Virus record (IMG/VR): IMGVR_UViG_2814123113_000001
Span: 1-64,000 of that record
DNA length: 64,000 bases
Direction: 5' to 3' (one strand)
From: a virus
Taxonomy: Duplodnaviria > Caudoviricetes
In this document: piece after piece, positions 1 to 64,000 of the stretch
Numbering within the stretch: position 1 is the stretch's first letter
Layout: every line of letters starts with the position of its first letter
Notes under the pieces: model-generated
The model's database searches: none
What the model saw: only the letters and a program-made list of their open reading frames with translations
Told to the model about the DNA's origin: nothing
Translations under genes and position numbers: made by a program

Positions 1-603
1 TCAGGGCTTGAGCGCCGATCCCTGAGGCTCAGCGGAAACGCCCTGGATGTGGGCGCCGTACAGAGCCGCCTGACGGGAGTACCACTCGCGCCAGGCTAGC
101 GCCTCGACCTCGAGGACGTGGCAGGCTCCGTAGTTGTCGACGACGGTGTCGGCGACGGTAGAGAGCGCAACTCCGGAAGGGGCTTCGACAGGTCCACCGG
201 GGGATCGGGGAAGGGTGGAGCCAAGAGCTGCGGCGTCGTGCATGCGGACAAAGCCAACAGGCACGCTGAAAGTGCGATCAACCTCGAAAGGCACATAGAC
301 GGGGACCTCCTCTTTTAGGGTCTTGGTGCGCCACCGGATCTCGACAGTCTTGACCGCTACGTCACGGCGGATGTCTTGCGTGATGACGCCAGCCTTGGCC
401 CGCACCTCACCAGAGATTTTGCTCGCCTTGGCCATCCGATCAGCTTGCGCCGACCGCTCGGCCGAGACACCGGCTTGGCGCCCGAACTGATACACGCCGC
501 CGATCGTCAGCACGGCCACGAGGGCGAAAAGGAGGGCTCGCCCGATCTTGGATCGCGTAAGCGCCTTGCCGATCCGCACCGCAACCTCAACCAGCCCCAT
601 CAT
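1..603 (-). CDS. Rz-like inner-membrane spanin
   Basis: N-terminal TM helix then coiled region; ATGA overlap with endolysin stop at 600-603; contains an embedded lipoprotein ORF. Confidence 0.8.
   Translation of the reverse strand: MMGLVEVAVRIGKALTRSKIGRALLFALVAVLTIGGVYQFGRQAGVSAERSAQADRMAKASKISGEVRAKAGVITQDIRRDVAVKTVEIRWRTKTLKEEVPVYVPFEVDRTFSVPVGFVRMHDAAALGSTLPRSPGGPVEAPSGVALSTVADTVVDNYGACHVLEVEALAWREWYSRQAALYGAHIQGVSAEPQGSALKP
96..296 (-). CDS. Rz1-like outer-membrane lipoprotein spanin embedded in Rz
   Basis: Lipobox LALSA-C, Pro-rich mature part, nested in an alternate frame of Rz as in lambda. Confidence 0.75.
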   Translation of the reverse strand: MCLSRLIALSACLLALSACTTPQLLAPPFPDPPVDLSKPLPELRSLPSPTPSSTTTEPATSSRSRR

Positions 604-1199
604 GCGGCGGCCTGCGCGAACGCAGCCTTCAGCTTTTGATCGTAGCCGTGTTGCGCGAAGCCTGGACCGTTGTAGCGGCGCGCGAAGCCCGCCCAATCCG
701 AGGCCTTGAGCGCAGCGTGCATGTCATGGTTGGCGACAATGAAGAGCGCGAAGCAACGCAGTTGAGCACGCTCGCCCTGGATCATGTCACGGACGAACGA
801 CTGCACACTGGCATGCCCGCACGCCCGGTGATTGAAGCCCATAATCTGAAACAGACCGTAGGATGCAGACCGCAGGGCCGCAGTCTCATCAAGGGCCATC
901 GCCGCCACGAGCTGGTCATAACGCTGACCCTGCGTGGCGGGGTAGGGCTTGCCGCCCCAGGTCGCATAAGAGATGTCCGGATGGGTGGCGCTAAAGCGCC
1001 CCTTTGTTTCCCGCGCGAAGATGTGCGGCTCGAACAAAATGATAGGGCGTCGCGTCTCAGGATGGACGCCACGCCCCCGACTTTCGACCGCCATAACCGC
1101 GCGCACGTGTCGCGTCGTGACGCACAGCACCTTGGCGGCCGCGCGCACGTCGTCGTCGGAGACCGGTAGGGCCGGCCCCGCAAAGTCTGCCAGTTTCAT
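600..1199 (-). CDS. Endolysin, N-acetylmuramidase (DUF3380/PF11860-like)
   Basis: Motifs AVMAVES.G, ILFEPHIF, SASYGLFQIMGFNH, WAGFARRYNGP; start set at MKLADF. Confidence 0.9.
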   Translation of the reverse strand: MKLADFAGPALPVSDDDVRAAAKVLCVTTRHVRAVMAVESRGRGVHPETRRPIILFEPHIFARETKGRFSATHPDISYATWGGKPYPATQGQRYDQLVAAMALDETAALRSASYGLFQIMGFNHRACGHASVQSFVRDMIQGERAQLRCFALFIVANHDMHAALKASDWAGFARRYNGPGFAQHGYDQKLKAAFAQAAA

Positions 1200-1248
1200 G
1201 ATGCTTCTCGCTATGAGACGAACGGCGTTCGCCTTGCTTAAGATCGCG

Positions 1249-1569
1249 TCAGGGATCGACGCGGCCTCGGTGGCCAATGCGGCCGTCGACCCGCCCGTCC
1301 AGGCCGTCGACGTGCTGGAGGATCTTCGGCGCGTAGGTCGTACCGAAGTAGAGCGCCAGGCCCGCAAGCATGATCACATCCCCCCAGCCGGGGGCCTGCC
1401 CCTGGAACCGAGGGATCGCCGCGAGCACGAAGCCCGCGGCGAACATCGCGATCCCGATGCGCTGGAGCAGGGTCAGAAGCCCCCCCCAGCCCATCAGCAA
1501 CAGACAGAGCACCACGACCAGAAGGCCGCCGGCGACCACGGAGAGGTACTGTGGCATCTGTGACAGCAT
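1249..1569 (-). CDS. Holin-like membrane protein (3 TM)
   Basis: Hydrophobic, upstream of endolysin; clear homolog at 53134-53499. Confidence 0.65.
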   Translation of the reverse strand: MLSQMPQYLSVVAGGLLVVVLCLLLMGWGGLLTLLQRIGIAMFAAGFVLAAIPRFQGQAPGWGDVIMLAGLALYFGTTYAPKILQHVDGLDGRVDGRIGHRGRVDP

Positions 1570-1572
1570 GGC

Positions 1573-1953
1573 TTAGCCCTCCGCCTGGTCAGAGCCGCCG
1601 ATGCGCAGACCGCCCGCCTCGAACTTGATCAGCTTGAATGGGTCGCCGGCATACTTGGTGACGGCCTGGGTCAGACCGCCGAACAGCGCCATGCCCAGGA
1701 ACCCACAGGCGAAGCCGATGAACGGGGCCGCCGCCGTTCCAACGCCGGGCCACTTGGCGTTCAGCAGGAAGATGAGCAGCGGCGACAGCCACGCCACGGC
1801 GGCCGCGCCGGAGGCCAGCGAGAGCGCCTTGGCCCGCATGGTAAGTCGCTCGCCGTACCCCATCGACATCACCGCCCCGGCCGCGCCTGGCGCGTAGGGC
1901 GCAAGCTTGGCCAAGGCCCCAAGCAGGTTTGGGTCACCCGTATTGTCGGCCAT
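1573..1953 (-). CDS. Holin-like membrane protein
   Basis: Several hydrophobic segments, AAGGAGG RBS; homolog at 53503-53880. Confidence 0.65.
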   Translation of the reverse strand: MADNTGDPNLLGALAKLAPYAPGAAGAVMSMGYGERLTMRAKALSLASGAAAVAWLSPLLIFLLNAKWPGVGTAAAPFIGFACGFLGMALFGGLTQAVTKYAGDPFKLIKFEAGGLRIGGSDQAEG

Positions 1954-2021
1954 CGGCCGCCCCTCCTTAGTCTGAGATGCTTTGACTTGTTGGCCCAGTC
2001 GGGCCGTGAGACCGTCGCCGT

Positions 2022-2189
2022 ATGAAGCTGCGACAGTTCTTCTCTGAAGGCCGGCACGTGGAGCCGACGCTCTGGGTGATCATGCTGGCCTGCGCGGCCG
2101 TTTGGCTGATCGAGACGATCGGCCCGCGCCACGTCATCGTCTTCAAGGACGGCATCCCGCCCAAGGTCTGGATCGAGCGCGCGAAATAG
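2022..2189 (+). CDS. Small single-TM protein (55 aa, MKLRQFFSEG...WIERAK), moron-like
   Basis: ATG 2022 to TAG 2189, not in the ORF track; opposite strand to the late operon; followed by a hairpin. Confidence 0.5.
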   Translation: MKLRQFFSEGRHVEPTLWVIMLACAAVWLIETIGPRHVIVFKDGIPPKVWIERAK

Positions 2190-2191
2190 GG

Positions 2192-2222
2192 TGACCCCGG
2201 CGCGGGCCGCCGCCCGGGGTCA
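2192..2222. terminator. GC-rich hairpin between convergent genes
   Basis: TGACCCCGG...CCGGGGTCA inverted repeat. Confidence 0.5.
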
Positions 2223-2328
2223 TGTCGGTCTGTTTGTACTCCGCATCCGCCGGAATTGGACCGCACTGACAGTATGCCGCGCCAGATCAGCGGCGCCCAC
2301 CCCGCCCGATCTAGGAGCGCCGGGCGAC

Positions 2329-2736
2329 CTAGACTTCCGGCTCGGGAACCCACTTCAGGCCACGACCCAGGAGGACGCCATTGGCGTGGTCGATCGGCTC
2401 GACGTCGCCCGACGCCGAGTAGATCTGCAGGTTGGCGCCGGTGATCGCGGCCATGGCGTCGGCGGCCGAAATGACCCCGTTCTCGCCCCAGACCACACCC
2501 TCAGGCAGCGGCGGGAGGTCTCCGCCGGCGAAGCCCTGCCAGACCGCGACGGTGGCCTGGTCGGTGCTGGCGTCGCTCGACAGATAGTGCGTGGCCGGGC
2601 TCTCGGTCGTCGGCGCGGGGGCGGTCGTCAGCTTGCGGCTGAACGTGCCGGGGCCACGCCCCATCGCCTCCCACACCCGGTTGATGTTGGTCTGGGCGGC
2701 GGCGGTGCAGATCATGATGACAGGCAGATGAGACAT
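2329..2736 (-). CDS. Hypothetical virion or fibre-associated protein
   Basis: ORF in the late operon directly after the LamG-like gene. Confidence 0.65.
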   Translation of the reverse strand: MSHLPVIMICTAAAQTNINRVWEAMGRGPGTFSRKLTTAPAPTTESPATHYLSSDASTDQATVAVWQGFAGGDLPPLPEGVVWGENGVISAADAMAAITGANLQIYSASGDVEPIDHANGVLLGRGLKWVPEPEV

Positions 2737-2742
2737 AGGTCG

Positions 2743-3936
2743 TCAGGCTCCAGAGAGGATGCGGTTGCGGATGGCTTGGAACTGGGCGAGGTCGAGCGAC
2801 TTCTGGGCGACGATCAGGCGCTTGATGTGGCCGCCGAAGAAGTTGCTCATGGCGTCCGCCGTGGAGAGGCCGCCGACCGGAAGGGTGAATGCGGAAGCGG
2901 CTAACCCGACCTGCGCGCCGGTGTAGACCTCGGCGTCATTGACGAAGAGACGGACGGTCGAACCATTGCAAGACAGCCCTGCAATGACACGCTGCCCGCT
3001 TAGATCGGTAGTGCCTACAATGGTCTCTGTTCCCTGATTACCGACCCCACCACCTAGCCGGCCATTTGTCCTGACGCCCAGCATCAGGTGTCCCGAGCCG
3101 CCGCTGGTCCGTCGACCGCATATGACCTGGGTCGAAGCTGGAAAGCTGGTTGGGAGCGTGACATCTGCGACGATGCAATTCGTCTCGACCGCGCTCGAGT
3201 AGGTCGTCAAAAGCCGATCGTCGAGAGCGTCGAACTTAGCCCCGTCCGCCTGGAAGCGAGGGCGGTAGGATGTCGCTGCTTGAGAGCCCGCGATTGTGGA
3301 GACATCCTTGAAAGATGCGCTGTAGCACTCACCCTGGCCGTCCGTGGTCGTGCGTTCGAAGCTGATACGCACGTTGCCTGTGAACGTGGCCGTCCAGTAC
3401 GTCGCCTGCTCGGCGGCAGAGGCGTTGAAATTCAGGACGGCCGAGAGAGCGGTGTTCGAGGTGTCGCGTATCAGCGCGACCATATTGCCCGAACCTACGG
3501 TACGCAGCGCACTCGCAGCTAGGCGGTAGGTTCGGCCGGCGACCACAGGCACAGCCTGTCGTAGCACCACGTTGGATCCCGAGCGCGTGAGCCGCACGAC
3601 GCCGTTGCTGACCCATTCAGCCGCGCCGCCGCCAGACGAAGCCCAGTTTACGAAGTTCTCCTGGACGAGGCTGGGGTTGATCAGCAAACCCGGCCGGCCG
3701 GCGACCTGCTGCTGCAGGGTGCGGCCCGCCCACTGGGCGCTGTCCAGGGCGAGGCCGATCGGATCGTCCAGTAGCGAGGCCGCCGTGACGCCTCCGCTAT
3801 CCTGGAACAGCCGATCGAGCTTTGCGAAGTTGTAGTCGAACCCGCCCGCACCGCCTGCGAAGAGCGCGGCGATCGGATCCGGCGCGCTTGGCCTGCCGGA
3901 CCCGACGCCCAGGCGGCGAAGGCCGAGCCGGGACAT
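2743..3936 (-). CDS. Carbohydrate-binding (CBM/LamG-like) fibre or spike protein
   Basis: Beta-rich; CBM-like LRQAVPVVAGRTYRL; C-terminal concanavalin/LamG-like VRLFVND...FGGHI. Confidence 0.65.
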   Translation of the reverse strand: MSRLGLRRLGVGSGRPSAPDPIAALFAGGAGGFDYNFAKLDRLFQDSGGVTAASLLDDPIGLALDSAQWAGRTLQQQVAGRPGLLINPSLVQENFVNWASSGGGAAEWVSNGVVRLTRSGSNVVLRQAVPVVAGRTYRLAASALRTVGSGNMVALIRDTSNTALSAVLNFNASAAEQATYWTATFTGNVRISFERTTTDGQGECYSASFKDVSTIAGSQAATSYRPRFQADGAKFDALDDRLLTTYSSAVETNCIVADVTLPTSFPASTQVICGRRTSGGSGHLMLGVRTNGRLGGGVGNQGTETIVGTTDLSGQRVIAGLSCNGSTVRLFVNDAEVYTGAQVGLAASAFTLPVGGLSTADAMSNFFGGHIKRLIVAQKSLDLAQFQAIRNRILSGA

Positions 3937-4271
3937 CAGATCGTCACCAGAGAGAGAGTCTCGCCAGGCTCAAGCGCAGCGAACTCCTCGACATCGTCAG
4001 CCTTGAGCCGATAACCTTTGAGGTCCGTCGAAGCGTTAGGCGCCGCGCCTTGGGTCACGCGGATAGCGCCATCCACGGTTTTGACGATCCACATGTAGCG
4101 CACCAAGCCGTTGGGCTTGAAGTCGTCAGGAGCCACGAAGCCGCCCAGGCCGCCAGGAGTGGATCCGACAGAGACTTGACCATCCCAGACTACCGCTCGC
4201 TTGATCGGGAGAGCATGTCGGCGCGCATCCTCAACTCCAACCTCCACTAGCATCACATACGCCTTCGACAT
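3936..4271 (-). CDS. Hypothetical protein
   Basis: Strong GAGGAGGAG RBS before MSKAYV; TGATG coupling to the next gene. Confidence 0.7.
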   Translation of the reverse strand: MSKAYVMLVEVGVEDARRHALPIKRAVVWDGQVSVGSTPGGLGGFVAPDDFKPNGLVRYMWIVKTVDGAIRVTQGAAPNASTDLKGYRLKADDVEEFAALEPGETLSLVTI

Positions 4272-4365
4272 GTACTCTCCTCCTCTAGCTACACATCTGG
4301 ACGCGCGGTCGTACGCGGCCAACAGAGCTGGTCGCGGTCGATTGCGCTGAGTTTCGAAAAGGCCG

Positions 4366-4830
4366 TCAGGCCATGCTGTCGGCCAGGATCACCAGGTCGC
4401 GGAACTGCTGGTCAGACATGCCCAGCGCCGCCTTCGTGCTCTCGGTTGTGACGCCGGCGGTGACGAAGTTCTGCGCACGCGCATACTCGGCCAGGGCCAG
4501 AACGCTCTTCGGATGCGGCAGCGATGCGAACGCCGCTCGTATCGCTGCGTCGAGATTGTCAAAGCCCGGCCAGGGCGTGATCAGCGCCGCCTTGAGGATC
4601 TTGTGCATGGGCACTTCGGCCGGCAGAGGCGTGACGGTGACCGGCGGCGCCTCGAGGTCGATCGACCACGCCCCATCGGCGCCCAGGCGCGCGAACGCGC
4701 CCGGCTCCACCGCCGGCGGCTCGGTCTCTACAAAGGTCCAGCCCGGCAGGCACGGCGCGGCCAGGTCGACGACTTCGATCGCGTCGGCGAGCAGATAGCC
4801 ATGCGCATCCAGTTTGACGGTCCACATCAC
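4366..4830 (-). CDS. Tail fibre assembly/chaperone-like protein
   Basis: Directly downstream of the tail fibre; WTFVETEPP and GAW motifs resemble fibre chaperones. Confidence 0.55.
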   Translation of the reverse strand: MMWTVKLDAHGYLLADAIEVVDLAAPCLPGWTFVETEPPAVEPGAFARLGADGAWSIDLEAPPVTVTPLPAEVPMHKILKAALITPWPGFDNLDAAIRAAFASLPHPKSVLALAEYARAQNFVTAGVTTESTKAALGMSDQQFRDLVILADSMA

Positions 4831-7800
4831 GCGATCCTCGAATAGGCTTTGGCTTTGGCGGCGCCGGTTCCGATCGCAGCCACGCTGGGCACGTAGAACT
4901 GCGCCGGCGATGCGGGGGCGTAGGGCGCATATCGCACGCTGTAGTAGTCGTAGCGCTGGGGCGCGACGAACGCGCCCAGCCCATAGACAAGGCGGTTCAT
5001 GACGTTTGCGTCTGTGTTCGACAGCTCGGTCCAGGGTCCGGTGATGCTGCTCGCGATATGCAGCGAATAGCTCTTAAGCGCGCAGTAGAGGCCGCCGGCA
5101 TGGATCATGGCCTGAGAGTCACCGGTCGTGCCGCCCACATCCACCGACGACCAGGTCAAGGCGTCCGTCGAGTACCTGAAGCGCCCGAGCGTCACACTGT
5201 CGCCGATGACGAAATAGCCGTTAGCCTCCCAGACCAGGCCTTGTGGCGCGACCGACGGACTGGTTGTGGACGCCCAGGTCAGGCCATCGGCCGAGCGCAT
5301 CCCGCTGCCCGAGCCAGAATAGAACGCCATGAAGTAGCCGTTCGCAAAGGCCACCCCGTGAGGCAGGGTGTTGGAGCCCCAAGCCGTGACCTTCGTCCAG
5401 GAAACGCCGTCCGTCGTGCGCCACATGCCGTCTGACGTCGCCGCCAGCAGAACGCCGTTTCCGTAGGCGAAGGCGTAGACGCTGGCGTTCAACGCCGTGC
5501 CCTGGGTCCACTCGCCGGTCAGGCCCGTGGCCGAGTGACGGAAGTAGTTGAAGTCGGCGCTGATATACTTGCCAAAGGCATAGGCCACAGGCCCGACCGC
5601 ACCTGTCGCGCCGATATTGATCGTTCGGGTCGTATAGGGCGACAGGCTTGTAATCTCGAGCAGCACGTTCCCATAAAGCGAAGCCCCGCTCAGAAACAGA
5701 CGGCCGTTCGCGGCGCTTAGAGATGCGTTGCCCGCGTAGCTTCCGCCCAGCGATGACGAGCCGGTCGCCGTCGTCGCGGTCGGCGCGGCGCCGAACACCG
5801 GCGGGAAAATCGCCGCCGCCGCTGAATAGCTGGACGCCAGATAGGTCGCGCCATCGGCCGGAACGATCCCGGCCGGGAAGGTCGATCGGTTACTGAAGAA
5901 GGTGTCACCGATCTCGACGCCAACCCCGCCACCATCGCCGAACTCGAAGCCATCGGCGGTCTTCTTGATCGTCTGGCCGACCGCGCCACCGGTCAGCGCC
6001 GCCAGGTCTGCCAGCACCTCGGAGGCGGCCTGCTTGCCCGCCAACGCGGTCGCCAGTCCCGACACGTCTGAAATGCCCATCGCCAAAGCGGTTTTCAGCG
6101 CCGCTTGGGTGATAGCCCCGGTCAGACCGGCGACCGACAGGACCAGGTCGGTCGGCGTCCGCATCCACTTCCAGTCGGCCAGGGTCGACGGACTGTCCGT
6201 GGACAAGACATAGGTCCTGTTCTCGTCGGTCCGGATCGCGATGTCGCCGCGCTGCGCGGTCAAGGCCAGCATGGCGGCCTGAGATCCGACCTCGAACGTG
6301 TCGTTGATCACCACAGCCGGCAGGTTCGCGGTGTCGATCACGCCGGTCAGGCGCGAGGCTGCAATCGGGCTGGTCGTGTAGTTCAGAGCCGTGATCGCGG
6401 CGTCCACAGCGGCCTTGGTCGACAAGGCCGTCATCGCCAGGAGGTTGTCGGTCCCCGCGATGCCCTGCGCCTCGGTGGCCCGCCCCAAGGTGAAGACCGG
6501 GTTGCCCGATACACCGTTGCCGTTGGTGATCGCGATGCCTGCATCGGCGCTGGTCAGCGTCCGGCGGGCGTTGAGAGATGAGCTGCTGCCCTGAACCATG
6601 AAACCAGTCGAACTGGTGCCCGCGACGCTGGTGAGGCGGCCCGTGGTCGTGCTGCTCCAGTTGGCCGTCGCCAGGTTCGTCAGTGCGGCGTTCAGAGGCT
6701 GGAAGCGCGCGTCGCCGGTCTGCCGGTCCAGGATATCAGTCGCCGTCGCCGAGCCGATCGGGCGGCCTTCTACTGTCCCGCCGTCAGCCGCCGTGAAGAT
6801 CGCCACCTTGCCGGAAAGGGTCGTGCCGCCCGGCCGGGCGATGAAGTCGCCGCCGACGATGGCTTCGGCCGCATCGCGGGCGGCCTCGGCCGCAGCCCGC
6901 GCCGCCGCCGCCGCCGTCGCGCTGGTCGAGGCCTCGCCGGCCTTGGTCGTAGCCGTGCCCGCCGAACCCGAGGCCGCCGTGGCGGCCGCCTGCGCATCAT
7001 CGCGGGCGTCTTCCGCCAGGCCCTGCGCCGTCTCCGCAGCCGCCTTGGCCGCCGCCGCCGCCGTGGCGCTGGTCGAGGCCTCGCCGGCCTTGGTCGTAGC
7101 CGCGCCCGCCGAACCCGAGGCCGCCGTGGCGGCCGCCTGCGCATCATCGCGGGCGTCTTCCGCCAGGCCCTGCGCCGTCTGCGCAGCCGTCCTCGCCGAA
7201 GCCGCCGCCGTGGCGCTGGTCGAGGCCTCGCCCGCCTTGGTGGTGGCCGTACCCGCCGAACCCGAGGCCGCCGTGGCGGCCGCCTGCGCGTCATCGCGGG
7301 CGTCTTCCGCCAAGCCCTGCGCCGTCTGCGCGGCCGTCCTGGCCGTCGCAGCCGCCGTGGCGCTGGTCGAGGCCTCGCCGGCCTTGGTGCTGGCCGTACT
7401 GGCAGAGCCCGCCGCCGCCGTCGCGGCCGCCTCGGCGTCGTCCACCAGCGGCTGCACCGCATCGGTCACCGCTTCGATCTGAGCGTTGGCCAACCAGGTC
7501 AGATACTCCGCCTCGGTCTTGCCCGAGTTGCCCGGCTGATCACGCCACACCTGATAGGCCGACGCGCCGCGCACCAGCCCCAGATCTTCCCAGCCACCGG
7601 CCGAGAGCACATAGCCGTGGCCCGCAAACTCACCCGACGTCACGATGTAGAACGCGCCCAGCGCTTCGCCGGTCGGCAGGTTGCTGACCAGATCCACAGT
7701 GCCCTTGGGCGTGAACAGCAGCAGCGAGTCGATGATCGTCGCATTTTCGGTGATCAGCGCCTCGATGCGCTCGGCCAGGCCGCCGACGTCGTCATAGGCC

Positions 7801-7910
7801 TCGAGCGCCGTAGCCAGCGCGCTGGCCAGCGCCGATTGCGACCCGCCCGCGTGAAAGGCGGCGATGGCGGCGGCGATCGCCGTCGCGTGCTGGGTGGGCG
7901 TCGTGGTCAT
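4827..7910 (-). CDS. Tail fibre / receptor-binding protein
   Basis: Ala/Thr-rich 40-aa repeats; C-terminal BNR/Asp-box-like motifs (TTDGVSW, SADGLTW, STDALTW). Confidence 0.85.
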   Translation of the reverse strand: MTTTPTQHATAIAAAIAAFHAGGSQSALASALATALEAYDDVGGLAERIEALITENATIIDSLLLFTPKGTVDLVSNLPTGEALGAFYIVTSGEFAGHGYVLSAGGWEDLGLVRGASAYQVWRDQPGNSGKTEAEYLTWLANAQIEAVTDAVQPLVDDAEAAATAAAGSASTASTKAGEASTSATAAATARTAAQTAQGLAEDARDDAQAAATAASGSAGTATTKAGEASTSATAAASARTAAQTAQGLAEDARDDAQAAATAASGSAGAATTKAGEASTSATAAAAAKAAAETAQGLAEDARDDAQAAATAASGSAGTATTKAGEASTSATAAAAARAAAEAARDAAEAIVGGDFIARPGGTTLSGKVAIFTAADGGTVEGRPIGSATATDILDRQTGDARFQPLNAALTNLATANWSSTTTGRLTSVAGTSSTGFMVQGSSSSLNARRTLTSADAGIAITNGNGVSGNPVFTLGRATEAQGIAGTDNLLAMTALSTKAAVDAAITALNYTTSPIAASRLTGVIDTANLPAVVINDTFEVGSQAAMLALTAQRGDIAIRTDENRTYVLSTDSPSTLADWKWMRTPTDLVLSVAGLTGAITQAALKTALAMGISDVSGLATALAGKQAASEVLADLAALTGGAVGQTIKKTADGFEFGDGGGVGVEIGDTFFSNRSTFPAGIVPADGATYLASSYSAAAAIFPPVFGAAPTATTATGSSSLGGSYAGNASLSAANGRLFLSGASLYGNVLLEITSLSPYTTRTINIGATGAVGPVAYAFGKYISADFNYFRHSATGLTGEWTQGTALNASVYAFAYGNGVLLAATSDGMWRTTDGVSWTKVTAWGSNTLPHGVAFANGYFMAFYSGSGSGMRSADGLTWASTTSPSVAPQGLVWEANGYFVIGDSVTLGRFRYSTDALTWSSVDVGGTTGDSQAMIHAGGLYCALKSYSLHIASSITGPWTELSNTDANVMNRLVYGLGAFVAPQRYDYYSVRYAPYAPASPAQFYVPSVAAIGTGAAKAKAYSRIA
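6866..7440 (-). repeat. 120-bp tandem repeat (~4.5 copies) within the tail fibre gene
   Basis: Unit encodes AAATAASGSAGTATTKAGEASTSATAAA..AQGLAEDARDDAQ; 120-nt period visible; ends approximate. Confidence 0.9.
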
Positions 7911-7925
7911 GGAAGGCTCCACCGG

Positions 7926-10900
7926 TTAGGAGTTTTCGGAGATCAGGATGCGCACGTCGGCGAAGGCGACATGCCCGGCCGAGTCACGGGCGGTGACGCG
8001 CCAATAGCCGTCCAGCGTCTGGCCAAGCGCCGTGATCGAGCCCGTGAACGCGACCGCGTCGCCCGTAGTCGACGACGGCGAGAAGCTCGCCCCGGACAGA
8101 TAGGCCCAGCTGTAGGTCACCGTACCGTCGCCGCCCGACGTGGTGGCCGTGACGGTGTCCGTTGTCGCCGAGCCCGTGCCGAAGCGGTTACCTGAGACCA
8201 GGGGCGTCGACAGGTTGACCTCAAAGCCGCCGCTGCCGCCGCCGGTCGGCACGGCCGAACCGCCGAGATAGGGCGCTGTCTTGGCCAGGTAGAAATAGGC
8301 GTTTGACCGGCTGGCGGCCCAGTGACCGATCCCGTTCGGCCCGAACCACAACAGCAGATCCGAGCTTGCCCCGAACGCCTCACCCCAGGCCTGGATGTAC
8401 GCGGCAGAGCCCAGATCGCTGCGCAGCGTGTCGCTGGCGTCGTCAAGCACCGTGTTGTCGCCGAAATAGATCTTGGCCGCCGACAGGGCGATGTTTGAGC
8501 CGCCCAGGCTGTCGCTATAGAGCGCCAGGCGCGCCGGCCGGCCGCCCGACGCCGCCGCCTCGACCACGAACCGCGCCACCGCGACCTTGCTGGCCACATC
8601 GGCCAGGGTTGAGGCCTGCGACGAGACCGTCGCCGACAGGCCGGTCACATTGGATTGCAGCGTCGTGATCTGTGAGGCCGCCGCCGACACGTTGGTGGTG
8701 AGAACCGAAAGGCTCGAGTCTGCGGAGGCCTTGTTGGCCGCCACCGTGGCGTCGAGCGATGTGTATTGCGTCGAGAGCGCGCTGACGTCGCTGGCCACCG
8801 TCAACAGCCCAGCGTCCGCGCTGGCCTTGTTGGCCGCCACGGTCGACTCCAGGGCCGCCAGGCTCGCCGCCGTGGCGCTGGTGGCGTTGGAAACGCTGAT
8901 CAGCGTGGCCGAGGCGCTGGCCTTGAAGCCGTTATAGTCGGTCGAGACCGTCGCCAGGTTGGCCGCCACGGTGCTGGTGGCGGTCGAAATGCTGATCAGC
9001 TCGGCCGAGGTCGTGGCTTTGAAGCCGTTGTAGTCGGTGGCCAGCACGGTGCGCTGATAGGCCTCGGCCGAGATCGCCGTCTGCCGCGCCACGGCCTCGC
9101 TGGCGATGGCGGCGGTGTTGTTTCCGACCACGACGTTGGTGTCGATCAGCACCTGACGCTGTTCGGCGATCACCTCGCCCAGCGGCTTGCCCGACAGCAC
9201 CTGGCGCAGGATCGCCTCAAACGCCTTCAGGTCGCCCAGCGCCTTCATCCGCGCGTCCAGGATATCGAGCTGCGCCTTGCGGGAGGCAGCCTCAATCGCC
9301 CCGACCTGTTCGGCGATGATATCGACACCGTTGCCAGCTTGAGACACACCCTCCGCAAGCGCGTCGATCACCTTCTCGATCGCGCGCCCATCGCGACGGA
9401 CGACGACAGCGCCACCCAGCGTCGGAGGGCGGCTCACGCCCGTGCGATAAGCCGGAATGGGCTCATCGCCTACGCTTTGCAGCGCCTCGGCGTAGGGCAC
9501 GCAGGTGATCGAGGCCTTGAGGCCCTCCTTTGGCGCAATGCGATCGACAACGACATCGAGCAGCTCGACGGCATGATCGAAGACCGTGACCTGATCTCCC
9601 GGCAAGGGCTGGTCGCCAATCGACGGGATCGGCGCAGCGAACCAGACGATGTCGGACTGCCCAGGCAAGGTCTCCAGTGGGAAGACCTCAAGCGCCGCAT
9701 CGGCCGAGGGGCGCCACGCCAGATCATAGGACCGCCCCGCGACCATGGTGACCAGCTCGTCCAGGCGCAGCCCCTTCAGCGAAGGATCGCTTTCATCGGT
9801 GACGCGGGCTCGAACGCGGCCGGTGATCTCGCCGACCAGAGCGACATGGTGAGCAAGCCACGCACGGTCGCCCTCGCGGATCGTCAGGTACTCGACATCT
9901 TGCTCGAAGCTGAACTTCTCCGGTCGCAACACACGCTCGGCCAGCATGCGAGCACCCTCGAGGACGACAGCGTCCGCATCGACCTTGTCGCGCACCTCGA
10001 CCCGCTCATACTTATCGGCCGTGTCGAGGTCATAGAACGTGCCGTCAGGCTTTTGCCCGAACACCGTCACGACATCGTCGGCGAAGTCCTTCTCGGCGTT
10101 GGCGAACCGCACGCGAAGCGCATGGACCGGCGCCGGATAGACCAGATCACCCCGGAACCCCGACACATTGCGCGGCGTGAACATCTGGCGAGGCAGCGGC
10201 TTTTCCCAATCGACGACGACGGACAGAGCCCCATAGTCCAGCGTCGGCCGCGCCCGCCCGGCGGCTGCCGTTCGCTGGAGCAGTTCACCGACCGACATTT
10301 CGCTGGCCTCAGCCAGATCGCACATCCAGCCCTGCTGTTCACAGGTGGCCCGCCAATCCGCGATAGCGGCAAAGGCGCGCTCATCGTCGTCCAGCTCGAC
10401 ATCCGACATCGGCGGATAGCTGGCGGCCAGGAACAGGTCGGCAGGATTGCGGCTGACGATCAGATCGCCAGGCCCCGTCGCCGTCGCCTCGGGCACGATG
10501 CTGGTGGCGATGAAGTTGAAGTCGTTAGGGACGCCGTTCAACTGGTCACTGGCCTGCAATTCCAGCTCGATCCACGGCTTGGACGCCAGATCGCGAACCG
10601 GCGCCTCGTCGCGGAACGAACGGATGCAGATCCAGGTCAGCTCGTCGCTGATCTTGGGATTGTTGCTTTCCTCGTTGGTGATGCGGCGCACATGCACGTC
10701 GTACTGGCCGCGCGCGACCGGCCATTCCCAGCCCAAGCGATAGCTGTCCAGCTTGTCGCGCGTGAAAGTCAGAAGACCGCCCGCGCCCGCAAAAGGACAC
10801 GGCGCCGCCGACGACGGATCACCGCCGCGAGGTCCATAGCGGAACTCGAACGTCACGCTCCGGTTCTTGGGGTTCCCGCTGCTTTCCTTGGTTTCGAAGA

Positions 10901-11753
10901 GGCCCGCCATGAAGGCGACATCGATCGACAGGGCGTCGCTTTCCAGCGGCGCGGCCCGGGTGATCCATCCCGAGGCCTGCTTCACGGGAAGCGCGAGGCT
11001 ATCCTCGGCAGGCGTTCGCTGAAACCAGATCGGCTCCAAACCCTCGTCATGGCGCGTCGACCAGCGGACATTGACGCCCTCGAAGCTGGCAAGATCGGTC
11101 TGGCCAATCCGCGCGCCCTCATGATCCACCCACGTCACGCAGGGTTGGAACATCTGACGCAGATAGACCGTGTTGTTGACCGTGACCGTGTACCAGTTCG
11201 CGCAACGCGGCGGATAGATCCGCCGACGCCCCATGATGATCGGGATCGCCTCATGCGGTCGCGCGGCGTTCGATCCGGCGTCCAGCGAATAGCGCTGCTC
11301 GCGACCCGCGACCTCAGGCTGTTTGATCGGCGCGATGGCGTTGACGGCGATCATGCCGCCGACATTGACAGCCGCTGTCGCACCAGCGGCCGCCAAGCCC
11401 GACAAGCCGATCGCGCCAGGAACCCAGACCGACAGCGCGATGACAGCGATCTGCAACAGGGTGCGAACGGCGTTCGACCCTGCCATCGGCGCAACCTCGA
11501 GCACGACCGTGTCATCGGCGCGAGGCCGCAAGCCGGACCAATCGCCTGCTGAAACCTTGACGCCGGAGACGGAGATCCGAACCCAAGGCCGCAGGGCCGG
11601 GTCCAGCGTGCCAGAGACCTCAAGCGAGACCACCATCTCCGCCAGGCTCAAACCCTCGGGCAACGCGTGCAGGCTGACCTCTTCCTCGCGCGCGAGCGGG
11701 CGAGGCGAGACCACCAGCGAGGTCTTGCGATCCATCAGGGCGTCAACCGCCAT
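7926..11753 (-). CDS. Tail tip / host-specificity protein (TipJ-like, with gpI-like N-terminal domain)
   Basis: 1275 aa; IPIIMGRRRIYP, SRNPA, coiled-coil repeats near the C-terminus; follows NlpC/P60. Confidence 0.85.
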   Translation of the reverse strand: MAVDALMDRKTSLVVSPRPLAREEEVSLHALPEGLSLAEMVVSLEVSGTLDPALRPWVRISVSGVKVSAGDWSGLRPRADDTVVLEVAPMAGSNAVRTLLQIAVIALSVWVPGAIGLSGLAAAGATAAVNVGGMIAVNAIAPIKQPEVAGREQRYSLDAGSNAARPHEAIPIIMGRRRIYPPRCANWYTVTVNNTVYLRQMFQPCVTWVDHEGARIGQTDLASFEGVNVRWSTRHDEGLEPIWFQRTPAEDSLALPVKQASGWITRAAPLESDALSIDVAFMAGLFETKESSGNPKNRSVTFEFRYGPRGGDPSSAAPCPFAGAGGLLTFTRDKLDSYRLGWEWPVARGQYDVHVRRITNEESNNPKISDELTWICIRSFRDEAPVRDLASKPWIELELQASDQLNGVPNDFNFIATSIVPEATATGPGDLIVSRNPADLFLAASYPPMSDVELDDDERAFAAIADWRATCEQQGWMCDLAEASEMSVGELLQRTAAAGRARPTLDYGALSVVVDWEKPLPRQMFTPRNVSGFRGDLVYPAPVHALRVRFANAEKDFADDVVTVFGQKPDGTFYDLDTADKYERVEVRDKVDADAVVLEGARMLAERVLRPEKFSFEQDVEYLTIREGDRAWLAHHVALVGEITGRVRARVTDESDPSLKGLRLDELVTMVAGRSYDLAWRPSADAALEVFPLETLPGQSDIVWFAAPIPSIGDQPLPGDQVTVFDHAVELLDVVVDRIAPKEGLKASITCVPYAEALQSVGDEPIPAYRTGVSRPPTLGGAVVVRRDGRAIEKVIDALAEGVSQAGNGVDIIAEQVGAIEAASRKAQLDILDARMKALGDLKAFEAILRQVLSGKPLGEVIAEQRQVLIDTNVVVGNNTAAIASEAVARQTAISAEAYQRTVLATDYNGFKATTSAELISISTATSTVAANLATVSTDYNGFKASASATLISVSNATSATAASLAALESTVAANKASADAGLLTVASDVSALSTQYTSLDATVAANKASADSSLSVLTTNVSAAASQITTLQSNVTGLSATVSSQASTLADVASKVAVARFVVEAAASGGRPARLALYSDSLGGSNIALSAAKIYFGDNTVLDDASDTLRSDLGSAAYIQAWGEAFGASSDLLLWFGPNGIGHWAASRSNAYFYLAKTAPYLGGSAVPTGGGSGGFEVNLSTPLVSGNRFGTGSATTDTVTATTSGGDGTVTYSWAYLSGASFSPSSTTGDAVAFTGSITALGQTLDGYWRVTARDSAGHVAFADVRILISENS

Positions 11754-12225
11754 AAACGTAAGCCCCCTCCAACCGGGACCCCCAGAACGCCTCGCCGGGC
11801 TCAGCCTCGTCGAGCGAGGCCGTGCGCGCGCCGCAGCCCTTCTGGGTGTGAATGAACCGTCGGCCGCCCAAGGACGTGCCGACATGCGTGGGAAGCCCAG
11901 CCACCAGAAACAGCAGCAGGGCGAAGCGCGGATAGCCGTTCTCGTCGGGCTCAACGCGGCGCCAGAGCGAGGCCTGAGCCCGCACGAAGGCGGCGATGTC
12001 TTCGGCGTCTCGACGATCGACGCCGCGGTAAAGATCGTCAGGCTCAGGCACCCGCACGCCAAGCTCGTGCTCCAGGATCAGGTAGTGCTGACCCCGGCAG
12101 TCACAGCCCCGGAACGACCGCCCATGCTCCACGAACGGGACCGGCATGTAGCGAGCGATCCAGGCGTCATCGCCCGCGATCGTCGGCGCGCGGCGAACGG
12201 CGTTCGCCCCTTTTGGCGGCTTCAT
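11743..12225 (-). CDS. NlpC/P60 tail-associated peptidase (gpK-like)
   Basis: PFVEHGRSFRGCDC, THVG and FIH catalytic motifs. Confidence 0.85.
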   Translation of the reverse strand: MKPPKGANAVRRAPTIAGDDAWIARYMPVPFVEHGRSFRGCDCRGQHYLILEHELGVRVPEPDDLYRGVDRRDAEDIAAFVRAQASLWRRVEPDENGYPRFALLLFLVAGLPTHVGTSLGGRRFIHTQKGCGARTASLDEAEPGEAFWGSRLEGAYVYGG

Positions 12226-12731
12226 CCGGCGCGCAGGTGCCGATAGGTGTCCGGCGAGAAGCTGCCGCCCGCCCGACGGTCTACAAAGCTGGGCATGCGC
12301 AGCTCGCCGGTGATCGTCGTCTCGGCGTAGCTCAAACCCGCCAACCGCAGCCGCGTCGTCCGCTGCTCGATCACGTCGGGCGCGATAACGCGCACCAGCT
12401 CAAACCGTACGCGCGCCCAATCGGGCAACCCGCGCAAAGCCGCCAGCAACAAAGGCTCGTCGGTGCCGTCCTGGGCTACGACATTGTTGATCGTGAACTT
12501 CGCGCCGCTGAACGGATTGTCAGGGCCGTTTTCCGGCCACGACAGAGCGAACGGATAGGCGATGAACTCACGTTCCTGGCTGGTCAGCCGATAGCCTTCC
12601 TCGGCGACATTGCAGACGTAGATCGGCGCATCGAACGTCGGATGCTCCAACGTCACCAGCTCGACCAGGATATCCGAGGATCCGTCACCCTTTACGGAGG
12701 CGTGAACCGCATTGCTGGTCACGGCCGCCAC
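12222..12731 (-). CDS. DUF1833-like tail protein
   Basis: LVTLEHPTFD, FIAYPF and SFSP motifs; position between distal tail and NlpC/P60. Confidence 0.75.
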   Translation of the reverse strand: MAAVTSNAVHASVKGDGSSDILVELVTLEHPTFDAPIYVCNVAEEGYRLTSQEREFIAYPFALSWPENGPDNPFSGAKFTINNVVAQDGTDEPLLLAALRGLPDWARVRFELVRVIAPDVIEQRTTRLRLAGLSYAETTITGELRMPSFVDRRAGGSFSPDTYRHLRAG

Positions 12732-13075
12732 TCCAGCCGAACGCTGACGCGCCAGTCAGGCTTCCAGGGCTCATAGGAGGGCGGCGCATCCCGAACGAAC
12801 CGCGCCAGAACCGTCTGCTGCTCGACCGGATGATACCAGTCGAACCACACACCGCCACCAGCCGCCTCGCCGAAATAGAACCCACTGAACCACTGCCGCT
12901 CGGCCGACGTCATCTTGTAGACGGCATCAACAGTATGGCTTGCCGCCGTGGTCGTGCGACGCTGCTTCGCCGGTCCTGCGTCAACGTCGGAGCGCTGGAC
13001 CAGGGTTGGGAAGGTGTCGCGAAACCCATCGGCGAGCACGCGCCCCTTGTCCGCCGGCCATGCCGGAGCGGTCAT
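12719..13075 (-). CDS. Distal tail / gpM-like protein
   Basis: RSDVDAGPAKQRR and GGVWFDWYHP; follows the tape measure gene. Confidence 0.75.
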   Translation of the reverse strand: MTAPAWPADKGRVLADGFRDTFPTLVQRSDVDAGPAKQRRTTTAASHTVDAVYKMTSAERQWFSGFYFGEAAGGGVWFDWYHPVEQQTVLARFVRDAPPSYEPWKPDWRVSVRLEWRP

Positions 13076-13076
13076 A

Positions 13077-15635
13077 TCAACCTCCGTTCAATCTGGGGCG
13101 GATGCCGAACTTCGACTGGAACGCGCTGTCCATCGAGCCGTCGAACATCTCGCGCTTGCCTTTGGAGACCCGGCTGTCGATCAGTTCGACCAGGTCAATG
13201 TCCAGACGCCGACCGCCCGCGCCATCGTCACGCTCGGTCGCCGTGGCTTGCAGAGGCATCGGCGCGTTGTTGTTCAGCGAGACGGAGACAGGCCGCTCGC
13301 CGCCGTGACGCGAGGACACGGAGCTATCGGCGATCTCGCGCGCCGTCCGCGCCGCGTCCATGACGTAGCTGTCCCTCGAGAAGGCCGCGATACGCTCGAA
13401 GCCTTGCTCATGGATTGGCCGGACATCGCCGCGATAGACCGGGCCACCACCCGCACGACCCTTGCTGAGTTGCGCCACCAGGTTCGCGCCGCCGAGATCC
13501 GCAGCCGACGCCGCCGAGATCCGAGGCGCGCCAAGAGCCCCACCCAAGGCCGTACCCACGCCGCTGATCAGGGTGTTCAAGAAACCCCCGCCACCGCCGC
13601 CGTTGACGCTGCGCATCAGCGCGTCGACCATCGGCTTGATGACCAGCATCTGGATCACGACGTGCTCCAGTGAAGCCACGATCATCTTGCCGACATCGGC
13701 GAAGACATCGCCCAAGGTCCCGGCATTGAGGGTTGCATCGACGATGCCGTCGTTCAGCATTTTGAAGCCATCGACCGCGACAGCCTGCAGACTCTCCTTC
13801 ACCTCGGCATTGGTTCGCACCAGCCGGTCGGCATAGCTTTCCAGCGGCCCCATCGTGCCGCGCTCGACCGATCCACGCTGAGCGTCGAACAGACGCTGCT
13901 GATCATTCCGGCGAGCGTCCTTCCAGGCCTCGTCATGCGCGCCGTCGGCGGCGAGAGCCCGCTCCAGCTCGGCCTTGGCGATCTTCTGCTGGCTTTCCAG
14001 GATCTCCAGCTCGATCGCGCGGCGCTCCTCGGCGGTCCGCGCGCCGGCCGAAGCCAGGCCGAGAAGCTGCTGGGTCACCTCCGCCAGAGCCTTTTCGTCC
14101 GCCAGGCGTCGCTGCTGCGTATCGTCGAACGCGCGCCGCTGGAGCACTTCACGCTCAGCCGCATAGGCGTCCGCTTCCGCCCGCTTCAGCTCGGCGACCT
14201 TCAGCTTGTCCAGCCGGCCCTCGGCCGCGTCACGGTCGATTTCCGCCATGCGGCGCGCCTGAGCGTCATCCAGGGCCGCCAGCTCGGTTTCGAGCATCTG
14301 CTCCAGCGTGCCAGCATATTGGCGTTGCGCCGCCAGCTCGCGCGCGTCTGCGGCGGCGATGGCCGACGTGGTGCGCGCTGACGCTTCAAGAGCCCGCTTC
14401 CGCTCACGCTGAGCATTGGCGGCCGCGCGCGCCGCGTCCTCCTCGGCGCCAACCGAACCAAGCTGACCGGTTCCCTTTGGACGATCACCTTGCTTGGAGC
14501 CGTCTGCACCAGATCGACGGTCCGCAACCGCGCCGCCATCGTCGGCAGGGAAATCCTTGGCGTCGCCATAGAACTGGTCGAGGTACAGCTTGTTGAAGCC
14601 CAGCTTCTCCAGAGAGCCCTTGCTGATGCCCTGGAAGAAGTCCTCGACCTTGTTCAGAAACTTCCAAGTGACCTCGAACGAGAGCTTTACGGAAGGCCGG
14701 CTCGCAATCCAGTCGTCGATCAACGACTTGAGAGACGTCAGCTCCTGAGCGAACTGACCAGCGCTCTTTGCACCATCGACCATCGCCCCACTCATCGACA
14801 CCAGCAGCGGAGCCGCCTCGATCAGGGCTGTGTTGAGCTGCACATCAATAACCTGCTTAAGATCTTCAAGCTGATCCGCAGCATCCCCAGCCTTGGCGAT
14901 GACCTCGTCACTCATCACCCAACCGAGGTCACGGGCGCGCTGGAAAAGCTCGGCCATGCCATCCGCACCCTCCCGCAAGAGGGGGATCATCGGACCTAGC
15001 CCAAGCTTCTCGGCGATTGCCTGACGCTGACGCTCGTTGCCCAGGTTGGCGACGCGCTCGGCCACCGCGCGCAGAGCCTCGTCGACATCCTTGAACGACT
15101 TGATGTCCTGTCGCGAGAAGCCAAGCTGCTTGAATGCGGCGAGTGACTTTTTATAGCCCGCTTCGGCCAAGCCGAGCGTCTTGGTAAAGCCACCGATTGC
15201 GGCGTCAGCGTCACCGGCCTCACCGCCCACCTTGATCATCGCGAAGCGGTATTCTTGCAACATGCCAGCGCCTACGCCGAGCTTCTGCGAAGCGTCGCCG
15301 ATCGCATCGCCGTAGGCGACAGCGCCCTCGATCGCCGTCTTTGCATAGCCGGCCGCCAAGCCGAGAGCCGCTGCGCCCGCCGATATGAAGAGACCGTACT
15401 TGCCGAAGGACTCCGCAACGCTGCCGAACGCACCAGTGCTCGCTGCTAGATCATCGACCTTATCCTTGACGGCGCCGACACCGCGCGACACCGCAACAAG
15501 GTGGGGCGGCAGAGCCGAAGCCTCCCGACGCATTTCTTTGAAGGATTTCGCGCCCTTTGCACCGAAATCTTCAATACCGCGGGTGGCGGCCTGACCGCCC
15601 TCAAGGCCGAGGCGGACGGCGACATCAATCGTCAT
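13077..15635 (-). CDS. Tail tape measure protein
   Basis: ~850 aa helical Ala-rich protein after the chaperones; C-terminal RAGGGPV...EQGFE motif. Confidence 0.9.
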   Translation of the reverse strand: MTIDVAVRLGLEGGQAATRGIEDFGAKGAKSFKEMRREASALPPHLVAVSRGVGAVKDKVDDLAASTGAFGSVAESFGKYGLFISAGAAALGLAAGYAKTAIEGAVAYGDAIGDASQKLGVGAGMLQEYRFAMIKVGGEAGDADAAIGGFTKTLGLAEAGYKKSLAAFKQLGFSRQDIKSFKDVDEALRAVAERVANLGNERQRQAIAEKLGLGPMIPLLREGADGMAELFQRARDLGWVMSDEVIAKAGDAADQLEDLKQVIDVQLNTALIEAAPLLVSMSGAMVDGAKSAGQFAQELTSLKSLIDDWIASRPSVKLSFEVTWKFLNKVEDFFQGISKGSLEKLGFNKLYLDQFYGDAKDFPADDGGAVADRRSGADGSKQGDRPKGTGQLGSVGAEEDAARAAANAQRERKRALEASARTTSAIAAADARELAAQRQYAGTLEQMLETELAALDDAQARRMAEIDRDAAEGRLDKLKVAELKRAEADAYAAEREVLQRRAFDDTQQRRLADEKALAEVTQQLLGLASAGARTAEERRAIELEILESQQKIAKAELERALAADGAHDEAWKDARRNDQQRLFDAQRGSVERGTMGPLESYADRLVRTNAEVKESLQAVAVDGFKMLNDGIVDATLNAGTLGDVFADVGKMIVASLEHVVIQMLVIKPMVDALMRSVNGGGGGGFLNTLISGVGTALGGALGAPRISAASAADLGGANLVAQLSKGRAGGGPVYRGDVRPIHEQGFERIAAFSRDSYVMDAARTAREIADSSVSSRHGGERPVSVSLNNNAPMPLQATATERDDGAGGRRLDIDLVELIDSRVSKGKREMFDGSMDSAFQSKFGIRPRLNGG

Positions 15636-15978
15636 CTTCGGAAGTCTCCGGAACGCCCTTACGCGCGCCAACCTCTAGAGCGGCGAGCAGAGGACGAACT
15701 TGGTTCCAGGGCGCCAGGGCCGGATCGTGGATTACTTGACAGGCCGGCCAATCGAGCGACGGCCTTCGATCCTTGAAGCGAGGATGTGCGGGTTGCCGCC
15801 ACGCCCCCGCCTGCCCAGCGATCGCAAACGCCGCCCGCTCGGCACTATGGATCGGCCGGTTCGCATCTTCAGGGCAGCCCGTCGTTTCGCGACAAGGCCG
15901 CCCCATCTGCCGACATCCGCGACAGTGTTCGCCGCCACCGCCGAACAGATACTCAGCGAGGGCGGCTACTCTTTTTTT
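15625..15978 (-). CDS. T portion of the G-T tail assembly chaperone, reached by -1 frameshift
   Basis: Frame is open from the A7 slippery run at 15972-15978 to the stop at 15625. Confidence 0.7.
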   Translation of the reverse strand, partial: KKRVAALAEYLFGGGGEHCRGCRQMGRPCRETTGCPEDANRPIHSAERAAFAIAGQAGAWRQPAHPRFKDRRPSLDWPACQVIHDPALAPWNQVRPLLAALEVGARKGVPETSEDDD

Positions 15979-16406
15979 GACTTGATCAAACCGTCCGATG
16001 CGGCGTCGACCGCCTGGCGAAACAGCGTCAGGTTACCCTCTAGCCGCAGCAGCGGGGCAAGGACTGCGCGCGTGGGCGCACTAGATCCGTTTGACGACCT
16101 GATCGCACTGACGATTTCGACCGCCAGCTCGCTGTACAGCATGTGCGCGAACGCGATCTCCCACGTATCGCTGTCTTCAATGACATCCCGCACATCGCTG
16201 CCCGACCATCCATAGGTCTCAGCAGCCTTTACGATCGCATCACGCCCCTCGACGACACGCGCGACCCTTGAACGAGCTTTTGACCAGTCAGGGCTTTCGG
16301 GGGGGCGAAGGGTGAGCACGACGCCGAGATTGAGGTTGACGTCGCGCGGAGCGTCGTCAACCTCAAGCCCGAGATCCGCCAGAGCCTCTTTGTCAGCCTT
16401 GCGCAT
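15966..16406 (-). CDS. Tail assembly chaperone (gpG-like)
   Basis: Between tail tube and tape measure; ends TCA AAA AAA GAG TAG. Confidence 0.8.
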   Translation of the reverse strand: MRKADKEALADLGLEVDDAPRDVNLNLGVVLTLRPPESPDWSKARSRVARVVEGRDAIVKAAETYGWSGSDVRDVIEDSDTWEIAFAHMLYSELAVEIVSAIRSSNGSSAPTRAVLAPLLRLEGNLTLFRQAVDAASDGLIKSKKE

Positions 16407-16409
16407 GGA

Positions 16410-17390
16410 TCAGTACGACGCCACGCCGTTGCCCAGCTCGATCGTGACGGCCGGCGTATCGGCGTCCTGCGAAGCGCCGAAGTTAAAGCTCGCCGAGGTC
16501 TGACCGCCGCCCGAAACTTCACGCTGCGGCTTGCTGACTTGGACGCCGGCCGTCGCGATGCGGAAGAAACGGTTCTCCTCATCGTCAGGATGGGTCGCCT
16601 CCAGCGTCAGGACGCCGACATCGTCGGTGTCGGCGAAGTCGCGGAACGCCTTGCCCTGGCCATAGAGGCGGAAGCTGCCACTCGGATCGATTTCGCCGAA
16701 ATGGTGGAATGACGGCCACTCGTCACCGTCCAGACCGTTCACGCGCTCGACACCGAGGTTGAGATTGACGTCGATATTCAGGGCCGTGCCGATCGCGACA
16801 TCATTCCACAGCACGCGCCAACGCCAGTCGGAAAAGTCATCCGCCGCCGCAGCAGCAGCGACCGTACCGGCCGGCCAGGCTTCGCCCTCGACCTCGCCAA
16901 GGCCAACCATCGTCATGTTGAAGCGTGCAGCCTGGTCGGTCTTCGCCGCAGAGATCGACAGCTCGGCGACGGCGGCTCCGATATCGGTCGAGACATCGCC
17001 GGTTTCCCAAAGGTGCGACAGGCTCAGGGTCTGGGTCGGATTGCCGCCCGACGTGAAGGCATGGACGTAATCGCCATTGGCGCCGGTCGGCGCCGCACGC
17101 GCCATAGCCGCCGAAAGCCAGTATCCAGCCTCCGTCAGGTTGATCGGCGTCGTACGACGCAGAGACCCGCCCGGCAGACCCTTACGGCGCTTGGTGGCGT
17201 CACGCGCGTTGTTCATGGCCAGGCCGAGCTGGTCATCTTTCACCAGCGGACGATCCATGCCGGCGGTGAGCGTGTAGAAGCGCACGGGCTTCCAGCCCGA
17301 GGTCGCAAGAACGCCAGCCGTCGCCTCAAAGGCCAAACGGGTCTGGACGGCGCGGCCGCGCGATTGCGACTGCAAGATGGTGGCGGTCAT
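16410..17390 (-). CDS. Major tail tube protein
   Basis: 326 aa, LAFEATAG N-terminus, IELGNGVASY C-terminus; position. Confidence 0.85.
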   Translation of the reverse strand: MTATILQSQSRGRAVQTRLAFEATAGVLATSGWKPVRFYTLTAGMDRPLVKDDQLGLAMNNARDATKRRKGLPGGSLRRTTPINLTEAGYWLSAAMARAAPTGANGDYVHAFTSGGNPTQTLSLSHLWETGDVSTDIGAAVAELSISAAKTDQAARFNMTMVGLGEVEGEAWPAGTVAAAAAADDFSDWRWRVLWNDVAIGTALNIDVNLNLGVERVNGLDGDEWPSFHHFGEIDPSGSFRLYGQGKAFRDFADTDDVGVLTLEATHPDDEENRFFRIATAGVQVSKPQREVSGGGQTSASFNFGASQDADTPAVTIELGNGVASY

Positions 17391-17413
17391 GAGCGAGGCT
17401 CCAGGGTCAGGAC

Positions 17414-17686
17414 TTAGAGGTCGATGACACGGCCAGCGATGGCGATGTCGGTTTCAGTGGCGGCGCGGGCGTCTTGCCTGGCGATCAGGGCGGAGATGGC
17501 CGTCGGCGCGCCCCGCACGACGCCACCGCGGCGAACGCCGTTCGTCGCCCGCAACAGCACGGCATGGGCCGCCGCAGGTGCGACGCCGACGGTCGGGGCC
17601 GGGACGTTCGGAAAGGCTTGAGACTTGCCTTCCGCTTCAGGCGCGGCTTCGTGCTCGGCTTCCGCCGATTTGGCAATCTTGGTCAT
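17414..17686 (-). CDS. Hypothetical protein
   Basis: GAGG RBS; ORF in the late operon. Confidence 0.65.
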   Translation of the reverse strand: MTKIAKSAEAEHEAAPEAEGKSQAFPNVPAPTVGVAPAAAHAVLLRATNGVRRGGVVRGAPTAISALIARQDARAATETDIAIAGRVIDL

Positions 17687-17694
17687 GGATAACC

Positions 17695-18150
17695 TCAGTC
17701 GATCGGAGAATGACCCGCGTAGGTGACGCGGACGGGGATGACGACAGCCGAAGACTTGGCGTCGTAGGCGAAGCGATGGTTCTCGAAATTCGGCGGCCCG
17801 ATGACCAGCGCGCGCGCGAGGCCACCCAGGGTACGATCGGCATGCAAGGCCGTCTGGATCGCCGCCAGACCCGCGCTGAAGCGAGCGGCGCGATGACCAT
17901 CATCCGCGCGCCGCACGATATACTCCACATGGTAGACCTGAGCGAACTCGACCTCGACCAGATCCTCGCCCAGGCCGAGCACCTCGTTGAGGATTTGCGG
18001 CGGCGCAGGAGCCTTGACGACGTTGAGCCACTCGCCGCCCCAGTCCTCGCTGAGGGCCTCGCCGTTGCGAACCACGACGTCGGGAAAGGCTAGCGCGAGG
18101 GCCGCGACGATTGCGCCCTGACCCGTGATGATCTTGCTCAAGTTCCCCAT
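17695..18150 (-). CDS. Tail terminator-like protein
   Basis: ALHADRTLGGLA motif; position before the tube gene. Confidence 0.7.
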   Translation of the reverse strand: MGNLSKIITGQGAIVAALALAFPDVVVRNGEALSEDWGGEWLNVVKAPAPPQILNEVLGLGEDLVEVEFAQVYHVEYIVRRADDGHRAARFSAGLAAIQTALHADRTLGGLARALVIGPPNFENHRFAYDAKSSAVVIPVRVTYAGHSPID

Positions 18151-18959
18151 CCATTCTTGTCTTGCCAGTCGGCCAGCGCCGCGCCGTACAAGCCGGCAGG
18201 ACCCGACGCCGTAATAGGACGCCCCCAGTCATCGACCATCATCGCGGGCATTTCGCGCCAGTCCCTGGAGGCCTGGGTATCGGTGGACAGGCGTTTCCGG
18301 AGGTTGCTTTCCACGCGCCCAGCAAAGCTGCGACGCATCTCGGGCACCTGCTTTGGCCAATCCAGGCGGTGCGTCAGATGCACATCCGGGACCAGCCAGA
18401 ACATCGGGATGTCGACCTGGTTCTTCTGGTTCAGCGGCGTGAAATAGTTTTCCGTCCCGGTCGCCCGACGCCGGGTGAGACGGGTGACGCCGCCGTCCGC
18501 TGTCGCTCGTCCCCGGGCGACCAGCATCAGGCCGCCGCCCTTCAAGGCGACTACCCGCATCGGCCCATAGCGGCGCTCGATCTCCTCGGTGCGCTTCTGA
18601 CCGCGCTTTATCCGCAGAGCGTCAGCAGGGCTTCCCTCTATAGGAATCGCGATGAAGGGCTTGCCCTTGATCGGCTCCGCTCGGGTGAAGGCGTCAATGA
18701 TGTGCGCCGCCTTGCTGTACAAAAAGACGGCAGGCGCGTAGCTGAGGCCCTTGGCGGGCTTGAAATCCATTCGCCAAGCATTGGCCAGGCCTTCGCCTAG
18801 CCCTGCTTGCTTGACCTCCGCACGCAGCCATTCGAGATCCGCGCGCCCTTCCTCATAGGCAGCATCGCGGATGCCGGTGAGGAGCTGGACCTTCGTCCGC
18901 GCCGCCCAGGCCTCTAGATCACCCTTGAGCGCCAGCTCAATGCGAAAATCACGGAACAA
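18138..18959 (-). CDS. DUF6441-like neck / tail-completion protein
   Basis: AGLG..LANAWR, YSKAAHIIDAF, IPMFWLVPDV; start uncertain (TTG). Confidence 0.65.
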   Translation of the reverse strand: MFRDFRIELALKGDLEAWAARTKVQLLTGIRDAAYEEGRADLEWLRAEVKQAGLGEGLANAWRMDFKPAKGLSYAPAVFLYSKAAHIIDAFTRAEPIKGKPFIAIPIEGSPADALRIKRGQKRTEEIERRYGPMRVVALKGGGLMLVARGRATADGGVTRLTRRRATGTENYFTPLNQKNQVDIPMFWLVPDVHLTHRLDWPKQVPEMRRSFAGRVESNLRKRLSTDTQASRDWREMPAMMVDDWGRPITASGPAGLYGAALADWQDKNGWGT

Positions 18960-19320
18960 CGTCTTCCCGATCGGGCATCGCCAGCGGCCCCCAGAGGAAC
19001 CGGCCACCCGGCTTCGGCTTCATGTCTTCGGACAACCGCTTGACGCAGAGCACGCCCAGCTCGTCGCGATAGCGCACCCACCAGGTCTTTCCCGGCCGAG
19101 CGAGCGCTGTCACCGGCTGATAGTCAGCGGCGTCGAGATGCACAGCGTCGGCGATGACGCCCGTGCGGCTGACAAACCCGTCTATCGTCTCCTCGACCCA
19201 GTCACGCCGCACCGCGCCGCGAACCGTGCGCCAGCCGCCCGAGGGCGGGCAGACTTCCAGATCGGACCAGAGGTGATCGCGAACGGCGTTCGCGACGCGG
19301 GCGGCGTGCTCAGGTCGCAT
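18949..19320 (-). CDS. Head-closure / head-tail joining protein
   Basis: Size and position after the capsid genes. Confidence 0.55.
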   Translation of the reverse strand: MRPEHAARVANAVRDHLWSDLEVCPPSGGWRTVRGAVRRDWVEETIDGFVSRTGVIADAVHLDAADYQPVTALARPGKTWWVRYRDELGVLCVKRLSEDMKPKPGGRFLWGPLAMPDREDVVP

Positions 19321-19880
19321 CAGAGATGCACGATCTCTTGCCGAGCGTTTTCAACCTCGGCGACCGTGGCTTGCCGGATCTTGCCCGCGGCAAGCCACTT
19401 GGCGGCCTTAGTCGCGCCGACCGTGATGATCCGCCCCCGCGCCAGATCCTCGATCTTCGAGGTCTGCAACACGTAGTGACCATCAGCGGGACGCGACGCC
19501 GTGCGACGGGGCGCGGGCGCGCCGGCCTCCGAAAGCTTGGCGTCCAGCTCGGTGATGACATCGCGCGCCGACGCCAGATCGCGGCCGCGCTCAGCGACGA
19601 GATCGCCAAGACGAACGACCTCCTGCTTCAGCTCGCCGATCGCAGTCGCGCCGGCCGATAGCGCTTCGTCGCGCTCCTTGGTCACAGTTTCAAGCTTGGA
19701 GGTCAGCTCGCCGATCTCGGCCTGCAGAGTCTCGACGTGAGCGTTGGCAGCGGCCAAAGCGACGCCTGGATCAGCCTGATCCGCCAACAGATCGGGCGCG
19801 TCGGACTTGCCGCCCGAGCCCTTGTCGGCCGCCATCAGGGCCATGGCGGACACCGCCGCCATCATGTGAAGCGAGCGCAT
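19320..19880 (-). CDS. Hypothetical coiled-coil protein (position of lambda gpFI)
   Basis: AAGGAGG RBS; heptad pattern; directly after the capsid gene. Confidence 0.65.
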   Translation of the reverse strand: MRSLHMMAAVSAMALMAADKGSGGKSDAPDLLADQADPGVALAAANAHVETLQAEIGELTSKLETVTKERDEALSAGATAIGELKQEVVRLGDLVAERGRDLASARDVITELDAKLSEAGAPAPRRTASRPADGHYVLQTSKIEDLARGRIITVGATKAAKWLAAGKIRQATVAEVENARQEIVHL

Positions 19881-19904
19881 GCTTCGCCTCCTTCAGAAAA
19901 GGTG

Positions 19905-19937
19905 AAAAGACCCGCCGCCCGGATTGCCGGGCGGCGG
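19905..19937 (-). terminator. Intrinsic terminator/attenuator after the major capsid gene
   Basis: CCGCCGCCCGG-CAAT-CCGGGCGGCGG followed by GTCTTTT on the minus strand. Confidence 0.75.
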
Positions 19938-19953
19938 CAGGCGGGAGGAAGCG

Positions 19954-20979
19954 TTAGCCGGGATCGGCGGCGGAGCTGGCCTTGAACAGCACCTCGGGAC
20001 GGGTGCAGATGTTCAGCGGGTTCGACTGCGCCTCGAGGTCGATCTGCTTCTCGCCGGTCTTATCCAGCGAGGCCATGGCGTAGCGCGGCAGGCCGATCCG
20101 GTTGACGGCGCTGAACCAAGGCGCCGGCGCGAACACCGTCTGGAACAGCTTGGGCACGCCCAGCGGAATGAAGCGGGCTTCATCCGGAGCGATCTCGACA
20201 TCGCCGTAGCCGGGATACTGCTCGAACACCGCGCCGCCATAGCGGAAGATGTCCAGAGCGTCGCTGCCGCGCAGATCGGCCGCTTCCTGCTGCGCCAGAT
20301 AGGTTTCGCGCATTTCGGGATGGTTCGAGGCGTCGCGGAAGAAATCCTCGCCGCACATGATGTGGACGCCTCGCACGGCGCTGTTCTTCAGAGCGCGCCG
20401 CATGTTGTTCTTCACGTCGCCGATCAGGCCGCGAATGCGACCGCCGTCGGCTTCAGCCCAGGCGGCGCCCAGATCGAAGTAGACCGTGTCCGGCTCGGCG
20501 ATGCCGAACTCGTCGAAGTAGTCGTAGATGACCGAACCATCGGCATCGAGCACCACGCCCTGGATGGCGCCGAGGCGGTGATATTCCAGGGTGTTGTCCA
20601 GCGACATCGCCATGTTCTGGTTCTTCTCGCCGCGAACCTGCTGCACGCCGACCAGGTCGCTTTCCGAACCGAAGGCGCGAACGTCCTGGACTTCATCGGC
20701 CAGGATCTCGTCAGTGACCGAGATGTGCGGGATGCGGAACTCGCGACCTTCGCGCTTGTTGGTCGACATCGGCGTACCGGGCGCACCGCGCGGGCTGGTC
20801 GGCACGATCTGGAGCGTCGAGCCCTTCTTCTCGATGAAGATCGACGTCGTTCGCACGCCGCGCTCTTCGAAGATGCCCAGCTCGGCGAAGCGCTGCGGAG
20901 GCGTTTCGCTTTCGTTGATGGCGGCAGTCAGGTCCATCATGGTGAACAGGCTGCTGCGGAACACGTTGACCAAGGACAT
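19954..20979 (-). CDS. Major capsid protein (lambda gpE family)
   Basis: LTAAIN, PTSPRGAP, TLEYHRLGAIQG, QSNPLNICTRPEVL motifs. Confidence 0.93.
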   Translation of the reverse strand: MSLVNVFRSSLFTMMDLTAAINESETPPQRFAELGIFEERGVRTTSIFIEKKGSTLQIVPTSPRGAPGTPMSTNKREGREFRIPHISVTDEILADEVQDVRAFGSESDLVGVQQVRGEKNQNMAMSLDNTLEYHRLGAIQGVVLDADGSVIYDYFDEFGIAEPDTVYFDLGAAWAEADGGRIRGLIGDVKNNMRRALKNSAVRGVHIMCGEDFFRDASNHPEMRETYLAQQEAADLRGSDALDIFRYGGAVFEQYPGYGDVEIAPDEARFIPLGVPKLFQTVFAPAPWFSAVNRIGLPRYAMASLDKTGEKQIDLEAQSNPLNICTRPEVLFKASSAADPG

Positions 20980-21051
20980 GGTCGAACCTTTCTGTGAAAT
21001 GTGGGTCTTGGCCGACGCGGTCCCGCGAGGCCGATGGATGGCAGGCCCGCC

Positions 21052-21714
21052 TTAGCGGGCCTTGACGCCCTGGGTTCGCAGGCTGGCCAGGGCGGCGTTC
21101 TTCTGGTTGGTGGTGTGACCGTTCCACGCCAGGAGGGCGGCCTTGACCTCGCAGTTGAGGTTGTGGACGACGGCTTTCTGGGTCACGCCGACGGCGGTCT
21201 TCACGGGCGCGAACAGGATCGCGGTAGCGACCTGGGTGCCATCGGTCGCCGCAGGATCATGAGGCTTGTACTGACCTTCGTTGACGTGCGCCGCGTCCGC
21301 GACCAGCATCGTCCAGGCGTCGCCGGCGACGTAGTCGGTCGCGCCATCCGGGAAGGTCCCGCTGAGGCCGCCGATATTGAAGGCCGCGCCGACGACGCCA
21401 TGCCCGATATCGACACCGCCGGGATCGGAGATCACGAACGACCCGGCGTTGGCGGCCGGTTCGATGATCCGCATCTTGTAGGCCCCGATCGGCGTGCCGA
21501 CCGCGACTGTGATGGTCGGCGCCGCGCCGTTGCCGGTATTGCCAGCCTCGGCCGTGAGCGTGGCGGTGAGAGCGCCGATCGTCACCTGCCCCAGAACCTG
21601 CCCAGCCAGCAGATCCTGGTTGGGCGCGATGACGATGGTGTCTCGGCTCAGCGCACCGGGCGCTTCCGAGATGATGTGTTCGCCGGCAGAGCGGCGTTCG
21701 GTCATGACGGACAT
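21052..21714 (-). CDS. Head decoration protein (gpD family, with insertion)
   Basis: SRDTIVIA..LLAGQVLG, DPAATDGTQVATAIL, ALASLRTQGVKAR. Confidence 0.85.
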   Translation of the reverse strand: MSVMTERRSAGEHIISEAPGALSRDTIVIAPNQDLLAGQVLGQVTIGALTATLTAEAGNTGNGAAPTITVAVGTPIGAYKMRIIEPAANAGSFVISDPGGVDIGHGVVGAAFNIGGLSGTFPDGATDYVAGDAWTMLVADAAHVNEGQYKPHDPAATDGTQVATAILFAPVKTAVGVTQKAVVHNLNCEVKAALLAWNGHTTNQKNAALASLRTQGVKAR

Positions 21715-21820
21715 GACGCGGTCTCCTCAAGAGGGGCCGGATAGCCGGCGATTTTTCGGGGGAGGATTGCGAGCGAACCCGGCTCGCAACGGGTCGGGAC
21801 GCCTAGCGCCCGCTCGGGCG

Positions 21821-22282
21821 CTAGGCGGCGCGCGAGGTCGACGCCTTACGGCGGCGATAGATGGCCTCAGGATCGAGGCGCTTGGTCAGAGCGGCGTCGA
21901 GCGTGCCGCCGCTCGGAGCCAGGTTCGGGTCGCGAACACGATCGGCGAGGCCGGTCTCCTTGCCCGCCGAAGCCAGCAGCTCCTTGGCGGCCGCAACCGT
22001 CATGCCCGGTTGGAAGGCCAGCTTCTTGGCCAGCTTCTCGCGACCACGCGCTTCAGGCAGGTCGAGCACAGCCTGGGCGACCTTGGCGTTGACCTTGGCG
22101 GCCGGCTCGTCTTCGCCGCCTTCAGCCTCGGCCTCATCCTCGACCTCGGTGTCATCGGCCTGGTCTTCGCCCTCGGGCGCAGCGTCTTCGCCATCTTCGG
22201 GCATTTCGGCCATGGCGGCCCGGATCTGATCATTGTTGAGGCCGGCCTTTTTCAAGCCAGCCAGGACTTCACTGCGCTTCAC
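21821..22282 (-). CDS. Internally initiated scaffolding protein (Nu3-like)
   Basis: AAGGAG-ACTGAC-GTG in-frame internal start at 22282. Confidence 0.65.
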   Translation of the reverse strand: MKRSEVLAGLKKAGLNNDQIRAAMAEMPEDGEDAAPEGEDQADDTEVEDEAEAEGGEDEPAAKVNAKVAQAVLDLPEARGREKLAKKLAFQPGMTVAAAKELLASAGKETGLADRVRDPNLAPSGGTLDAALTKRLDPEAIYRRRKASTSRAA

Positions 22283-23302
22283 GTCAGTCTCCTTCGCGGG
22301 GGATAGAGCCCCGGGCGCCTTGGCGGGCGGGGCAGGGGAAATCGGGGTCGCAAGCGAGGCCTTCAGGGCCTCAAACGCCTCGCGCTCGGTCATCACGGCG
22401 TCGATCAGCCCGACCTTGAGCGCCGAATAGGCCGGATCGTCGCTGTCGCCGTAGAAGCAGCCGGCCTGGGTGCCGATCACGACCTCTTCGGTCAGGTTTT
22501 CGCGGCCCTTGAGCACGTCGGCGACGAACCAGCGGCCGCACTGCTGCACATCCGCGTTCAAATCAGTCTTCGCCGTCTCCGAGAGCGGCTCGTCCCAAGC
22601 GCCATCGGTCTTTTTCAGGCCGAACTTGAACTTGGTGATGGTGAGACCGTCGGCAGAGAGACCCTTGCTCGCCTCACAGTGGCCAATGACCGCGCCGATC
22701 GATCCGACGCCGCTCTCGCGGGCGGCGACAACATGATCACCTTGGGCGACGATCCAGTACGCCGCCGAATAGGCCCGCTCGCAGAAAAACCAGATGGGCT
22801 TGCCGCCCGCCTTGGCGCGATTTTCTCGAAGAAACTTGGCGAGCTGCGGCAAACCAGCAGCGGCAATACCGCCATTGCAGCGGATGCGCCCAAAGACAGC
22901 CCGCACATTCGCGTCGGCGGCCATCTCCTCGAACGCCATCAGCAGGGTGTCATAGCCGTGATACCAGCAGTCGCCCCAGCCAAAGCCCTCTTCCATCAGC
23001 GGGCCATCGACTTCAATGACACCGACGCCATCCTTCAGCGCCCAGCCAAAGCCGATGTGCTCAGGCTCACCCATCCAGCGCGGCAGGGCGACCATCGGCT
23101 CGGTGACGCACGCGCCATCGTGCTCGGCGGAAGCCTCGGCGCGGAAAAGGCGGCGCGCGCCGCCGATGAACGCCGATAGAGCCGAACGCCGTTCGCCGGT
23201 CGCCACCACGCCCAGCATCTGGGCATAGGGCAGCACCGAGCTTTCGAGCATCAGCAATGGTCGGCCGGTCAGCTCGGCCGCCAGAAGAGCGGGATTGCGC
23301 AT
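21821..23302 (-). CDS. S49 prohead protease with C-terminal scaffold (gpC/Nu3-like)
   Basis: AYSAAYWI and GVGSIGAV motifs; acidic C-terminal scaffold region. Confidence 0.9.
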   Translation of the reverse strand: MRNPALLAAELTGRPLLMLESSVLPYAQMLGVVATGERRSALSAFIGGARRLFRAEASAEHDGACVTEPMVALPRWMGEPEHIGFGWALKDGVGVIEVDGPLMEEGFGWGDCWYHGYDTLLMAFEEMAADANVRAVFGRIRCNGGIAAAGLPQLAKFLRENRAKAGGKPIWFFCERAYSAAYWIVAQGDHVVAARESGVGSIGAVIGHCEASKGLSADGLTITKFKFGLKKTDGAWDEPLSETAKTDLNADVQQCGRWFVADVLKGRENLTEEVVIGTQAGCFYGDSDDPAYSALKVGLIDAVMTEREAFEALKASLATPISPAPPAKAPGALSPAKETDVKRSEVLAGLKKAGLNNDQIRAAMAEMPEDGEDAAPEGEDQADDTEVEDEAEAEGGEDEPAAKVNAKVAQAVLDLPEARGREKLAKKLAFQPGMTVAAAKELLASAGKETGLADRVRDPNLAPSGGTLDAALTKRLDPEAIYRRRKASTSRAA

Positions 23303-23313
23303 TTGAGGTGTCC

Positions 23314-24933
23314 CTAGGGGTTTGGCTTGTCGTCTTCAGACGTGCCCCGCATCGCCATCATGGCGGCCAGGGCGGGAGGGGTCAGACCAGCGTCGTGCCA
23401 CATCCCCTTTTGACGCTTCAGGCCCGCGAGGTTCAGGTCGAAGTCGATACCCTGCTCGGCCGCGACATCTTCCCAGTTGTTGAAGCCCGCCTCGACTTGC
23501 AGGATCGCACCGGCGGGCTCCTTGACCGGATCGACCCAGCCCCGTGCCGGACCCAGCCAACGGCCGCGCAGATAGGCGGCGGGACGCTCATAGAGGTCCT
23601 CCCAGGTCGCACCGTTGGGAAGTTCGATCTTGCCTTGGTCGATGCCATCCTCGGTGACGGCGAGCAGCCACGGCGTAGCCACCATCATCGCCACCATCGA
23701 GCGCTGGCGTTGGATGCCGCGCCAGACCTCGATCAGCGCCGCGCGCGCCGAGGAATAGTTCACCTTCGACCAGTCCATGGCGATCTGCTCGTAGGTGATG
23801 CCCAGCGACGAGGCGATCGACCGCAGGAAGACGGTCGTAAAGCTTTCGAACGCGACCGTTTCACGCGGCGTCGTGAGGAACTTCAGCTCGTCGCCCGGGA
23901 ACAGGTGCTGGATCCTCGCACCGGCAAGGCGCGGATCGGCGGTCTCGTAGAATTTTTGCCGCAGATCCTGGTAGCCGGCGGTCGCCGACGACATCAGGTG
24001 ATCTTGAGCGACGGCCGGATCGAAGCTTGAAACGATCGTCCCCGCGAACAGAGAGTTGATCGTGCTGTTGGCCAGCTCGTTGTCAGTGAGCCGCGACGCA
24101 CCCTTGAAGCGCGCCAGCCCAGCCACCAGACGGGAGACACCGCGCGACTGGCCAGGCCGACGCTTTTCGAACAGGTGAGTGACCTTGGGCCGACCGTACG
24201 GCTCGTTGCGCTCGACCCGCTCCCAAGTCATGGACTTAGATGTCGAGCCTAGAACATCACCAGGGTGGGCGTTGCGGAAGTGGTAGGCGATCGGGGCGTT
24301 GTAGCGGTCCTTCTCGACGCCACCGCGAATATGATCATCGTCAGCGACGCCATTGGGGTTGGATAGACGGTCGCTGTCCAGGACCTGGACGCAGGTTCGG
24401 AAACCCCAGCCCGGCCGCTCGCGCATGCGCAAAACAGAGACACCGTCGCCCGTGACCTCCGCCTCCATCACTTGAAGGTAGAGCAGCCATGATGCGGTCA
24501 GTGTGTCCTCAGCGTCGCACCGACACAGCGGATCTTCACCCCAGAGCCGGTAGTTGCTTTCGATCTGCGACCCGAGCGTTTGAGCCTGTTCTTCGGTGAT
24601 GCCCAAGGCTTGCGCATCAGGCCGGATAATCGGCCGCCAGCCCGCGCCGACCAGCATGTCAAGTTTGCGATCGACGCCGCCCTGAGCCCAGGGCTCGTTC
24701 TGCATCAGCTCGCGCGTGCGCGCGACCGCCAGGTCTCGTGACCAGAGCCAACTCGCGTCGGCCGATTGCTGCGACGGCAGCCATCCGCCGACATCCTGAC
24801 CACGCGTCTGGCCGGCCTTGTAGCCGACATTGAACGACAGGTCGGTGCCCTCGCGGTTAGCCATGGCGCGGACGGCGGCGCCGATCCCTTGCGGAAGCGG
24901 GGAGCCCGTCGGGCCGAGAAGTTGCCGATCCAT
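23314..24933 (-). CDS. Portal protein (lambda family)
   Basis: IRGGVEKD, RPGQSRGVS, DWSKVNYSSARAAL, GWVDPVKE. Confidence 0.95.
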   Translation of the reverse strand: MDRQLLGPTGSPLPQGIGAAVRAMANREGTDLSFNVGYKAGQTRGQDVGGWLPSQQSADASWLWSRDLAVARTRELMQNEPWAQGGVDRKLDMLVGAGWRPIIRPDAQALGITEEQAQTLGSQIESNYRLWGEDPLCRCDAEDTLTASWLLYLQVMEAEVTGDGVSVLRMRERPGWGFRTCVQVLDSDRLSNPNGVADDDHIRGGVEKDRYNAPIAYHFRNAHPGDVLGSTSKSMTWERVERNEPYGRPKVTHLFEKRRPGQSRGVSRLVAGLARFKGASRLTDNELANSTINSLFAGTIVSSFDPAVAQDHLMSSATAGYQDLRQKFYETADPRLAGARIQHLFPGDELKFLTTPRETVAFESFTTVFLRSIASSLGITYEQIAMDWSKVNYSSARAALIEVWRGIQRQRSMVAMMVATPWLLAVTEDGIDQGKIELPNGATWEDLYERPAAYLRGRWLGPARGWVDPVKEPAGAILQVEAGFNNWEDVAAEQGIDFDLNLAGLKRQKGMWHDAGLTPPALAAMMAMRGTSEDDKPNP

Positions 24934-24934
24934 A

Positions 24935-25183
24935 CTAGGCCCCGAACGTCGGCGTAATCGCGCCGCCGCTGACGACGCCGCCACCAAGGCGATTGACGAT
25001 CGAGCGCGCCTCGAAGATCGCCCGGGACAGTTCCTGCATCGAAACCGGATCGGCGTATTCGACGCCGCCGACCTCGTACTTCACCGACTTGACCTGGACG
25101 CCCTTGAAGCGGTCAAGCTCCGCAGCCTCCAGCGCGGCCAACCGGGCTGTCGCCAGTTCCAGATTTTCGAGCCAGTTGGCCAT
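24935..25183 (-). CDS. gpW-like head-tail joining protein
   Basis: 82 aa between terminase and portal; VKSVKYE..VEY. Confidence 0.75.
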   Translation of the reverse strand: MANWLENLELATARLAALEAAELDRFKGVQVKSVKYEVGGVEYADPVSMQELSRAIFEARSIVNRLGGGVVSGGAITPTFGA

Positions 25184-27399
25184 CAGGTTCCTCTCATGTC
25201 GCGTGCAAGCTTGAGCAGCGGGTGGACGTTGTCGACGGGATCGCCGGCAGGCGCCGAACGGCGTTCGGGAGCCGCGGCAGGCGTGTTCGTGGGTGGCAGG
25301 GCCGGAGCGGCTGACCACAGACCCTCGAGCGGTAGCTGCCCTTCACGCGACGGCTCTCGCCGCCGATCCGCGATCAGCCGCTTCCAGTCTTCCTCGGTCA
25401 TCACGTCGGGCAGGAACGACCAGGCGATCGCGTGGCAGTAGACGGCCATGTCCAACTGCTCGTTGCGGACACCCTTGACCGGTTCCCAGATCTCGTACTT
25501 CCGAGGCGGCTTTTTCGACGGGTCCGGCGGCAGCAGCACTTCGGCCGTCATCTGCTGGAAATCCAGCTCAGAGGCTGTGCCCTCTAGCGTCACTGATCCG
25601 GACAGATGCTCGCCAAGCTCGACACCGGCCAGGGTTTGGGCCAGGCCGAAGTAGATTTCCTTTTTGATATTGTGCGTGCCGACCAGATAGAGTTGGACCT
25701 CGCCGACAACGCGGCGTCCAACCTTGGCCTTTCGGCGGGTACCGGCCTCAATGGGGAAGACCTGCTTCTGTTCTTTCTCGGACGCGCCCTTCAGCGCCAT
25801 CACGTTCGGGCGGCCCATGCAGAACACGTAGGCTCGGTTCGTGTGGTGCCCGCCCGTATCGACGCCCACGCGGTCAAAACCGATCGGCCGACAAGCGTCG
25901 CCTTCATAGGTTCGCTTGGTGATGTCGGCTAGCTCTGACCAAGCTCTGGGATCAATCGGCGGGATCGGGATGATCCCGCTGTCGATCCGTGCGTAACGCC
26001 TTCCCTTGGCGCCCTCGGGCAGCGGACCCGAGGGACCAACTACCCAGACCGCCCATTCAATTCGGTCACCTTGAAGGTCGACGCCCAAGAAGACCGTCCA
26101 AGCCCAGGGCGGGATGCGCCCGCGCTCGACCATCGCGATGGCCGCCGCCTCGGCGCGCTTCTCGTAGAGGCGCGCGGTCGCGGGTCGATCGTAAGCCGCC
26201 TCGAACGGCAGCCCGAGCACCTGCTGCCAGAACGTGACCAGGGCCTCGGGATCATCGGACTTCATCGCCTCGTCGAACTCGACGAAGATCCGCGACCAGG
26301 TCGTGAACGGCGAATAGGCCTGCCAGATACCGTCGAAGGACGGGTCGCGCCCCTCGAGGAGGGCGCCCTGACAGTCCGGACCCCGGCGGCCTAGCCAGTA
26401 TTCCCACGCGCCGTGTTCGATGCAGGGCGGCGGCGGGATGTTCGGATGTTCAAGATCCGGTGTGCCGTCCGACCTCTGGTGCTGAAAGCAAGCCAGCCAA
26501 CCTCCGTTTCCGGCGTCGGCCTGGTCCAGCATCCAGCGCTTATGCTCGTGGCCGATAGACTGGCCGCAACTGTTCGATTGGCAGATGAAGAACGGTCGTC
26601 CGCCCTCGAACTGCATGTTCTCCCAAAGCAGGAGCTGCTTGGCGTTACAGTGCGGGCAGGGAACGTAGTACTTTTCGTGCGTACGCCGTTCGATCTCGAC
26701 CGTGACTGGGCAGTCGCCGACGAACTTGGGCGTGCCGCCACCCAACTCCTTGGCGTCATCGCCCCAGGCCAGTGTCCGGGTCCGGGCCTGACGGATCGGC
26801 GAACCCCGGCCGCCGACATCGCGAGGATAGGACGAGGGCTCTTCGAAGATCAGCAGGCCGATGTCGGACTGCTGAAGCTGGGCTTCGGAACCGGCGTTCG
26901 CGATCTTGAGGAAGCCGCCGCGAAACCGCTTGTGGTACTTGGTCGAGCTGTTCTCGGCCCCGGCCTTCACGGCCATGATCTTCAGACCGACCTTGGGCGA
27001 GGCCCGGATGTTCGGCGAGAAGACTTCCTTCTCGAAGTCCTTCTGCTTTTGATCGCTAGCGCAAACGACCATGGCCGAACGCGGCGCGGTGTCGATGCAG
27101 TGCATCGCCGAGTTTAGGAAGACCTGCGTCTTTCCGGTCTTTGCCGACCATCGCAGCCAGACCGATCCGCAAGGATGATCGACGCCGCTGACGTCCATCG
27201 GCCGCCGCATGTACGGCGCGACGCTGGTCTTCCACCGGCCGGTGATCCTCGCGCCAGACTCTGGCGAGATGTACCGATACTCGTCGGACCAGACCGAGAC
27301 GGTTTGTTCGACTGGCGGCGTCGCGTTGGCGGCGACCGCCGAGAACATCACCGCCCACCCGACCGCCAGGCCAGGGAACTGCGATCGAAGCGCGCTCAT
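25183..27399 (-). CDS. Terminase large subunit (gpA family)
   Basis: Walker A SAKTGKT, YYVPCPHC zinc motif, GVDLQGDRIE, VDTGG, RNEQLD. Confidence 0.95.
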   Translation of the reverse strand: MSALRSQFPGLAVGWAVMFSAVAANATPPVEQTVSVWSDEYRYISPESGARITGRWKTSVAPYMRRPMDVSGVDHPCGSVWLRWSAKTGKTQVFLNSAMHCIDTAPRSAMVVCASDQKQKDFEKEVFSPNIRASPKVGLKIMAVKAGAENSSTKYHKRFRGGFLKIANAGSEAQLQQSDIGLLIFEEPSSYPRDVGGRGSPIRQARTRTLAWGDDAKELGGGTPKFVGDCPVTVEIERRTHEKYYVPCPHCNAKQLLLWENMQFEGGRPFFICQSNSCGQSIGHEHKRWMLDQADAGNGGWLACFQHQRSDGTPDLEHPNIPPPPCIEHGAWEYWLGRRGPDCQGALLEGRDPSFDGIWQAYSPFTTWSRIFVEFDEAMKSDDPEALVTFWQQVLGLPFEAAYDRPATARLYEKRAEAAAIAMVERGRIPPWAWTVFLGVDLQGDRIEWAVWVVGPSGPLPEGAKGRRYARIDSGIIPIPPIDPRAWSELADITKRTYEGDACRPIGFDRVGVDTGGHHTNRAYVFCMGRPNVMALKGASEKEQKQVFPIEAGTRRKAKVGRRVVGEVQLYLVGTHNIKKEIYFGLAQTLAGVELGEHLSGSVTLEGTASELDFQQMTAEVLLPPDPSKKPPRKYEIWEPVKGVRNEQLDMAVYCHAIAWSFLPDVMTEEDWKRLIADRRREPSREGQLPLEGLWSAAPALPPTNTPAAAPERRSAPAGDPVDNVHPLLKLARDMRGT

Positions 27400-28076
27400 G
27401 CGACGGCAGCGTTCGCCTTGCCAGCGCGCAGCCGAACCGCGTGCGCGGCGAGCGTCATCAGCCTATCCAGGGCCTCGCCCGTGCTCTCGTTGCCAGCAGC
27501 CAGCGCCTTGCCGATCCGCGTCGCGAAGCGATCCTGACCAACACGGTCGTATCGCTTGAGGGCCGCTCGTAGGGTGCGAACCTTCTCAGACGGCAGGCCA
27601 AGCTCCGCCGCCAGACGTTCAGCGAAATCGGCGCGAACCTCGACAAACGCGGCGCGCATCTCGACGATCGCCTCTGCTGCACCGGCGTCGACCTCAGCCA
27701 CATCGGTCAGCTTACCTTCCTCGGCGGCCTCTTCGCGAAGCTCGCGACGCAACTGGACAGCCTTGAGCTGGCGATGCTCGTCCAGCTTGACGGGCTCGTC
27801 CCGCGCCGCCGACGTGGGATTGGGCGTCGGCGGCGCGGCCTCGGTGGCGGGAACGCTATGCAGCGCCTCACCGCTCATCACCGACCGGGTGTAGTTGTTC
27901 TTTCGGTGATCGCGCACGGCCTCAAAGTCGACCATGACCTCGCGGCCGACTTTCCCCAGCTTCAGGCTATGGGCGTCGCAATACCGCGAGAGGGCCGACC
28001 GCTCGATGACGTCGCCGGCAGCCGTCAGCAGCTCGGCGGCGCGAGCCACTGACACCCGCCCGATAGGACCGGACAT
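27396..28076 (-). CDS. Terminase small subunit (Nu1-like)
   Basis: N-terminal HTH, helical C-terminus; ATGA overlap with the large subunit. Confidence 0.75.
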   Translation of the reverse strand: MSGPIGRVSVARAAELLTAAGDVIERSALSRYCDAHSLKLGKVGREVMVDFEAVRDHRKNNYTRSVMSGEALHSVPATEAAPPTPNPTSAARDEPVKLDEHRQLKAVQLRRELREEAAEEGKLTDVAEVDAGAAEAIVEMRAAFVEVRADFAERLAAELGLPSEKVRTLRAALKRYDRVGQDRFATRIGKALAAGNESTGEALDRLMTLAAHAVRLRAGKANAAVA

Positions 28077-28268
28077 GTGTGCTCAACCGTGATGAAGGGA
28101 AACGTGCAATCCGTGCGCCTTTGCGCGCGGCTCACACAAGAAAGCGAGCGCGACTTTGAACGCGCCGTATCCCTCAGAGGCCCGGAAGGACCCGCGAAGG
28201 TAGGCCGAGGGCCTCGTCAGCGGACGATCCGCCGCGCGATCGGATCGCCGATGTTGCCTTTAGGCACG

Positions 28269-28303
28269 AAAAAGCCCGCACGATCGGACGACCGGCGGGC
28301 TTT
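28269..28303 (-). terminator. Intrinsic terminator upstream of the late operon
   Basis: AAAGCCCGC...GCGGGCTTTTT on the minus strand. Confidence 0.8.
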
Positions 28304-28329
28304 CAGTCAGGGGAATGGGTGGCCTATAC

Positions 28330-28426
28330 GGCTGCCGCACCCGGCCTCGCTAGAGCGTGGCCAAGGTGCAGAGCGATTGCCTTAGATGGCTGCCGCACCC
28401 GGCCTCACTTCAGTGTGGCCAAGGTG
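28330..28426 (-). repeat. Two 39-bp direct repeats (58-bp period), each a predicted hairpin
   Basis: 28330-28368 and 28388-28426 are identical except for an 8-nt core. Confidence 0.9.
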
Positions 28427-28959
28427 ACGACTTTGGACGTCTCGCGTCCGAGTAGGTTGAATAAGATCTCTGCGCGAGTCTTGTCAACCGGCTGAACGAA
28501 GATCGCGTCAAGGTCTCCAGCCTCAGTCGCGTACCGAACAGCGTCGCCACGCTGCCAGCGCTCGGGCTCAGGCGAGGCCTGGGCGACCTTGATGAACCCG
28601 TTTTCTTCCCGCGCCTGAAGCGCTTCGATGATGCGCGGCGGCACGGCGACGGGACGCTGGTCAGGCCCGACGAACACCGAAGAGACACCGATCGTGCCGT
28701 ACATCGACCGCCACCATCCGATTGACGCGTCGCTCAGCCGCACGAACAGATACCGAGGGAAGAACGGTCGGATGTTCAGGCCACCCTTCGGATTGCGAGG
28801 CGTCTTCGGCGCCTCGCTCACTGCGAGAGGCACATAGACCTCGAACTTCTGAGCCTCCAAGCGCGCCCGCGCGGTACGATCCATACCGGGCTTGGCGACC
28901 ACGACGCACCACCGGCCGACCAGGTCAGCACCATCCTCACCACCACCAAAGTCGGCCAT
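28405..28959 (-). CDS. NusG/RfaH-family transcription antiterminator
   Basis: NGN domain (WCVV..KPG, PFFPRYLFV, GTIGVSSVF, VPPRIIEAL) plus KOW-like GDAVR...ILFNLLGR. Confidence 0.9.
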   Translation of the reverse strand: MADFGGGEDGADLVGRWCVVVAKPGMDRTARARLEAQKFEVYVPLAVSEAPKTPRNPKGGLNIRPFFPRYLFVRLSDASIGWWRSMYGTIGVSSVFVGPDQRPVAVPPRIIEALQAREENGFIKVAQASPEPERWQRGDAVRYATEAGDLDAIFVQPVDKTRAEILFNLLGRETSKVVTLATLK

Positions 28960-29954
28960 TACGCCACCCCTCTTTGAACGTCTCCGAGCACATAGCCCAT
29001 TGATTTTATTGGAAACCATGCTCGCGCGAGTTCCTCGCGAGCGTACCCATTTGCAGGCAGGACGGCTCGCCCTCCCGGATCGTATCGGGCCGGATCAAGG
29101 TACTTCCGCACGAAGCTCTCGCCCTGCGTCTCGCACAGCTTTCGCCGCACCTCCGCCGGCCCTTCGAACCGGAAGAGGTCCACGGCAGCCGCAACGACAG
29201 CGACAGCAGGCACGAAGTCAGCCCAACGCCCCAGCGCAAACCATTCAGCGACCGCCTTCGGCTGGCCGCTCGATCCCCAGGCGGACTTGTCCGCAGCATA
29301 GGCCGAGCCCGCAGCGATCAGCCGCTCGGCTGCCGCGCCAGCGACCAGCTCAGCTCGGATGACCTTGCGCAGCTCCCGCTTGCCCGACCGGCGCAAGCCA
29401 ACCTCGGGCCACACGCCCCACAGCGCCACCACGACCTGTTCGACAACCTCATCGAGTTCGCGCGCGCATGCGCCCGGTGAGGAAGCGATAGCTTCCGAAC
29501 TACTCTTGTCTTGTCTACTCTTGTCTAGGGCTGTAAGCGTCTGATTTTCCACGCTTTCAAGGTCGAGAAGTGGCGGGTTATTTCCGACACCTGCCGACTT
29601 CTCCTCGACACCTGCCGACTTCTCCCCGACTTCTGCCCGACCGGACCGCGTCGTGACGCCCTTAACCGAGCGCCGCTCGTCCTCAAATTTGGCGTTAGAG
29701 ATGTAGTGCTCGCCATCGACTTCGAAGCGGATCAGCTTCCGCTTTTCGATAAGCCGATTGAGGATCGGATTGAGCTTCTGAACGGCGCAGCCGCAATGCC
29801 CTGCGATGTAGCCACGATTGTCCTCAAGCGGGCGCCACGTCAGGTACAAAAGGTCGATGACCGTATTGTAGACCCCACGCTCCTCCAGCGTCATCGACAC
29901 CATGCCCTGGAGCGCCGCGCCAGGATCTCGGCGATAGAAGTTCTCGCGCTTCAT
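28959..29954 (-). CDS. Replication initiator (DUF1376/YdaU-like)
   Basis: MTLEERGVY..IDLLY N-terminal motif; internal direct repeats. Confidence 0.8.
   Translation of the reverse strand: MKRENFYRRDPGAALQGMVSMTLEERGVYNTVIDLLYLTWRPLEDNRGYIAGHCGCAVQKLNPILNRLIEKRKLIRFEVDGEHYISNAKFEDERRSVKGVTTRSGRAEVGEKSAGVEEKSAGVGNNPPLLDLESVENQTLTALDKSRQDKSSSEAIASSPGACARELDEVVEQVVVALWGVWPEVGLRRSGKRELRKVIRAELVAGAAAERLIAAGSAYAADKSAWGSSGQPKAVAEWFALGRWADFVPAVAVVAAAVDLFRFEGPAEVRRKLCETQGESFVRKYLDPARYDPGGRAVLPANGYAREELARAWFPIKSMGYVLGDVQRGVA
29500..29634. other. Putative replication origin (iterons) inside the initiator gene
   Basis: CGACACCTGCCGACTTCTCC at 29585 and 29606 with a partial third copy; CTACTCTTGTCT at 29500 and 29515. 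Confidence 0.6.
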
Positions 29955-31594
29955 GCTGCCTCCGACCGGTTGAGGTACCGCTGCACCAGGCTCTGGAGCT
30001 TGCTGACATCGCGCGTGACGATGCGTTCCTCGCCCGGATCGACGATGCCGTGCGCTTGGCTGGCCTTGAGGCCGTTCACGTCCATCATGGGCGGATCGGA
30101 ACCGTCGACCGCGACAAGGAAGATCGCCGTCACCGGCTCTGGCCAGCAGGCCTGACCCTCGCGATTGAGACGCCCGATGCACTGCGCATGCATCTGCGGC
30201 GACCAGTCCAGCTCGCCGAAGATGGTGACCTTGGCGCGGGCCTGGAGCCCGTCGAGCCCAGCCCCCGAGCGCAGGCTCATGATGAAGATATCGCTCTCTC
30301 CAGCCAGGAAACGGCGCTTGGCCTCTTCCTTGCGCGCCGGTGTCTCCGTGCCGGTGTACATGACCGGATTGAGGTCACTCAGCTCGCTCAGCCAGATGTC
30401 GTAGACGTCGCGGTGCCACCCCAGAAGGATCAGCGGCTCACCCGCCTCGGCGACGATCCGCGCGTACTTGGCCACGGCCTTGGCCTTGGCGACGCCAGTG
30501 TTGAGCCGCATCATCATGTCCAGCTCGCGCACAGCCTGACCACGCTCTTCGAACGTGCCCGTCGACGCCCGGATAGCCAGCGCGTGCGCCAGGTGCTCGA
30601 CCCGCTCCAGGGCCTCGACCTCGTGGTCGATCGTCTGGACGATGATGTTGGGCTTTGGCCCCGGCGAGACCTTGCGGATCATCGCATGCTGCTCTCGCAG
30701 ATACGTGCCCAAAGCCTCAGGATCTTGGACTTCCCGCCCGCTACCACACCACTCGCGCGCGAAGTCTTCGTACTCGCCCAGCACCTCAGGGCGGCAGTAC
30801 TGCATGATGCGCCAGATCTCGTTGCCATAGTTGAACACCGGCGTGCCGGTCATCACCATGCGCATCGCCGAGGCTTCGGCTAGACGCAGCGCCGCGACAC
30901 CCTTCTGGGTGTCGGTTCCGTGCCGCAGCTCATGCGCCTCGTCGAAGATCACGAGACCGGTCCCGAGCATATCCAGCACGTCCGCCCAGCCCTGGAGCTG
31001 GGTGTAGGAGAACACCCGCACATCGCACGGCGGCAGCGGGTAGGGCTTCGTTGTCGAAATGACGTGCGGTTCGAGCGTCGTGAACTCGCGCAGCTTCTGA
31101 GCCCACTGGCCTCGTAGGTGCGTCGGGCAGACGACGGTCGCCGGCAGCGCGCCGGGCAACAGGCACGCCCCGCCGCCGGTATAGGTCTTGCCCAGCCCCA
31201 TCTCGTCGCCGACCAGCACGCCGCCAAACCGCCGCACCATCTCGATTGCGCGCGCCTGGTGCGCCCGGATCTCTTGGCCAGGACGCAGGCCCGCGAGCAG
31301 CGTCGGCTGATAGTCCGGCGCCAGGATGGCGGCCATTTCGTCCTGCACCCGCACGAACGCCGTTCGTCGCCGCTCCAGCTCGGCCAGATCACCGGCAGAG
31401 GCCTGCAAGGGGTAGCGCTGCAAGAACCAACTCACGTCGGCCGAAGTCGCCTCATTGGCCGGCAACTTGAACGGCCCGGCCGAGGCCTTGGGCACGCTAG
31501 GGAAGATCGCCTTGAGCTTGATAGCAACGTGGGGCTCGACGTCCTCGAGCACCCAGCATTCGCCAGCGCGCGCCAGCTTTCCATAGGTCCTCAC
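29951..31594 (-). CDS. SNF2-family helicase/ATPase
   Basis: GDEMGLGKT, FDEAH, TGTP, SGAGLDGLQ, QCIGRLNREGQ. Confidence 0.9.
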   Translation of the reverse strand: MRTYGKLARAGECWVLEDVEPHVAIKLKAIFPSVPKASAGPFKLPANEATSADVSWFLQRYPLQASAGDLAELERRRTAFVRVQDEMAAILAPDYQPTLLAGLRPGQEIRAHQARAIEMVRRFGGVLVGDEMGLGKTYTGGGACLLPGALPATVVCPTHLRGQWAQKLREFTTLEPHVISTTKPYPLPPCDVRVFSYTQLQGWADVLDMLGTGLVIFDEAHELRHGTDTQKGVAALRLAEASAMRMVMTGTPVFNYGNEIWRIMQYCRPEVLGEYEDFAREWCGSGREVQDPEALGTYLREQHAMIRKVSPGPKPNIIVQTIDHEVEALERVEHLAHALAIRASTGTFEERGQAVRELDMMMRLNTGVAKAKAVAKYARIVAEAGEPLILLGWHRDVYDIWLSELSDLNPVMYTGTETPARKEEAKRRFLAGESDIFIMSLRSGAGLDGLQARAKVTIFGELDWSPQMHAQCIGRLNREGQACWPEPVTAIFLVAVDGSDPPMMDVNGLKASQAHGIVDPGEERIVTRDVSKLQSLVQRYLNRSEAA

Positions 31595-31791
31595 GCGACC
31601 CTCCCATCCGGGCCGATGCCGCGCTCGCGCCGCAAACGGATGAGCCTCAGCCGCGCTTCGCGCACGGTTAGGATACGCCCGTCTGGCACTGGGTCAGGCC
31701 GCCCCGCCCATGCCGCCAACAAGCGCTCATCGGCGGTGAGGCCCGGCGGGACCACGACCGGGATCGGTCGAAAGAACTGCACGCTCCTCAT
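31591..31791 (-). CDS. Hypothetical protein
   Basis: Translationally coupled ORF. Confidence 0.55.
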   Translation of the reverse strand: MRSVQFFRPIPVVVPPGLTADERLLAAWAGRPDPVPDGRILTVREARLRLIRLRRERGIGPDGRVA

Positions 31792-32060
31792 GGCGCCGAC
31801 ACCAGAGGCGCCAGCGGCAAGAGCCTACCCTCGCGAAAGGCTTCGATCAGACGCTCGGCGAGATCGCACATAGCGTCCTCACCATGCATGGCGACACCCT
31901 CATCCCAGGCCTCTCGCACCCGCTCAGCCGCCCGATCCCCAAACCAGATCGCCTGAAGCCGCCTAGACGCGTCGATCCAACGCAGCGCCACGCCATAGTC
32001 GACGCCCGCCGCAAGCGCGGCCCCGTAAACCGGGAAGCTGACAGACTTCGGATGGATCAC
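31788..32060 (-). CDS. Hypothetical protein
   Basis: GTGA and ATGA coupling on both sides. Confidence 0.6.
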   Translation of the reverse strand: MIHPKSVSFPVYGAALAAGVDYGVALRWIDASRRLQAIWFGDRAAERVREAWDEGVAMHGEDAMCDLAERLIEAFREGRLLPLAPLVSAP

Positions 32061-32419
32061 AGCCAAGCCTCCCCGAGGTTGACCACAGCCACCGGCTTGC
32101 CGCCGATCGTGGCGGGCAGAATGATGCTCCGGCCGGTGGCCAGCACGATCCCTTCGACGGCGTCATGCTCGGCATAGCGCTGCAACTGCCGTTCGATCTT
32201 TGCCCGGACCGCGCCATGGACCTTGGCCTCGACAACAAACCGGCCATCAATCAGCCAGTCAGGCCGATCACGCCCGCTTAGGCGATGTTCACGAGAGATC
32301 GCTACGCCCGGAAACGCCGCGCGCAGATGCCCGTCGATCGCCAACTGGCAGTCACTTTCGCGCTTGAGGGGAAAACACCCGCGACCGAGCACCCTGGCGA
32401 CTTCACCGACACTCACCAT
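32057..32419 (-). CDS. PD-(D/E)XK nuclease-like protein
   Basis: RE...RPDWLIDGRFVVEAK motif. Confidence 0.65.
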   Translation of the reverse strand: MVSVGEVARVLGRGCFPLKRESDCQLAIDGHLRAAFPGVAISREHRLSGRDRPDWLIDGRFVVEAKVHGAVRAKIERQLQRYAEHDAVEGIVLATGRSIILPATIGGKPVAVVNLGEAWL

Positions 32420-32423
32420 GACC

Positions 32424-34961
32424 TTACGCGGCCTCCGTCGCTGGAGCTGGACGCTCGCCGATGAGGTCGAAAAGGGTTGGCGTCGCCATCTCGCGCGCCA
32501 TCGCCTCGACGTGCTTCACGCCATCCAGGAAATAGGCGGGGTTCAGCTCGTTGGCGCACCCCCGTCGCCCAAGCTTGATCGCGCGGTAAGGCACGGTCAT
32601 CAGCCCGCCGAACGGATCGAACACCATCTCGCCAGGCATGCTGAACTGCGTGATCAGGCGATCGACGATGTCGAACGGCAGCGGGCAGAGATGTTTCTCA
32701 GCGCCTTTCTGGGCCTGCACCGTGTTGAGCGACAGCATCTGGGCCACGTCCGTCCAGACGTCGTCGTGCCAGGAATGCGGCGGCAACAGCATGAACGTCG
32801 GCGGCAAACGGCCGACCGCCGTTAGCGCCTCGCCGATCTGGACATGGTGCTCGAAGTCATAAAGCCGCTGGAGATTGAACCCCTTCCACAGGCGGTAGAC
32901 CTGATCGGCGTCCTCGAACTTGGCCCACTCCTCAGGCGCCACCAGACGATCCCCGGCCGAGCGCATGAGGTGATGCGCATCGAGCTGCCAGCGCGCCCGC
33001 GTGTAGCTGTCCTTGTCCTTGGCCACCGGCAGATCGGCATAGCCGTTGGAGCGATCCGAGGGCGGCTTGCGGAACAGCAGCACCTTCTCGGGCAGCCCCG
33101 CGCCCATGCGCGAGCCGTCCTTGCACTGCTCCGACCAACCCAACCGATAGGTCTGGTTGTTCTCGCGAACCACGTCCGTCAGGTTGGTCTTCTCGCCGAG
33201 ATAGGCGAAGCCATGACGACGGAAGGCGACGCGGCAGTCGTCGGCGAAGGGATAGACGGTCTGGAAGCCCAGCCCCGTCATGCCGCCCGGCACGATCCGA
33301 TCCTTGACGTGAATGGCCGCCACGCGCCCAGGCTGCAGGACTCTGAGCAGCTCCGGCACCAGATAGTCCATCTGCTGCCAAAAGTGCTCGTTGTCGTCGG
33401 TGTGGCCAAAGTCGGCGTAGTTGGGCGAATACTCGTACTGCGTCGAGAACGGGATCGACGTGACGATCAGGTCGACGCTGCTATCGGCCATGCGGCGCGT
33501 CTCGCGCACGGTGTCGTCATTGACCAGACGATAGCCCTCGCCCTCGACGACGATCCGATCCTTGACGCCCATGGCGCGCGTCAGGACCCCAGCCATGTCG
33601 GCGTTCGACAGGCCATAGTTTCGAATGATCGCGCTCATGGTCGCGGCCATCTCCTCGTGCTGAGCCCATTTTTCCTGAAGGTTCCGCAGCACCGCGCGCT
33701 CGCTCTCGGCGTAGATCACGTGGATCTCGACAGGATGCTGCTGAAGGAACCGCTGGATGCGGTGAATGGCCTGGATGAAGTCGTTGAACTTGAAGCCGAT
33801 GCCCAGGAACACGGCCTTGTGGCAGTGACGCTGAAAGTTACAGCCCGACCCGGCGATGACCGGTTTCGCCGCGAGGTAGGGGAACCAGCCGTCGCTGAAA
33901 TGCACGATGGCGTCTTCGCGAGCGTCGGGATCTTGCGCGCCATAGACGCTGACGCATTGCGGAACGGCCGCCTCGATCGCCGCGCGCTCGGCCTCCAGGT
34001 CATGCCAGAGGATGTATCGCTCATCCGGATCGGCCCGCAGGATCTCGCACATCTTCAGGACGCGAGCCTCGAGCGTGTCGCGCTTGACCTTGCTGGCCCC
34101 AACGATCCCCTGCGCGTCGTCCTGAAACAGGCGATGCTGCCCGCTCTTGTCGACGCCGGCGGCGCGGTGATCGACCGGAACCTCGTGATAAATGACCTTC
34201 AGCTCGGGAAGGGCGTAGCCCTCGTCGCTGAAACCCAGGTCCGACGGCCGCTGGACAAACAGCGCCCAACTGGCGACCCAGAGCCAGAACTCCTGTTCCT
34301 TGTGCGGGTGAAGGGTGAGGTTATCGGCGTTCTCGCTGTCGCGCTTGAAGAACCGCGTCTTGGCCTGCCCCACGTCCATCACATCAAGGAAAGCTGAATA
34401 GGCCAGCAGCTCGATGTGATCGTTCGGCGAGGGCGTCGCCGTGCCGACGAAGCGATAGGCGACCCTGTCGAACAGCCGCATGAACTCGCGAAAGGTCTTG
34501 CTGCCGCCAAAGCCGCGGAGGCACGAGGCCTCGTCGAGGCAGGCCACCGAGAAGTGGTTCGGGTCCAGCTTGCCGTCGCGCACCGTCTCGTAGTTCGTCA
34601 GATAGATCCCTCGAGGGTCGGTCGCCTCCTCGATACGGCGAATAAAGGTCACGTCGATGCCCAGCATCGCAGCGTCCTTCCGGAACTCCTGACGCACACC
34701 GAGCGGCATCACGATCAGCGCGCGCCCACCGACCAGGTCGCGCATGATCCGCGCGATCTCCAACTGCATCACGCTCTTGCCCAGGCCGAAGGCGGCAAAG
34801 ATCGCCGCCCGTCCCCGCCAGACCGCCCACCGCACGATCGCCCGCTGGTGCGGCTTGAGCAGCGGATTGATGACCTCATCACCGATCTCGAACCCGCATC
34901 GCGGCGCGGGCGGCACCTTAGCGGCAAGGAAGGCGTCATAGTCACGAACGGCGATCGTCAT
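32424..34961 (-). CDS. SNF2-like helicase fused to an N4/N6 DNA methyltransferase
   Basis: N-terminal FGLGKS, DEAS, TATPSPND; C-terminal VTSIPF, HLCPL, VFDPFGG. Confidence 0.9.
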   Translation of the reverse strand: MTIAVRDYDAFLAAKVPPAPRCGFEIGDEVINPLLKPHQRAIVRWAVWRGRAAIFAAFGLGKSVMQLEIARIMRDLVGGRALIVMPLGVRQEFRKDAAMLGIDVTFIRRIEEATDPRGIYLTNYETVRDGKLDPNHFSVACLDEASCLRGFGGSKTFREFMRLFDRVAYRFVGTATPSPNDHIELLAYSAFLDVMDVGQAKTRFFKRDSENADNLTLHPHKEQEFWLWVASWALFVQRPSDLGFSDEGYALPELKVIYHEVPVDHRAAGVDKSGQHRLFQDDAQGIVGASKVKRDTLEARVLKMCEILRADPDERYILWHDLEAERAAIEAAVPQCVSVYGAQDPDAREDAIVHFSDGWFPYLAAKPVIAGSGCNFQRHCHKAVFLGIGFKFNDFIQAIHRIQRFLQQHPVEIHVIYAESERAVLRNLQEKWAQHEEMAATMSAIIRNYGLSNADMAGVLTRAMGVKDRIVVEGEGYRLVNDDTVRETRRMADSSVDLIVTSIPFSTQYEYSPNYADFGHTDDNEHFWQQMDYLVPELLRVLQPGRVAAIHVKDRIVPGGMTGLGFQTVYPFADDCRVAFRRHGFAYLGEKTNLTDVVRENNQTYRLGWSEQCKDGSRMGAGLPEKVLLFRKPPSDRSNGYADLPVAKDKDSYTRARWQLDAHHLMRSAGDRLVAPEEWAKFEDADQVYRLWKGFNLQRLYDFEHHVQIGEALTAVGRLPPTFMLLPPHSWHDDVWTDVAQMLSLNTVQAQKGAEKHLCPLPFDIVDRLITQFSMPGEMVFDPFGGLMTVPYRAIKLGRRGCANELNPAYFLDGVKHVEAMAREMATPTLFDLIGERPAPATEAA

Positions 34962-36998
34962 GCCACCACCCGCACGTCTTCAGCCTGGGGCGGCAGGTTG
35001 GCGCGGATGAAGGGTGCAGCGGCGATCGGCGACACGCTGTTGCCGATCAGGCGGGTCTCGTCTGTCTTGGTGACAGGCTCGACCTTGCCGGTCGCAAAGT
35101 CGATCCGCCGATCGGTGCGATACGCCTTCGGAAAGCCTTGCGCCGCCGCCAGCTCGCGCGGCGTCAGCATCCGCATGCCAATGTCGGCGATCTGCATCAG
35201 CTCGCCGCGCACATAGACGAGGCCGAAGCGGGCGCGCGACGTGACGCTGTGGAGCGGGTCGCGAAGATCCTGCCCCTCGGCGGTGCCGTAGTATTTGACG
35301 AGAAACGCGCTCAGGCGATCCGAGATCGGAGCCCCGCCCTCAGCCAGCGGCATTTGCAGCAGATAGTGATGGTTGCCCCCGGCCGTGATCGTCTTGGCTG
35401 GCTGTTCGGGATTGCCTTCACCGCCGGCCGTGTTCGACGTGTAGGCATGAGACAGCATCGCCGTGACCAGCCGCTGAGTGCAGCCCTTGCTGACGATGGT
35501 CGACACCGGGTCAACCATATCGCGTCCGACCATGTCGGTATTGGCCTGTTCCATGTAGGCCGACACTACGCCAAGCGGCACTGCGCCACCGGGCCGCACG
35601 TTGAAGCTGCTGGCCGTCACAGTCGGCATCGGATCTTCGAGGCCCGACCCCGTCGCACCCGCGCGGAACTTGGTGAGGAACTGGGTCACCAGCCCATGGC
35701 GCGGCGCGCCATGCCATCACCGTATGCAGTGGCTCGCCAGGATCCTCGCCGATGCTGTTCTCGCTGAACTTGGTCAGATAGGCCGCCGTCAAACAGCGAT
35801 CCGCCTTGCCGATCACCGTTCCGAGAGGATCATCCAGTCCGCGCGGCGGACTTTGACCGGCCCGCGACCCACAACCCACAATCGCCCCGCCCATCAGCGT
35901 CGGCTGGACCAGGGCCAGCTCGCCCCGATGCGCGGCCGTCACCGTCCGCAGAGGATCTTGCGGGTCGTAGACCCGGCCCTCGCCATGATGCGTCAACGGG
36001 GTGACGAACGGCCCGGCCGCCATCTCGGGCTGCACCAGGGCAAAAGCGCCGCCGCGCGGATAGGCCGTGATGGTCCGCAACGGATCGTCGATGTCGTGAA
36101 CGCGCTCGTGCGACCAGTTCTGGATCGGCACGATGAACGGGTCGCCCGAGGCGATGACGTAGCGCATCACCCCCTTGGCGATACGCGCCAAGGTGGCCTC
36201 TTCCAACGGCCGCTTGGCCCGGATGCCCCGCTCGCGGCATTCCGCCTGCGTCAGGAAGATCGACGGGCACGGCAGCGAGAAGTCGATGCAGTCGGCGGCC
36301 GGAACATAGGGCTTGAGCCCCTTGCTCTTGGCCACCTTGCGCGGCGCATGCGTCGGCTCAGGCCACACGATCGGCTGGCCATCGCGGCGCGCGATCAGGA
36401 TCAGCCGCTTACGCGTGGTCGGGGCGCCGAAGTCGGCGGCGATCCAATCGACCTTGTACTCGACCACATAGCCGCATTGACGCAGCCGCTTGCACCAAAG
36501 GCCGAACGTCTCGCCCTTCCGCGCCGGATCGGGCCGCTGGACACCCTTGTCGTCCGGCGGCAGCAGTGGCCCCCAGTCGACGAACTCTTCGACGTTTTCG
36601 AGGAAGATCACGTCGGGCGCGAGATCGCCGAGCAGCTTGGCGACCTTGACCACCACCCAGGCCAGGCCCCGCACGCGCGGGCTCACAGGCGCGCTGCCCT
36701 TAGCCTTGCTGAAATGGCGACAGTCGGGCGAGGCCCAGAAAGACCGCCACTTCACGCCCGGCCGGATCACGGTCGGATCAATGTCGAACACGTCGGCGAT
36801 GAAGTGTTCGGTCTCGGGGCAGTTGAACATGTGGACGCCGATGGCGACCGCGTTGTGGTTCAAGGCCACATCGGGGTGACGGCCGAGCGCTAGGCGATAG
36901 GCCTCAGACGACCCGCCGGCCCCTGCGAAGTAAACCACGTCGATGGGGCGCGCGGGCGCATCGTTGGCTGGCGCGATATAGGCGGAGCGCTCAGCCAT
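34958..36998 (-). pseudogene. C5 DNA cytosine methyltransferase, frameshifted near 35711
   Basis: FAGAGG, SPDCRHFS, LENVEEF, PTTRKR in one frame; RMLTPRELAAAQGFP and IGNSVSP in another; one extra base in ATG GCA T GGC. Confidence 0.8.
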
Positions 36999-37509
36999 CG
37001 GCGCCGACCAGCTCACGCCCCATGGGGCTCAGACGCCATGCAAATCGCCCGGTGTTCAGACGCCGCGAAACGACGACACCTCGGGTTTCGAGAACGGGCA
37101 GAAGCTTGCCGACCTTGTTCCCGCCCACCCGCAACCGTTGCATCAGCTCGGCGACCGCGACGTCGCGTTGCTTACGACGATCGGACTGATAGTCCTGCTC
37201 AGCCTCGTGCAGCACGCTCAGCACGAACTTGCTGACATCGTCCAGATCACGCAGTCGCAGACGTGGCGCGGAGACGACAGGCGCGACGAAGTCGGGCCGG
37301 TAGTCCGGATCGCAGGCCAGACGTACGTCGTGAACCGACCGGCCGACCATTTCGGCGCAAGCCTGCCAACTGGCGCGCACAGTGCGGCGACGCTCGCGGA
37401 CCATGTCCATCTCATAGCGTTCGATCCGGGAGCGCGGCAGCACGCCCACATCCGAAAGCGCGCCGCTAGCCGTTCTCAGCGCCGAAGCGGTATGACCCCC
37501 TCGCGACAT
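36991..37509 (-). CDS. Winged-HTH hypothetical protein
   Basis: C-terminal VAELMQRL...LETRGVV..WRLS. Confidence 0.6.
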   Translation of the reverse strand: MSRGGHTASALRTASGALSDVGVLPRSRIERYEMDMVRERRRTVRASWQACAEMVGRSVHDVRLACDPDYRPDFVAPVVSAPRLRLRDLDDVSKFVLSVLHEAEQDYQSDRRKQRDVAVAELMQRLRVGGNKVGKLLPVLETRGVVVSRRLNTGRFAWRLSPMGRELVGADG

Positions 37510-37914
37510 CTAGTCCTCCATCCCCATGCGTTGGCGGCTCGCAGCCGCTTGAGCCGCGCCCTGTTCGATCAGAAAGTCGGTGAAAGCCTTCGCGTCGGCG
37601 GCCAGGCCTGCGGCGAACGCCGTTCGGGTGCTTGCGCCCCCATCGACCCAGAGGCGCGCCCGCTCCAGAAACGACTTGGCCCAACGGGCGCGGATGTCAC
37701 CGCGCTCGACCGGGAAGTTGTCACCCGTCAGGCCGCGCAGGCTGTTGGCGAAGTCGTAGGGCGTCTCGGAAGGCGCATCGAAGGCCTTGAGCGCGTACTC
37801 GAACATCGTGATCCACGCTCGCCGATCAGGCGAACGGCGTTCGGGCGTACGCGGCGCCGAGCGACGCGGCAGGCCGCTCACATAGCCAGAAGAGCGCGAG
37901 GGATAGCGGCTCAT
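37510..37914 (-). CDS. Hypothetical protein
   Basis: ATGA-coupled ORF. Confidence 0.65.
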   Translation of the reverse strand: MSRYPSRSSGYVSGLPRRSAPRTPERRSPDRRAWITMFEYALKAFDAPSETPYDFANSLRGLTGDNFPVERGDIRARWAKSFLERARLWVDGGASTRTAFAAGLAADAKAFTDFLIEQGAAQAAASRQRMGMED

Positions 37915-38366
37915 TCTTTGCCCCCGCCGCTGACCAGCTTTTGCGCAGCGCTCTTGAAGGCGTCGGCAGCCTCGAGCGCCTCGCGCGCAGCGACTTCACG
38001 CGCCAGCCGATCGCCTCCACGCTCAAGAGCATCGAACATCGCGTTGACGGCCTCGTTGCCCTCTCGGACAGCCGCCTTCATGCTGGCCGCAACTTCGGCG
38101 GCGCCGGCCGAGGCCATAGACGCGCGCTCCAGGCGCATGGCGTAAGCGGCTAGCATCGGCGGGTCTCCGCCACCGGCCGCGATGAACGCGGCATCCAGGC
38201 GAACAGCGTCCTCGATCGTCGGCAGGGCGCCAGTATCCGGATCGGACCAGTTGCGCACGGTCCGCTCGGCCTTTCCGACCGCTTCGGCCGCGACGGGATA
38301 GGTGAGAAAGCCGCCGATCGTGGCGACGGCGTCCTGAAAGCTCGCGGGGACGCGACGCTTGGTCAT
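37911..38366 (-). CDS. CII-like regulatory protein
   Basis: AAEAVGKAERTVRNWSDPD HTH; downstream of cro. Confidence 0.7.
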   Translation of the reverse strand: MTKRRVPASFQDAVATIGGFLTYPVAAEAVGKAERTVRNWSDPDTGALPTIEDAVRLDAAFIAAGGGDPPMLAAYAMRLERASMASAGAAEVAASMKAAVREGNEAVNAMFDALERGGDRLAREVAAREALEAADAFKSAAQKLVSGGGKE

Positions 38367-38563
38367 GCCCAGCTCCGAATGTTGAGGAAGGGGATCGCGC
38401 CGCTGGCGAGGCGGATGCCAGCGGCGCGCGCGACGACGGGCAGAAGGTGGGGACCCGTCACGCGATGGCGGGGTCGGCGTTGCAAAGCAGCAAGCCGACC
38501 GCAAACGACGTGCCCGTCCGGCGCGGCTACAAGCCTGATGGCGCCTACAACCGGAGGGACAAG

Positions 38564-38803
38564 ATGAATGACCTGACGATCATCAAGGGCCAGATCGAAG
38601 CCCTTGCCCACGCCAGCGCAATCCTGTTGGGCGCTCGCATCCGACACCTGACGCCTGGCGAAGCCGCCACGGCCTGCCGTGTGTTCGCGACCCCGCTGAC
38701 CGATCCGACACCAGCCGACGATCCGGCCCGGCGCGGCGTCATGCTGGACACGCTGGGCGACATCGCCGAGCGCGCCCTGATGTTGAGCAGGCCCGTCGGA
38801 TGA
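38564..38803 (+). CDS. Hypothetical protein (counter-oriented)
   Basis: GGAGG RBS before MNDLTII. Confidence 0.6.
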   Translation: MNDLTIIKGQIEALAHASAILLGARIRHLTPGEAATACRVFATPLTDPTPADDPARRGVMLDTLGDIAERALMLSRPVG

Positions 38804-38930
38804 CCCAGCGGAAATACAGCGCGAGCGAGTTTGCCACCCACCCGTCAACTCTGGTTCGACGGCAATGTGTCGCGGCGTCGCACCATGCAAATTAACGCCC
38901 AATTCCACGGCCACGCTGTATGCGGTGGCC

Positions 38931-39146
38931 ATGATCGACGAACCGACTACACGACCGTCCGACGAGTTTCGCGCCTTGACGATCCTGGCCTTGGCGCTTG
39001 CCGAAACTCTTGGCCAGCAAGGCCAGGGCGAGAAGTTCCTGGTGAACCTGATGCGCGTGATCGAAGACCAGCGCCCGACCGCATCAGCCGACGATCGCGC
39101 CATCACCTGGGCAGACAAGCTCGCCACGGAGTTGCTGGTCAGGTAG
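38931..39146 (+). CDS. Hypothetical protein (counter-oriented)
   Basis: MIDEPTTR ORF with typical codon use; start uncertain. Confidence 0.5.
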   Translation: MIDEPTTRPSDEFRALTILALALAETLGQQGQGEKFLVNLMRVIEDQRPTASADDRAITWADKLATELLVR

Positions 39147-39197
39147 CTCGCGACTTGACCGCGAACGCCGGGTATGTAGCATTCGCAACCGCCGGGG

Positions 39198-39563
39198 GTG
39201 TGTATGCCGCGTACGCGTTTCGATGTAGCGAAGATCTGCGACCCGACGCCGGTCGGGACAAGATCGATGGCGGTAAAGGCCAACTTGGAGGCATCGATCT
39301 CGCCCGCGAACGACCCCGTCGACTTCACGAGCGCATACATGGTGCTTGTCGACAGACTGCTCAGCGACGTAGCCGACAGCGACGCCAGCGAGTGCGCCCG
39401 CATCGTTCGAGCCATCACGCGCCGCTCGATCAAAGAAACACCGAAAGGGCGCGCGACGCTGCGACGCGCGCCGCATTTGGCGACCGCCGAGGCGGTGTCC
39501 AGGCGCGTCTTGAAGGCGCGCTGCGAAGCGTGCCCTCGGATCTGCCAGTCTCCACTGAGATAG
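39198..39563 (+). CDS. Hypothetical protein (counter-oriented)
   Basis: ORF convergent on cro; start and coding strand uncertain. Confidence 0.35.
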   Translation: MCMPRTRFDVAKICDPTPVGTRSMAVKANLEASISPANDPVDFTSAYMVLVDRLLSDVADSDASECARIVRAITRRSIKETPKGRATLRRAPHLATAEAVSRRVLKARCEACPRICQSPLR

Positions 39564-39567
39564 GACA

Positions 39568-39756
39568 TCAATCCCTCTCAGCCGGAAGCCATGCGCTTGG
39601 CGGGATGCCCAGCTCGCGCTCAATCCGAACCGCCAGCTCAAGCGAAGGCGTTCTAGCCCCGCTCACGAGCTGAGAAACGTAGCCCTTCGAAATGCCCAGC
39701 GACCTCAGCTTCTCGCCAAGATCCTCGCTCGACCGGGTGAGGTTTGCGGTTTCCAT
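39568..39756 (-). CDS. Cro-like XRE HTH regulator
   Basis: LGISKGYVSQLVSGARTPSLELAVRIE; divergent from cI. Confidence 0.85.
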   Translation of the reverse strand: METANLTRSSEDLGEKLRSLGISKGYVSQLVSGARTPSLELAVRIERELGIPPSAWLPAERD

Positions 39757-39764
39757 GCCCAAGG

Positions 39765-39850
39765 GTTTGCATATTGCAAACTCTTTGGCAACCCGCTCGG
39801 TTTGCAGACTGCGTGACGACGCGGATGTGCCGTTACGTCAAACTGCGAAC
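39765..39850. promoter_or_regulatory. OR-like operators (GTTYGC-N5-GCRAAC)
   Basis: GTTTGCATATTGCAAAC 39765-39781, GTTTGCAGACTGCGTGA 39800-39816, half-site ending at 39850. Confidence 0.75.
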
Positions 39851-40171
39851 ATGGAAAGCCCCGACAAGCCCCTGCACCATCTTCGCGACTGGCGGAACTA
39901 CAGAGGCCTTTCGCAAGAGGATCTGGCTGAGCAGATCGGGACGACCAAGTCTGTCATTAGCTTGCTTGAGACAGGCGAGCGGCAGCTATCGCCCAAGTGG
40001 CTTTTCAGGCTGGCTCCAGCCCTGAAAACGAAGCCGGGCGCGATTATCGATCACAACCCTTATGAACTCCCCCGCGACGTCATCGACATCTGGCTGGAGA
40101 TCGATGAGCAGCAGAGGCCTCAGGCCATGAAGGTGCTCGAAACCTTCCGCAAGGTCGCAAGCGGCAGCTAG
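39851..40171 (+). CDS. CI-like XRE repressor without an S24 peptidase domain
   Basis: LRDWRNYRGLSQEDLAEQIGTTKSVISLLETG; 106 aa. Confidence 0.85.
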   Translation: MESPDKPLHHLRDWRNYRGLSQEDLAEQIGTTKSVISLLETGERQLSPKWLFRLAPALKTKPGAIIDHNPYELPRDVIDIWLEIDEQQRPQAMKVLETFRKVASGS

Positions 40172-40173
40172 AC

Positions 40174-40956
40174 ATGCTCGGGTTTATCAAGGCGCTATTA
40201 CGCGGCGAAGCGCATGACGCGCCGCCCCTGACGCCCCCGACCTTCTCAAGTCCGATCGTCCCACCGGAAGACAGTCCCGCAACTATCCAGCCCGCACCTG
40301 GTGATGAAGATCACCCACTTTTCGGTCGAGCCCTGATAATCGACTACATTGATGCTCAGGATGTGGCGAGTTTTCGCCGCATATCAGTGCGAAACTGCTA
40401 CGCATCGGGAAACTATTCATATGTCGCTGCGCGATGCCTTGAGCGGCAAGCTCATCGCGTCTTTCGAATTGATCGGATTGATAGCGTAGCCTGTGGCGTT
40501 AGCGGCGAAGACCTCGGAGATCCCGAACGCTTCTTTGTTCCAGCTCCACCCGCGATCGGAAGCCGCGCCGGGCGCCTTGGTCGCAAACCGCTCCCACATC
40601 CAGAGTTGCGAGCTGCCATCAGAGCCTTGATCACGGTCGCAAGAGCCGACGGGTTCATTCACCCCAGCGAACGGCAAGTTATCCAGTCCTTCCTAAAGGT
40701 CGCCGGCGCATCACTTAGCGAAGCAGAGCGAGGCGAAATGCTGCAACGAGCCCTCGGCCTCAACGCCGATTGTGAAGCGTTCTATCGTAATTTGCGGATT
40801 ATGTTTCAGGCGGGAGAGCCGCTTGCCAGCACAACGATTGCCGCCATGGGGGATCTCGCTCGAGCCGACGGCGAAGTGTCGGACGATGAGATGTTCCTCG
40901 TCAGCGAGATGATCCGAAAAGGCAAGGAGCACGACTACCGCATAACAATCGAGTAG
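40174..40956 (+). CDS. WYL-like + TerB-like domain protein
   Basis: IIDYIDAQ..SFRRISV..CLERQAHRVFRIDRI (WYL-like); VARADG.IHPSE and LARADGEVSDDE (TerB-like). Confidence 0.75.
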   Translation: MLGFIKALLRGEAHDAPPLTPPTFSSPIVPPEDSPATIQPAPGDEDHPLFGRALIIDYIDAQDVASFRRISVRNCYASGNYSYVAARCLERQAHRVFRIDRIDSVACGVSGEDLGDPERFFVPAPPAIGSRAGRLGRKPLPHPELRAAIRALITVARADGFIHPSERQVIQSFLKVAGASLSEAERGEMLQRALGLNADCEAFYRNLRIMFQAGEPLASTTIAAMGDLARADGEVSDDEMFLVSEMIRKGKEHDYRITIE

Positions 40957-40976
40957 CGCTTTCCGCAAACCGTCAG

Positions 40977-41028
40977 GTTCGCAGACTGCAAACTTTTTGT
41001 TTGACGCCGACGTTTGCAATATGCAAAC
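40977..41028. promoter_or_regulatory. OL-like operators and pL-like promoter
   Basis: GTTCGCAGACTGCAAAC 40977-40993 and GTTTGCAATATGCAAAC 41012-41028 flank TTGACG at 41001. Confidence 0.75.
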
Positions 41029-41140
41029 GCTATGGTCACCCGCACCGGACGAGCGAGCACACGGGGTGTTCGTCTGGGACTGGAAGGGCGTTGAGAACCG
41101 ATTTCGGTTCCCGATCGCTCCGGTGCGGTCTGAGGACCAT

Positions 41141-41422
41141 ATGGGAGAGAATGCAACGATCACCGGCGAGGCCCACGGCCTGGTGCTGGTGGTGGCCGAC
41201 CGAGGCTTTGTCTGGGTCGGTGAAACGGTCACGACCCCGGACTGGGTCGAGATCAAGAACGCCCGCTGCGTGCGCCGCTGGGGCACGACCAAGGGCCTGA
41301 ACCAACTAGCCATCGAGGGACCGCAATCGAGCACTCAGCTCGACGCTCCCGCCGACCTCAAGGTCAGCCGCAAAGCCCTCATCGCCATCATCCCGTGCGA
41401 GGCCGAGAAGTGGGCCGCATAG
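41141..41422 (+). CDS. Small beta-rich phage protein (DUF6948-like)
   Basis: GAGGA RBS; VVADRGFVWVG, ARCVRRWGTTKGL.QLA.EGP, IAIIPC. Confidence 0.75.
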   Translation: MGENATITGEAHGLVLVVADRGFVWVGETVTTPDWVEIKNARCVRRWGTTKGLNQLAIEGPQSSTQLDAPADLKVSRKALIAIIPCEAEKWAA

Positions 41423-41772
41423 CGACCCTCGACGGCCAAGGCGCGGGCACCGCCCGCGCCGACGGCTACGGCTACGGCGACGGCGACGGCGACGGCTACG
41501 GCTACGGCGACGGCGACGGCGACGGCTACGGCTACGGCGACGGCGACGGCTACGGCGACGGCGACGGCTACGGCTACGGCTACGGCTACGGCGACGGCGA
41601 CGGCTACGGCTACGGCTACGGCTACGGCGACGGCGACGGCGACGGCGACGGCTACGGCTACGGCTACGGCGACGGCGACGGCGACGGCTACGGCTACGGC
41701 GACGGCGACGGCGACGGCGACGGCTACGGCTACGGCTACGGCTACGGCTACGGCTACGGCTACGGCTGGTGA
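41410..41772 (+). CDS. Gly-Tyr/Gly-Asp repeat protein
   Basis: GTG start overlapping the upstream gene; 51 (D/Y)G dipeptides; stop followed by a terminator. Confidence 0.7.
   Translation: MGRIATLDGQGAGTARADGYGYGDGDGDGYGYGDGDGDGYGYGDGDGYGDGDGYGYGYGYGDGDGYGYGYGYGDGDGDGDGYGYGYGDGDGDGYGYGDGDGDGDGYGYGYGYGYGYGYGW
41461..41766 (+). repeat. 51 x 6-bp tandem repeat (G/T)ACGGC
   Basis: 24 GACGGC and 27 TACGGC units, no other variant. Confidence 0.97.
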
Positions 41773-41775
41773 GCC

Positions 41776-41832
41776 GGAGGCCCGGCCAGGGCTCGGCGTA
41801 GCCCTACCGCCCTGGCCGGGCCTCCTCTTTTT
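41776..41832 (+). terminator. Strong intrinsic terminator
   Basis: 17-bp perfect stem GGAGGCCCGGCCAGGGC/GCCCTGGCCGGGCCTCC followed by TCTTTTT. Confidence 0.85.
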
Positions 41833-41883
41833 CAAACCCTCAGAGAACACATCGCCCCGAGGGCGATAGCGCCGAGGTCAATC

Positions 41884-42102
41884 ATGTCTATCCTACTGCA
41901 AGGAACGCCGTGGCCCGTGATCGCCGCGCACCTGACTGAGATCGGACTACTGGCGGCGATCTATCTGCGGGTCCGCATGATCCCGCGCCGCAACCTGCCC
42001 GTCATCGTCAACATCGACCCAGTCAGGGCCGGCGAGGCGGCGGCTAAGGAACACCAGATTTTGCGCCTGGCGCGGGAGATGAAGGGGCCGCGCCGTGCGT
42101 AG
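41884..42102 (+). CDS. Small membrane-anchored hypothetical protein
   Basis: GAGG RBS; hydrophobic N-terminus. Confidence 0.6.
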   Translation: MSILLQGTPWPVIAAHLTEIGLLAAIYLRVRMIPRRNLPVIVNIDPVRAGEAAAKEHQILRLAREMKGPRRA

Positions 42103-42511
42103 CCCCTTCGAGCAAGGCGACCAGCCAAGACCGTCGCTCAAGACCGAACGCTGTTCGGCTGAGGTCATCTCCCTCACCGAATGGGCGGCCTCCCGTCGCC
42201 GTAGCGAGCCACCGAGCTGGGATCAGCACGCGCTCGACTTGCAACCCTATCAGCGTGACGCCTTGGCGTGGCTGGAGCGCCAGGACGCGCTGAACGCCAA
42301 CGACCTTTGGGCTGCGCAAGCCGCGACGGCCTATCTCGGCGACCGCATCGCCATGCCCGCCGCGGCGATCGAGGCCGCGTTCGACGCGAGGACCGGCCGC
42401 TTCGACCTTCCGGCCTATGTGGCCAACACCCTTGATGGCGCGCCGGCCGTCCTGCCACTGCCGCAACCCCCTGTCGGCGTGATCACGCGCCTGCTGCGGA
42501 GGCTGCATTGA
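42095..42511 (+). CDS. Hypothetical protein
   Basis: Coupled ORF. Confidence 0.65.
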   Translation: MRSPFEQGDQPRPSLKTERCSAEVISLTEWAASRRRSEPPSWDQHALDLQPYQRDALAWLERQDALNANDLWAAQAATAYLGDRIAMPAAAIEAAFDARTGRFDLPAYVANTLDGAPAVLPLPQPPVGVITRLLRRLH

Positions 42512-42798
42512 TGGCCGACGACGCCCAAGCCATGGCCGAGACCGTGCGCTCTGCTTGCGCCCGCCGCATCCGCGATCTGCTGCAAAAGCGGGTCGGCGCC
42601 GGGCGCGAGGATCCTCGCCGCGCGCTGTCGGACCAAGCCAGCATCGCCAACGACTGGAAGGCCGACAGCTTCGACCGCCTTCAGCTCGTGCTCGACATCG
42701 AAGAGACGTTCGACATCGGCATCAGCGACGAGGAGGCCGAGACGATCGACACGATCGACGCGGCCGTCACCCGCATCATGTCGGGGGCCTGGACGTGA
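42511..42798 (+). CDS. Acyl carrier protein-like
   Basis: DWKADSFDRLQLVLDIEETFDIGISDEEAETIDT resembles the ACP pattern DLGADSLD..ELVMALEEEF..EI.DEEAEKI.T. Confidence 0.85.
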   Translation: MADDAQAMAETVRSACARRIRDLLQKRVGAGREDPRRALSDQASIANDWKADSFDRLQLVLDIEETFDIGISDEEAETIDTIDAAVTRIMSGAWT

Positions 42799-43124
42799 AC
42801 ATCACCGTGATCGTCCCGGAAAAGCGCGACGTGCTGTTCCACCTGACGCCCTTCGCCAAGGGCTGCGCCAGCGCGGCGGCCAGCGACCGCAAGCGCCGAT
42901 ACCTGGTCACCAGCCGCCGCCCCGGTCAGGCCATTCACGCCCTGCTGACGCGACTAGGGCGCTCGCCCGACGACGTCGAGATCACGCCCTGCGGCGCGAC
43001 CGAAACCGCGATCCACCCGATCGGCAACCCCTTTGAGCCCTACGCCTTCGTCTGGGAGGGCCTGACCTTCGACGAAGTGGCCACCGCCCTCTCCAACCTT
43101 AAAGCCGTAAGGACTGCTCGATGA
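42795..43124 (+). CDS. Hypothetical protein
   Basis: GTGA-coupled ORF. Confidence 0.6.
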   Translation: MNITVIVPEKRDVLFHLTPFAKGCASAAASDRKRRYLVTSRRPGQAIHALLTRLGRSPDDVEITPCGATETAIHPIGNPFEPYAFVWEGLTFDEVATALSNLKAVRTAR

Positions 43125-43312
43125 CGCGCTGGCGCGAAGGCGACGCCGCGCGCGTCGTCGACCTGACCGATCTGAAGATGCCCGGCAAGGGACGGCCACC
43201 CTTCGCCAAGGACGACATCGTCCGGGTTCGGCGCGTCTCGCCCGACGGCAAGCGTCTGGTTCTGGACACACACCCGGGCTGGTTTTCCGCCCATCGCTTC
43301 AAGCCGCTCTAG
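43121..43312 (+). CDS. Small SH3/KOW-like hypothetical protein
   Basis: ATGA-coupled; WFSAHRF C-terminus. Confidence 0.55.
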   Translation: MTRWREGDAARVVDLTDLKMPGKGRPPFAKDDIVRVRRVSPDGKRLVLDTHPGWFSAHRFKPL

Positions 43313-43320
43313 GAGCACCC

Positions 43321-45561
43321 ATGTCAGCCTTGACCGTCATGGCGTTGGAAAACGCCGACATTCTGCGCGCCCTTAGGTCATCGAAATTCGAGACCGTCAG
43401 CGATCTTGCGCGCACCCTCGAACGCGACCCCAGCAATCTGCGTCGCAGCCTGACACGGATGGCCGATGACGGCTTGCTGGCGGTGGCCAATCTGTCGCCG
43501 CTGGACGCCAGCCTGACGCTGTCGGCTCAGGCCGCCCTTGAGGCGCTGGACCGTGCCGACGGCGCCGAGGTCGCCACGACGCCCGCCGGTTATGTCGCCC
43601 TGCGTCACGACCAGATCTTGCCCGATCCGGAAAACGCCCGCACCAGCTCGGGCCTGTCGACGTCGTCCATCTTCGAGATGGCCGACAGCCTCGCCGACCA
43701 GGGCATGCTGCAATCGCCCGCCGTACGCCCTGCGGCCGACGGCGCGGGATATGTGCTGGTCATGGGCGAACGCCGCTGGCGTGGTTGGGGCCTGTTGATC
43801 GAACAGGGCCGGTGGACAGCGGACAAGACGATCCTCTGCCGCCTCGACGATGGCGACGATCTGGCGCGGCTTGAGGCCGGTCTGGTCGAGAACCTCCAAC
43901 GATCCGACCTGAACAATCTGGAAGCCGCCGAAGGCTTCCTGACGCTGTCGATCCGCCACAAGCGCACCGCGCAGCAGATTGCCAAGACGGTCGGCTGGAA
44001 CGAGCGGACGGTGCAGATCGCGCTCAAGGTCGCCAAGGAAGCCACCGACGCCGACAAGCAGAAGTACCTCGAAAGCGAGGCCGCCTATGCGCTCGCCAAG
44101 GAAACCGGCGAGGCGGGCGTCAAGCGCACCTTCACCTGGGAAGACCTTCGCGAGACCGTGAAGACGCCCAAATGGCGCCAGGTGCTGGACAAGCGCAGCC
44201 GCGTCTCGCTGCTCGTCATGGAACTGGCCTTCAAGCAGCTCAGCGACTGTGACGGCCCCGATGGGCTGACGCGCATCTCGGTTCCGCCCGGCGGCGGCTT
44301 CTGGTCCGAGGCCGAGGATCTTGGCCTGGTCAAGGACATGCGCGTCGATCAGGCCGTGTTCGCAGGCGTGACCGACCGCGCCCGGGAATGGCTGGCCGAC
44401 AACCAGTTCGACGCCGACCCCGGCGCGGCGCTCAAGACGCTGCGCATCGACGCCCTGGGCTCAATGGGCGAGCGGCTGGCGTCGGACGCGGGCCGCTACG
44501 CCACCGACTTCATCAACCCGCCCAAGCCGCAACCGCCAGCGCCCGAACCCAGCCCGGAGCCGCCAACTCAGGCCTCCGACGATCGCCGCGACAGCTTCAC
44601 CCGGCAGGTTCTCGCGGTCGCCGGTGATGACGCTGGAGATAGCCACGAGACCGCGCCGACGATCGACGCGGCCGCAATGGCTTATGGCGCGGCCATTGAA
44701 GAGCACGGGGCCTCTTCGCCCGAGGCCGTCGCAGGCCTGGAGGATCTGCGAGCCGCACGCGCCGCAAACAACGCGCCCTCCGCTCAAGACCCCAGCGCCC
44801 TCTACGCAGCCCTCGGCGGCAAGGTAGCCGCTCCAGCCAGCGAGGCGACGAGCGCCGTTCGCGACGAGGCGAACAATCCGGGCAACCTGGAGGACGACGA
44901 GTTTCTGGCCATCGCAGAGATCGCCCACAAGACCACGTTCGACGGCGTTGATACGCGCGGCGGCGCGATCCGTGGGTGCCGCGTCTTCTCGTTTCACACC
45001 GGCCCGGGCGCGGAACTGGCCAGCCGCCTCCAGCACAAGCGCATGCTGGGCTTTGGCCAGGCCGCCAGCGGATCGGGCTTTATCGCCTATCTGACGCAGG
45101 ACGCCTGGAACCTGATCGGCGAGGTTGACGACGAACGCCTCGAGGGCATGCGGCACGAGACGCTCGACACCGGCGACCTGACCGCGTTCGAGGCCTCGGG
45201 CGCCAAGTACGTGACGCCCTGGCTGGTCGATCCGGTGAAGACTGAGGAACCGGCGGCGCCCGACGCCGCAGACTCTGACGACGGCTCACCCTTCGCCGAA
45301 GACGAGGACGACGACGGCGAGGAAATGGACCATCATTGGTTCGACGCCGCCGCGCACCTGGGCGGCCGATGGGACTACCTGCTCGCCCTCCAGATGACCG
45401 CGCCGGCCCCGGCCGGGCTGGACGCCCCGTTCTACATCTCCGCCAAGAGCGAGGGCGAGGGCATGGTCGTCGGCGAAACCCTCGCCGGATCGGGACGCTT
45501 CAGCGACGTCAGGCTCTACCGCCGTAGCGGCAAGCTGCTGCTGCATTGGGGCGTCGCATGA
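43321..45561 (+). CDS. Large ParB/Spo0J-family protein with an extra N-terminal HTH
   Basis: ILPDPENAR, GMLQSPAVR, YVLVMGERRWR, LVENLQRSDL, central HTH AQQIAKTVGWNERTVQ. Confidence 0.9.
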   Translation: MSALTVMALENADILRALRSSKFETVSDLARTLERDPSNLRRSLTRMADDGLLAVANLSPLDASLTLSAQAALEALDRADGAEVATTPAGYVALRHDQILPDPENARTSSGLSTSSIFEMADSLADQGMLQSPAVRPAADGAGYVLVMGERRWRGWGLLIEQGRWTADKTILCRLDDGDDLARLEAGLVENLQRSDLNNLEAAEGFLTLSIRHKRTAQQIAKTVGWNERTVQIALKVAKEATDADKQKYLESEAAYALAKETGEAGVKRTFTWEDLRETVKTPKWRQVLDKRSRVSLLVMELAFKQLSDCDGPDGLTRISVPPGGGFWSEAEDLGLVKDMRVDQAVFAGVTDRAREWLADNQFDADPGAALKTLRIDALGSMGERLASDAGRYATDFINPPKPQPPAPEPSPEPPTQASDDRRDSFTRQVLAVAGDDAGDSHETAPTIDAAAMAYGAAIEEHGASSPEAVAGLEDLRAARAANNAPSAQDPSALYAALGGKVAAPASEATSAVRDEANNPGNLEDDEFLAIAEIAHKTTFDGVDTRGGAIRGCRVFSFHTGPGAELASRLQHKRMLGFGQAASGSGFIAYLTQDAWNLIGEVDDERLEGMRHETLDTGDLTAFEASGAKYVTPWLVDPVKTEEPAAPDAADSDDGSPFAEDEDDDGEEMDHHWFDAAAHLGGRWDYLLALQMTAPAPAGLDAPFYISAKSEGEGMVVGETLAGSGRFSDVRLYRRSGKLLLHWGVA

Positions 45562-45962
45562 CCGCCGCCGAGCTGATGGCCCGCGCCATCGCCGAAGCGG
45601 TTTGGAATCGCGTCGACGCCATGAAGCGCGGGACCTTGGGGCCTCGCCAGATGTTGAGCTGGGAAACGGCGGGCGAACAAGCTCGGGCCAACTGGACGGC
45701 GATCGGCGAGCATGCGCTCGCCGAGATCCGCGCGGCGCGGCTCAGCGATGACAGCGTCATTCGGATGAGCCTCGCGCAATCGATCTTCGGGTTGATGCGC
45801 AAGGCGATGCTGGCCAGCCCGGCGGGACTTCCTCGTTACGCGGCCACCACGTGGTCGGACGCCCATCCCGACGAGCGCGCCGACTACTTTGCGATCGCCG
45901 GCGCGGCGATGCAGACGGTGCGCGCCGCCAAGGCGCAAGCCCAGCAGGCGAGGGCGGCATGA
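45558..45962 (+). CDS. Hypothetical protein
   Basis: ATGA-coupled ORF. Confidence 0.65.
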   Translation: MTAAELMARAIAEAVWNRVDAMKRGTLGPRQMLSWETAGEQARANWTAIGEHALAEIRAARLSDDSVIRMSLAQSIFGLMRKAMLASPAGLPRYAATTWSDAHPDERADYFAIAGAAMQTVRAAKAQAQQARAA

Positions 45963-46198
45963 CCCAACGCCCGCTAACCCTGGCCGACGTCATCGCCTAC
46001 CACGTCGCCGAGGCCGAGAACTACACCGCCAAGGCCACAGGCTGGGCACGCTCGGCCGAGCTGCTCAAGACCGGCCACAGCGTCACGAACGCCGTTCGTA
46101 TCGACCGGTTTGACGCCGCCGCCCAGCTCGCCGCCGACATCGCCGCGAAGCACGGCGAGATGGCCGACCTTCTCGAAACTCAGAGCACCCGGTCATGA
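45959..46198 (+). CDS. Hypothetical protein
   Basis: ATGA-coupled ORF. Confidence 0.6.
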   Translation: MTQRPLTLADVIAYHVAEAENYTAKATGWARSAELLKTGHSVTNAVRIDRFDAAAQLAADIAAKHGEMADLLETQSTRS

Positions 46199-46330
46199 AG
46201 CGTTGGCCTCGCCTGATCGGCTGGACCCTCGCCGCCGCCGCCTCAGCCGCCGCCATGGCACGCGCTCACCGCGCTCTTCCGAACTTTCTCCGGCCGCCAA
46301 GGCTGAACCTGAAAACCTTAGGAGACCTTG

Positions 46331-47152
46331 ATGCCCGACATCATGCTCGATCTGGAGACGCTCGGCACGACGCCGGGCTGCGTGATCCGATCCATCGGAG
46401 CCGTCGCTTTCGACCCGAACGGCGGACCGTTGGGCGAGAGCCTCTACCTGATCATCGACCGCACCTCTTGCGAGGCCGCCGGCTTGACGGTCGATCCCGA
46501 GACCGAGGCCTGGTGGGCGGAGCAAACGCCCGAGGCGCGCGCCGAGTTCGACGGGCAAGGCGTTGCGTTGGCCGAGGCGCTGGACGCCTTTGAACTGTTC
46601 TACACGACCCTCGCGCCGATCGCCGACAAGGCCGACCGCCTGTGGAGCAACGGCCCCAGTTTCGACGAGGCCATCCTGGCCGCCGCCTATCGGTCGCTCG
46701 GCCGCAAGCCGCCGTGGCGCTATAACGCCGCCCGAGACTGCCGCACGATCTACGATCTCGCCGGCCTTAAGCTCCAGCACACCGGCGGCACTTTTCACAA
46801 GGCGATCGACGACGCCATTGAGCAGGCGAAGCTGGTTCAGGAGGCGCGGCGCCTGCTCATCGCGGCGGGTCCGCCGGCGTGGCGCACCGAGGTCAATACC
46901 TTTGCGAACCTCATGGAACAGCAGCTCCGCGCGAACGACCACAAGGGCGGATGGAAGGGCGATACCAGTGACGCTCTTTACCAGCGTCTGCTGGAAGAGG
47001 CCGAGGAGCTGTCTCAAGCTCTAGCATGGCGCTCAGCTCTGTTCGGCGATGCAGACCCCGAGAGAATTGGCCGCGAGGCCGCCGACGTCGCCAACTTCGC
47101 CATGATGATCGCCGACGTGCGCGGCGCGCTGGGGACGGAGGCGCGGCCGTGA
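46331..47152 (+). CDS. DEDDh 3'-5' exonuclease fused to a MazG-like helical domain
   Basis: IMLDLETLG, WSNGPSFD, RDCRT, HKAIDDA; C-terminal LLEEAEEL...REAADVANFAMM. Confidence 0.8.
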   Translation: MPDIMLDLETLGTTPGCVIRSIGAVAFDPNGGPLGESLYLIIDRTSCEAAGLTVDPETEAWWAEQTPEARAEFDGQGVALAEALDAFELFYTTLAPIADKADRLWSNGPSFDEAILAAAYRSLGRKPPWRYNAARDCRTIYDLAGLKLQHTGGTFHKAIDDAIEQAKLVQEARRLLIAAGPPAWRTEVNTFANLMEQQLRANDHKGGWKGDTSDALYQRLLEEAEELSQALAWRSALFGDADPERIGREAADVANFAMMIADVRGALGTEARP

Positions 47153-47712
47153 AGGATTTCACCCCCACCAAGGAAACCATCAGCCTTCACGGGCTAGGGT
47201 TCATCCAGCTCATCCTGGGCGGGAACCAACGGCTGCACGTCTGGCATCCGGATCTACCACGCCGCGATTGCTATGAGCACTCAGCGATCCACAATCACCG
47301 CTTCGGCTTCGTATCACGCGTCCTGAAGGGCACTCAGGTCAATCAGCGCGTCGACCTGGAGATTGTGAAGCCGGAGACAGGCTCGCACGTCCTGATCAGC
47401 CACAACGGCCCGCGTAGCGACAAGGGCGGGCGGCTTAGCTACCCGGTCGCCGACGTCAACGTCAGCCCCCGCGCGCCCGAGTTCTACGAGGCGGGCGCCG
47501 AGTACGTCATGCCGCCCATGGAATACCACCAAACGCCATGCGAAGGCGTTGTGGTCACGCTCATGCAGAAGACCGTGGAGACGTCGTTACACGCTAACAG
47601 CGTCTGCCGTCGCGGTGTCGATTTCCACTACGACTTCGACCGCTTCCAGCTCTCGCCGAGCGAGCTTTTCGCCTACGTGGTCGACGCGCTGGGATCGGAG
47701 GTGCGCCCGTGA
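47149..47712 (+). CDS. Cupin-like metalloprotein
   Basis: LHVWHP, IHNHRFGFVSRVLKG, and a distal YH. Confidence 0.6.
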   Translation: MKDFTPTKETISLHGLGFIQLILGGNQRLHVWHPDLPRRDCYEHSAIHNHRFGFVSRVLKGTQVNQRVDLEIVKPETGSHVLISHNGPRSDKGGRLSYPVADVNVSPRAPEFYEAGAEYVMPPMEYHQTPCEGVVVTLMQKTVETSLHANSVCRRGVDFHYDFDRFQLSPSELFAYVVDALGSEVRP

Positions 47713-47963
47713 CCCCGAAGCCGCAGCCGCCGAACGACAAGCACGAGGCCCTGTATCAGGAACTCGTCGCCGTCATGCGCAAGTACGAGCTTTCGCAGGT
47801 AGAGATCCTTGCGGTCGTCGCCAACATCACCGGCAAGTGCTTGGCCTTTCAGGACCAGACCAAGGGCACGGCCGACGACTACATGCAGATCGTCATCGCC
47901 AACCTTGAAGAAGGCAATCGCCAGGCACTCGACGGACTGCTCAACCCGATCGGGAGGGCGTGA
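47709..47963 (+). CDS. Hypothetical protein
   Basis: GTGA-coupled ORF. Confidence 0.65.
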   Translation: MTPKPQPPNDKHEALYQELVAVMRKYELSQVEILAVVANITGKCLAFQDQTKGTADDYMQIVIANLEEGNRQALDGLLNPIGRA

Positions 47964-48880
47964 TGAGCAAAAAGTACGCTCACGACCTAGCGAGGATCGA
48001 CGAAGCCCTCTCGCCGCATGTCTGCAAAGCTCGCAACGCCCGCGCCTTTGACTTCCGCACCCCAGGCAAGGGCGGAACCTACGCTTTCAGTCTGACCTGG
48101 ACCCCGGGTTCGCTATCCCTGGCCGGCGACTGCGGCGAGCTGACCATGACGCACTACTCGGCGCTTTGGACGCTCGAGGAAGGGCTTCGTTGGGCGGCTA
48201 CCAGCGACATCCACTACTTGCTCGGCAAGACGCGCCTTAAAGAGACTTTCGACCGCGACGCCACCATCCGCGACATTATCAAGATGGCCAACGAGGGCGC
48301 GGTAGACTCGCGCAAGCGCCTGCGGGATGAGCTGCGTGGGTGGCGGCGAGAGCGGCCCGACCCCTACGGCTGGTATGATCCCGCGACAGAGTTTGACTAC
48401 GTCGACTGGCTGAACGATCGACCGACTCAAAACTCCGTCTGGACGACCTATGTGCGGGCGCAATCTCGGTACGAGTACAAGGACCAGGAAGAGCGCGTCG
48501 TGGTCGCCGATGGGTGGGAGCTGTGGAACGACATCCGTCGGGGCTTGGGAGAACGGGATGTCGCCTGCATTCACACGTCCAAGGGTCTAGAACATCTGAC
48601 CGAGCTGCTGCAAAACGAGATAGAGACAGAGCATCATGCCTACGAATTTTGCTACGGCAAACTCGGCTGGGATGACTATCACCCCTGCTACGCGTGGCGC
48701 TTTCACGACCTGCTCCAGGTCGAGTGCATTCGGCGCGGCGCGAAGATGGCTCTTGAGCAGTTGGACGCCGACCCGCCCTTCATCCCTTACGCTTGGCGCC
48801 CCGCCCTAGCCGACGATATGGCCGCGTTCCCCCGTGCCTTCGGTGAACGCTACAGCTCCGTACTAGCGAGGGCAGCATGA
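47963..48880 (+). CDS. Hypothetical phage protein
   Basis: 305-aa ORF, TGATG-coupled. Confidence 0.7.
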   Translation: MSKKYAHDLARIDEALSPHVCKARNARAFDFRTPGKGGTYAFSLTWTPGSLSLAGDCGELTMTHYSALWTLEEGLRWAATSDIHYLLGKTRLKETFDRDATIRDIIKMANEGAVDSRKRLRDELRGWRRERPDPYGWYDPATEFDYVDWLNDRPTQNSVWTTYVRAQSRYEYKDQEERVVVADGWELWNDIRRGLGERDVACIHTSKGLEHLTELLQNEIETEHHAYEFCYGKLGWDDYHPCYAWRFHDLLQVECIRRGAKMALEQLDADPPFIPYAWRPALADDMAAFPRAFGERYSSVLARAA

Positions 48881-48947
48881 CCCGCGAAGCCCTTCTGGCG
48901 CGCATACGCGCACTCGCACACCGCCCCGCGCTGCCGAGCGACGGCAA

Positions 48948-49388
48948 ATGACACCTCAACCCCTACCCACCGTCGCCTTGTCGATCCTTCAGCCGTGGGC
49001 CTGGCTCATCGTCAACGGCTACAAGGACATCGAGAACCGCACCTGGCGGACGCATCGGCGCGGGCCGATCCTGGTCCACACCGGCAAGGGCTTTGACAGC
49101 GATGCTCACCAGGACATGCTCCAGGGCGTCCACCCCTGCTACGACCTTGGCCATCTGAAGGCGGACGTTCATGACGCCTACCGCCTCGCTTGGGAAGCCG
49201 GCGAAATCCATCGCGGCGGAATAGTCGGCGGATGCAGGATCACCGGCTGCGTCACGGATCACCCGAGCTGGTGGTTCGCAGGCCCGTTCGGTTTCACACT
49301 CGCCGATCAGATGCCCCTGCCGTTCATGCCCCTCAGCGGCGCGCGCGGGTTCTTCCCGGCGACCTACATTCCACCGGCGAACTGCTAA
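48948..49388 (+). CDS. ASCH domain protein
   Basis: ALSILQPWAWLIVNGYKDIENRTW..RGPILVH, GGIVG. Confidence 0.9.
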   Translation: MTPQPLPTVALSILQPWAWLIVNGYKDIENRTWRTHRRGPILVHTGKGFDSDAHQDMLQGVHPCYDLGHLKADVHDAYRLAWEAGEIHRGGIVGGCRITGCVTDHPSWWFAGPFGFTLADQMPLPFMPLSGARGFFPATYIPPANC

Positions 49389-49540
49389 TGGCCGCCGCGC
49401 GCCAGCACCAGGACCCTCAGCGCACGCCGCAAGGCGCAGCGCTCGACCCTGCGTTGGTGCGCCTAATCGAAGCCCTTGCCCAGGCCGATGCAGATCGCGA
49501 CTATGCCGCCGCTCAGCAGCGCAGGGAGACCCAAGGATGA
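49388..49540 (+). CDS. Small protein upstream of the serine recombinase (possible directionality factor)
   Basis: TAATG-coupled 50-aa ORF with LVRLIEALAQADADRDY; function inferred from position only. Confidence 0.5.
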   Translation: MAAARQHQDPQRTPQGAALDPALVRLIEALAQADADRDYAAAQQRRETQG

Positions 49541-49791
49541 GCGGTGGCAGCGCAGACATTCGGGTCAGCGACATCGTATCGCGCTGCGGCGACGACAGGC
49601 TGCGCGTGGTCGGCACAAACGGCAGCGACAGCCTACCCCCCGACCTTGTCGAAACCGTCTGCATCGACGCAGGCAAGGGCTGGGGCGGCTTCATCGTGGG
49701 CAGGAAGGATTTCCTTTGCGCCGACGACGTCGAGCTGATCGAACGGCCCGCCCGCGATCCCGAGGCAATCGCACTTCCCGCGCACACCTAG
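49537..49791 (+). CDS. Hypothetical protein
   Basis: ATGA-coupled ORF. Confidence 0.5.
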   Translation: MSGGSADIRVSDIVSRCGDDRLRVVGTNGSDSLPPDLVETVCIDAGKGWGGFIVGRKDFLCADDVELIERPARDPEAIALPAHT

Positions 49792-49795
49792 CTCA

Positions 49796-51442
49796 ATGAC
49801 CATGCGCGTTGCGATCTACGCCCGATATTCCGATGACAAGCAAAACCCCGGCTCGATCGCTGACCAGCTCGCGCTCTGCCGTCGTCATGCGCGGGCGCGC
49901 GGCTGGACGATCATCAACGAATACACCGACGCGGCGATCTCGGCCGATCTGCTGGTCACCCGGCCGGGCGCTCAGGCCCTGCTACGCGCGGCCGAGACCG
50001 GAGCCTTCGACCTGATCCTGGTCGAGCACCAGGACCGCCTGTTCCGGAACCTCGCCGAGAACGCGACCGCCTTCAAACGCCTGACCTATTTTGGCGTCGG
50101 CATCGCGACCCTGGCCAAGGATCGCCTCCAGTTGATGGACATCGCGATCGAAGGCCTGATGTCCGAGCTGTACCTTCAGAACCTTTCGGACAAGACCAAG
50201 CGCGGCATGCACTCGAACGGCGAGAAGGGCCTTTCGATGGGCGGCCGCGTCTATGGCTACCGCTCCACGCCCGGCGGCGAGATGACGATTGTCGAGGATG
50301 AGGCGGCGATCGTACGAACGGCGTTCGGGCTCTACAACGAGGGCTGGAGCTGCCGCGACATCGCCGACCACTTCAATAAGGGCGACACACCCGGCCCGAC
50401 GGGAGGCCTCTGGAACGCCTCGGCTTTCAGCGGATCGCGGCAGCGCGGGAACGGCATCCTGCGGTGCGAGCTGTATGTCGGCGTCAAGGTCTGGAACCGG
50501 TTCGATAAGAGCAAGGACCCCGACACTGGTAAGCGCGTGCAGACGATCAAGCCCGAGGGCGAGTGGAAACGAACGCCGGTTCCGCAGCTCCGGATCATCG
50601 ACGACGCGACCTGGTCTACCGCCCAAGAACGGCTGGCCATCACGTCGGAGACCAAGCCCAGCACCCTGGCCAATCAGGCTAAGCCCGGCGTCTTCACCGG
50701 GCTGCTCAAGTGCGGCGCCTGCGGTGAGAACTACATCGTCGCGGGCCGCGCCCGGCTGCAATGCAGCACGATCCGGAACAAGGGCCGCCACGCGTGCGCC
50801 AATGGCCGCACGGTCGGCCGGGCCGCAGTCGAAGACCGCATCCTGACCGGCCTGAAAGATCGCCTGCTTAGCCCCGAGGCCGCCGCGATCTATGTCCGCG
50901 CCTATCACGAGCGCTGGAAGGCCAACGCCGGCGATCGGCGAGCCCGCCGCGCGCCGCTTGAACGTCGCCTCGCCGAGACCCAGCGCAGGATCGACCGCGC
51001 GCTGAACGCCATCCTCGACGGCTACGCCAGCGCCGACCTAAAAACGCGCCTGCAGAGTCTAGAGGATGAGCGCGACGCCCTTAAGCACGAGCTGGCCAGC
51101 ATCGGCGACGACGATCCGATCACGCTGCATCCCGGCCTCGCCGACGTCTATGCGCAGCGGATCAGCGACCTTCAGGAGAGGCTCGCGGCGTACACCAAGG
51201 GCAAGCCCTCGCCCAAGGACCGCCAAGCCATCGCGGCCGCCCGCGCCCTAGTCGATCGCATCGAAATCATGCCGACGTCTCACGCGCGCGGCGCGCACGT
51301 CGAGATCACCCTGTTCGGGGACCTCGCGCGCTTCCTACGTCCTGACCTCAACGAGGCTCAATGTATGAGCCTGCTGGTGGCGGGGGCGGTGTGCAAATCG
51401 GAACCCACTTCTGTTCTGGGTCTGGTCCGCGTGGCGGTTTAG
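49796..51442 (+). CDS. Large serine recombinase (integrase)
   Basis: AIYARYSDDKQ, RPG, DRLFRN; recombinase domain; GLLKCGACG zinc ribbon; coiled coil. Confidence 0.95.
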   Translation: MTMRVAIYARYSDDKQNPGSIADQLALCRRHARARGWTIINEYTDAAISADLLVTRPGAQALLRAAETGAFDLILVEHQDRLFRNLAENATAFKRLTYFGVGIATLAKDRLQLMDIAIEGLMSELYLQNLSDKTKRGMHSNGEKGLSMGGRVYGYRSTPGGEMTIVEDEAAIVRTAFGLYNEGWSCRDIADHFNKGDTPGPTGGLWNASAFSGSRQRGNGILRCELYVGVKVWNRFDKSKDPDTGKRVQTIKPEGEWKRTPVPQLRIIDDATWSTAQERLAITSETKPSTLANQAKPGVFTGLLKCGACGENYIVAGRARLQCSTIRNKGRHACANGRTVGRAAVEDRILTGLKDRLLSPEAAAIYVRAYHERWKANAGDRRARRAPLERRLAETQRRIDRALNAILDGYASADLKTRLQSLEDERDALKHELASIGDDDPITLHPGLADVYAQRISDLQERLAAYTKGKPSPKDRQAIAAARALVDRIEIMPTSHARGAHVEITLFGDLARFLRPDLNEAQCMSLLVAGAVCKSEPTSVLGLVRVAV

Positions 51443-51448
51443 GTACGG

Positions 51449-51483
51449 AAAAGCCCCGCCAGCGCGAGCCGGCGGGGCTTTTT
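51449..51483. terminator. Bidirectional intrinsic terminator
   Basis: AAAAGCCCCGCC-N10-GGCGGGGCTTTTT between the convergent integrase and spanin genes. Confidence 0.9.
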
Positions 51484-51547
51484 GTTGGAGCGCTCAAGCC
51501 GAGAAGGCGAGCACCTAGTAGCAATGATCGGCCCGGCCGACGCCGGG

Positions 51548-51892
51548 CTAGGGTCGTTTTCGGCTTTCGGGCGGGGGCGTACAGCGCGCCTGGCCCTGCT
51601 CGAGTCGGCGCCAGCCGCGCCGCGCCCAGGCCGGCCAGTCGGTCTCACGCCACTGCAGGAAGGCGACGGCCGCCTCGTCGCCCAGGGCCGCGACGATCGC
51701 CTGATAGACCAGATCCCGATCAACGCCGGCGGGCGGCAGAGGCTCAGCCTCGAGGGGCGCGCAGATCGCCGCCGGCGGAGGATCCGGCGCGGCCGGGCTT
51801 GAATGCGTCGACTTCCCAGGCCTGCCGGTAGTCGAGCACGCCGCCAGCAGCAGGCTGACGGCCAGGAACGGCAGCAGTCGGTGTTTTCGCAT
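51548..51892 (-). CDS. Rz1-like outer-membrane lipoprotein spanin (prophage 2)
   Basis: Lipobox LLAA-C after MRKHR; overlaps the Rz 3' end. Confidence 0.75.
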   Translation of the reverse strand: MRKHRLLPFLAVSLLLAACSTTGRPGKSTHSSPAAPDPPPAAICAPLEAEPLPPAGVDRDLVYQAIVAALGDEAAVAFLQWRETDWPAWARRGWRRLEQGQARCTPPPESRKRP

Positions 51893-52178
51893 GGTTGATC
51901 GCGCGGCCGACGGCCACGCCCTTCTGAAAGCTGCTGGAGATCTCGGCGGCGCAGGACCTGTCGGCCTGGCCCCGATCGTCGGCTTCGCCGGCGGCACGGT
52001 CCAGGATCTGGCGATCGCGGTCCGCGACGTCGCGGCGGAGGTTGTATTCAATGGCCGCCTGGTCCTTGGCCGCCAGGCGCGCTGTCACCAGCTGGTCATG
52101 CTGGCGCAAGACCAGGAGGCCAAGCGCGATCGCCAGCGCCCAGGGCGCGGCGCGCAGCGCCATGCCGGAGGCGATCAT
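51744..52178 (-). CDS. Rz-like inner-membrane spanin (prophage 2)
   Basis: N-terminal TM and coiled coil; ATGA-coupled to the endolysin. Confidence 0.75.
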   Translation of the reverse strand: MIASGMALRAAPWALAIALGLLVLRQHDQLVTARLAAKDQAAIEYNLRRDVADRDRQILDRAAGEADDRGQADRSCAAEISSSFQKGVAVGRAINHAKTPTAAVPGRQPAAGGVLDYRQAWEVDAFKPGRAGSSAGGDLRAPRG

Positions 52179-52621
52179 CGGCGCACCTCGAGCAGACCGT
52201 CGCGCGGGCCTTTGCCGTCGATCGTCAGCAGCTCGCCGCGCCGGCGCGGATCAAAGCTGATGTGGACCCACACGCCATGCTCATGGATCAGCTGGTCAAA
52301 GCTGATCGTCGACCGCGCCAGCCAGTCGGCCACCTGCAGGGGCGAACCGAAGCCCGGGCAGACGAAGTCGACCGCCCAGCCCTGGCTGTGCGCAGAGGCC
52401 TTGGCGGCGCCCGGCGTCTTGGCGTTCAACGCCGGCGAGCGGTAGCAGCTGGTGATGGTGATCGGCTTGCCGCCCAGGCGCTCGCGAACGCGCTCCATCT
52501 GAGCGGCGACCACCTTCAGGCGGGCGATGATGTCGGGGGGCGGGGTGTTGTCGATGCGCTCGCGCTTGGCGCGGGCGCTGACCGTCATTTCGGCCAGCGT
52601 GAAATGCGCGCTCATCTGCAT
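52175..52621 (-). CDS. Endolysin, peptidase M15A family
   Basis: HFTLAEM, ITSCYRSPALN, SAHSQGWAVD, WVHIS. Confidence 0.9.
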   Translation of the reverse strand: MQMSAHFTLAEMTVSARAKRERIDNTPPPDIIARLKVVAAQMERVRERLGGKPITITSCYRSPALNAKTPGAAKASAHSQGWAVDFVCPGFGSPLQVADWLARSTISFDQLIHEHGVWVHISFDPRRRGELLTIDGKGPRDGLLEVRR

Positions 52622-52680
52622 GGCGCGGTCTCCTGGGTTAGGTTATCGGGAGCTGAAGGCGGTGATCGCCCGACCGGTCT

Positions 52681-53070
52681 TTAGACCTTGGCCAAGTACT
52701 CAGGATCGTCGAGCAGGGCTTGGGTGTTTCGCTGGACCTGGCCTAACTGATTGACCAGGTCTGTGGCGCGCGGATCCCCCGGCAGGCTGTCGAGCTCCCG
52801 CATCAGGCTGTAGAACTTCCGCGCCAGCGGATGACTTTCAAGCCGGAAGAGCTCGATCTTTGTTCCCTTGCGCCGATAGGGGAAGCCGATCGCCTGGCCG
52901 ATCCGCTCGCGCGCATCCTCGCAGTCTTGCGCCTCTTCCGCGCTGGCGTGGTCATGGTCACACCCCACAACAAAGACACCGCCGGCGTCACTTTCCGCCG
53001 TGAGATGCCAAAGCCCGGAAGGCTCGCCGGCTTCGTTCTTCCGCTCGAGGGGCTGACAGATCCAGGTCAT
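52681..53070 (-). CDS. Hypothetical protein inserted in the lysis cassette
   Basis: 129-aa ORF with CDHDH..EEAQDC. Confidence 0.6.
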   Translation of the reverse strand: MTWICQPLERKNEAGEPSGLWHLTAESDAGGVFVVGCDHDHASAEEAQDCEDARERIGQAIGFPYRRKGTKIELFRLESHPLARKFYSLMRELDSLPGDPRATDLVNQLGQVQRNTQALLDDPEYLAKV

Positions 53071-53133
53071 GGACAGGCCTTGTATTGATGTTGACGGGAA
53101 AAGAGCGATGCGAACGCCGTTCGCACGCGAGGC

Positions 53134-53499
53134 TTAGAAGCCGCGCCGCCGGCGTCGATCGACAGTCAGAGCGCGGGTGATGGCGGTGGCGTCGATGTCG
53201 ATCGCGCCGACGTGGATCCGGCTGTCGATCTTGCCGTCCAGGCCGTCCGCGTGGCGCAGGATCTTGGGCCCATAGGTCGACCACAGGAACACGGCCAGGC
53301 CGGCCAGCATGATCAGATCGCCCCAGCTGGGCGGGTGACCGCTGAACCGCGGAATCGCGGCCAGCACCATGCCGGCTGCGAAAAGCGCCAGGCCCAGGCG
53401 CTGGGCGCGGCCCAGCAGGCCGCCCCAGCCCAGCAGCAGCAGACAGACCGTCGCGATCAAGATCCCCGCCGCGACGATGGAAAGGCCCAGGACGATCAT
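53134..53499 (-). CDS. Holin-like membrane protein (prophage 2)
   Basis: Homolog of 1249-1569 (WGGLL, AAIPRF, WGD.IMLAGL, PKIL.H.DGLDG). Confidence 0.65.
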   Translation of the reverse strand: MIVLGLSIVAAGILIATVCLLLLGWGGLLGRAQRLGLALFAAGMVLAAIPRFSGHPPSWGDLIMLAGLAVFLWSTYGPKILRHADGLDGKIDSRIHVGAIDIDATAITRALTVDRRRRRGF

Positions 53500-53502
53500 G
53501 GC

Positions 53503-53880
53503 TTAAGCCTCCCCGCCGCCGATCCGCAGGCCGCCGACCTCAAACTTGATCAGCTTCAGCGGATCGCCCGCATACTTCGCCGCCGCCTGGGCCAAGCCCG
53601 CCAGCACGATCATGCCGAACAGGCCCGTCAGGAACGAGAAGGCGCTGCCGAACTCGCCCGGCAGCTTGCCCCAGGGCCACACGGCCCCCAGGCCCGCCAC
53701 GATCGCCGGCGCGACCCACAGCGCGCTGGCCAGGCCGCCCAGGACGCTCAGCGCCTTGCCCCGCACCGTCAGCTTTTCGCCGAACGCCAGCGACAGCACC
53801 GCGCCGGCGACGCCGGGCGCGTAGGGCGTGAGCTTGCCCAACACCGCAATCAGTTGCGGATCCCCTGAATTGTCGGCCAT
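53503..53880 (-). CDS. Holin-like membrane protein (prophage 2)
   Basis: Homolog of 1573-1953 (MADN.GDP, PYAPG, KYAGDP.KLIKFE.GGLRIGG). Confidence 0.65.
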   Translation of the reverse strand: MADNSGDPQLIAVLGKLTPYAPGVAGAVLSLAFGEKLTVRGKALSVLGGLASALWVAPAIVAGLGAVWPWGKLPGEFGSAFSFLTGLFGMIVLAGLAQAAAKYAGDPLKLIKFEVGGLRIGGGEA

Positions 53881-53936
53881 CGGCCGCCCCTCCTTAAGCT
53901 GAAAACAGCGCCGCCATGGGCGCAAAGGCGTTCGGG

Positions 53937-54359
53937 CTAGTTGCCGAGCGCCTGCAGCCAGGGCCCCGGAAACCAGTTGCCGCGATGATCGTGCGCGCCG
54001 CCTCGCGCGTGACCCTCTTCGTGACGGCGCAGCGCCGCGCAGACAGGACCGATACGCCCCAAGGACGGATCGCAGTCGCGCGAGATCAGGATTTCGTCGG
54101 TCGCCGGGTCATAGCAAGCGACCACGCGCCGAGGCGGCGGTAGCTGGCCAAGCCGACGCTCGCACGCCCGGCCCGCGTCATTCAGGTAAAGCCAGCGCGC
54201 CGTGTAAGGCCCGGCGTCCCAACGGGGCGGCGGCGCGGATGCTAGATCACCCGCAACAGCCGCCCCAGGACAACCCAGAGCGCCAGCGATAAGACAGCAG
54301 CCAACAACAGCCCAGAGGGCGGCCTGATTCGCATAGCGTCCCGCTTTTCCGGTCTTCAT
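53937..54359 (-). CDS. Exported Cys-rich protein with an HExxH motif
   Basis: Signal-like hydrophobic stretch; RHEEGHARG; start uncertain. Confidence 0.5.
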   Translation of the reverse strand: MKTGKAGRYANQAALWAVVGCCLIAGALGCPGAAVAGDLASAPPPRWDAGPYTARWLYLNDAGRACERRLGQLPPPRRVVACYDPATDEILISRDCDPSLGRIGPVCAALRRHEEGHARGGAHDHRGNWFPGPWLQALGN

Positions 54360-54423
54360 TCCCGGAATATTGGGATTACAGCCCGCTTTTAGCAATAGCG
54401 CCGTCAGGCGCTACCCTGACGGC

Positions 54424-54627
54424 ATGGTCACCGACTGGTCTGAAGTCGCGCGCAACACCCTGCGCGCCGAAATGGTTCGCAAGGGCGTCACAACGGCCGA
54501 ACTGGCGCGTCGCATAGGCGAGGTCGAAAAAACGGTCGCCAACAAGATCAGCGGCGGCAAGTTCGGCGCAGCGTGGTTGCTGATGTGCCTGGCCGCGATC
54601 GGGGCCAAGCGGATCGAACTGGACTAG
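54424..54627 (+). CDS. DUF6471-like HTH protein
   Basis: LRAEMVRKGVT..ELA...NKISGGKF.A.WLLMCL.AIG. Confidence 0.75.
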   Translation: MVTDWSEVARNTLRAEMVRKGVTTAELARRIGEVEKTVANKISGGKFGAAWLLMCLAAIGAKRIELD

Positions 54628-54941
54628 GCCGCCTCAGACCAGAGCCCCGGCAAGGCCGCGATGGCCGTCGCCTCGTCGGGAAACAGCAACAGGGCCGTCA
54701 GAGCCCAGCGGCCATCTTCCCCCCGCCAATCGCCCGCAAACACCCGCGTCGGCGTCGCGGGCTCGGGATCGACCTCATAGCCCGCCGCCCCGGCCGGCAT
54801 GGCCGACCGCGCGACATTCAGGTGATAGCCGACCCGGCCGCCGATGACCGGGCGCTCGCCGGTCACCGGATCGGCCGGGCCATAGATCGGCACGGCGATG
54901 GGCCCGTCGACCAGGGCTGGGTTCCACGTCAAAGCGGTCAT
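54624..54941 (-). CDS. Hypothetical fibre-associated protein
   Basis: GYHLN and PATPTRVFAG; coupled to the fibre gene. Confidence 0.65.
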   Translation of the reverse strand: MTALTWNPALVDGPIAVPIYGPADPVTGERPVIGGRVGYHLNVARSAMPAGAAGYEVDPEPATPTRVFAGDWRGEDGRWALTALLLFPDEATAIAALPGLWSEAA

Positions 54942-56158
54942 GCCGCCCTCCCAAGCTGAGTATCGTCGAGCGCGCCGTAGAGGATCACGCTACGAATAAT
55001 CCCGTCGGCGGGTGTCAGCCCGCCACTGCGATGGCCGATATCCAGCCGATCGAACGGACCGGCCGGGGCCGTGGTCGAGCCCGCGAAGACGGTACCGTCC
55101 CAAGCCGTTTTGACCGACCCGTCCGCCAGCTCGCGCACCGCGCCTCGCAGGATGCGCGCGCCGGGTCGGGTGGCGCTGGTGCCGGTGATGACCCCGCCAC
55201 CGTCCGACGCGCGGGCCGTACCGCCGGCCGACCTTTCCAGCGTGATCCGGCCGCCTGCCGTCTGCGCCAGCGACGCAAAGGTCTGCGTCGCAACCTGGCC
55301 AAGATCGCCCAGGGCTTCGAGCGCGACAGACAAGCTCACCGGCAAGGTCAGCGCCGAGGCGAGATTGACCAAAGGCACGTCGCCCGCCCGCGTAACTGCC
55401 GCGCCGTTGGTCGGGATCGGCGAGCTGACAACCGCACCCTCCTCGAGCTGCGGAAGAATGACGTAGACGCTAGAGCCCGAGTTGATCGAAAGAGCAAAGA
55501 CCCGGGCGGTAGAAACGGGCGATGCTGTTGCGGTCTGGCGCACATAGCCCGACGTCAGGCTGAAAGACGTACCGATATTCTCGCCGCCAATCGACGTTCT
55601 AAAGCGCGCCGCCCCCGAACCGCGAACGTAGGCCGACCACGTGTGAGGGTTGGTGTTGGCCACCGGGCCGGTTATCGAAAGAAACGCCGTCGATACCCCG
55701 AGGCTGTTGTCAACGAAGAAAACCTTGCCTCCGGTGACGACGCCAGAGAGCCCAGCGGCTTCCAGTGCGGCAACGTCATCGACAAGTTGCAGAGTGGCCG
55801 CCGCATCGCCCCCCATTGACACGCCAGCGGTCACCGTCGGGTTGGCGTTGTTGATACCAACCCTGTTCGTCCGCGCGCCCTCGACCAACAGCCCACGATC
55901 CGTGATCCGTGGCGCACCGGCCGGGAACTGGATCAGCTTGCCGCCGCTGTCGTCGAACAGACCCACCGACGCCCGCGAAAACGACCAGCCCGGCACCTTC
56001 TCCGGGCTGGCGTAGCGCGTGCCGCGATACCAGTAGTAGGGCCGCCCACCGGTGCGGGCGCCCTGAAAGTCCATGATGAGCTGCGCGCCCATCTGGATCT
56101 CGGCGAGATACGGCGCTTCCTGGCGCAGCGCCGTGCCGACCGCTCCGGTGATCGCCAT
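54938..56158 (-). CDS. Head/tail spike-fibre protein with LamG-like domain
   Basis: FSRAS, PRIT.RGLLVEGARTN, QLEEG...SSPIPT.GAAVTRAGD. Confidence 0.7.
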   Translation of the reverse strand: MAITGAVGTALRQEAPYLAEIQMGAQLIMDFQGARTGGRPYYWYRGTRYASPEKVPGWSFSRASVGLFDDSGGKLIQFPAGAPRITDRGLLVEGARTNRVGINNANPTVTAGVSMGGDAAATLQLVDDVAALEAAGLSGVVTGGKVFFVDNSLGVSTAFLSITGPVANTNPHTWSAYVRGSGAARFRTSIGGENIGTSFSLTSGYVRQTATASPVSTARVFALSINSGSSVYVILPQLEEGAVVSSPIPTNGAAVTRAGDVPLVNLASALTLPVSLSVALEALGDLGQVATQTFASLAQTAGGRITLERSAGGTARASDGGGVITGTSATRPGARILRGAVRELADGSVKTAWDGTVFAGSTTAPAGPFDRLDIGHRSGGLTPADGIIRSVILYGALDDTQLGRAA

Positions 56159-56161
56159 GGC

Positions 56162-56749
56162 TTAGACCACCAGGTCCAGCTCGATGACGAACTTTTCGCC
56201 CGAGACGGCGGCGAAGCCGTCCAGCGTCGACAGCACCAGCGTCAGCACGCCGTCGGCCGGATCGACCGGTACGCCCTGCGGGTTGCTGAGCACGCCGGCA
56301 TATTCCAGGCAGTTCGACCCGGCCGCCGCGCCCGAAATCGGGTTGGCGAAGTCGATCCAGCCCCGGCGCGAGGCGCGGTTCGCATAGACCAGCGGCGCCG
56401 GGTCATTGTCGGCCGCCGGCAGCGAGGCGGGCAGCGCATCGTTCACGATCGCCCGAAAGCGCACGCTGGCGTTGCTGGTCTGGTCGCGGATCAGGCGGGC
56501 GGCGACGATCAGGCCCGACGGGATGCCGGCGGCCTTGATGTCGAACTGAAACTTGACGTCGCCCGCCGCGCCGATCGCGTCGCCCGCGATATAGGCGGTC
56601 GTGTTGGCGGGCCTCGTGACCTCGCGCTGCAGGGCGACCACTTCGGAGTGGTGAACCGGGCGGTTGACGCCATCGGTCGGGGTGCGAACCGCCATCGGCG
56701 TCGGGAGGCCGGCGGCGTCGAGCATGTTCTTCGATTGCATCACGGACAT
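56162..56749 (-). CDS. Hypothetical structural protein
   Basis: VTRPANTTAYIAGDAIG motif; RBS. Confidence 0.65.
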   Translation of the reverse strand: MSVMQSKNMLDAAGLPTPMAVRTPTDGVNRPVHHSEVVALQREVTRPANTTAYIAGDAIGAAGDVKFQFDIKAAGIPSGLIVAARLIRDQTSNASVRFRAIVNDALPASLPAADNDPAPLVYANRASRRGWIDFANPISGAAAGSNCLEYAGVLSNPQGVPVDPADGVLTLVLSTLDGFAAVSGEKFVIELDLVV

Positions 56750-56764
56750 GGGTTCGGATCTCCT

Positions 56765-58258
56765 TTAGGCGAACCAGGCCAGCCACTGGCCAGAGGCCAG
56801 GGGGCTGTTGAAGGCGGGAAGGTTGATCGCGGGCGGCGCGGCGGCGCTCTCGCCGCCGGTCACCGCGAAGTTGTTGGGCGTGATCTGGCGGACCAGTTCG
56901 GTCGCCCAGGCCGTCGTCAGGCCGGTCTTGCCGGCCGGGCCGGTGACCACGGCGGGCGTTCCGGCCAGGGCCATGACGTACACGTCGCCGCCGCCGGCCT
57001 TCATGACCTCGACGCGATAGTTGGCCGCCAAGCCCGCCGGGACGTAGATGAAATTCAGGCCCTGCGAGGTGCAGGCGATCAGCTTGGCGTTGTCGCCCGC
57101 CGACAGCACGCGGCTCGACGCGGCTTCCTGCACCGTCTGGCCCGTGACGGCCGACAGCGCCGACAGCGCCGCCCCGACCGTGACGTTCGCCGAGGTCGCG
57201 GCGGCGTTGGCCGCGTCGGCCGCCGTGTTGGCGTCGCCGGTGGCGGCGTTGGCGGCGACCGTCGCGGCGGCGGCTTCGGTCGCCCTCTGGTCGGCCAGGG
57301 TCGCCTTGCCGTCCGCGAAGTTGGCCTTGGTGTTGGCCAGGGCGGCGGCGGTGTTGGCGGCGGCTGTGGCCGCGTCGGCCGCTTCCTTGGCCGCCTGCGC
57401 CGCCGAGGCCTTCTGATCGGCCAGGGTGGCCTTTTGGTCGGCCAGGGTCGCCTTGGCGTCGGCGAGCGCGGCTTTCTCGTTGGCGAGGTCGGCCGCGTCA
57501 TCGGCGAGGCCCGCCTTGTCGTTGGCGTTGGTCGCCGCCGCATTGGCCGCCGCCGTGGCCGCGACCGCTGCTGTCGTCGCGGCGATCACATTGGCCGTCG
57601 CCGCGCCGCCGAAATCGGCCGCGTCGTCGGGATCGGTGACCAGGCCGCCGTCACCGACCCAGGCGCCGACCGTCGGCTTGACGCCGCCGCCGCCCGCCCA
57701 GTCGATCACCTTCAGCAGGCGATGCGGCGGGTCGGTCGCATCGTCGGTGGCCAGCACGGGCGTCCAGCCGTTCCACCCCGCCGCGCCGCGCGTGCCGCGA
57801 ACCACGCGGGCTTGGCCCGGGCCACGGATCACTGTCAGGGACGGGCCGCTCGAGGGCAGGGGAAGCGAGGCAAACGAGCCGCCGACCGAAAGCCCGGTCT
57901 GGATCCGCACGGTGGCGACAAACACCACTTCGGTCGTGCCGTCCGGACGGGTCCAGGACTGCTCGACGTCATAGACGCCCTCGGGCCACGTCTGCAGCTG
58001 GGGCGCGCGGACGCGCGGGCCGACCAGGTTGGGCGCGGTCACCTGCAGGCTTCCGTCCTCGGTCGACAGCAGGATGGGCTCCGCCGCCTGGCCCAGGACC
58101 GGCGCGCGGCGCTTGAGCGTCAGATAGTGGTCGTAGGCGGTGATGTCCTCGGCCTGGTCCGCGCCGTCGCCGGCGTCGAGGCGGAAGGCCACGTCGATCA
58201 ACCAGTCGCCGTCCGTAAAGACGGTGTCCCAGGGTTCGCGAAGGGTCGCGGTGCTCAT
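56765..58258 (-). CDS. Tail fibre / appendage protein with coiled-coil repeats
   Basis: BppU-like N-terminus, GWTPVLA...LKVIDWAGG, KATLADQ heptads. Confidence 0.75.
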   Translation of the reverse strand: MSTATLREPWDTVFTDGDWLIDVAFRLDAGDGADQAEDITAYDHYLTLKRRAPVLGQAAEPILLSTEDGSLQVTAPNLVGPRVRAPQLQTWPEGVYDVEQSWTRPDGTTEVVFVATVRIQTGLSVGGSFASLPLPSSGPSLTVIRGPGQARVVRGTRGAAGWNGWTPVLATDDATDPPHRLLKVIDWAGGGGVKPTVGAWVGDGGLVTDPDDAADFGGAATANVIAATTAAVAATAAANAAATNANDKAGLADDAADLANEKAALADAKATLADQKATLADQKASAAQAAKEAADAATAAANTAAALANTKANFADGKATLADQRATEAAAATVAANAATGDANTAADAANAAATSANVTVGAALSALSAVTGQTVQEAASSRVLSAGDNAKLIACTSQGLNFIYVPAGLAANYRVEVMKAGGGDVYVMALAGTPAVVTGPAGKTGLTTAWATELVRQITPNNFAVTGGESAAAPPAINLPAFNSPLASGQWLAWFA

Positions 58259-58335
58259 CAGGGGCTCCAGGCATAGGGGGTCGCGCGAGCGCCTGCGGGC
58301 GTCGCGGTGATGCGAACGGCGTTCGCATGGTTGGG

Positions 58336-58911
58336 TCAGGTCAGGTCGGGCACCGGGTAGTCGGCGAACCGCTGCGAAGCGGCCTCTTCCAGGCCGCCCG
58401 GAATGTCGGCGAGGTCGGGAACCGCTAGGCGAAAGACGCCCGTCCCGCGCCCGCTCGGCAGGGCGATTTCGACCTGTTCGAGGTCATCCCATTCCGGCCG
58501 CCAGGCGAGCCGCGTGAAGGGGTCGCTTTCGAGCTGGTCTGTCAGGTCGGCGCGATGATCCGAGAAGCCGCAATAGCGCCCCGCCGGATCGAACAAGGCG
58601 ACCTTGAGAGGGCGCGCCGCATAAGAGACGCGCTCTAGCTCGATGGCCTTTTCAACTGCCGAGGCCAGCCCGCCAAACATTTGAGCGAGCGCGGCCTGTC
58701 GATCAGCCTCGACCGCGCCCGCCGCGTCGATCGCGGTCAATAGGCCCGAAAAGGCCCGGGCGATAACCTCTTGCAACCGGGCCGCCTCGGCGGCGGCCAG
58801 GCGCTCGCGGTCGGCCTCATCACGGGCCGCCAAGGCCGTCGCGACAGCCTCGGCGACCTTGGCTTCGATCAACGCATTGACCGAGGGCGGATCGGCTTGC
58901 TGCTCTTCCAT
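58336..58911 (-). CDS. Hypothetical protein
   Basis: GGGAGG RBS before MEEQQAD. Confidence 0.65.
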   Translation of the reverse strand: MEEQQADPPSVNALIEAKVAEAVATALAARDEADRERLAAAEAARLQEVIARAFSGLLTAIDAAGAVEADRQAALAQMFGGLASAVEKAIELERVSYAARPLKVALFDPAGRYCGFSDHRADLTDQLESDPFTRLAWRPEWDDLEQVEIALPSGRGTGVFRLAVPDLADIPGGLEEAASQRFADYPVPDLT

Positions 58912-58922
58912 AGCCTCCCTCC

Positions 58923-61900
58923 CTATCCGTTGTAGATCGCGGTCGGCAGCAGCTTCACGCGGTTGACGTACAGTTGCGGCGAGCCGCCCGCCGGGTTGGC
59001 GAAGGCCACGGGCGTGAAGTTGATGTAGCCAGAGCCGGGCAACCGCAGATGCACGGGAACCGTCAGGGTCGCCGGGTTGCCGGGTTCCACAAGCGCGGCG
59101 TCCCAGCCCGTAAAGAACGACCCGAACCCGCCGGTTACAGCCAGGTTGATCCAGAGCCCGACCTGATTGACCAGATCGTCGTTCACAGCCGCGACGTAGT
59201 AGGTCAGTTGGATGGTCGTGTAGGCCCCGCCGCCGCCCCGAACCTCGACGCTGATCCCCGAACCGATCACCGACGGAGATCCGGCCGACGCCGACAACAG
59301 AGTCGAGCCCGACCAATCGACGAGCCCAGCGTTCGCGATGGCCCCGGCCTTGATGTAGTAGGTATCAAGCTGCCCCGTCACCAAGCGGTCGGCCGTGATC
59401 GAGAACGCCGAGACCTTGTCAGCCGTGACCGCGCCAGCCGCCAGCTTGTCGGTCGAGACAGCGCCCGCCCCGATATAAGCCGCGCTCACGGTCCCGGCGG
59501 TCAGCCGGTCGCCCGTAATCGAGCCCGCCGCGATTTCGTTCGCCGTCACCGCCCCGGCCGCCAGCTTGGTGGTCGTGATGGCGCCTGACTGGATTTCCAG
59601 CGCCGAGACAGCGCCCGCCGCGATCTTGCCCGCCGCCACGGACCCAGCCGCCAGCTTGGGGGTCTGGATCGAGCCGTCCTGAATTTGCGTCGTGGTGATC
59701 TGGCCAGCGAGCTTGACCGCCGACAGCGCCGCAATCTGGCTATCGCCGATCGTGCCGGCGATGTCGGCCGCCGCCACGCCCGTGACCCAGGCCCCGGCCA
59801 CATAGCGATAGAGCTTGCCGTCGCTCGCCACGCGGATGGTCTTGGGGCCAGCGTAGCCCGAAGGGCTGGGCAGGGTCGGGAAGACGCCGACCGGTTCAAG
59901 ATCGGCTGGGAAGTCGGCGATTGCGAGACTGTCGGTCGTGGCTGCGAACATGTCCGTCGGCCCGGCCGGGTACCAACCCGAGACGTTGCCCGAACGGTCG
60001 ATCGCTCGAAGGGCGTAGTAGCGGGTTACACCGCTATCCAGACCCGATCGCGTCCAGCCGTTGCGACCGCCGGCGTATCCCGCGACCGTGGCCACCTTCT
60101 GCGCCGTGAACCGATCATTCCAGCTAGATTCCCAAAGCTCGATCTTGTCGAGATCCGCGTCTGACGGATCGGTCCAGCGCAGGAAGATCGAGCCCATGGA
60201 CGTGTCGGCCGAGATCGAAGACGGCGCCCCTGGCGGCGTGGTGTCCGGCGTCAGGGGCGGCGCGACAAGGGCGCCCGTCGTCAAGGTGATCCAGCTGCTG
60301 GGCGTGATCGCCCGTCCAGGCGCGCCGAGGGGCACCAGGCGCACCTGGATCACGCCGGATGACGGCACGCCGGCGGTCACGTTCATGACGCCCGCACTGA
60401 CCTCGCCGGTCGTCGTCGGCGTCACGTCCGTTCCGCCGTTCGGCCGGATCTCGGCGCGGATCTGGGTGATCGCCGCGTCCACCGGCGTTGTCCAGGACAC
60501 GCGAACGGCGGGCAGCGCGCTGCCGTCCGTCCCCGTCAAGGTGATCGCCGTCGCCGCAACACCCGCCAGGGCCAAAGCCCCCACCGGCGTGACGACGGGC
60601 GTCGGCGCAGGCTCTACCGCCAGGGCGCCGAAGCCATAGACCGCATAGGCGGTTTCCTCGAGCACCAGGGTGTTCCGCCAGGCCTCGTCGAGCGCGTACT
60701 TGTTGACGCGCATGGTGACCGTCTCGCCCTTGGTCCGGTAGTCGGACGTGTAGGTGATCCAGTCGCCTTCCTCGAGGCCGGCGAATTTCGGCGGCAGGGT
60801 CAGCAGGCCGCGCCGCTCGAGGCGGGCGCCGCGCCGCTTGATCTCGCCGATCCGCAGCGCCTGGCTGCGATGGCGCACCAGGTTCAGCGAGAGAGAGGTC
60901 TCCTTAGGGCCGCCGTCGCTCAGAATGTCGGTGTCGTCGCGCAGCACGCCCGCCGTCGTCATGGCGAACTTCTGGCTGGGTTCGACATAGCTGACGACCA
61001 CGCTGTTGATGCGGTCCGCGTCGGAAACCTCGTTTGACCACTGCACCGATCCGCCGACGACCAGGTCATCATCGGTGATCGCCGCGACAGGCGACTTGGC
61101 TTGGCCTGGCTCGACCGCCACGCCGCCCTCCGGCTGGATCACAAAGCCGGCCATGGCGTCGGCGAACCACTGCTCAACCGTGTTGAAGTCCTGGTCGGCG
61201 CTGATCACCCCGCCGACACGGTAGCGCGGCTCGTTATAGGTCAGGCCGGTCGCCGTGTCGGTCCAGGAGACGACCTCGTCACAGAGGTTCGCGGGCGCGA
61301 AGACGCGGGCGGGCGGGGCCTCATAGGCCGACAGACCCCGACCCAGCATCAGCGACGCGGGCTGATCCACCTGGTCCAGGAAGTAGACGCCGCGACTGAT
61401 GTTGTATCGGCAGATCTCTGTGTTTTCGGTCCACTCGCGGGTGCTGGGATCATCCCAGCGATGCGCACCTGAACCGCCCGGGACCGTGCTGTCCTTGCGC
61501 GGGTCGTAGCAGAGCAGGCCCTTGACCACCCAAAGGAAGCTGGGGCGCCCCGTGGTCCAGATCGGGTTCTTCGCATCGGGGGCGTCGGCCTTGTAGGCCA
61601 CGATCACCCGCGCCACGCCTTGCAGCGCGCCCGTGGCGGTCGCTGGGCCCAGGCCCGAGAGGTCTGAGGGCAGCGCGGCGTCGGTCGCCGTCCCGGCGCG
61701 CCAGTAGACGCGCAGCTGGTTGTTATAGCCGGCGACAAAGCCGTCACCCGAAAAGGCGCGATAGTTGTCGCCCTCATAGAAGCCGACCAGGCTGTGGCAG
61801 CGGTGATCAGCCACGGCGATCACCAAGACGTTCCAGTCCGTGCCGTTCGCACCGCCGAACCAATAGGCGTCAACAAGCGAGCCGCCCGTCCCGGCCTCGC

Positions 61901-62213
61901 CCACGATCGCTTCGCGGGGAACCTCGCCCACCGACAGCTGCTGGACCGAGGCCTGCCGATCGCGCGCGGCGGCGGCCTTGGAGCCGCTCACCTTGGACAG
62001 CGCGAAGGTGGCGGCGGCCTGATAGAGGATCGAGCCGTAGACGACCAGGAAGTTGCCGACCGCCGCCGCGATACCGGCCCCGGCGACGACATTGATCGCC
62101 GAGACAATCAGCGTGGTGATTGGGTCGGCATGCGCCATCGTCGGCGCCGCCAGGGCCACGACCGCCGTGACCGCGAAGACGCGCAGGCGCGCAGCGTGCT
62201 TTGGGGAGATCAT
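58923..62213 (-). CDS. Tail tip / central fibre protein (J-like, FN3 domains)
   Basis: VKGLLCYDPR, AANLCDE-like motif, FN3 DTTPPGAP...YYALRAIDRSGNVS, AGAVTA.K repeats. Confidence 0.85.
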   Translation of the reverse strand: MISPKHAARLRVFAVTAVVALAAPTMAHADPITTLIVSAINVVAGAGIAAAVGNFLVVYGSILYQAAATFALSKVSGSKAAAARDRQASVQQLSVGEVPREAIVGEAGTGGSLVDAYWFGGANGTDWNVLVIAVADHRCHSLVGFYEGDNYRAFSGDGFVAGYNNQLRVYWRAGTATDAALPSDLSGLGPATATGALQGVARVIVAYKADAPDAKNPIWTTGRPSFLWVVKGLLCYDPRKDSTVPGGSGAHRWDDPSTREWTENTEICRYNISRGVYFLDQVDQPASLMLGRGLSAYEAPPARVFAPANLCDEVVSWTDTATGLTYNEPRYRVGGVISADQDFNTVEQWFADAMAGFVIQPEGGVAVEPGQAKSPVAAITDDDLVVGGSVQWSNEVSDADRINSVVVSYVEPSQKFAMTTAGVLRDDTDILSDGGPKETSLSLNLVRHRSQALRIGEIKRRGARLERRGLLTLPPKFAGLEEGDWITYTSDYRTKGETVTMRVNKYALDEAWRNTLVLEETAYAVYGFGALAVEPAPTPVVTPVGALALAGVAATAITLTGTDGSALPAVRVSWTTPVDAAITQIRAEIRPNGGTDVTPTTTGEVSAGVMNVTAGVPSSGVIQVRLVPLGAPGRAITPSSWITLTTGALVAPPLTPDTTPPGAPSSISADTSMGSIFLRWTDPSDADLDKIELWESSWNDRFTAQKVATVAGYAGGRNGWTRSGLDSGVTRYYALRAIDRSGNVSGWYPAGPTDMFAATTDSLAIADFPADLEPVGVFPTLPSPSGYAGPKTIRVASDGKLYRYVAGAWVTGVAAADIAGTIGDSQIAALSAVKLAGQITTTQIQDGSIQTPKLAAGSVAAGKIAAGAVSALEIQSGAITTTKLAAGAVTANEIAAGSITGDRLTAGTVSAAYIGAGAVSTDKLAAGAVTADKVSAFSITADRLVTGQLDTYYIKAGAIANAGLVDWSGSTLLSASAGSPSVIGSGISVEVRGGGGAYTTIQLTYYVAAVNDDLVNQVGLWINLAVTGGFGSFFTGWDAALVEPGNPATLTVPVHLRLPGSGYINFTPVAFANPAGGSPQLYVNRVKLLPTAIYNG

Positions 62214-62608
62214 CAGCCCGCGCTCCACGCCAGAACCATGGCGGATCTCGGCAAGCGCTCTTGTCCGCGCTCGCCGGGCCCCACCAGGGTGTCACCTTCA
62301 ACGATGGCCAGCTGCAGCCGGCCTTCCAGATCCCGCCAGCCGGCGACATCGCCGCGCTGGGCATGCCCAGGGGCGACCGGCGTCAAGACGGCGCCCACCG
62401 CCGCCTCCAGGCCGCCCAGGCTGGCGATCAGCCGGGTCGCCTCCGCAGCCGATCGCCATTGGCCGCGATAGACCGCCAAGGGATCCTCGCCCGTCAGCGC
62501 CTGGACCGCGCCCGCCGCGAAGGTGACGCAGTCGTGCTCTCCCCATGCGAACGGCGTTCGCATGTGCGACGCCACAAACAAGTGCAGCGCCTCGTAATCG
62601 CGGACCAT
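62213..62608 (-). CDS. NlpC/P60-like tail protein (DUF6950-like)
   Basis: PFAWGEHDCVTFAA and AQRGDV. Confidence 0.8.
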   Translation of the reverse strand: MVRDYEALHLFVASHMRTPFAWGEHDCVTFAAGAVQALTGEDPLAVYRGQWRSAAEATRLIASLGGLEAAVGAVLTPVAPGHAQRGDVAGWRDLEGRLQLAIVEGDTLVGPGERGQERLPRSAMVLAWSAG

Positions 62609-62619
62609 GGCGGGCCGTC

Positions 62620-63252
62620 CTACTCTTGGAATTTGTCGAGGTAGCCGCCGGCAACGACGGCCGGATAGGTCACGGACGTGACAGTCGAGGGGATCTTACC
62701 GCCCCAGTAGATGGTCTTGGTTCCGGCGTAGCTGACGGCCTTGAAACCATCGTCGCCTGGAGCGTTCAGCTGCTGGTCGGCGGCGCTTCGCATGCGACCG
62801 CGGAATCGCCCCAGCCCGCGCGCTGCGCCCTCGATCATGGCGCTCAGCGTCGCTTCGCCGCCCACCGTCTCGTCGCTCACCAGCTGGTCAAGCCGGCCTC
62901 GCGTAAACACCTTGGCGTCCAGCAAGGTCTGGCCATTGCGATCAAACAGCAGCCGCCAGATGACCGTCGGCGCGTTGCGGATGGCGGTCTGGTCCAGCAG
63001 CGCCAGGACGGCAGGCTCGAGGCCGCTCAGCGTCAAGGTCGTTTCCTGCGCTGCGCCGCCCAGGGCGCCGGCCGAGACCTGAGCCAGGCCCCGATCGCCG
63101 ATGCCCTGAAAGACCAGGTCGCCCAAGGTCAGAACGCCAAAGCCGCCCCAGACCTGCACCGGGTTGGGCGCGGTGACGATCTGCACCGCCCCGGTGACAA
63201 TGGCCCCGCCAGCCTCCAGCGCCTCGAGCGCCGCCGTTGAGAACACCTTCAT
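62620..63252 (-). CDS. Tail hub / gpL-like protein
   Basis: VWGGFG.L, FQGIG, TLSG, RSAADQQ..PGDDGF, IYWG. Confidence 0.7.
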   Translation of the reverse strand: MKVFSTAALEALEAGGAIVTGAVQIVTAPNPVQVWGGFGVLTLGDLVFQGIGDRGLAQVSAGALGGAAQETTLTLSGLEPAVLALLDQTAIRNAPTVIWRLLFDRNGQTLLDAKVFTRGRLDQLVSDETVGGEATLSAMIEGAARGLGRFRGRMRSAADQQLNAPGDDGFKAVSYAGTKTIYWGGKIPSTVTSVTYPAVVAGGYLDKFQE

Positions 63253-63932
63253 GACGCCAGGTCCTGGATGCCGGCCACAACGCCCGAAATGGATCCGCTT
63301 CGATCGACGTCGCCGAGCTCGGTCTCGCCGGGGATCAACTTCATCAGGCAGGCCGGGTTGTCGAAATGCGCCACCGCGCCCGGCGGGACGATCAGATGCA
63401 CGGCCGGCCGGACGATGAGCTCCGCCCAACCTTCGCCGGTCGCTTGTGCCGCCGCCTGGACGCGCACCAGGGCGCGCCGGTCTTCGCCGCCCGTGGTCCA
63501 GCGGAAGCCGACATAGTCGCCCAGGCTGAGAACCATGTTGGCGGGCAAGCCCGACAGCACCAGCTGGGGCTCATTCTCCGAGCTCGTCGCCCTGGACCAG
63601 GTCGACGCCGCCCCATCGAAAGCCCCGCCGGCGGCGCGCGCCAGGCCCGCCAGCTGGGTCTCGAGATAGGCCAGAGGGTAGGGGCGGCGATAGTCACGGC
63701 CCAGGAAGTAGCGGCCCGGGCCGTCCAGGCGGTTGACGAAGGCTCGCCACTCGTCCGACCCGGGCGCGCCCAGGCCCTTGCCCAGGGTGTACTTGCCGTA
63801 CCAGAGCGGCCAGCCAGAGGCGACGGACGACACGCGCGCGCCCGATGTTGGCGACAAGCGATCGACGCGGCGAGGCTCGAACGTTATCGCGCCAGGCCCC
63901 TTGGAGGGCATGGCGAGCGGGAACGTGGGCAT
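63249..63932 (-). CDS. Distal tail protein
   Basis: WRAFVNRLDG...F...DYRRPYP; follows the tape measure gene. Confidence 0.7.
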   Translation of the reverse strand: MPTFPLAMPSKGPGAITFEPRRVDRLSPTSGARVSSVASGWPLWYGKYTLGKGLGAPGSDEWRAFVNRLDGPGRYFLGRDYRRPYPLAYLETQLAGLARAAGGAFDGAASTWSRATSSENEPQLVLSGLPANMVLSLGDYVGFRWTTGGEDRRALVRVQAAAQATGEGWAELIVRPAVHLIVPPGAVAHFDNPACLMKLIPGETELGDVDRSGSISGVVAGIQDLAS

Positions 63933-63943
63933 GTCGGCTCCTG

Positions 63944-64000
63944 TTAGACTCTGCGCCGGTTCTTGGCGTCGATATAGGCGGCGACCGCGTTCTCCTTGAA
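63944..64000 (-). CDS. 3' end of a probable tape measure gene (partial)
   Basis: ...FKENAVAAYIDAKNRRRV-stop directly upstream of the distal tail gene; identity inferred from position. Confidence 0.45.
   Translation of the reverse strand, partial: FKENAVAAYIDAKNRRRV

Follow-up and report, generated by a model that had tools for sequence, protein, structure and literature searches.

Two tandem prophages, mostly unrelated to each other, occupy the window, the 64,000-nucleotide stretch of DNA analysed here, and their block continues for ~26 kb past the window end. As shown in Table 1, the window holds the portal, terminase, regulator and recombinase genes of prophage 1, the left part of prophage 2, a gene for an orphan ParB-like protein, and 15 perfect copies of a 13-bp palindrome. 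A similarly placed counterpart of the small ORF that overlaps the stop of the ParB-like gene is found at ~30 of 50 members of the ParB-like family, where it belongs to several unrelated sequence families. Two of the palindromes, at 1219 and 53111, lie at homologous positions in the two prophages, the latter 3′ of the homologous gene 53134-53499, and the closely spaced pair at 37614 and 37831, which is kept in G230, sits where the gene blocks of prophage 1 switch from the minus to the plus strand.

Table 1. Genes and palindromic sites in the window. Prophage 1 was compared with genome G230 and prophage 2 with genome G149.
Feature	Position	Strand	Remarks
A-type site (CGAACG-G-CGTTCG)	1219..1231	.	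Prophage 1, left end; 18 bp beyond the 3′ end of gene 1249-1569(-)
One-mismatch copy	4527..4539	.	Mismatch scan
A-type site	11464..11476	.	Within 1378-aa gene 7926-12062(-); 13/13 bases kept in G230
A-type site	12194..12206	.	Intergenic, 12062/12222; compared with G230
A-type site	17532..17544	.	Within gene 17414-17686(-); 13/13 kept in G230, flanks just 73% identical
A-type site	19280..19292	.	Within gene 18949-19320(-); compared with G230
A-type site	23183..23195	.	Within gene 21821-23302(-); compared with G230
Portal and large terminase genes, prophage 1	23314..27399	-	Evidence for a tailed phage
A-type site	25255..25267	.	3′ end of large terminase gene 25183-27399(-); compared with G230
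One-mismatch copy	26680..26692	.	Mismatch scan
A-type site	31354..31366	.	Within helicase-like gene 29951-31594(-); compared with G230
One-mismatch copy	34945..34957	.	Mismatch scan; absent from the initial annotation
A-type site, first of pair	37614..37626	.	Within uncertain ORF 37510-37914(-)
A-type site, second of pair	37831..37843	.	217 bp from 37614
HTH_3 (Cro/CI-type) regulator, prophage 1	39692..40171	+	Not common to prophage 2
One-mismatch copy	42145..42157	.	Mismatch scan
Orphan wHTH-ParB_N-HTH protein, prophage 1, 746 aa	43321..45561	+	Proposed site reader; Pfam, motifs, fold
One-mismatch copy	44849..44861	.	Within ParB-like gene
138-aa ORF overlapping stop of ParB-like gene	45546..45962	+	Possible partner; matches no known family
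A-type site	46086..46098	.	Intergenic, 525 bp downstream of ParB-like gene; 13/13 kept in G230, flanks 85% identical
Large serine recombinase, right end of prophage 1	49796..51442	+	58% identical to prophage 2 recombinase
A-type site	50315..50327	.	Within prophage 1 serine recombinase gene; compared with G230
Left part of prophage 2	51744..64000	-	Continues to window-equivalent ~95700
A-type site, prophage 2	53111..53123	.	Intergenic; ATG..CAC flank
A-type site, prophage 2	58313..58325	.	Intergenic; ATG..CAT flank
A-type site, prophage 2	62548..62560	.	Core of 21-bp palindrome, near start of gene 62213-62608(-); 13/13 kept in G149, flanks 77% identical

A count over the whole 4.14-Mb genome found 22 copies of CGAACGSCGTTCG in total, of which 21 lie inside one 89-kb block (G000:C1:3525368-3614241) formed by the two prophages, with a single copy elsewhere. 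These comprise the 15 in the window and six past its end (window-equivalent positions 67129, 72421, 76977, 81711, 89104 and 90080). Dinucleotide shuffles of the window contained 0.02 copies on average, and 0 of 100 shuffles reached 15. Markov models predict 2.1 (order 3) to 2.7 (order 5) copies in the whole genome when any centre base is allowed, and 0.03-0.04 per element; the chromosome outside the block is at chance level. One-mismatch copies number 28 genome-wide and five in the block. The initial annotation had listed the 15 perfect copies, four one-mismatch copies and a 21-bp palindrome around the last site, all of which were found again, and it had named equal density across the host chromosome as the sign of a host repeat or compositional artefact. 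With 21 of the 22 copies in the block, the clustering of the palindrome is real, and stronger than had been supposed. Its placement relative to genes required one adjustment: 12 copies had been described as intragenic, whereas a GC3-based gene call gives 11 of 15, a figure that depends on that call, with ORFs uncertain around 1219 and around 37614/37831. The intragenic sites do use all three reading frames (xN[A/G]VR, ERRS and RT[A/P]F), as originally claimed.

Comparison with related prophages argues that the sites are under purifying selection, since they are invariant where their flanks have diverged. Between prophage 1 and G230, 156/156 site bases are identical as against 93.4% of flanking bases (p 3e-5), and between prophage 2 and G149 the corresponding figures are 78/78 and 77.1% (p 2e-9). 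The sites are also more evenly spaced than random in 11/11 elements tested (combined p 4e-8), with an average interval of ~2-7 kb and a median of ~5 kb; an element typically carries 5-12 sites and at most 14.

Other genomes from the same bacterial family also have the palindrome clustered in elements of prophage size. When eight motif-bearing elements were compared, the wHTH-ParB family was the only one common to 8/8, the next widest families being present in five. Conversely, a search by protein gave 50 distinct family members, and near 43 of them a single 13-bp palindrome dominated, in two or more copies, the counts referring to the DNA fetched around each gene, in stretches of differing length, and the site types being found de novo as top palindromes. 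The co-occurrence of motif and ParB family that the initial annotation had proposed to look for is thus present in both directions. Of the other seven members, five had one copy (three on stretches of 12 kb or less, two on 26-40 kb) and two had none; L030 and L038, with 13-15 kb of DNA each, have no enriched palindrome, the 40 kb of G100 hold just one CAC-type copy, and G116 is mixed (three C6, two A, one CAC). In 24 of the 43 members, the start of the ParB-like gene has a cognate site no more than 700 bp away, compared with 9.1 expected. In the family scan, 9/9 genomes with at least seven A-type sites hold a family member, while 3 of 13 with at least five do not (G240, G186 and G003), two of these three being incomplete or fragmented. 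Thirty IMG/VR loci matched the family profile partially, most of them just in its generic ParB_N-HTH part; 27 had no site, two had 2-3 A-type sites and one had a single G-type site.

The elements also carry genes that could point to DNA modification. Prophage 1 has methyltransferase and helicase-methyltransferase genes, and the motif might be the target of a modification- or restriction-related activity, whether as the site of a phage methyltransferase, as a decoy against restriction or as a mark of self, possibly recruited by the ParB-like protein. Fusions of the ParB fold to methyltransferases are common on prophages (PMC12704722). However, the ParB-like family itself is without a methylase domain, methyltransferase families occur in just 4-5 of the 8 elements, and 13 fully specified palindromic positions would make a long recognition sequence for a methylase. 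Restriction targets are usually avoided in phage genomes, whereas the palindrome is enriched. We consider a modification target improbable.

Five site types (A, G, C6, CAC and T2) were distinguished, separated by one symmetric base change from CGAACG and accompanied by clade-specific flanks. At the position homologous to 62548, the G-type relative G080a carries a half-A/half-G hybrid. Mapped on the protein tree, site type requires 11 Fitch changes; shuffled types need 20.2 on average, and none of 5000 shuffles came as low, although this clustering could partly stem from common phage ancestry. No residue in either recognition helix accounts for the site switches, and the wHTH helices of L031 (C6-type) and of the prophage 1 protein (A-type) are identical, so the link between protein and site is correlative.

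The symmetric variants keep self-complementarity, as would be expected if the palindromes acted as a DNA cruciform or RNA hairpin with no dedicated sequence-specific reader. However, the full 6 bp cannot pair around a 1-nt loop, and the best alternative is a stem of 5 bp that closes a 3-nt loop. Copies within an element are the same in sequence, beyond what mere pairing would demand, and change in concert across the element, and the central position holds G or C irrespective of strand and of gene orientation. A purely structural role is accordingly the least probable of the alternatives weighed here. Nor is it at all likely that a host protein conserved in the bacterial family reads the sites, with phages accumulating them to exploit that protein. 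Family members are indeed nearly confined to one bacterial family (10/60 genomes, compared with 1/240 in the order's five other families), but the host chromosome is at chance level for the palindrome, and five genomes (G080, G399, G149, G296 and G352) each hold two members with differing site types. A single host reader does not explain co-resident prophages whose types are uniform within each prophage but differ between them; this argues for a reader encoded by the element.

Dispersed, partly intragenic copies of one short site on a temperate phage are also the pattern of stoperators, and the diversified specificity resembles immunity groups. Cluster A mycobacteriophages have dozens of 13-bp stoperators whose specificity diversifies among relatives, and the MrpR/SPBRE system of SPbeta is reportedly a repressor system with sites across a temperate phage. 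A stoperator is bound by the immunity repressor and has an asymmetric sequence that follows the direction of transcription, whereas the sites described here are palindromic and have no orientation bias. They are common to both prophages, yet the repressor-type proteins are unrelated (HTH_3, 159 aa, in prophage 1; HTH+S24, 269 aa, in prophage 2). The CI-like gene of prophage 2 occurs in 1 of 5 prophage 2-like relatives that keep the site family, and no repressor family is common to all eight elements. Since the sites are palindromic and repressor-type genes are not common to elements with the same site, the stoperator class was rejected, and operators of a CI/Cro-type immunity repressor are in general an improbable identity for the sites, if slightly less so than a modification target.

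From N- to C-terminus, the wHTH-ParB proteins comprise a winged helix, the ParB CTPase domain, an HTH of ParB type and a long, variable tail; the gene for the prophage 2 counterpart falls past the window end, at window-equivalent ~89680-91305. Pfam ParB_N (PF02195, cut-off 26.3) matches the prophage 1 and prophage 2 proteins with 28.3 and 46.0 bits, as well as 7/7 aligned members, and Pfam wHTH models match the prophage 1 protein at residues 6-55. HTH_ParB falls below its cut-off (17.6 vs 22.6 bits); phmmer alignments to 6t1f and 1vz0 span an HTH directly after the CTPase domain, and helices 199-262 of the core model match those of ParB, KorB and Noc. Boxes I-III are present in the alignments (PNPxNPR, GERRWRA and LVENxQRxDL), with GERR in 41 of 50 members, variants in seven (GARR, GECR, GTRR, GHRR, GEQR) and no pattern match in two. 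The best match in a PDB sequence search was 6t1f ParB (3.8e-16). The core was modelled with a pLDDT of 87.6, and its top Foldseek matches were 7bm8, 8qa9 (KorB-KorA), which gives the highest TM-scores, and the Noc structures 7ol9 and 7nfu. At full length the pLDDT is 57 and no Pfam match lies past residue 240; the C-terminal two thirds fold poorly in the model, so that any dimerisation domain is putative. [quoted passage not shown] A canonical partition ParB (ParABS) was rejected: the ParA-binding motif (L/F/I)G(K/R)G(L/F/I) occurs in 0/50 members, and none of six genomic matches to the AAA_31 model lies in the prophage block. Nor does the protein fall within the KorB sequence families with KorA/IncC, as no KorB-specific Pfam family was among its matches, ParB and Noc, though no KorB, are among the structures listed by the PDB sequence search, and the AAA_31 scan of the block gave no ParA. 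Among named homologues, the closest belong to Caulobacter strains, which suggests Caulobacter as the host genus.

Several known systems resemble this arrangement. Like KorB of the IncP plasmid RK2, which has ~12 OB sites, the family pairs a ParB-CTPase-fold, predicted clamp with dispersed 13-bp palindromes with a free centre. The likeness to the KorB operator noted in the initial annotation extends to geometry, the OB oligo being 13 bp, 6-1-6, with a central G/C (PMC11790492), and KorB sites are described as dispersed over the plasmid and acting at a distance by sliding. KorB doubles as a partition protein with the ParA-type IncC and has KorA/TrbA for clamp locks, whereas no ParA-type gene (AAA_31 scan) or motif was found here; the wHTH-ParB family further differs in its extra N-terminal winged helix, its half-site and its location on integrated prophages. 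BisD/bisS of the Pseudomonas element ICEclc, which is integrated and mobile, likewise joins an orphan-acting ParB-like CTP clamp to an odd palindrome whose centre base is free. BisD too has a domain absent from ParB, and it spreads ~50 kb and regulates element promoters (PMC12409273). It uses two functional 23-bp bisS sites 2 kb apart, activates with BisC and has a ParA-like gene nearby, in contrast to the elements here, where the 13-bp sites are evenly spaced and number up to 14. Noc of Bacillus is a ParB paralogue without a ParA role whose many palindromic NBS sites are scattered over the replicon; it is chromosomal and has a membrane-targeting N-terminal helix, where the present family is phage-borne and has a wHTH N-terminus. 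Temperate phage N15, whose IR sites are dispersed in its genome, is a plasmid prophage that has SopA and uses its sites for partition, while the phages described here integrate, by serine recombinases or other integrases, and are without ParA. N15 SopB is a phage ParB with separate palindromic sites (IR1-4) and can silence nearby promoters (PMC7205306). The best reading is that the wHTH-ParB sites are of the same kind as those of the KorB, Noc and BisD systems, with binding predicted.

Taken together, these data argue, with a probability of about 0.7, that the palindromes are parS/OB-like nucleation sites of the orphan ParB-family protein that each prophage encodes. The phage-wide, KorB-like protein-loading system first proposed for this DNA gains support from the chance level in the host, co-occurrence and co-variation. 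What the sequence evidence covers is where the sites lie, how they are spaced, the selection on them, and that they co-occur and co-vary with the protein family; from these we infer binding, CTP switching, spreading and function. A ParB-like dimer would recognise the 6-1-6 palindrome, bind CTP, close as a clamp and slide off the site. With sites evenly spread every ~2-7 kb, clamps would be loaded over the whole 45-50 kb phage genome and on essentially that DNA alone. A genome-wide arrangement of ParB loading sites was not found described for integrated phages in a literature search.

The odds are roughly even that the effect is long-range transcriptional control. This could be silencing in the manner of KorB, directed at cognate phage DNA whether resident or incoming, which we favour, or activation in the manner of BisD/VirB. 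Marking or compaction of phage DNA ranks after this and is a good deal less probable. It is a similarly tentative suggestion that the site types are specificity groups of a CTP-clamp self/non-self system. The clamp of a prophage would then load on its own DNA or on incoming DNA with a cognate array and silence or sequester it, adding to CI, and independently of it, a further layer of immunity to superinfection or of prophage silencing, and conflict between related phages would drive repeated single-step switches in specificity. Both tandem prophages are of type A and would on this account cross-regulate.

Orphan ParB-CTPase proteins are common on prophages, and their sites and roles are uncharacterised according to the survey (PMC12704722). 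For one such family, a cognate site can now be predicted and its occurrences mapped genome-wide, and variants of differing specificity exist in nature; this makes the family directly testable, in what may be a genus, Caulobacter, with a well developed ParB-CTP biology. The five single-step types, with repeated independent switches among close proteins, form a natural data set on the evolution of ParB specificity. If the silencing or immunity function is true, clamp-based long-range regulation as in KorB, BisD and VirB would extend to integrated temperate phages.

A pattern count gave 15 copies of the 13-bp palindrome CGAACGSCGTTCG in the window, one at each of the positions listed in the initial annotation; across 100 dinucleotide shuffles the mean was 0.02, and none reached 15. 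The window corresponds to G000:C1:3524150-3588149 in the host genome (G000, one contig of 4,144,051 bp, 67.1% G+C), which holds 22 copies in total, 21 within a block at 3,525,368-3,614,241 and one at 2,827,730. A reversed control pattern was found once genome-wide. Allowing any centre base gave a count of 23 palindromes, of which the block holds 21; because the genome-wide Markov expectation is 2.1 (order 3) to 2.7 (order 5), the chromosome outside the block is at chance level for the palindrome. The proposed enrichment in the prophages therefore survived comparison with the density in the host. One-mismatch copies number 28 across G000 and five in the block, where the four reported earlier were recovered but a fifth, at 34945, had been missed. 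Sites lie within genes in all three frames, as had been stated, although a GC3-based gene call places 11 of the 15 window copies inside genes, not 12. The sole copy outside the prophages is intergenic and flanked by an imperfect inverted repeat (cgcttg...gcaagcg); it probably arose by chance or belongs to a terminator-like hairpin.

Gene calling and family scans resolved the block into two tandem tailed prophages, P1 and P2 (see table), with the same layout: a long block of minus-strand genes and a second block, on the plus strand, that terminates in a large serine recombinase. They are mostly unrelated, sharing only 8 matching protein pairs and one 660-bp stretch of 92% identity. The recombinase pair would fit integration of one prophage after the other, at attachment sites that are related or were regenerated, and the identity of the DUF6948 module suggests recent exchange between co-resident phages. 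P1 carries 12 sites without flank preference, and all 9 sites of P2 are extended as (A/G)TG...CA(Y) to a 17-bp palindrome. The domain pair of the WYL-TerB fusion in P1 is unusual for a phage early region. A promoter and terminator scan of window 37300-38500 detected none.

Features of the tandem prophages and associated loci. Positions are window numbering, extended past 64,000 as window-equivalent (w.e.); L004 and L005 are fetched loci.
Feature	Position	Remarks
P1	about 1-51,500	portal and terminase genes
P2	about 51,700-95,700	two thirds past window end
Large serine recombinase, P1 end	49796-51442	58% identical to P2 enzyme
Large serine recombinase, P2 end	w.e. 94044-95666	
ParB-like gene, P1	43321-45561 (+)	
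92%-identical module, P1	41172-41838	DUF6948 protein and TrAA12-like fragment
92%-identical module, P2	w.e. 86477-87035 (L005:6477-7035)	as in P1
WYL-TerB fusion, P1	40174-40956	260 aa, directly 3′ of HTH_3 regulator
Phage ORF	42508-42798	96 aa; weak acyl-carrier-protein (PP-binding) match, 24.3 bits vs cut-off 20.8
Late-strand genes, P1	29951-37016	helicase, 845-aa helicase-methyltransferase fusion, 501-aa methyltransferase
ORF overlapping ParB-like stop codon, P1	45546-45962	~130-140 aa
ORF overlapping ParB-like stop codon, P2	L005:11292-11684	~130-140 aa
Palindrome outside prophages	G000:C1:2827730-2827742 (L004:10001-10013)	

In a set of 400 further genomes from the host's bacterial family, the usual count of this A-type site (half-site CGAACG) is 0-3, as for the reversed control, and eight genomes hold 7-16, making nine with G000. 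In the genomes inspected, which span five genera, the copies are gathered into one cluster of 25-51 kb, spaced a few kb apart. Inspection comprised whole-genome searches of five genomes and, for G204, the copies listed in the first 50 kb of its contig; G025, G393 and G279 were counted only in the family-wide tallies of A-type sites and of the protein family described below.

Nine sequence sets from eight motif-bearing elements of prophage size were compared by all-against-all BLASTP, which yielded exactly one family common to all eight, that of the ParB-like proteins of P1 (encoded at 43321-45561) and P2. Families ranking second reached 5/8, so the suggested co-occurrence of the motif with this ParB family held for it alone. 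By alignment the P2 gene starts near window-equivalent 89680, with one site upstream (89104) and one inside the gene (90080). Other candidate site readers were rejected: the DUF6948 module is missing from 3/5 P2-like relatives and does not belong to the families that at least four of the eight elements share, the CI-like repressor of P2 is present in only 1/5 P2-like relatives, and only 4/8 elements have a serine recombinase. The P1 helicase and methyltransferase families occur in 4-5 of the eight.

The ParB-like protein combines a MarR/ArsR-like winged helix (residues about 6-55), a ParB_N domain exceeding the Pfam cut-off, a ParB-type HTH and a variable tail, and the boxes PNPxNPR, GERRWRA and LVENxQRxDL are conserved in the family. 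Its top PDB sequence matches are Caulobacter ParB (6t1f/7bm8, 3.8e-16), Spo0J and Noc. A model of the core was confident (pLDDT 87.6), and Foldseek returned ParB-CTPgS, the KorB-KorA complex and Noc as best matches, with the N-terminal domain resembling MarR-type regulators; the C-terminal 450 residues were poorly modelled, making the full-length fold unreliable there. In this variable part, an (R)YxTxWLNxP-like motif appears twice in most members (residues about 380-400 and 560-580, alignment A1) and may be a partner docking motif. A ParA-binding motif was found in 0/50 members, and none of the six AAA_31 matches in G000 lies in the block (a scan with AAA_31 alone). The ORF overlapping the ParB-like stop codon in both prophages could encode a KorA/BisC-like partner. 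Similarly placed high-GC3 ORFs accompany about 30 of the 50 members and fall into several unrelated sequence families, one of which has 9 members and an HMM that recruits no more.

In public sources the only labels for the protein are 'ParB N-terminal domain-containing' and 'ParB/RepB/Spo0J family', and its named homologues are from Caulobacter strains. Among INPHARED cultured phages there was no full-length homologue, only ParB_N-level matches of about 30% identity. The family is large, with at least 148 representatives at the 50% identity level: in a library of 1.84 billion proteins the best 150 representatives all had E ≤2e-62, and 148 started within the first 10 profile positions.

Members were collected by an IMG/VR search with the family alignment (49 loci) and from the bacterial family and order, and the surrounding DNA was fetched. 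Fifty distinct members covered the profile from its first 13 positions. Site types were identified de novo, as the commonest 6-N-6 palindrome at each locus, without a prior pattern. At least two copies of a type were present for 20 members with the A-type site CGAACGnCGTTCG, 9 with G-type CGAGCGnCGCTCG, 11 with C6-type CGAACCnGGTTCG, 2 with CAC-type CGCACGnCGTGCG and 1 with T2-type CAAACGnCGTTTG; G247, outside this tally, has 11 CAC-type copies. Each non-A half-site is one symmetric change from that of A-type. Copies per locus ranged from 2 to 14, against 0.004-0.13 expected (order-3 Markov). Five members have a single copy, three at loci fetched over 10-15 kb (G074, G189, L036) and two well sampled (G100, 40 kb; G348, 25.7 kb); L030 and L038 have no copy of any type in the 13-15 kb available. 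The locus of G116 (L212-L213) mixes C6 (3), A (2) and CAC (1) sites and may be a recombinant or transitional element. G176 has 4 A-type sites genome-wide, yet its member's locus has 9 C6-type and 0 A-type; the A-type sites probably belong to a second element or remnant elsewhere.

A member was found in 30 of the 401 genomes of the bacterial family (E ≤1e-46), including 9/9 with at least 7 A-type sites and 10/13 with at least 5 (G240, G186 and G003 have none), and most members in genomes poor in A-type sites have another site type. Of 30 IMG/VR loci matching part of the profile, mostly only its generic ParB_N-HTH part, 27 lack any site type; the exceptions are L044 (3 A-type), L046 (2 A-type) and L057 (one G-type). 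At the order level, the family was present in 10/60 genomes of the host's family versus 1/240 of five other families, the one being G604, with 6 A-type sites. A profile search of genome contigs with alignment A2, seeded on the generic box III, gave ordinary ParBs from other phyla among the matches listed.

Site type clusters on the tree of the ParB-like protein. With IQ-TREE (33 rows), 9 changes of type were required versus a shuffled mean of 14.1 (0/200 shuffles as low); with FastTree and Fitch parsimony (50 rows), 11 versus 20.2 (minimum 15; 0/5000 as low). A-type is dispersed throughout the tree, and G and C6 each have several independent origins. One tight clade (support 100/99) mixes A-type (P2, L060, G149) and G-type (L037, G080a, G188) members. 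Because both kinds of site keep the TG..CA flank, the entire array must have switched in concert at one position. The G080a position homologous to P2 site 62548 is a half-A/half-G hybrid. Between A and G members of this clade the winged helix differs strongly and one ParB-HTH residue also switches; comparison of the recognition helices of both domains revealed no column consistent across all switches, and the apparent swap columns in the A/G comparison are the in-gene site itself (ANGVR codons).

Five genomes with two members each have unlike types, uniform inside each element: G080 (G and C6), G399 (CAC and C6), G149 (A and C6), G296 (A and CAC) and G352 (C6 and A). Reading of all sites by one host protein is thereby excluded. 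G000 is the only double carrier having one type twice, so that 5/6 double lysogens differ in type.

The sites are conserved beyond their surroundings. Between P1 and a relative in G230, 156/156 bases of 12 sites are identical versus 93.4% of the 150-bp flanks (p 3e-5), and between P2 and G149, 78/78 bases of 6 alignable sites versus 77.1% of flanks (p 2e-9). Spacing between sites is more regular than under random placement in 11/11 elements, some of them interrelated (CV 0.17-0.68, combined p 4e-8). In 24/43 typed members, versus 9.1 expected, the ParB-like gene has a cognate site no more than 700 bp from its start. ANGVR, a conserved peptide just before GERR, is encoded by the in-gene site in several clades and has been replaced in the G-type sister clade.

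Taken together, the palindromes are predicted sites that behave like the parS/OB/NBS sites of a ParB-family protein, because they are palindromic, element-specific, selected as DNA, present at the gene and co-varying with the protein. Characterised relatives of site-loaded clamp logic are KorB, BisD, VirB and Noc. The KorB operator is a 13-bp 6-1-6 palindrome from which the clamp slides to exert long-range silencing (PMC11790492), and BisD of ICEclc, with a pair of odd-palindrome sites, covers 50 kb by spreading and is an activator together with BisC (PMC12409273); a 2025 survey, in its account of orphan ParB-fold proteins, treats them as uncharacterised and enriched on prophages (PMC12704722). 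A full-text literature search found no description of dispersed ParB-type site arrays in integrated prophages. The ParB-like gene is located in the plus-strand block that terminates with the recombinase; this block may be an operon of the lysogeny side or a delayed-early one. Since the CTP boxes are conserved, no ParA partner was detected, and the sites are many and evenly spaced, the predicted activity that best fits the architecture is that of a clamp, which would load at each palindrome and then spread along the entire phage genome. Candidate outputs of such a clamp are silencing or immunity, activation, and marking and compaction.

Follow-up and report, generated by a model that had tools for sequence, protein, structure and literature searches.

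The late genes of the temperate phage analysed here are probably governed by a switch made of RfaH-type parts: a promoter, a hairpin-assisted ops-like leader, a terminator and a late operon of 28 kb. Judging from sequence, late-gene switching would probably proceed much as with lambda Q but with RfaH-like components. RfaH together with ops is the textbook example of an elongation factor loaded from DNA, and nearly all studies of it concern enteric bacteria and unlinked operons. The parts of the phage cassette, their order, their conservation and their co-occurrence are matters of observation, both in the window (the whole stretch of 64,000 nucleotides that was analysed) and in its relatives.

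The gene, the repeats and the terminator

The gene in question lies on the minus strand (28405..28959). Its open reading frame runs from 28959 to 28405, with the stop codon TGA at 28407-28405, and encodes a protein of 184 aa. This protein has the layout of the NusG/Spt5 family, an NGN domain followed by a KOW-type (KOW-like) C-terminal domain. Residues 16-114 match Pfam NusG/NGN (E 4.8e-11), PHROG 6386 (phrog_6386, 'transcription antiterminator') spans the full length, and an alignment to E. coli RfaH structures covers residues 16-175 (E 6e-7), the C-terminal domain included. The top NCBIfam match is RfaH (TIGR01955), at model positions 1-155 of 159, with a score of 77.8 bits that lies below the equivalog cut-off of the model (144.5 bits). 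The UpxY model gives 29.3 bits, below its cut-off of 100 bits, and the LoaP model gives no match at E up to 0.01. By these model matches the phage NusG paralog is RfaH-like. Its close homologs, P0002 to P0005, are 94-58% identical to it. The host genome has only one other NusG-family gene, the housekeeping nusG; hence no host RfaH would be available for the boxes described below.

Six residues of RfaH (K10, H20, R23, Q24, T72 and R73) are listed as ops contacts in the cited part of Zuber et al. 2018 (PMC5995543). The full set is not found in the phage protein: K10, Q24 and T72 are retained as K23, Q37 and T89, and the contact or pocket residues H20, R23 and R73 are replaced by R33, A36 and I90.

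The gene terminates within the first of two repeats of 39 nt. The repeat pattern occurs exactly twice on the minus strand, at 28426-28388 and 28368-28330, with 0 mismatches; two matches were reached in 0/100 shuffles of the window, and the 4.14-Mb genome contains no further copies (total 2). At 84% identity the similarity widens to 49 nt, and the copies are spaced 58 nt apart. Of the 39 positions, 4 are unlike in the two copies, and every one of these belongs to the apical 8 nt, where one A-U pair becomes G-C and the loop UGAA becomes UCUA. By our own arithmetic, the chance that 4 random differences among 39 positions all fall in the apical 8 is 70/82251. Each copy folds into a hairpin of 31 nt with 5 bp, a U bulge, 4 bp, an A/A mismatch, 3 bp and a tetraloop. 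Hairpin 1 (28396..28426, minus strand; -16.1 kcal/mol, 1/200 shuffles as good) draws its 5' arm from the final codons of the gene and includes the stop codon in its 3' half. Hairpin 2 (28338..28368, minus strand; -17.6 kcal/mol, 0/200 shuffles as good) is the non-coding copy. The opposite strand folds nearly equally, at -15.1 and -16.6 kcal/mol for hairpins 1 and 2.

Beyond the repeats, on the same strand, stands an intrinsic terminator with a GC stem and a U run (28303-28269, ending in UUUUU; -22.4 kcal/mol, 0/200 shuffles as good), which would act as a conditional block. It is followed on the minus strand by a 226-aa ORF in the position of the small terminase (28076-27396), with no family match in Pfam and PHROGs, and by a large terminase that Pfam and PHROGs assign to the GpA type (27399-25183). 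A lambda-type portal gene comes next after the large terminase, and the co-directional late block extends as far as the endolysin (1367-600). The PHROGs scan of 32 prophage ORFs gave no Q-type match, the sole antiterminator annotation being that of the NusG paralog (phrog_6386). A preliminary description of this DNA had drawn the same outline: a NusG-like gene ending in the first of two repeats whose arms pair, differences that are confined to the apical core and preserve pairing, an intrinsic terminator before the terminase genes, and no Q homolog. All of this agrees with the counts and folding energies given here.

The ops-like box and its hairpin

According to the cited part of Zuber et al. 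2018 (PMC5995543), E. coli RfaH reads ops (G1 G2 C3 G4 G5 T6 A7 G8 C9 G10 T11 G12) on the non-template DNA strand and flips T6 into a pocket. The 3' end of our repeat, GTGCGGCAGCC, occupies the place of GTGCGGTAGCC in related phages, and GTGCGGTAGCC includes CGGTAG, the core of the E. coli RfaH loading site (ops positions 3-8). By positional homology to GTGCGGTAGCC(R)T in the relatives we recognize an ops-like box 1, GTGCGGCAGCCAT (28386..28398, minus strand), whose core GCGGCAGC at 28396-28389 agrees with ops positions 2-9 apart from T6, which is C here. Box 2, GTGCGGCAGCCGT (28328..28340, minus strand; core at 28338-28331), belongs to the second repeat copy. Set against ops C3-G8, the window has CGGCAG twice, a 5/6 match (T6 to C), and the related phages have CGGTAG at the homologous place, a 6/6 match. 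A mini-ORF GTG-CGG-TAG, preceded by GAGG, was noticed as well.

On the sense strand, from -25 to +130 nt relative to the stop codon, GCGGTAGC is found in 43/79 non-redundant homologous loci (3.87 per kb); six control regions yield between 0 and 4 such loci apiece (0 to 0.17 per kb). All five phage records (5/5) have the 11-mer once on the sense strand, at the post-gene place. One of the five has one extra antisense match to the 11-mer, and its control pattern also has one match. A variant box, GCGGATGC, occurs in four loci, 3/4 of which also change the Q24 equivalent to E or D; among the listed phage-clade proteins with a T or C box, the Q24 equivalent is kept as Q in 21/21.

The bare 8-mer GCGGYAGC is frequent in this GC-rich window (21 found, 15 expected), and a reversed control of the 13-mer box has 2 matches in the genome. 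The case for the box therefore rests on positional homology with the relatives and not on the window by itself. A pattern scan of viral contigs with GGGTGCGGTAGCCRT gave at least 118 matches, with an RfaH-like gene nearby in only 4/80 loci fetched. The remaining matches were put down to chance, in coding DNA, since an estimate had predicted about 200 chance matches. Twin copies at one locus (L106) were dismissed, as they lie within a repeat inside an ORF of 1187 aa on the other strand. At two other loci (L114 and L131) the motif is located at the 5' end of an RfaH-like gene.

The proteins found in phage context form one clade (22 rows, SH-like support 96), across which the whole cassette of NusG paralog, cis element, terminator and late operon is recurrent. 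In this clade a hairpin of variable sequence always adjoins the box, a terminator usually comes next, and then packaging genes with two unrelated types of terminase. The hairpin ends at the box in 22/22 elements, with different stem sequences and with loops that include UGAA, UCUA, CUCU and CUGACCA, none of the UNCG type. The sequence-invariant part of the element is the box GTGCGG(T/C)AGCC(R)T only, at the 3' foot of the hairpin (invariant columns in the phage clade: GTGCGG..GC..T). Under a scripted rule, which demanded a single hairpin with no fewer than 5 pairs and, in the 8 nt behind it, no fewer than 4 U, a terminator-like hairpin lies within 5-90 nt on the 3' side of the box in 17/22 elements, 14 of them at -17 kcal/mol or better. 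Among the loci examined the two-copy arrangement is limited to this lineage, the relatives having one hairpin as a rule. The same core is also present behind RfaH-like genes that head cellular polysaccharide clusters. At these cellular loci the hairpin is 4-5 nt further from the core than in the phage clade, and TG follows within 4 nt of the box in 42/44 elements as against 0/22 in the phage clade; the pause-inducing T11-G12 of ops is absent from all 22 of the latter.

A covariance model, the check suggested in the preliminary description, was built from 4 sequences (R1). It found most phage-clade elements but aligned the distant ones with the 5' arm deleted; its alignment was left unused for pair counts, and folds of each sequence were compared with background instead. 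Hairpins of 16 lineages are more stable than 8965 background windows of the same loci (Fisher p 1.9e-6, Mann-Whitney p 4.6e-10). The sense-strand hairpin is the more stable one in 11/16 lineages only, which is not significant (Wilcoxon p 0.09). A permissive Rfam scan of 28000-29000 (E up to 10) returned 7 weak chance matches, none of them meaningful, and the JUMPstart leader family was unmatched in it.

Could the hairpins themselves be the recruiting element? The nascent RNA hairpins would then bind the phage factor, in the manner of dfn and LoaP, or act on the polymerase like put of HK022, and the box would be only their foot. We regard this as unlikely. It would explain why a hairpin is present in 22/22 phage-clade elements with compensatory changes between lineages, why G-Y-G-A-G of the 3' arm is fairly conserved and why the sense strand folds better in 11/16 lineages; moreover, LoaP, a NusG paralog, requires a leader RNA hairpin ahead of an intrinsic terminator, according to the cited part of PMC12691694. 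However, the loops and most stem positions are without sequence conservation, and invariance is confined to the unpaired box; its core is identical to the DNA element that RfaH reads and recurs behind cellular RfaH-like genes with the hairpin 4-5 nt further off. Besides, the protein fits RfaH models best, with no LoaP match at E up to 0.01, and put works without a phage protein, whereas the factor gene is always linked here. Since stems and loops are freely variable, a structural role, for example that of a pause hairpin, fits better than sequence-specific recognition of RNA. Hence the earlier idea of a switch is kept as far as the paralog, cis element, terminator and late operon are concerned, which recur throughout the clade, and given up as far as it made the hairpins a put-like recruiter. 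The box, which had been treated as plain repeat sequence, takes that place in our reading.

Another alternative is that the repeats are no loading site at all. They could be the leftover of a 58-nt tandem duplication, at most hairpins that stabilise the 3' end of an mRNA, or else an inverted repeat in duplex DNA for a packaging or repressor protein. The 58-nt spacing and the 49-nt similarity do resemble a tandem duplication, two copies are seen in this lineage only among the loci examined, and the element is near packaging genes. The hairpin also folds on both strands; as the other strand folds nearly as well and the sense strand better in 11/16 lineages, an inverted repeat in duplex DNA keeps some chance. 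On the other hand, box and hairpin precede two unrelated terminase types and the box is found in non-phage polysaccharide loci too, so the element goes with the RfaH-like gene and not with the packaging system, for which a separate conserved element nearer terS is a better cos candidate. Differences between the copies fall in the apical 8 nt in 4/4 cases, one of them compensatory, and relatives that are about 10% diverged have no listed difference across both copies. Taken as a whole, we hold this alternative to be very improbable.

The diverged relatives were read from contigs of public runs; shares are small in all runs that hold the stretch, the runs were used solely for this reading, and no RNA run is among those listed. 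Contigs of runs X2/X3 have 85 differences over 898 nt. The 40 listed differences of the X2/X3 and X8 contigs are distributed as 0 in 28330-28452, 34 in 28144-28329 and 6 in 28453-28504. There being no joints, X2/X3/X8 retain the two copies, and C stands at box position 6 of each. From the order of the table, the 47 unlisted differences would lie beyond 28504. Recent recombination could have brought in the identical block of 123 nt as a patch. In run X1 the first copy is identical, the 19-nt spacer after it is different, and a second copy then begins. One listed difference in X2/X3 matches a substitution of P0002, so these contigs look P0002-like. Pocket residues 33 and 36 had been considered as the cause of C at position 6, and the idea was dropped: P0002, the 94% relative, differs at both, and the P0002-like contigs are without any listed box change.

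A candidate promoter and how the switch may work

Inside the coding sequence there is a candidate late promoter (28458..28487, minus strand), with the -35-like TTGACA at 28487-28482, a spacer of 18 nt and the -10-like TATTCA at 28463-28458; transcription would be expected to start near 28452. This conserved promoter-like element in the 3' end of the gene was absent from the preliminary description. TTGAC is invariant in 19/19 phage-clade sequences, and so are T30, T33 and T36 of the -10 region. The conserved pattern, TTGAC-N18-TAnTnn, is upheld by rare codons at two positions. Only 2 of 158 codon columns have an A/T-dominant third base, and these are codons 158 (T in 17/17) and 166 (A in 13/17), against a background of 12% T and 6% A. 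A promoter scan by E. coli rules found nothing at the embedded site. We consider the pattern likely to be an embedded late promoter. With a promoter in the 3' end of the gene, the unit looks like promoter, leader and terminator, as in pR'-qut-tR' of lambda.

From these elements we infer promoter activity, pausing, loading at the box and read-through, which may be pictured in the following way. The embedded promoter, in the last 80 nt of the RfaH-like gene, would send host RNA polymerase into the leader, and read-through from the early operon, if any, would feed the leader as well. The leader would consist of two tandem modules, in each of which the 3' arm of an RNA hairpin adjoins an ops-like box. 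Once the box is exposed as single-stranded DNA in the non-template strand of the transcription bubble, the phage RfaH-like protein would bind to it and to the polymerase. The hairpin most likely would hold the polymerase at the box as a hairpin-stabilised pause, replacing the missing T11-G12 pause signal of E. coli ops. A polymerase that carries the factor would then pass the intrinsic terminator 28 nt beyond box 2 and go on to transcribe the genes for packaging, head, tail and lysis, about 28 kb in all. With no factor present, for example in a lysogen, the terminator would stop the polymerase, and the product would be a short transcript of the leader (about 185 nt).

That a strong hairpin terminator would be read through is an extrapolation, since E. 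coli RfaH acts mainly against Rho and by recruiting ribosomes and is only weakly active at intrinsic terminators (cited part of PMC7593976). It might be, then, that the factor loads at the box but guards the 28-kb transcript from Rho and polarity and couples ribosomes to it, the terminator being a leaky end of the early operon. The same source describes antitermination by E. coli RfaH as minor compared with NusG exclusion and ribosome recruitment, and the late block is long and co-directional, as such a role would have it. Yet a GC-rich hairpin with a U run behind the box in 17/22 elements is hard to explain unless it is a regulated step; a scan of polysaccharide loci by eye noticed no terminator close behind the boxes; and LoaP, as far as the cited text goes, shows that a NusG paralog is able to defeat an intrinsic terminator. 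A role confined to Rho and polarity thus seems to us quite improbable.

Known systems and wider meaning

The proposed late-gene switch shares features with several known systems. It has in common with E. coli/Salmonella RfaH and ops a two-domain NusG paralog that is matched best by RfaH models and retains equivalents of K10, Q24 and T72, agreement with ops positions 2-9 (exact in related phages, 7/8 here), and a site that is located on the sense (non-template) strand, within the leader of a long operon. Unlike RfaH, the phage factor has its gene in cis, immediately before the site that it would use. The phage elements lack the T11-G12 pause dinucleotide (0/22), an RNA hairpin adjoins the box and an intrinsic terminator lies behind it; equivalents of H20, R23 and R73 are altered, position 6 is C in this lineage and the site is present twice, the protein is below the RfaH equivalog cut-off, and JUMPstart is not matched.

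According to the cited part of Saba et al. 2024 (PMC11685472), loading sites of Bacteroides UpxY combine NusA-stabilised pause hairpins with non-template DNA, and ops is a hairpin-less type-2 pause. As in UpxY/opsX, the factor gene is linked to its target operon, there are several factor/site classes, and a hairpin, here a predicted one, is directly upstream of the box (22/22), as in a composite site with non-template DNA. In contrast to UpxY, the phage protein is nearer RfaH, the box is the RfaH ops core and the setting is a late operon of a phage, where UpxY serves capsule operons. LoaP, as stated in the cited part of Jermain et al. 2025 (PMC12691694), recognises an RNA hairpin of the UNCG type and works against NusA. 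Its dfn leader, like ours, has a small hairpin and then an intrinsic terminator, which in dfn is overcome by the linked NusG paralog; the phage differs in its unconserved loops (UGAA and UCUA here), in the presence of an ops-like DNA box and in having no match to the LoaP model.

The likeness to the lambda Q switch lies in the arrangement. The antiterminator gene is last in the early region, a promoter (here a candidate), a short leader, a terminator and the late genes are directly behind it, and a cos site (here likewise a candidate) and terminase genes are downstream. In lambda, the late switch comprises the Q gene, pR', qut, the 6S leader and tR', and Q loads at the promoter during a sigma-dependent pause. 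In contrast, the phage RfaH-like protein belongs to a family unrelated to Q, its candidate promoter is inside the coding sequence of the factor itself, and the polymerase would meet the box some 55-110 nt from the start of the transcript (91-145 nt after TTGAC), so that loading would occur during elongation and not at the promoter. With HK022 put, the phage shares two hairpins ahead of terminators. The put RNA needs no phage protein for its action and lacks an ops-like box; here such a box is present, a single hairpin is the rule in relatives, and there is no Rfam family match.

No relative was found in 50,697 deposited phage genomes; hence this prophage, which resides in a complete genome, is a possible experimental handle. 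A scan of viral contigs with the single protein as query gave no match. Full-text searches of the literature turned up no account of an RfaH-like phage gene joined to an ops-like site, rfaH-like genes on prophages receiving a passing mention only, in Wang et al. 2020. RfaH relatives encoded beside their targets have been proposed, in the cited part of PMC13015549, to be recruited in cis without an ops site; in the clade of RfaH relatives carried by phages, the ops core is retained immediately after the gene, along with a hairpin, a terminator and a putative embedded promoter.

A more speculative suggestion, to which we give little credence, is that of a hybrid orthogonal loading site. The factor would read both the nascent hairpin and the non-template box, changes between lineages would mark private pairs of factor and site, and promoter, gene and site would be a mobile module. 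This last point comes from the position of the promoter inside the codons of the factor, which would tie gene, promoter and site together. If correct, this lineage would have acquired its private pair by changing T to C at box position 6 and by the duplication, and another lineage by changing TA to AT in the box along with Q to E/D in the factor. In that case prophages that share a cell, and cellular RfaH-like systems too, would not set off one another's late operons, and there would be a phage counterpart to the UpxY/opsX specificity classes. Gene, promoter and site would make a mobile module of about 700 bp that could be placed before any morphogenesis block.

The cassette occupies the position that is held by Q in lambda. 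If the model of an RfaH-type late-gene switch is true, it would be a second, unrelated solution for the timing of phage late genes. Natural variants of the ops core (C6, and A6-T7 with a change of Q24) would be useful in studies of DNA reading by the factor. As the unit is also compact and self-contained, it could be moved to drive long operons.

The RfaH-like gene and its surroundings

The prophage genes in the window begin at about 42.5 kb and continue on the minus strand to about 600, and all features of the cassette lie on that strand. The early region encodes a regulator, DNA methylases, SNF2-type helicases and a DUF1376 protein; three ORFs there (32424-37016, minus) are DNA methyltransferase-like, one of them (845 aa) fused to a SNF2-type helicase-like domain. 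The last early gene (28959-28405, minus) encodes a 184-aa NusG-family protein. Directly after it in gene order comes a 226-aa ORF with no family match, and then, also on the minus strand, the late genes for a GpA-type large terminase, lambda-type portal, protease, decoration, capsid, tail and endolysin.

The preliminary description of a NusG-like gene, twin hairpin repeats and a terminator ahead of the terminase genes is borne out. The 39-nt repeat (28426-28388 and 28368-28330, minus) has two copies only across the window and the 4.14-Mb genome, exact but for four positions inside the apical 8 nt, namely one compensatory pair and two loop bases. They fold as drawn, at -16.1 and -17.6 kcal/mol, with 1/200 and 0/200 shuffles as good. 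The intrinsic terminator (28303-28269, minus) is a strong hairpin with a U run (-22.4 kcal/mol, 0/200 shuffles as good). Another terminator-like hairpin, weaker and T-rich in its tail, lies at 28166-28147 (minus), and two other loci (L019 and L221) have a similar sequence in the matching place.

The protein matches Pfam NusG (E 4.8e-11) and, over its full length, PHROG 6386 'transcription antiterminator'. Its best NCBI model is RfaH (full length, 77.8 bits, under the 144.5 cut-off), followed by UpxY; the LoaP model gave no match. It aligns to the solved E. coli RfaH across both domains (E 6e-7), with three of the six ops-contact residues changed. Its closest relative is 94% identical, and four of the 11 differences (R33Q, A36R, K38R and E40D) cluster at residues 33-40, in the helix by which E. 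coli RfaH contacts ops. The host genome has one other NusG-family gene only, the housekeeping one. A tblastn search of 50,697 deposited phage records found no phage relative of this protein or of two of its relatives, the sole matches being chromosomal RfaH and NusG of mis-filed Salmonella contigs. Metagenomes contain many members of the family: an E threshold of 1e-3 gives 2291 representatives, and one of 1e-10 gives 186. The phage-context proteins form a single clade (22 rows, SH-like support 96).

An ops-like box at the foot of the hairpin

It had been proposed that the hairpins recruit the paralog, which then reads through into the late operon. The NusG paralog, cis element, terminator and late genes of that reading stand; however, comparison of the DNA 3' of the stop codon among homologous loci identified the invariant part as a box, GTGCGGTAGCC(G/A)T, at the hairpin foot, and not the hairpin. 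The box core CGGTAG equals positions 3-8 of E. coli ops; RfaH recognises those positions of the non-template strand and flips T6 into a pocket (Zuber et al. 2018, PMC5995543). Among 79 loci (homologs collapsed to under 90% identity), 43 have GCGGTAGC on the sense strand in the interval -25 to +130 nt relative to the stop codon; counts are 0 to 4 loci each for the antisense strand, upstream DNA, the gene itself and DNA further downstream. The bare 8-mer core is common in the window's genome, and the 11-mer box has one sense-strand occurrence, at this spot, in 5/5 phage records. The window's lineage has C at box position 6.

Cellular and phage loci differ in arrangement. At cellular loci, where the next genes make polysaccharides (Polysacc_synt_2, DegT, epimerases, sugar dehydrogenases, ABC exporters), the hairpin ends 4-5 nt ahead of the box and TG follows in 42/44 cases; at phage loci the 3' arm is continuous with the box, and TG follows in 0/22.

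Four loci have a variant box, GCGGATGC. In three of them the equivalent of Q24 is replaced by E or D and the R73-like arginine is kept; among the listed phage-clade proteins that go with a T or C box, all 21 keep Q there. Since variant box and Q24 change probably represent one evolutionary event, their association gives no more than a hint that the box is read by the protein.

On two viral contigs (L114, about 1389-1415; L131, about 1992-2018) the same box (GGGTGCGGTAGCCGT) is found at the 5' end, and not 3', of an RfaH-like gene that is more distantly related. Inside the element, most phage-clade relatives have GAGG, a 5-nt spacer and GTG CGG TAG, which read as a start-stop mini-ORF behind a Shine-Dalgarno-like sequence; in the window (28398-28321, minus) T to C turns TAG into CAG, opening a 24-codon frame through the second module of hairpin and box.

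A putative embedded promoter, the hairpin, terminator and packaging genes

Codons for residues 158-159 read nTT GAC in 19/19 phage-clade sequences, and Leu166, eight codons downstream, usually has the rare codon CTA. A third-base scan of 158 codon columns in 17 lineages, with no prior choice of column, found A or T dominant at these two codons only: T in 17/17 at codon 158 and A in 13/17 at codon 166, against backgrounds of 12% (T) and 6% (A). From the conserved pattern (TTGAC, 18 nt, TAnTnn), which in the window comprises a -35-like TTGACA (28487-28482, minus) and a -10-like TATTCA (28463-28458, minus), we infer a sigma-70-type late promoter inside the gene, starting near 28452. Transcripts from such a start would, across the clade, reach the box after about 55-110 nt. 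A promoter scan by E. coli rules did not flag the site. Just past the predicted start, the nucleotides encoding G-R-(D/E)-S-R are themselves conserved and form a near-palindrome, CG(C/T)GA(T/A)TCGCG (alignment A8 columns 47-60; window 28449-28435, minus, GGACG..CGTCC), a possible operator or 5' leader stem.

A hairpin that ends at the box is formed by the preceding 36 nt in 22/22 phage-clade elements, representing about 16 distinct lineages, and the stem sequences differ widely among them. Single hairpins are only moderately unusual for GC-rich DNA; pooled, they are far stabler than 8965 same-locus windows (Fisher p 1.9e-6, Mann-Whitney p 4.6e-10). The sense strand folds better in 11/16 lineages (p 0.09), so the hairpin is not clearly strand-specific. 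A scripted rule recognised a terminator-like hairpin plus U run 5-90 nt past the box in 17/22 elements (14 at -17 kcal/mol or better); of the five failing elements, four share this GC stem, though their U run is poorer.

Two unrelated kinds of packaging genes lie downstream. In one, the terminase is of GpA type and is preceded by a conserved GGGTCCTTCC...ATACGG element; in the other, Terminase_4 and TerL_ATPase accompany an HNH endonuclease. A candidate cos site, the conserved element GGGTCCTT(C/T)C, about 20-25 nt, AT(A/G)CGG, lies after the terminator and before the ORF in small-terminase position, just ahead of the weaker terminator-like hairpin. It is found in the window (28193-28165, minus) and at L006, L019, L020/L233, L221, L225, L227 and L229, loci with a GpA-type terminase shown downstream (at L225 the terminase is not identified), and is absent from loci with HNH/TerL_ATPase-type packaging genes.

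Proposed mechanism and what is particular to this lineage

In the most likely model, the embedded promoter, plus any read-through from the early operon, would supply the leader with polymerase; the hairpin would fold behind the polymerase while the box is open in the bubble; the phage factor would bind box and polymerase; and the modified polymerase would get past the terminator and transcribe the 28-kb late block. The hairpin probably provides the pause that T11-G12 gives in E. coli. Bacteroides UpxY sites operate in that manner, combining NusA-stabilised pause hairpins with non-template DNA (PMC11685472), LoaP is a NusG paralog able to defeat a leader terminator (PMC12691694), and E. coli RfaH is a weak antiterminator at intrinsic sites (PMC7593976). 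The cassette would work like RfaH/ops with a UpxY-like pause hairpin added and a leader terminator as in LoaP or lambda systems, and its gene order mirrors lambda Q, pR', leader, tR'. Unlike RfaH/ops, the window's lineage has C6 in place of T6 and differs at three of six ops-contact residues. In the tests run, the cassette belongs neither to the RfaH equivalog, UpxY or LoaP (NCBI models) nor to the Rfam JUMPstart family or the Q family. Full-text literature searches found no published description of a phage RfaH-like gene with an ops-like site; Wang et al. 2020 mention prophage-borne rfaH-like genes in passing only, and a 2026 preprint argues for ops-independent loading of RfaH relatives encoded in cis (PMC13015549).

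Relatives' contigs from four public runs were compared over 28100-29000. One 27-kb contig differs at 85/898 positions. Among the 40 differences listed, 34 lie in 28144-28329 (none of them within 28184-28200, which overlaps the candidate cos site) and six in 28453-28504. The interval 28330-28452 has none; it comprises the two modules with the spacer and the initial 26 nt of the predicted transcript. Since the list is positional and ends at 28504, the 47 unlisted differences are taken to lie beyond it. These contigs have no joints over the compared stretch, so both copies are retained in the relatives, and position 6 of each box is C. In the fourth run an identical first copy is followed by a different 19-nt spacer and the start of the second copy. 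Selection on the modules would explain the block without listed differences, and a recent recombination patch would explain it equally well. As judged from the sequences compared, what is specific to the window's lineage is the duplicated module with its C6 box.

Follow-up and report, generated by a model that had tools for sequence, protein, structure and literature searches.

A ParB-family protein of integrating Caulobacter phages as a candidate reader of dispersed, evenly spaced palindromes

Introduction

What would an integrating phage do with a ParB-family protein when no ParA accompanies it? The question is raised by the 64,000-nucleotide stretch of phage DNA analysed here (the window), in which a gene for a 746-aa protein of this kind lies among copies of a 13-bp palindrome. 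The original prediction held that this protein may be a KorB-like sliding clamp that is loaded at the palindromes and that could also act in trans on the neighbouring prophage 2. Work on ParB-family CTP switches is active, and KorB, Noc, VirB and BisD are characterised examples. According to the main text of a 2025 survey, orphan prophage ParBs are abundant and functionally blank; many of these ParB-like proteins are divergent and lack a ParA-binding motif, some are canonical-like in organisation, and that text gives neither cognate sites nor a function for the orphans and does not contain the word 'winged' (PMC12704722). Our literature search, which covered papers outside of their supplementary lists, found none in which dispersed palindromes are connected with a ParB-like protein of a phage.

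Domain architecture of the ParB-like protein

The gene is an ATG-started ORF that spans exactly 43321..45561 on the plus strand, stop codon counted, and ORF calling, Pfam, PHROG, AF2 and profile evidence together give its product the order wHTH-ParB_N-HTH-WH-WH. An N-terminal winged helix-turn-helix (wHTH), a ParB_N domain with GERRWR and ENLQR, and a central HTH had been read from the letters, and all three were recovered by Pfam, by profile searches and in the translation; the long C-terminus is present as well, and the AF2 model resolves two winged-helix-like modules within it. In PHROGs, the 746-aa protein has matches at E 6e-16 to 2e-12 to five families, which either carry the name 'ParB-like partition protein' or have none. 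The mean pLDDT of the AF2 model is 85.8, with disordered linkers in the C-terminal half.

The wHTH comprises residues 1-80 (43321..43560, plus strand, as are all the domains below; Pfam, alignment, AF2). Pfam matches over residues 6-55 are HVO_A0114 at 28.1 bits (cut-off 27.6) and HTH_IclR at 22.4 (cut-off 22), N39 of the recognition helix is conserved at 90% or more, and in the AF2 model the N-terminus of the protein is part of the winged helix. The ParB_N/ParB-CTPase fold follows at residues 90-195 (43588..43905; Pfam, alignment, profile, Foldseek), where Pfam ParB_N matches residues 111-193 at 28.3 bits (cut-off 26.3). Residues 199-262 (43915..44106; profile and sequence comparison) form a ParB-type HTH DNA-binding domain, with a conserved R-x-V-Q in its recognition helix. 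Here the Pfam HTH_ParB match is weak (residues 196-239, 17.6, under the cut-off of 22.6). The central HTH is nevertheless real: a 16-sequence profile matches ParB structures across the HTH, with Caulobacter ParB (6t1f) at E 1.5e-29 over query residues 105-241, which take in the N-terminal domain and the HTH, and it also finds 6s6h, a ParB DNA-binding domain solved in isolation, at E 4e-11. KorB (8qa8) was found in the profile search at E 3.8e-13, and Foldseek gave a probability of 1.00 to 7bm8, 7bnk and 8qa9; overall, no solved structures come closer than those of CTP-bound ParB, KorB and Noc.

Beyond the HTH, a first winged-helix-like module covers about residues 273-400 (44137..44520; alignment, AF2) and is closed by the motif Y-x-T-x-F/W-L/I-N-P-P, and a second winged-helix module covers about residues 525-640 (44893..45240; structure comparison), with a VIA Z of 6.0-6.5 to TubR, MarR and ScpB. 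The protein ends in a small alpha/beta domain, residues 676-746 (45346..45558; AF2 model), which is a candidate dimerisation domain. It is confidently modelled and without a convincing structural match: no ParB or KorB C-terminal dimerisation domain is recognisable by fold in residues 676-746, and a Foldseek comparison of the C-terminal model with structures returned nothing at E <= 0.001.

The nucleotide pocket is conserved across the family. Box I, of the GLLQ type, reads GMLQSPAVRP (pattern GxLQ..VR), and boxes II and III (patterns GERRxR and ENxxR) are represented in the translation by GERRWR at residues 149-154 and ENLQR at residues 190-194. R107, G149, R152 and N191 are invariant in an alignment of 92 sequences, and conservation among these homologues reaches 90% or more at G128, E150, R151, R154, E190 and R194. 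By sequence, the protein is a member of the ParB/Spo0J NTP-switch family (ParB_N, PF02195). As the pocket boxes are near-invariant in 92 homologues that are otherwise divergent, an absence of nucleotide binding would be hard to reconcile with the alignment.

A role as activator of 5mYOX (T-dioxygenase) was also considered and rejected: the ParBs described for that role have no DNA-binding domain (PMC13229309), and no such dioxygenase is found among the annotated ORFs.

Palindromic sites in the prophages

The palindrome is 13 bp long, CGAACG-S-CGTTCG. The window holds 15 copies where 0.02 are expected, and none of 100 shuffles reached 15. In the 4.14-Mb Caulobacter genome, CGAACGSCGTTCG occurs 22 times, and 21 of these copies fall within 89 kb, inside two tandem prophages; a reversed-pattern control gave a single copy in the same genome, and in the rest of the genome none of 164 windows of 50 kb held more than four copies of any 6-N-6 palindrome.

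Prophage 1 carries 12 perfect and 5 one-mismatch sites across about 50 kb. Of the perfect sites, three are intergenic (1219..1231, just past the lysis genes; 12194..12206; 17532..17544) and one falls at a gene junction (19280..19292). Five lie in genes, namely within the tail fibre J-like gene (11464..11476), in the 5' part of the head protease gene (23183..23195), at the 3' end of the large terminase gene (25255..25267), within a helicase gene (31354..31366) and within the serine integrase gene (50315..50327). A pair of sites 217 bp apart is found near a divergent junction (37614..37626 and 37831..37843), and the remaining site lies 525 bp past the ParB-like gene (46086..46098). The one-mismatch sites are at 4527..4539, 26680..26692, 34945..34957, 42145..42157 and 44849..44861; the third of these corresponds by offset to a site that is perfect in the phage of genome G050, which is 97% identical, the fourth precedes the ParB-like gene by 1.2 kb and the fifth is within it. 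The prophage-2 sites bear additional conserved flanks (ATG...CAT): in the window, the site at 53111..53123 is intergenic and of this extended type, that at 58313..58325 is intergenic, and that at 62548..62560 lies some 60 nt from a gene start, either within the gene or upstream of it. Two other explanations of the palindrome were tried and rejected. Against a methyltransferase target, the methyltransferases of prophages 1 and 2 have no similarity at E < 1e-6; as an RNA hairpin or terminator it would have a 1-nt loop, which is unable to fold.

The sites have no orientation and are spread over the whole phage genome without a centromere-like cluster. Among 153 sites pooled from related loci, spacing is more even than chance, with a median of 4.5 kb; the coefficient of variation per locus averages 0.50, where the null gives 0.81 +/- 0.06 (0/10,000 simulations). 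Most of these sites (73%) are intragenic, and 27% are intergenic where 14% would be expected. They also keep close to the gene of interest: 12/30 loci have a site no more than 500 bp into the ParB-like gene (p = 3e-5), and 27/30 have one in it or within 1 kb of it (p = 2e-4).

The architecture and the spacing together bear on the alternative that survives best, namely that the protein is a stationary site-specific binder or nickase and not a nucleotide-gated sliding clamp, with ParB_N serving for oligomerisation, for contact with a partner enzyme or for nuclease chemistry. Some ParB-like proteins are reported to be CTP-independent: ParT of SCP2 is one (PMC12260392), and the 5mYOX-associated ParBs are others (PMC13229309). 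In addition, three winged-helix modules beyond the ParB HTH exceed the DNA-binding needs of a clamp, and the C-terminus offers no recognisable ParB/KorB dimerisation domain. However, such a binder would leave the (near-)invariance of all three pocket boxes across 92 divergent homologues to be accounted for, and a regular spacing of about 4.5 kb suits spreading coverage better than point binding. We consider a stationary binder unlikely, and favour nucleotide-dependent clamping and spreading as the probable mode of action suggested by the conserved pocket and the site layout.

Co-occurrence of protein and palindrome across phages

If the protein reads the palindrome, the two should be found together. 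In a set of family-encoding loci that were mostly ascertained through the protein and whose members are not independent relatives, 30/32 have a palindrome or near-palindrome of the same 6/7-N-6/7 geometry dispersed in 3-19 copies, with the core variants CGAACG, CGAACC, CGAGCG, CGCACG and CAAACG. Six short contigs (G027, G081, G595, G619, G620 and G634) were left out of the locus scans, G050 and G082 were judged by pattern and protein coordinates alone, and G076 was retained. In the two remaining loci, G367 has a wHTH-ParB protein and no enriched palindrome across 100 kb, and no palindrome was found in G697 within 13.8 kb of sequence.

We also ran the test in reverse, starting from the motif and not from the protein. 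At the scale of the genus the 13-mer CGAGCGNCGCTCG is uninformative, and a flanked 17-mer was used instead because copies of the 13-mer occur in 121/127 genomes (0-11 each). The gene is inside the cluster in 6/6 genomes with at least 7 copies of CGAACGSCGTTCG, in 7/7 with at least 8 of CGAACCNGGTTCG and in 5/5 with at least 4 of TGCGAGCGNCGCTCGCA; these make up 15 distinct motif-rich Caulobacter genomes out of 127 scanned, about 21 of which have the gene. Motif-bearing phages that commonly do without the protein would have spoken against it as the reader, and the gene is carried by 15/15 of the motif-rich genomes. Genome G046 had been picked as a ParB-negative control; it has 4-5 sites, and was then found to encode a family member with one of the sites inside the gene. 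Conversely, such a palindrome was present in 0/4 prophage regions that bear TerL and lack the ParB-like gene. Alone among the genes of prophages 1 and 2, the ParB-like gene is found in 16/17 related regions, followed by the tail fibre gene (10/17) and TerL (7/17), and the phages that share it are otherwise mosaic.

In wider searches, 840 representative clusters match at E <= 1e-10. A class-level sample of 401 alphaproteobacterial genomes yielded mainly chromosomal ParBs and three usable loci, tblastn against 50,697 cultured-phage records gave two weak matches that were limited to the ParB_N domain, and a scan of viral contigs with the single protein gave no relative.

The site flanks and core follow the protein clade; site type is nevertheless not monophyletic on the protein tree. 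Site variants differ among phages of one host genus, and even between co-resident prophages. As to which domain would read them, the wHTH or the central HTH, the evidence is conflicting. A covariation check across 32 proteins gave no residue-to-base code for the recognition helix of either. In clade A, an A-to-G switch in the site follows the wHTH and not the ParB HTH, whereas the wHTH-less relatives G350 and G479 retain dispersed sites, and the outlier protein of G076 has the site TGCGAGCG, as in clade A, with neither helix resembling those of clade A.

Could the palindromes be read by some other factor, such as a stoperator-like immunity repressor, a different phage DNA-binding protein or a host factor, the ParB-like gene being a mere passenger? 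Dispersed operator-like sites under a repressor, as with the 'stoperators' of Cluster A mycobacteriophages, have a precedent in the literature (PMC4351075), the intergenic excess of the sites would suit such a factor, and neither helix of the ParB-like protein is linked to the site variant by a recognition code. However, prophages 1 and 2 share the 13-bp core despite mutually unrelated repressors (XRE-type in prophage 1, LexA-like S24 in prophage 2); no other gene is common to more than 10 of the 17 palindrome-bearing regions; and phages of a single host genus have different site variants and the host chromosome has a single copy, which argues against a host reader. That the sites are palindromic, orientation-free and largely (73%) intragenic, and that 27 of 30 loci have one of them in or adjoining the ParB-like gene, also counts against this explanation. 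We regard this explanation as improbable. On the combined sequence evidence, the ParB-like protein probably binds the 13-bp palindromes.

ParA, integration and gene context

Both statements that make the locus puzzling held on inspection. PHROG annotation found no ParA-type ATPase in 105 ORFs, which cover the two prophages and their edges, and the phage is indeed an integrating one, with a serine integrase at 49796-51442; prophage 2 likewise integrates via a serine integrase. The ParA-binding consensus (L/F/I)G(K/R)G(L/F/I) is present in 0/21 homologues, and no conserved small neighbour gene stands beside the ParB-like gene among the relatives. The original prediction also placed the gene in an early operon behind OL-like operators; a promoter and terminator scan of positions 37000-46500 gave counts no different from shuffles.

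A true partition (centromere-binding) protein that uses host ParA or MipZ for an episomal or pseudolysogenic phage, to which the closeness of the domain core to Caulobacter chromosomal ParB and the precedent of the plasmid prophages P1 and N15 might point (these use ParB/SopB, and the N15 centromere sites are dispersed), is very unlikely given integration by serine integrases, sites that lie genome-wide without a centromere cluster, and the missing ParA and ParA-binding consensus.

The suggestion that the protein acts in trans on prophage 2 has to be qualified. Cross-talk between the prophages is possible; it is not needed, because prophage 2 encodes its own ParB-like paralogue, 25% identical to the prophage-1 protein, and has sites flanked by ATG...CAT.

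Discussion

We propose that the ParB-like protein is a predicted ParA-independent clamp of the KorB/Noc kind that is loaded along the phage genome via palindromes, a reading that we think rather more probable than its competitors taken together. The CGAACG-S-CGTTCG palindromes would be the cognate loading sites, available about every 4.5 kb and, in most relatives, once in or beside the protein's own gene. Dimers would recognise the palindrome, and a nucleotide, most likely CTP, would be bound through the conserved GERRxR/ENxxR pocket. Once closed as a clamp, the dimer would spread outwards from every site, so that with a spacing of about 4.5 kb the whole phage chromosome would be covered. The likeliest output would be genome-wide control of phage transcription, by silencing or by long-range activation; compaction or marking of the phage DNA is a less likely one.

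A broader reading, which we put forward as tentative, is that a large family of NTP switches in temperate phages coats the whole phage chromosome from evenly spaced, phage-specific palindromes, forming a 'chromatin' that sets silencing, the lytic programme or the protection of the DNA. Its specificity would diversify in the way of immunity groups, and the same explanation may hold for dispersed palindromes in further phages that have long lacked one, the 17-bp repeat of Cluster O mycobacteriophages among them.

With these results, one family of orphan prophage ParBs has a candidate partner, comprising a defined palindrome, natural variants of it and an evenly spaced layout. If our proposal is true, long-range control by clamps extends from plasmids and ICEs to integrating phages, and because site variants differ between co-resident prophages, it would constitute a new axis of phage individuality. 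It might also account for orphan dispersed palindromes elsewhere among phages.

Among known systems, Caulobacter ParB (6t1f/7bm8) is the best match in sequence and fold, over the N-terminal domain plus HTH, and its GERRWR and ENxQR align identically with those of the phage protein. A site embedded in or adjoining the parB-like gene, as in 27/30 of our loci, is a further likeness to ParB-parS. In contrast to ParB-parS, the phage system has neither ParA nor an LG(R/K)GL motif, and its sites, instead of gathering around an origin, lie scattered at even intervals along the whole element; neither the sequence of the sites nor the C-terminal half of the protein is related to its chromosomal counterpart. 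Noc, whose structures 7ol9 and 7nfu match, is likewise a ParA-independent ParB paralogue, and has many palindromic sites dispersed over its replicon. Noc acts via an N-terminal membrane-targeting helix. In the phage protein, by contrast, the N-terminus is a winged helix, and Noc is encoded by the host whereas the ParB-like protein is encoded by the phage.

BisD of ICEclc is described as a ParB-like CTPase whose spreading takes in about 50 kb of the element, and it shares with our protein an integrated mobile element, the absence of a partition role and an extra domain (PMC12409273). It is reported there to load at only two bisS sites, together with BisC, whereas here there are 9-19 evenly spaced sites and no identified partner.

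Cluster O mycobacteriophages have a 17-bp palindrome, TGTTCGG-NNN-CCGAACA, in more than 30 copies genome-wide, mostly away from promoters and both intergenic and intragenic; they also encode a protein with a ParB-like domain, Corndog gp90, and in the text of that article the reader of the repeat is unknown and no link to gp90 is drawn (PMC4351075). By our measure, gp90 has a ParB_N domain at 27.7 bits; it has no pairwise similarity to the 746-aa protein, the ParB_N domain alone being held in common. The Cluster O half-sites are arranged oppositely to those of the Caulobacter phages, and the Cluster O phages are not obviously temperate.

A parallel in layout is KorB of the IncP-1 plasmid RK2, in which, as in the phage protein, an HTH DNA-binding domain comes after the ParB_N nucleotide pocket, and whose structures 8qa9 and 8qa8 match. 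The KorB operator is given as a 13-bp palindrome with a central G/C and the core TTTAGCGGCTAAA, and a title in the reference list of the same article counts twelve operators dispersed over RK2 (PMC11790492); dispersed 13-bp palindromes are thus common to both, with 12 perfect and 5 one-mismatch sites in prophage 1. KorB has two partners, the ParA protein IncC and the clamp-locking KorA, whereas here there is no ParA, ParA-binding motif or conserved small neighbour gene. Also unlike KorB, the phage protein has an extra N-terminal wHTH and two winged-helix modules, and its replicon is an integrating phage. Of the predicted KorB-like palindrome reader, the reading part is supported by strong co-occurrence (30/32 loci, 15/15 genomes) and the layout is KorB-like, whereas membership of the KorB family is not upheld (E 3.8e-13, against 1.5e-29 for ParB); we describe the protein as KorB-like in site layout and not as a KorB family member because its sequence is closer to chromosomal ParB. 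The layout that we propose, in which a clamp would spread from sites along the whole element, resembles that of KorB on RK2, of Noc on the chromosome and of BisD on ICEclc.

The palindrome and the two tandem prophages

The 13-bp palindrome CGAACGSCGTTCG is present in 15 copies in the window against 0.02 expected, and 21 of its 22 copies in the host genome (4.14 Mb, single contig) fall inside 89 kb that are exactly two prophages; a reversed-pattern control has one copy genome-wide. One-mismatch sites add five in prophage 1, where about 0.5 would be expected from the 23 such copies in the rest of the genome, and for the one at 34945 the phage of one compared genome (G050), 97% identical, has a perfect site at the matching offset. 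Among 164 windows of 50 kb covering the genome, none outside the prophages has more than four copies of any single 6-N-6 palindrome. The lone CGAACGSCGTTCG outside the prophages (L004, genome 2,827,730-2,827,742) lies within a longer imperfect inverted repeat, cgcttg-core-gcaagcg, and looks like an unrelated hairpin.

In the window, prophage 1 runs from about 1.2 to 51.4 kb. Prophage 2 lies in tandem from about 51.7 kb to 95.7 kb, past the window end (genome 3,575,650-3,619,815); it is complete and starts directly after the integrase of prophage 1. As the original prediction held, it carries the same 13-bp site, there with conserved ATG-core-CAT flanks; prophage-1 sites have no flank preference. 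In both prophages the minus strand carries the genes for lysis, tail, head, terminase and replication; a divergent block on the plus strand begins with a repressor-type gene, includes the ParB-like gene and ends with a large serine integrase. The absence of ParA was also borne out, with no match among 105 ORFs scanned in the prophages. Little else is common to the two at E < 1e-6: the integrases are 58% identical, two lysis-region proteins are common to both, TerL and portal show weak similarity, and the repressor-type genes are unrelated (XRE in prophage 1, LexA-like S24 in prophage 2). The prophage-2 paralogue is 25% identical to residues 1-401 of the ParB-like protein; its 796-aa ORF call over-extends, and its likely start is M255, where the alignment begins (~542 aa).

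Between the repressor-type and ParB-like genes of prophage 1, prophage 2 and G117 lies a pair formed by a 141-aa protein and an overlapping Asp/Gly/Tyr-repeat ORF containing a tandem DNA repeat (40997-41772), 81-86% identical between the prophages (L002:2458-2966 in prophage 2) and 78% in G117, neither with a Pfam or PHROG family match. Prophage 1 also encodes a WYL-TerB fusion (40174-40956; WYL residues 52-105, TerB 147-246) directly 3' of the XRE-type regulator, an acyl-carrier-protein-like ORF (42508-42798; PP-binding, phrog_5934) two genes upstream of the ParB-like gene, and a 228-aa protein of unknown function (47026-47712; phrog_4784, E 3e-52) with His-rich motifs, cupin-like by eye, and no Pfam match. 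A NusG-domain protein (28408-29019, minus strand; phrog_6386, 'transcription antiterminator') is encoded immediately upstream of the terminase genes, where the early part of the leftward operon gives way to the late part. Prophage 1 has two DNA methyltransferases, one a helicase-N6/N4 methylase fusion (32427-34961, minus strand) and the other a C5 cytosine methylase (35514-37016, minus strand); the prophage-2 methylase (L001:17907-18746) is a different one.

Protein and palindrome occur together

We searched the surroundings of every family member (relatives of the ParB-like protein) on a usable contig for over-represented palindromes de novo, without presupposing a motif, and found dispersed palindromes at 30 of 32 loci, which are kin rather than independent and were mostly ascertained through the protein. 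All 22 loci in the genus have dispersed sites, numbering from 3 (on the shortest contigs) to 19 and following the pattern CGA(A/G)C-N3-G(T/C)TCG in clade-specific forms: CGAACG.CGTTCG; cCGAACc.gGTTCGg; aTGCGAACG.CGTTCGCAt; TGCGAGCG.CGCTCGCA; GCGAACC.GGTTCGC; and, in G117, a consistently asymmetric GCGAACCGGATTCGC (8 copies). In other genera of the same taxonomic family, six of seven loci were positive in the blind scan, with CGAACG-type sites in G548 (10), G710 (5) and G618 (3 in 31 kb), 13 CGAGCG-type sites in G607, 13 CGCACG-type in G744 and 4 CAAACG-type in G539; in G697 it found no dispersed palindrome in only 13.8 kb of sequence. G367, outside this taxonomic family, carries the gene, but a 100-kb stretch showed no enriched palindrome. 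Two other alphaproteobacterial families have ParB-like proteins that lack the wHTH: in G350, GCGCACG-N-CGTGCGC occurs five times within 31 kb beside the gene and nowhere else in the 4.5-Mb genome, and G479 has five copies of a near-palindrome of the same site family. These genes (G350:C12 and G479:C1; L059-L064, L070-L071) lie just 3' of an AlpA/excisionase-like small HTH gene, and the loci may be integrative elements rather than tailed phages. G117 (L026-L028) also has four tandem inverted repeats, GGTGACA-N4-TGTCACC, about 24 bp apart (23648-23722); this array resembles operators and has no relation to the dispersed sites.

The reverse test counted site motifs in 127 genomes of the genus, the protein not being used for their choice. 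At least seven CGAACGSCGTTCG were found in G000, G013, G039, G050, G079 and G122 (background 0-5), at least eight CGAACCNGGTTCG in G001, G055, G067, G079, G092, G122 and G126, and at least four TGCGAGCGNCGCTCGCA, which has no copies in 120 genomes, in G026, G067, G076, G082 and G096. The family gene is present in only about 21 of the 127 genomes, and all 15 distinct motif-rich genomes encode a member within the site cluster; motif-bearing phages thus do not commonly lack the protein. In two apparent exceptions, contig C25 of G122 and G082, the member was found with a prophage-2-type query. As controls we took five TerL-bearing prophage regions from genomes without a match in the initial family search. 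G077, G113, G020 and a 32-kb piece of G065 yielded no family member to any of seven diverse queries and lacked such palindromes, the best in G077 being a flank-less, GC-only CCGGCG-N-CGCCGG (5 copies). The fifth, G046, unexpectedly had 4-5 prophage-2-type sites; a family member then turned up there, sharing 36% identity with the prophage-2 protein, and its gene contains a site. At the level of sequence this amounts to a blind confirmation of the tie between protein and palindrome.

The ParB-like gene is the only gene of prophages 1 and 2 present in 16 of 17 related regions, the 17th being a contig whose ParB sits on a neighbouring contig; next come tail fibre (10/17) and TerL (7/17). Judged by gene content, the palindrome-bearing phages are mosaic. 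On the protein tree, site type is not monophyletic: prophage 2 (CGAACG) matches G026 (CGAGCG) at 63% and G122b (CGAACG) at 59%, and G039, a CGAACG user, nests among CGAACC users.

Domains, nucleotide pocket and site recognition

The ATG-initiated, 746-aa ORF at 43321..45561 (plus strand) was borne out, and its closest homologues (97% and lower identity) bear the source name Caulobacter. The winged HTH (residues 6-55) and ParB_N (111-193) both exceed curated Pfam thresholds and HTH_ParB (196-239) falls below; PHROGs ParB-like families match at E around 1e-15. A 16-sequence profile aligns Caulobacter ParB 6t1f over residues 105-241 (E 1.5e-29) and matches other ParB, Noc and KorB structures; since the ParB DNA-binding domain by itself (6s6h) is matched too (E 4e-11), we consider the central HTH genuine. 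The AlphaFold2 model, with 92 homologues as input (mean pLDDT 85.8), places the wHTH at residues 1-80, the ParB N-domain at 90-195 and the HTH at 199-262. Next come two similar helix-plus-hairpin modules (about 273-400 and 525-640), with disordered Pro/Ala/acidic linkers setting them apart, and a small alpha/beta domain (676-746) ends the protein. HMM searches and structure prediction therefore recovered the anticipated wHTH, ParB domain and central HTH, and the long C-terminus resolved into these parts. In Foldseek the N-domain and HTH group with CTP-bound ParB, KorB and Noc. Modelled alone (pLDDT 84.5), the second module is a winged helix with modest structural matches (Z 6.0-6.5) to TubR, MarR and ScpB; structure searches gave no convincing match for residues 676-746.

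Across the 92 homologues, which share 24-55% identity with the query, R107, G149, R152 and N191 show no variation, and N105, G128, E150, R151, R154, E190 and R194 are at least 90% conserved; these pocket residues are boxes I-III of the ParB CTPase fold as given in the available part of a survey (PMC12704722). Searches returned 840 representative clusters at E <= 1e-10, canonical ParBs counted in, and 65 at E <= 1e-30, and most of the best 150 matches align from residue 1; by these counts the family is large.

For the domain that reads the site there is evidence on both sides. The wHTH may be the reader, because the A-to-G core switch of clade A, one group on the protein tree, accompanies a change in its recognition helix (DPSNxR(K/R)G vs D/V-R/T-SNx(R/K)RD) while that of the ParB HTH is unchanged; N39 of the wHTH helix, at least 90% conserved family-wide, counts for it too. 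The central HTH may equally be the reader, because G350 and G479 keep dispersed sites of the same geometry without a wHTH; the G479 half-site is GCGAACG, as in wHTH-bearing relatives. R-x-V-Q in the ParB HTH, common to nearly all CGA(A/G)C users, counts for the central HTH, and G539, a CAAACG user, has Q-Y-V-A there. The outlier protein of G076 has a TGCGAGCG site yet is unlike clade A in both helices.

Layout of the sites and proposed model

Of 153 sites pooled over 19 loci, 27% lie between genes, where 14% would be expected (p = 4e-5, on crude gene calls); the majority are therefore intragenic, not promoter operators. Median spacing is 4.47 kb, and the spread is even: the per-locus coefficient of variation averages 0.50, whereas randomly placed sites give 0.81 +/- 0.06 and in none of 10,000 simulations come down to 0.50. 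The ParB-like gene has a site within its first 500 bp at 12 of 30 loci (p = 3e-5 against an expected fraction of 0.11); at 27 of 30, one lies in the gene or at most 1 kb away (p = 2e-4 against an expected fraction of 0.59).

As the most likely mechanism we propose that dimers would recognise the palindrome, bind nucleotide, close around the DNA and spread; with a site to load from every 4-5 kb, the whole phage chromosome would be covered. The ParB-like gene is co-oriented with the repressor-type gene and integrase in both prophages, which fits a silencer expressed in lysogeny or a lambda-PL-like early gene alike.

No paper that connects a phage ParB-like protein with dispersed palindromes came up in our literature searches, though supplementary lists might hold some, and no cultured phage in a 50,697-record collection has the wHTH-ParB-like architecture. 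The most similar published finding is a 17-bp palindrome, itself unexplained, in Cluster O mycobacteriophages; its authors noted a ParB-like domain protein and, in the part of the paper available, drew no link between them (PMC4351075). That protein, gp90, has the ParB_N domain alone in common with ours. Parallels in layout, from the available portions of the respective papers, are BisD on ICEclc (PMC12409273) and KorB on RK2, which has 12 sites of a 13-bp palindrome with a central G/C and whose CTP-dependent sliding leads to long-range silencing (PMC11790492).
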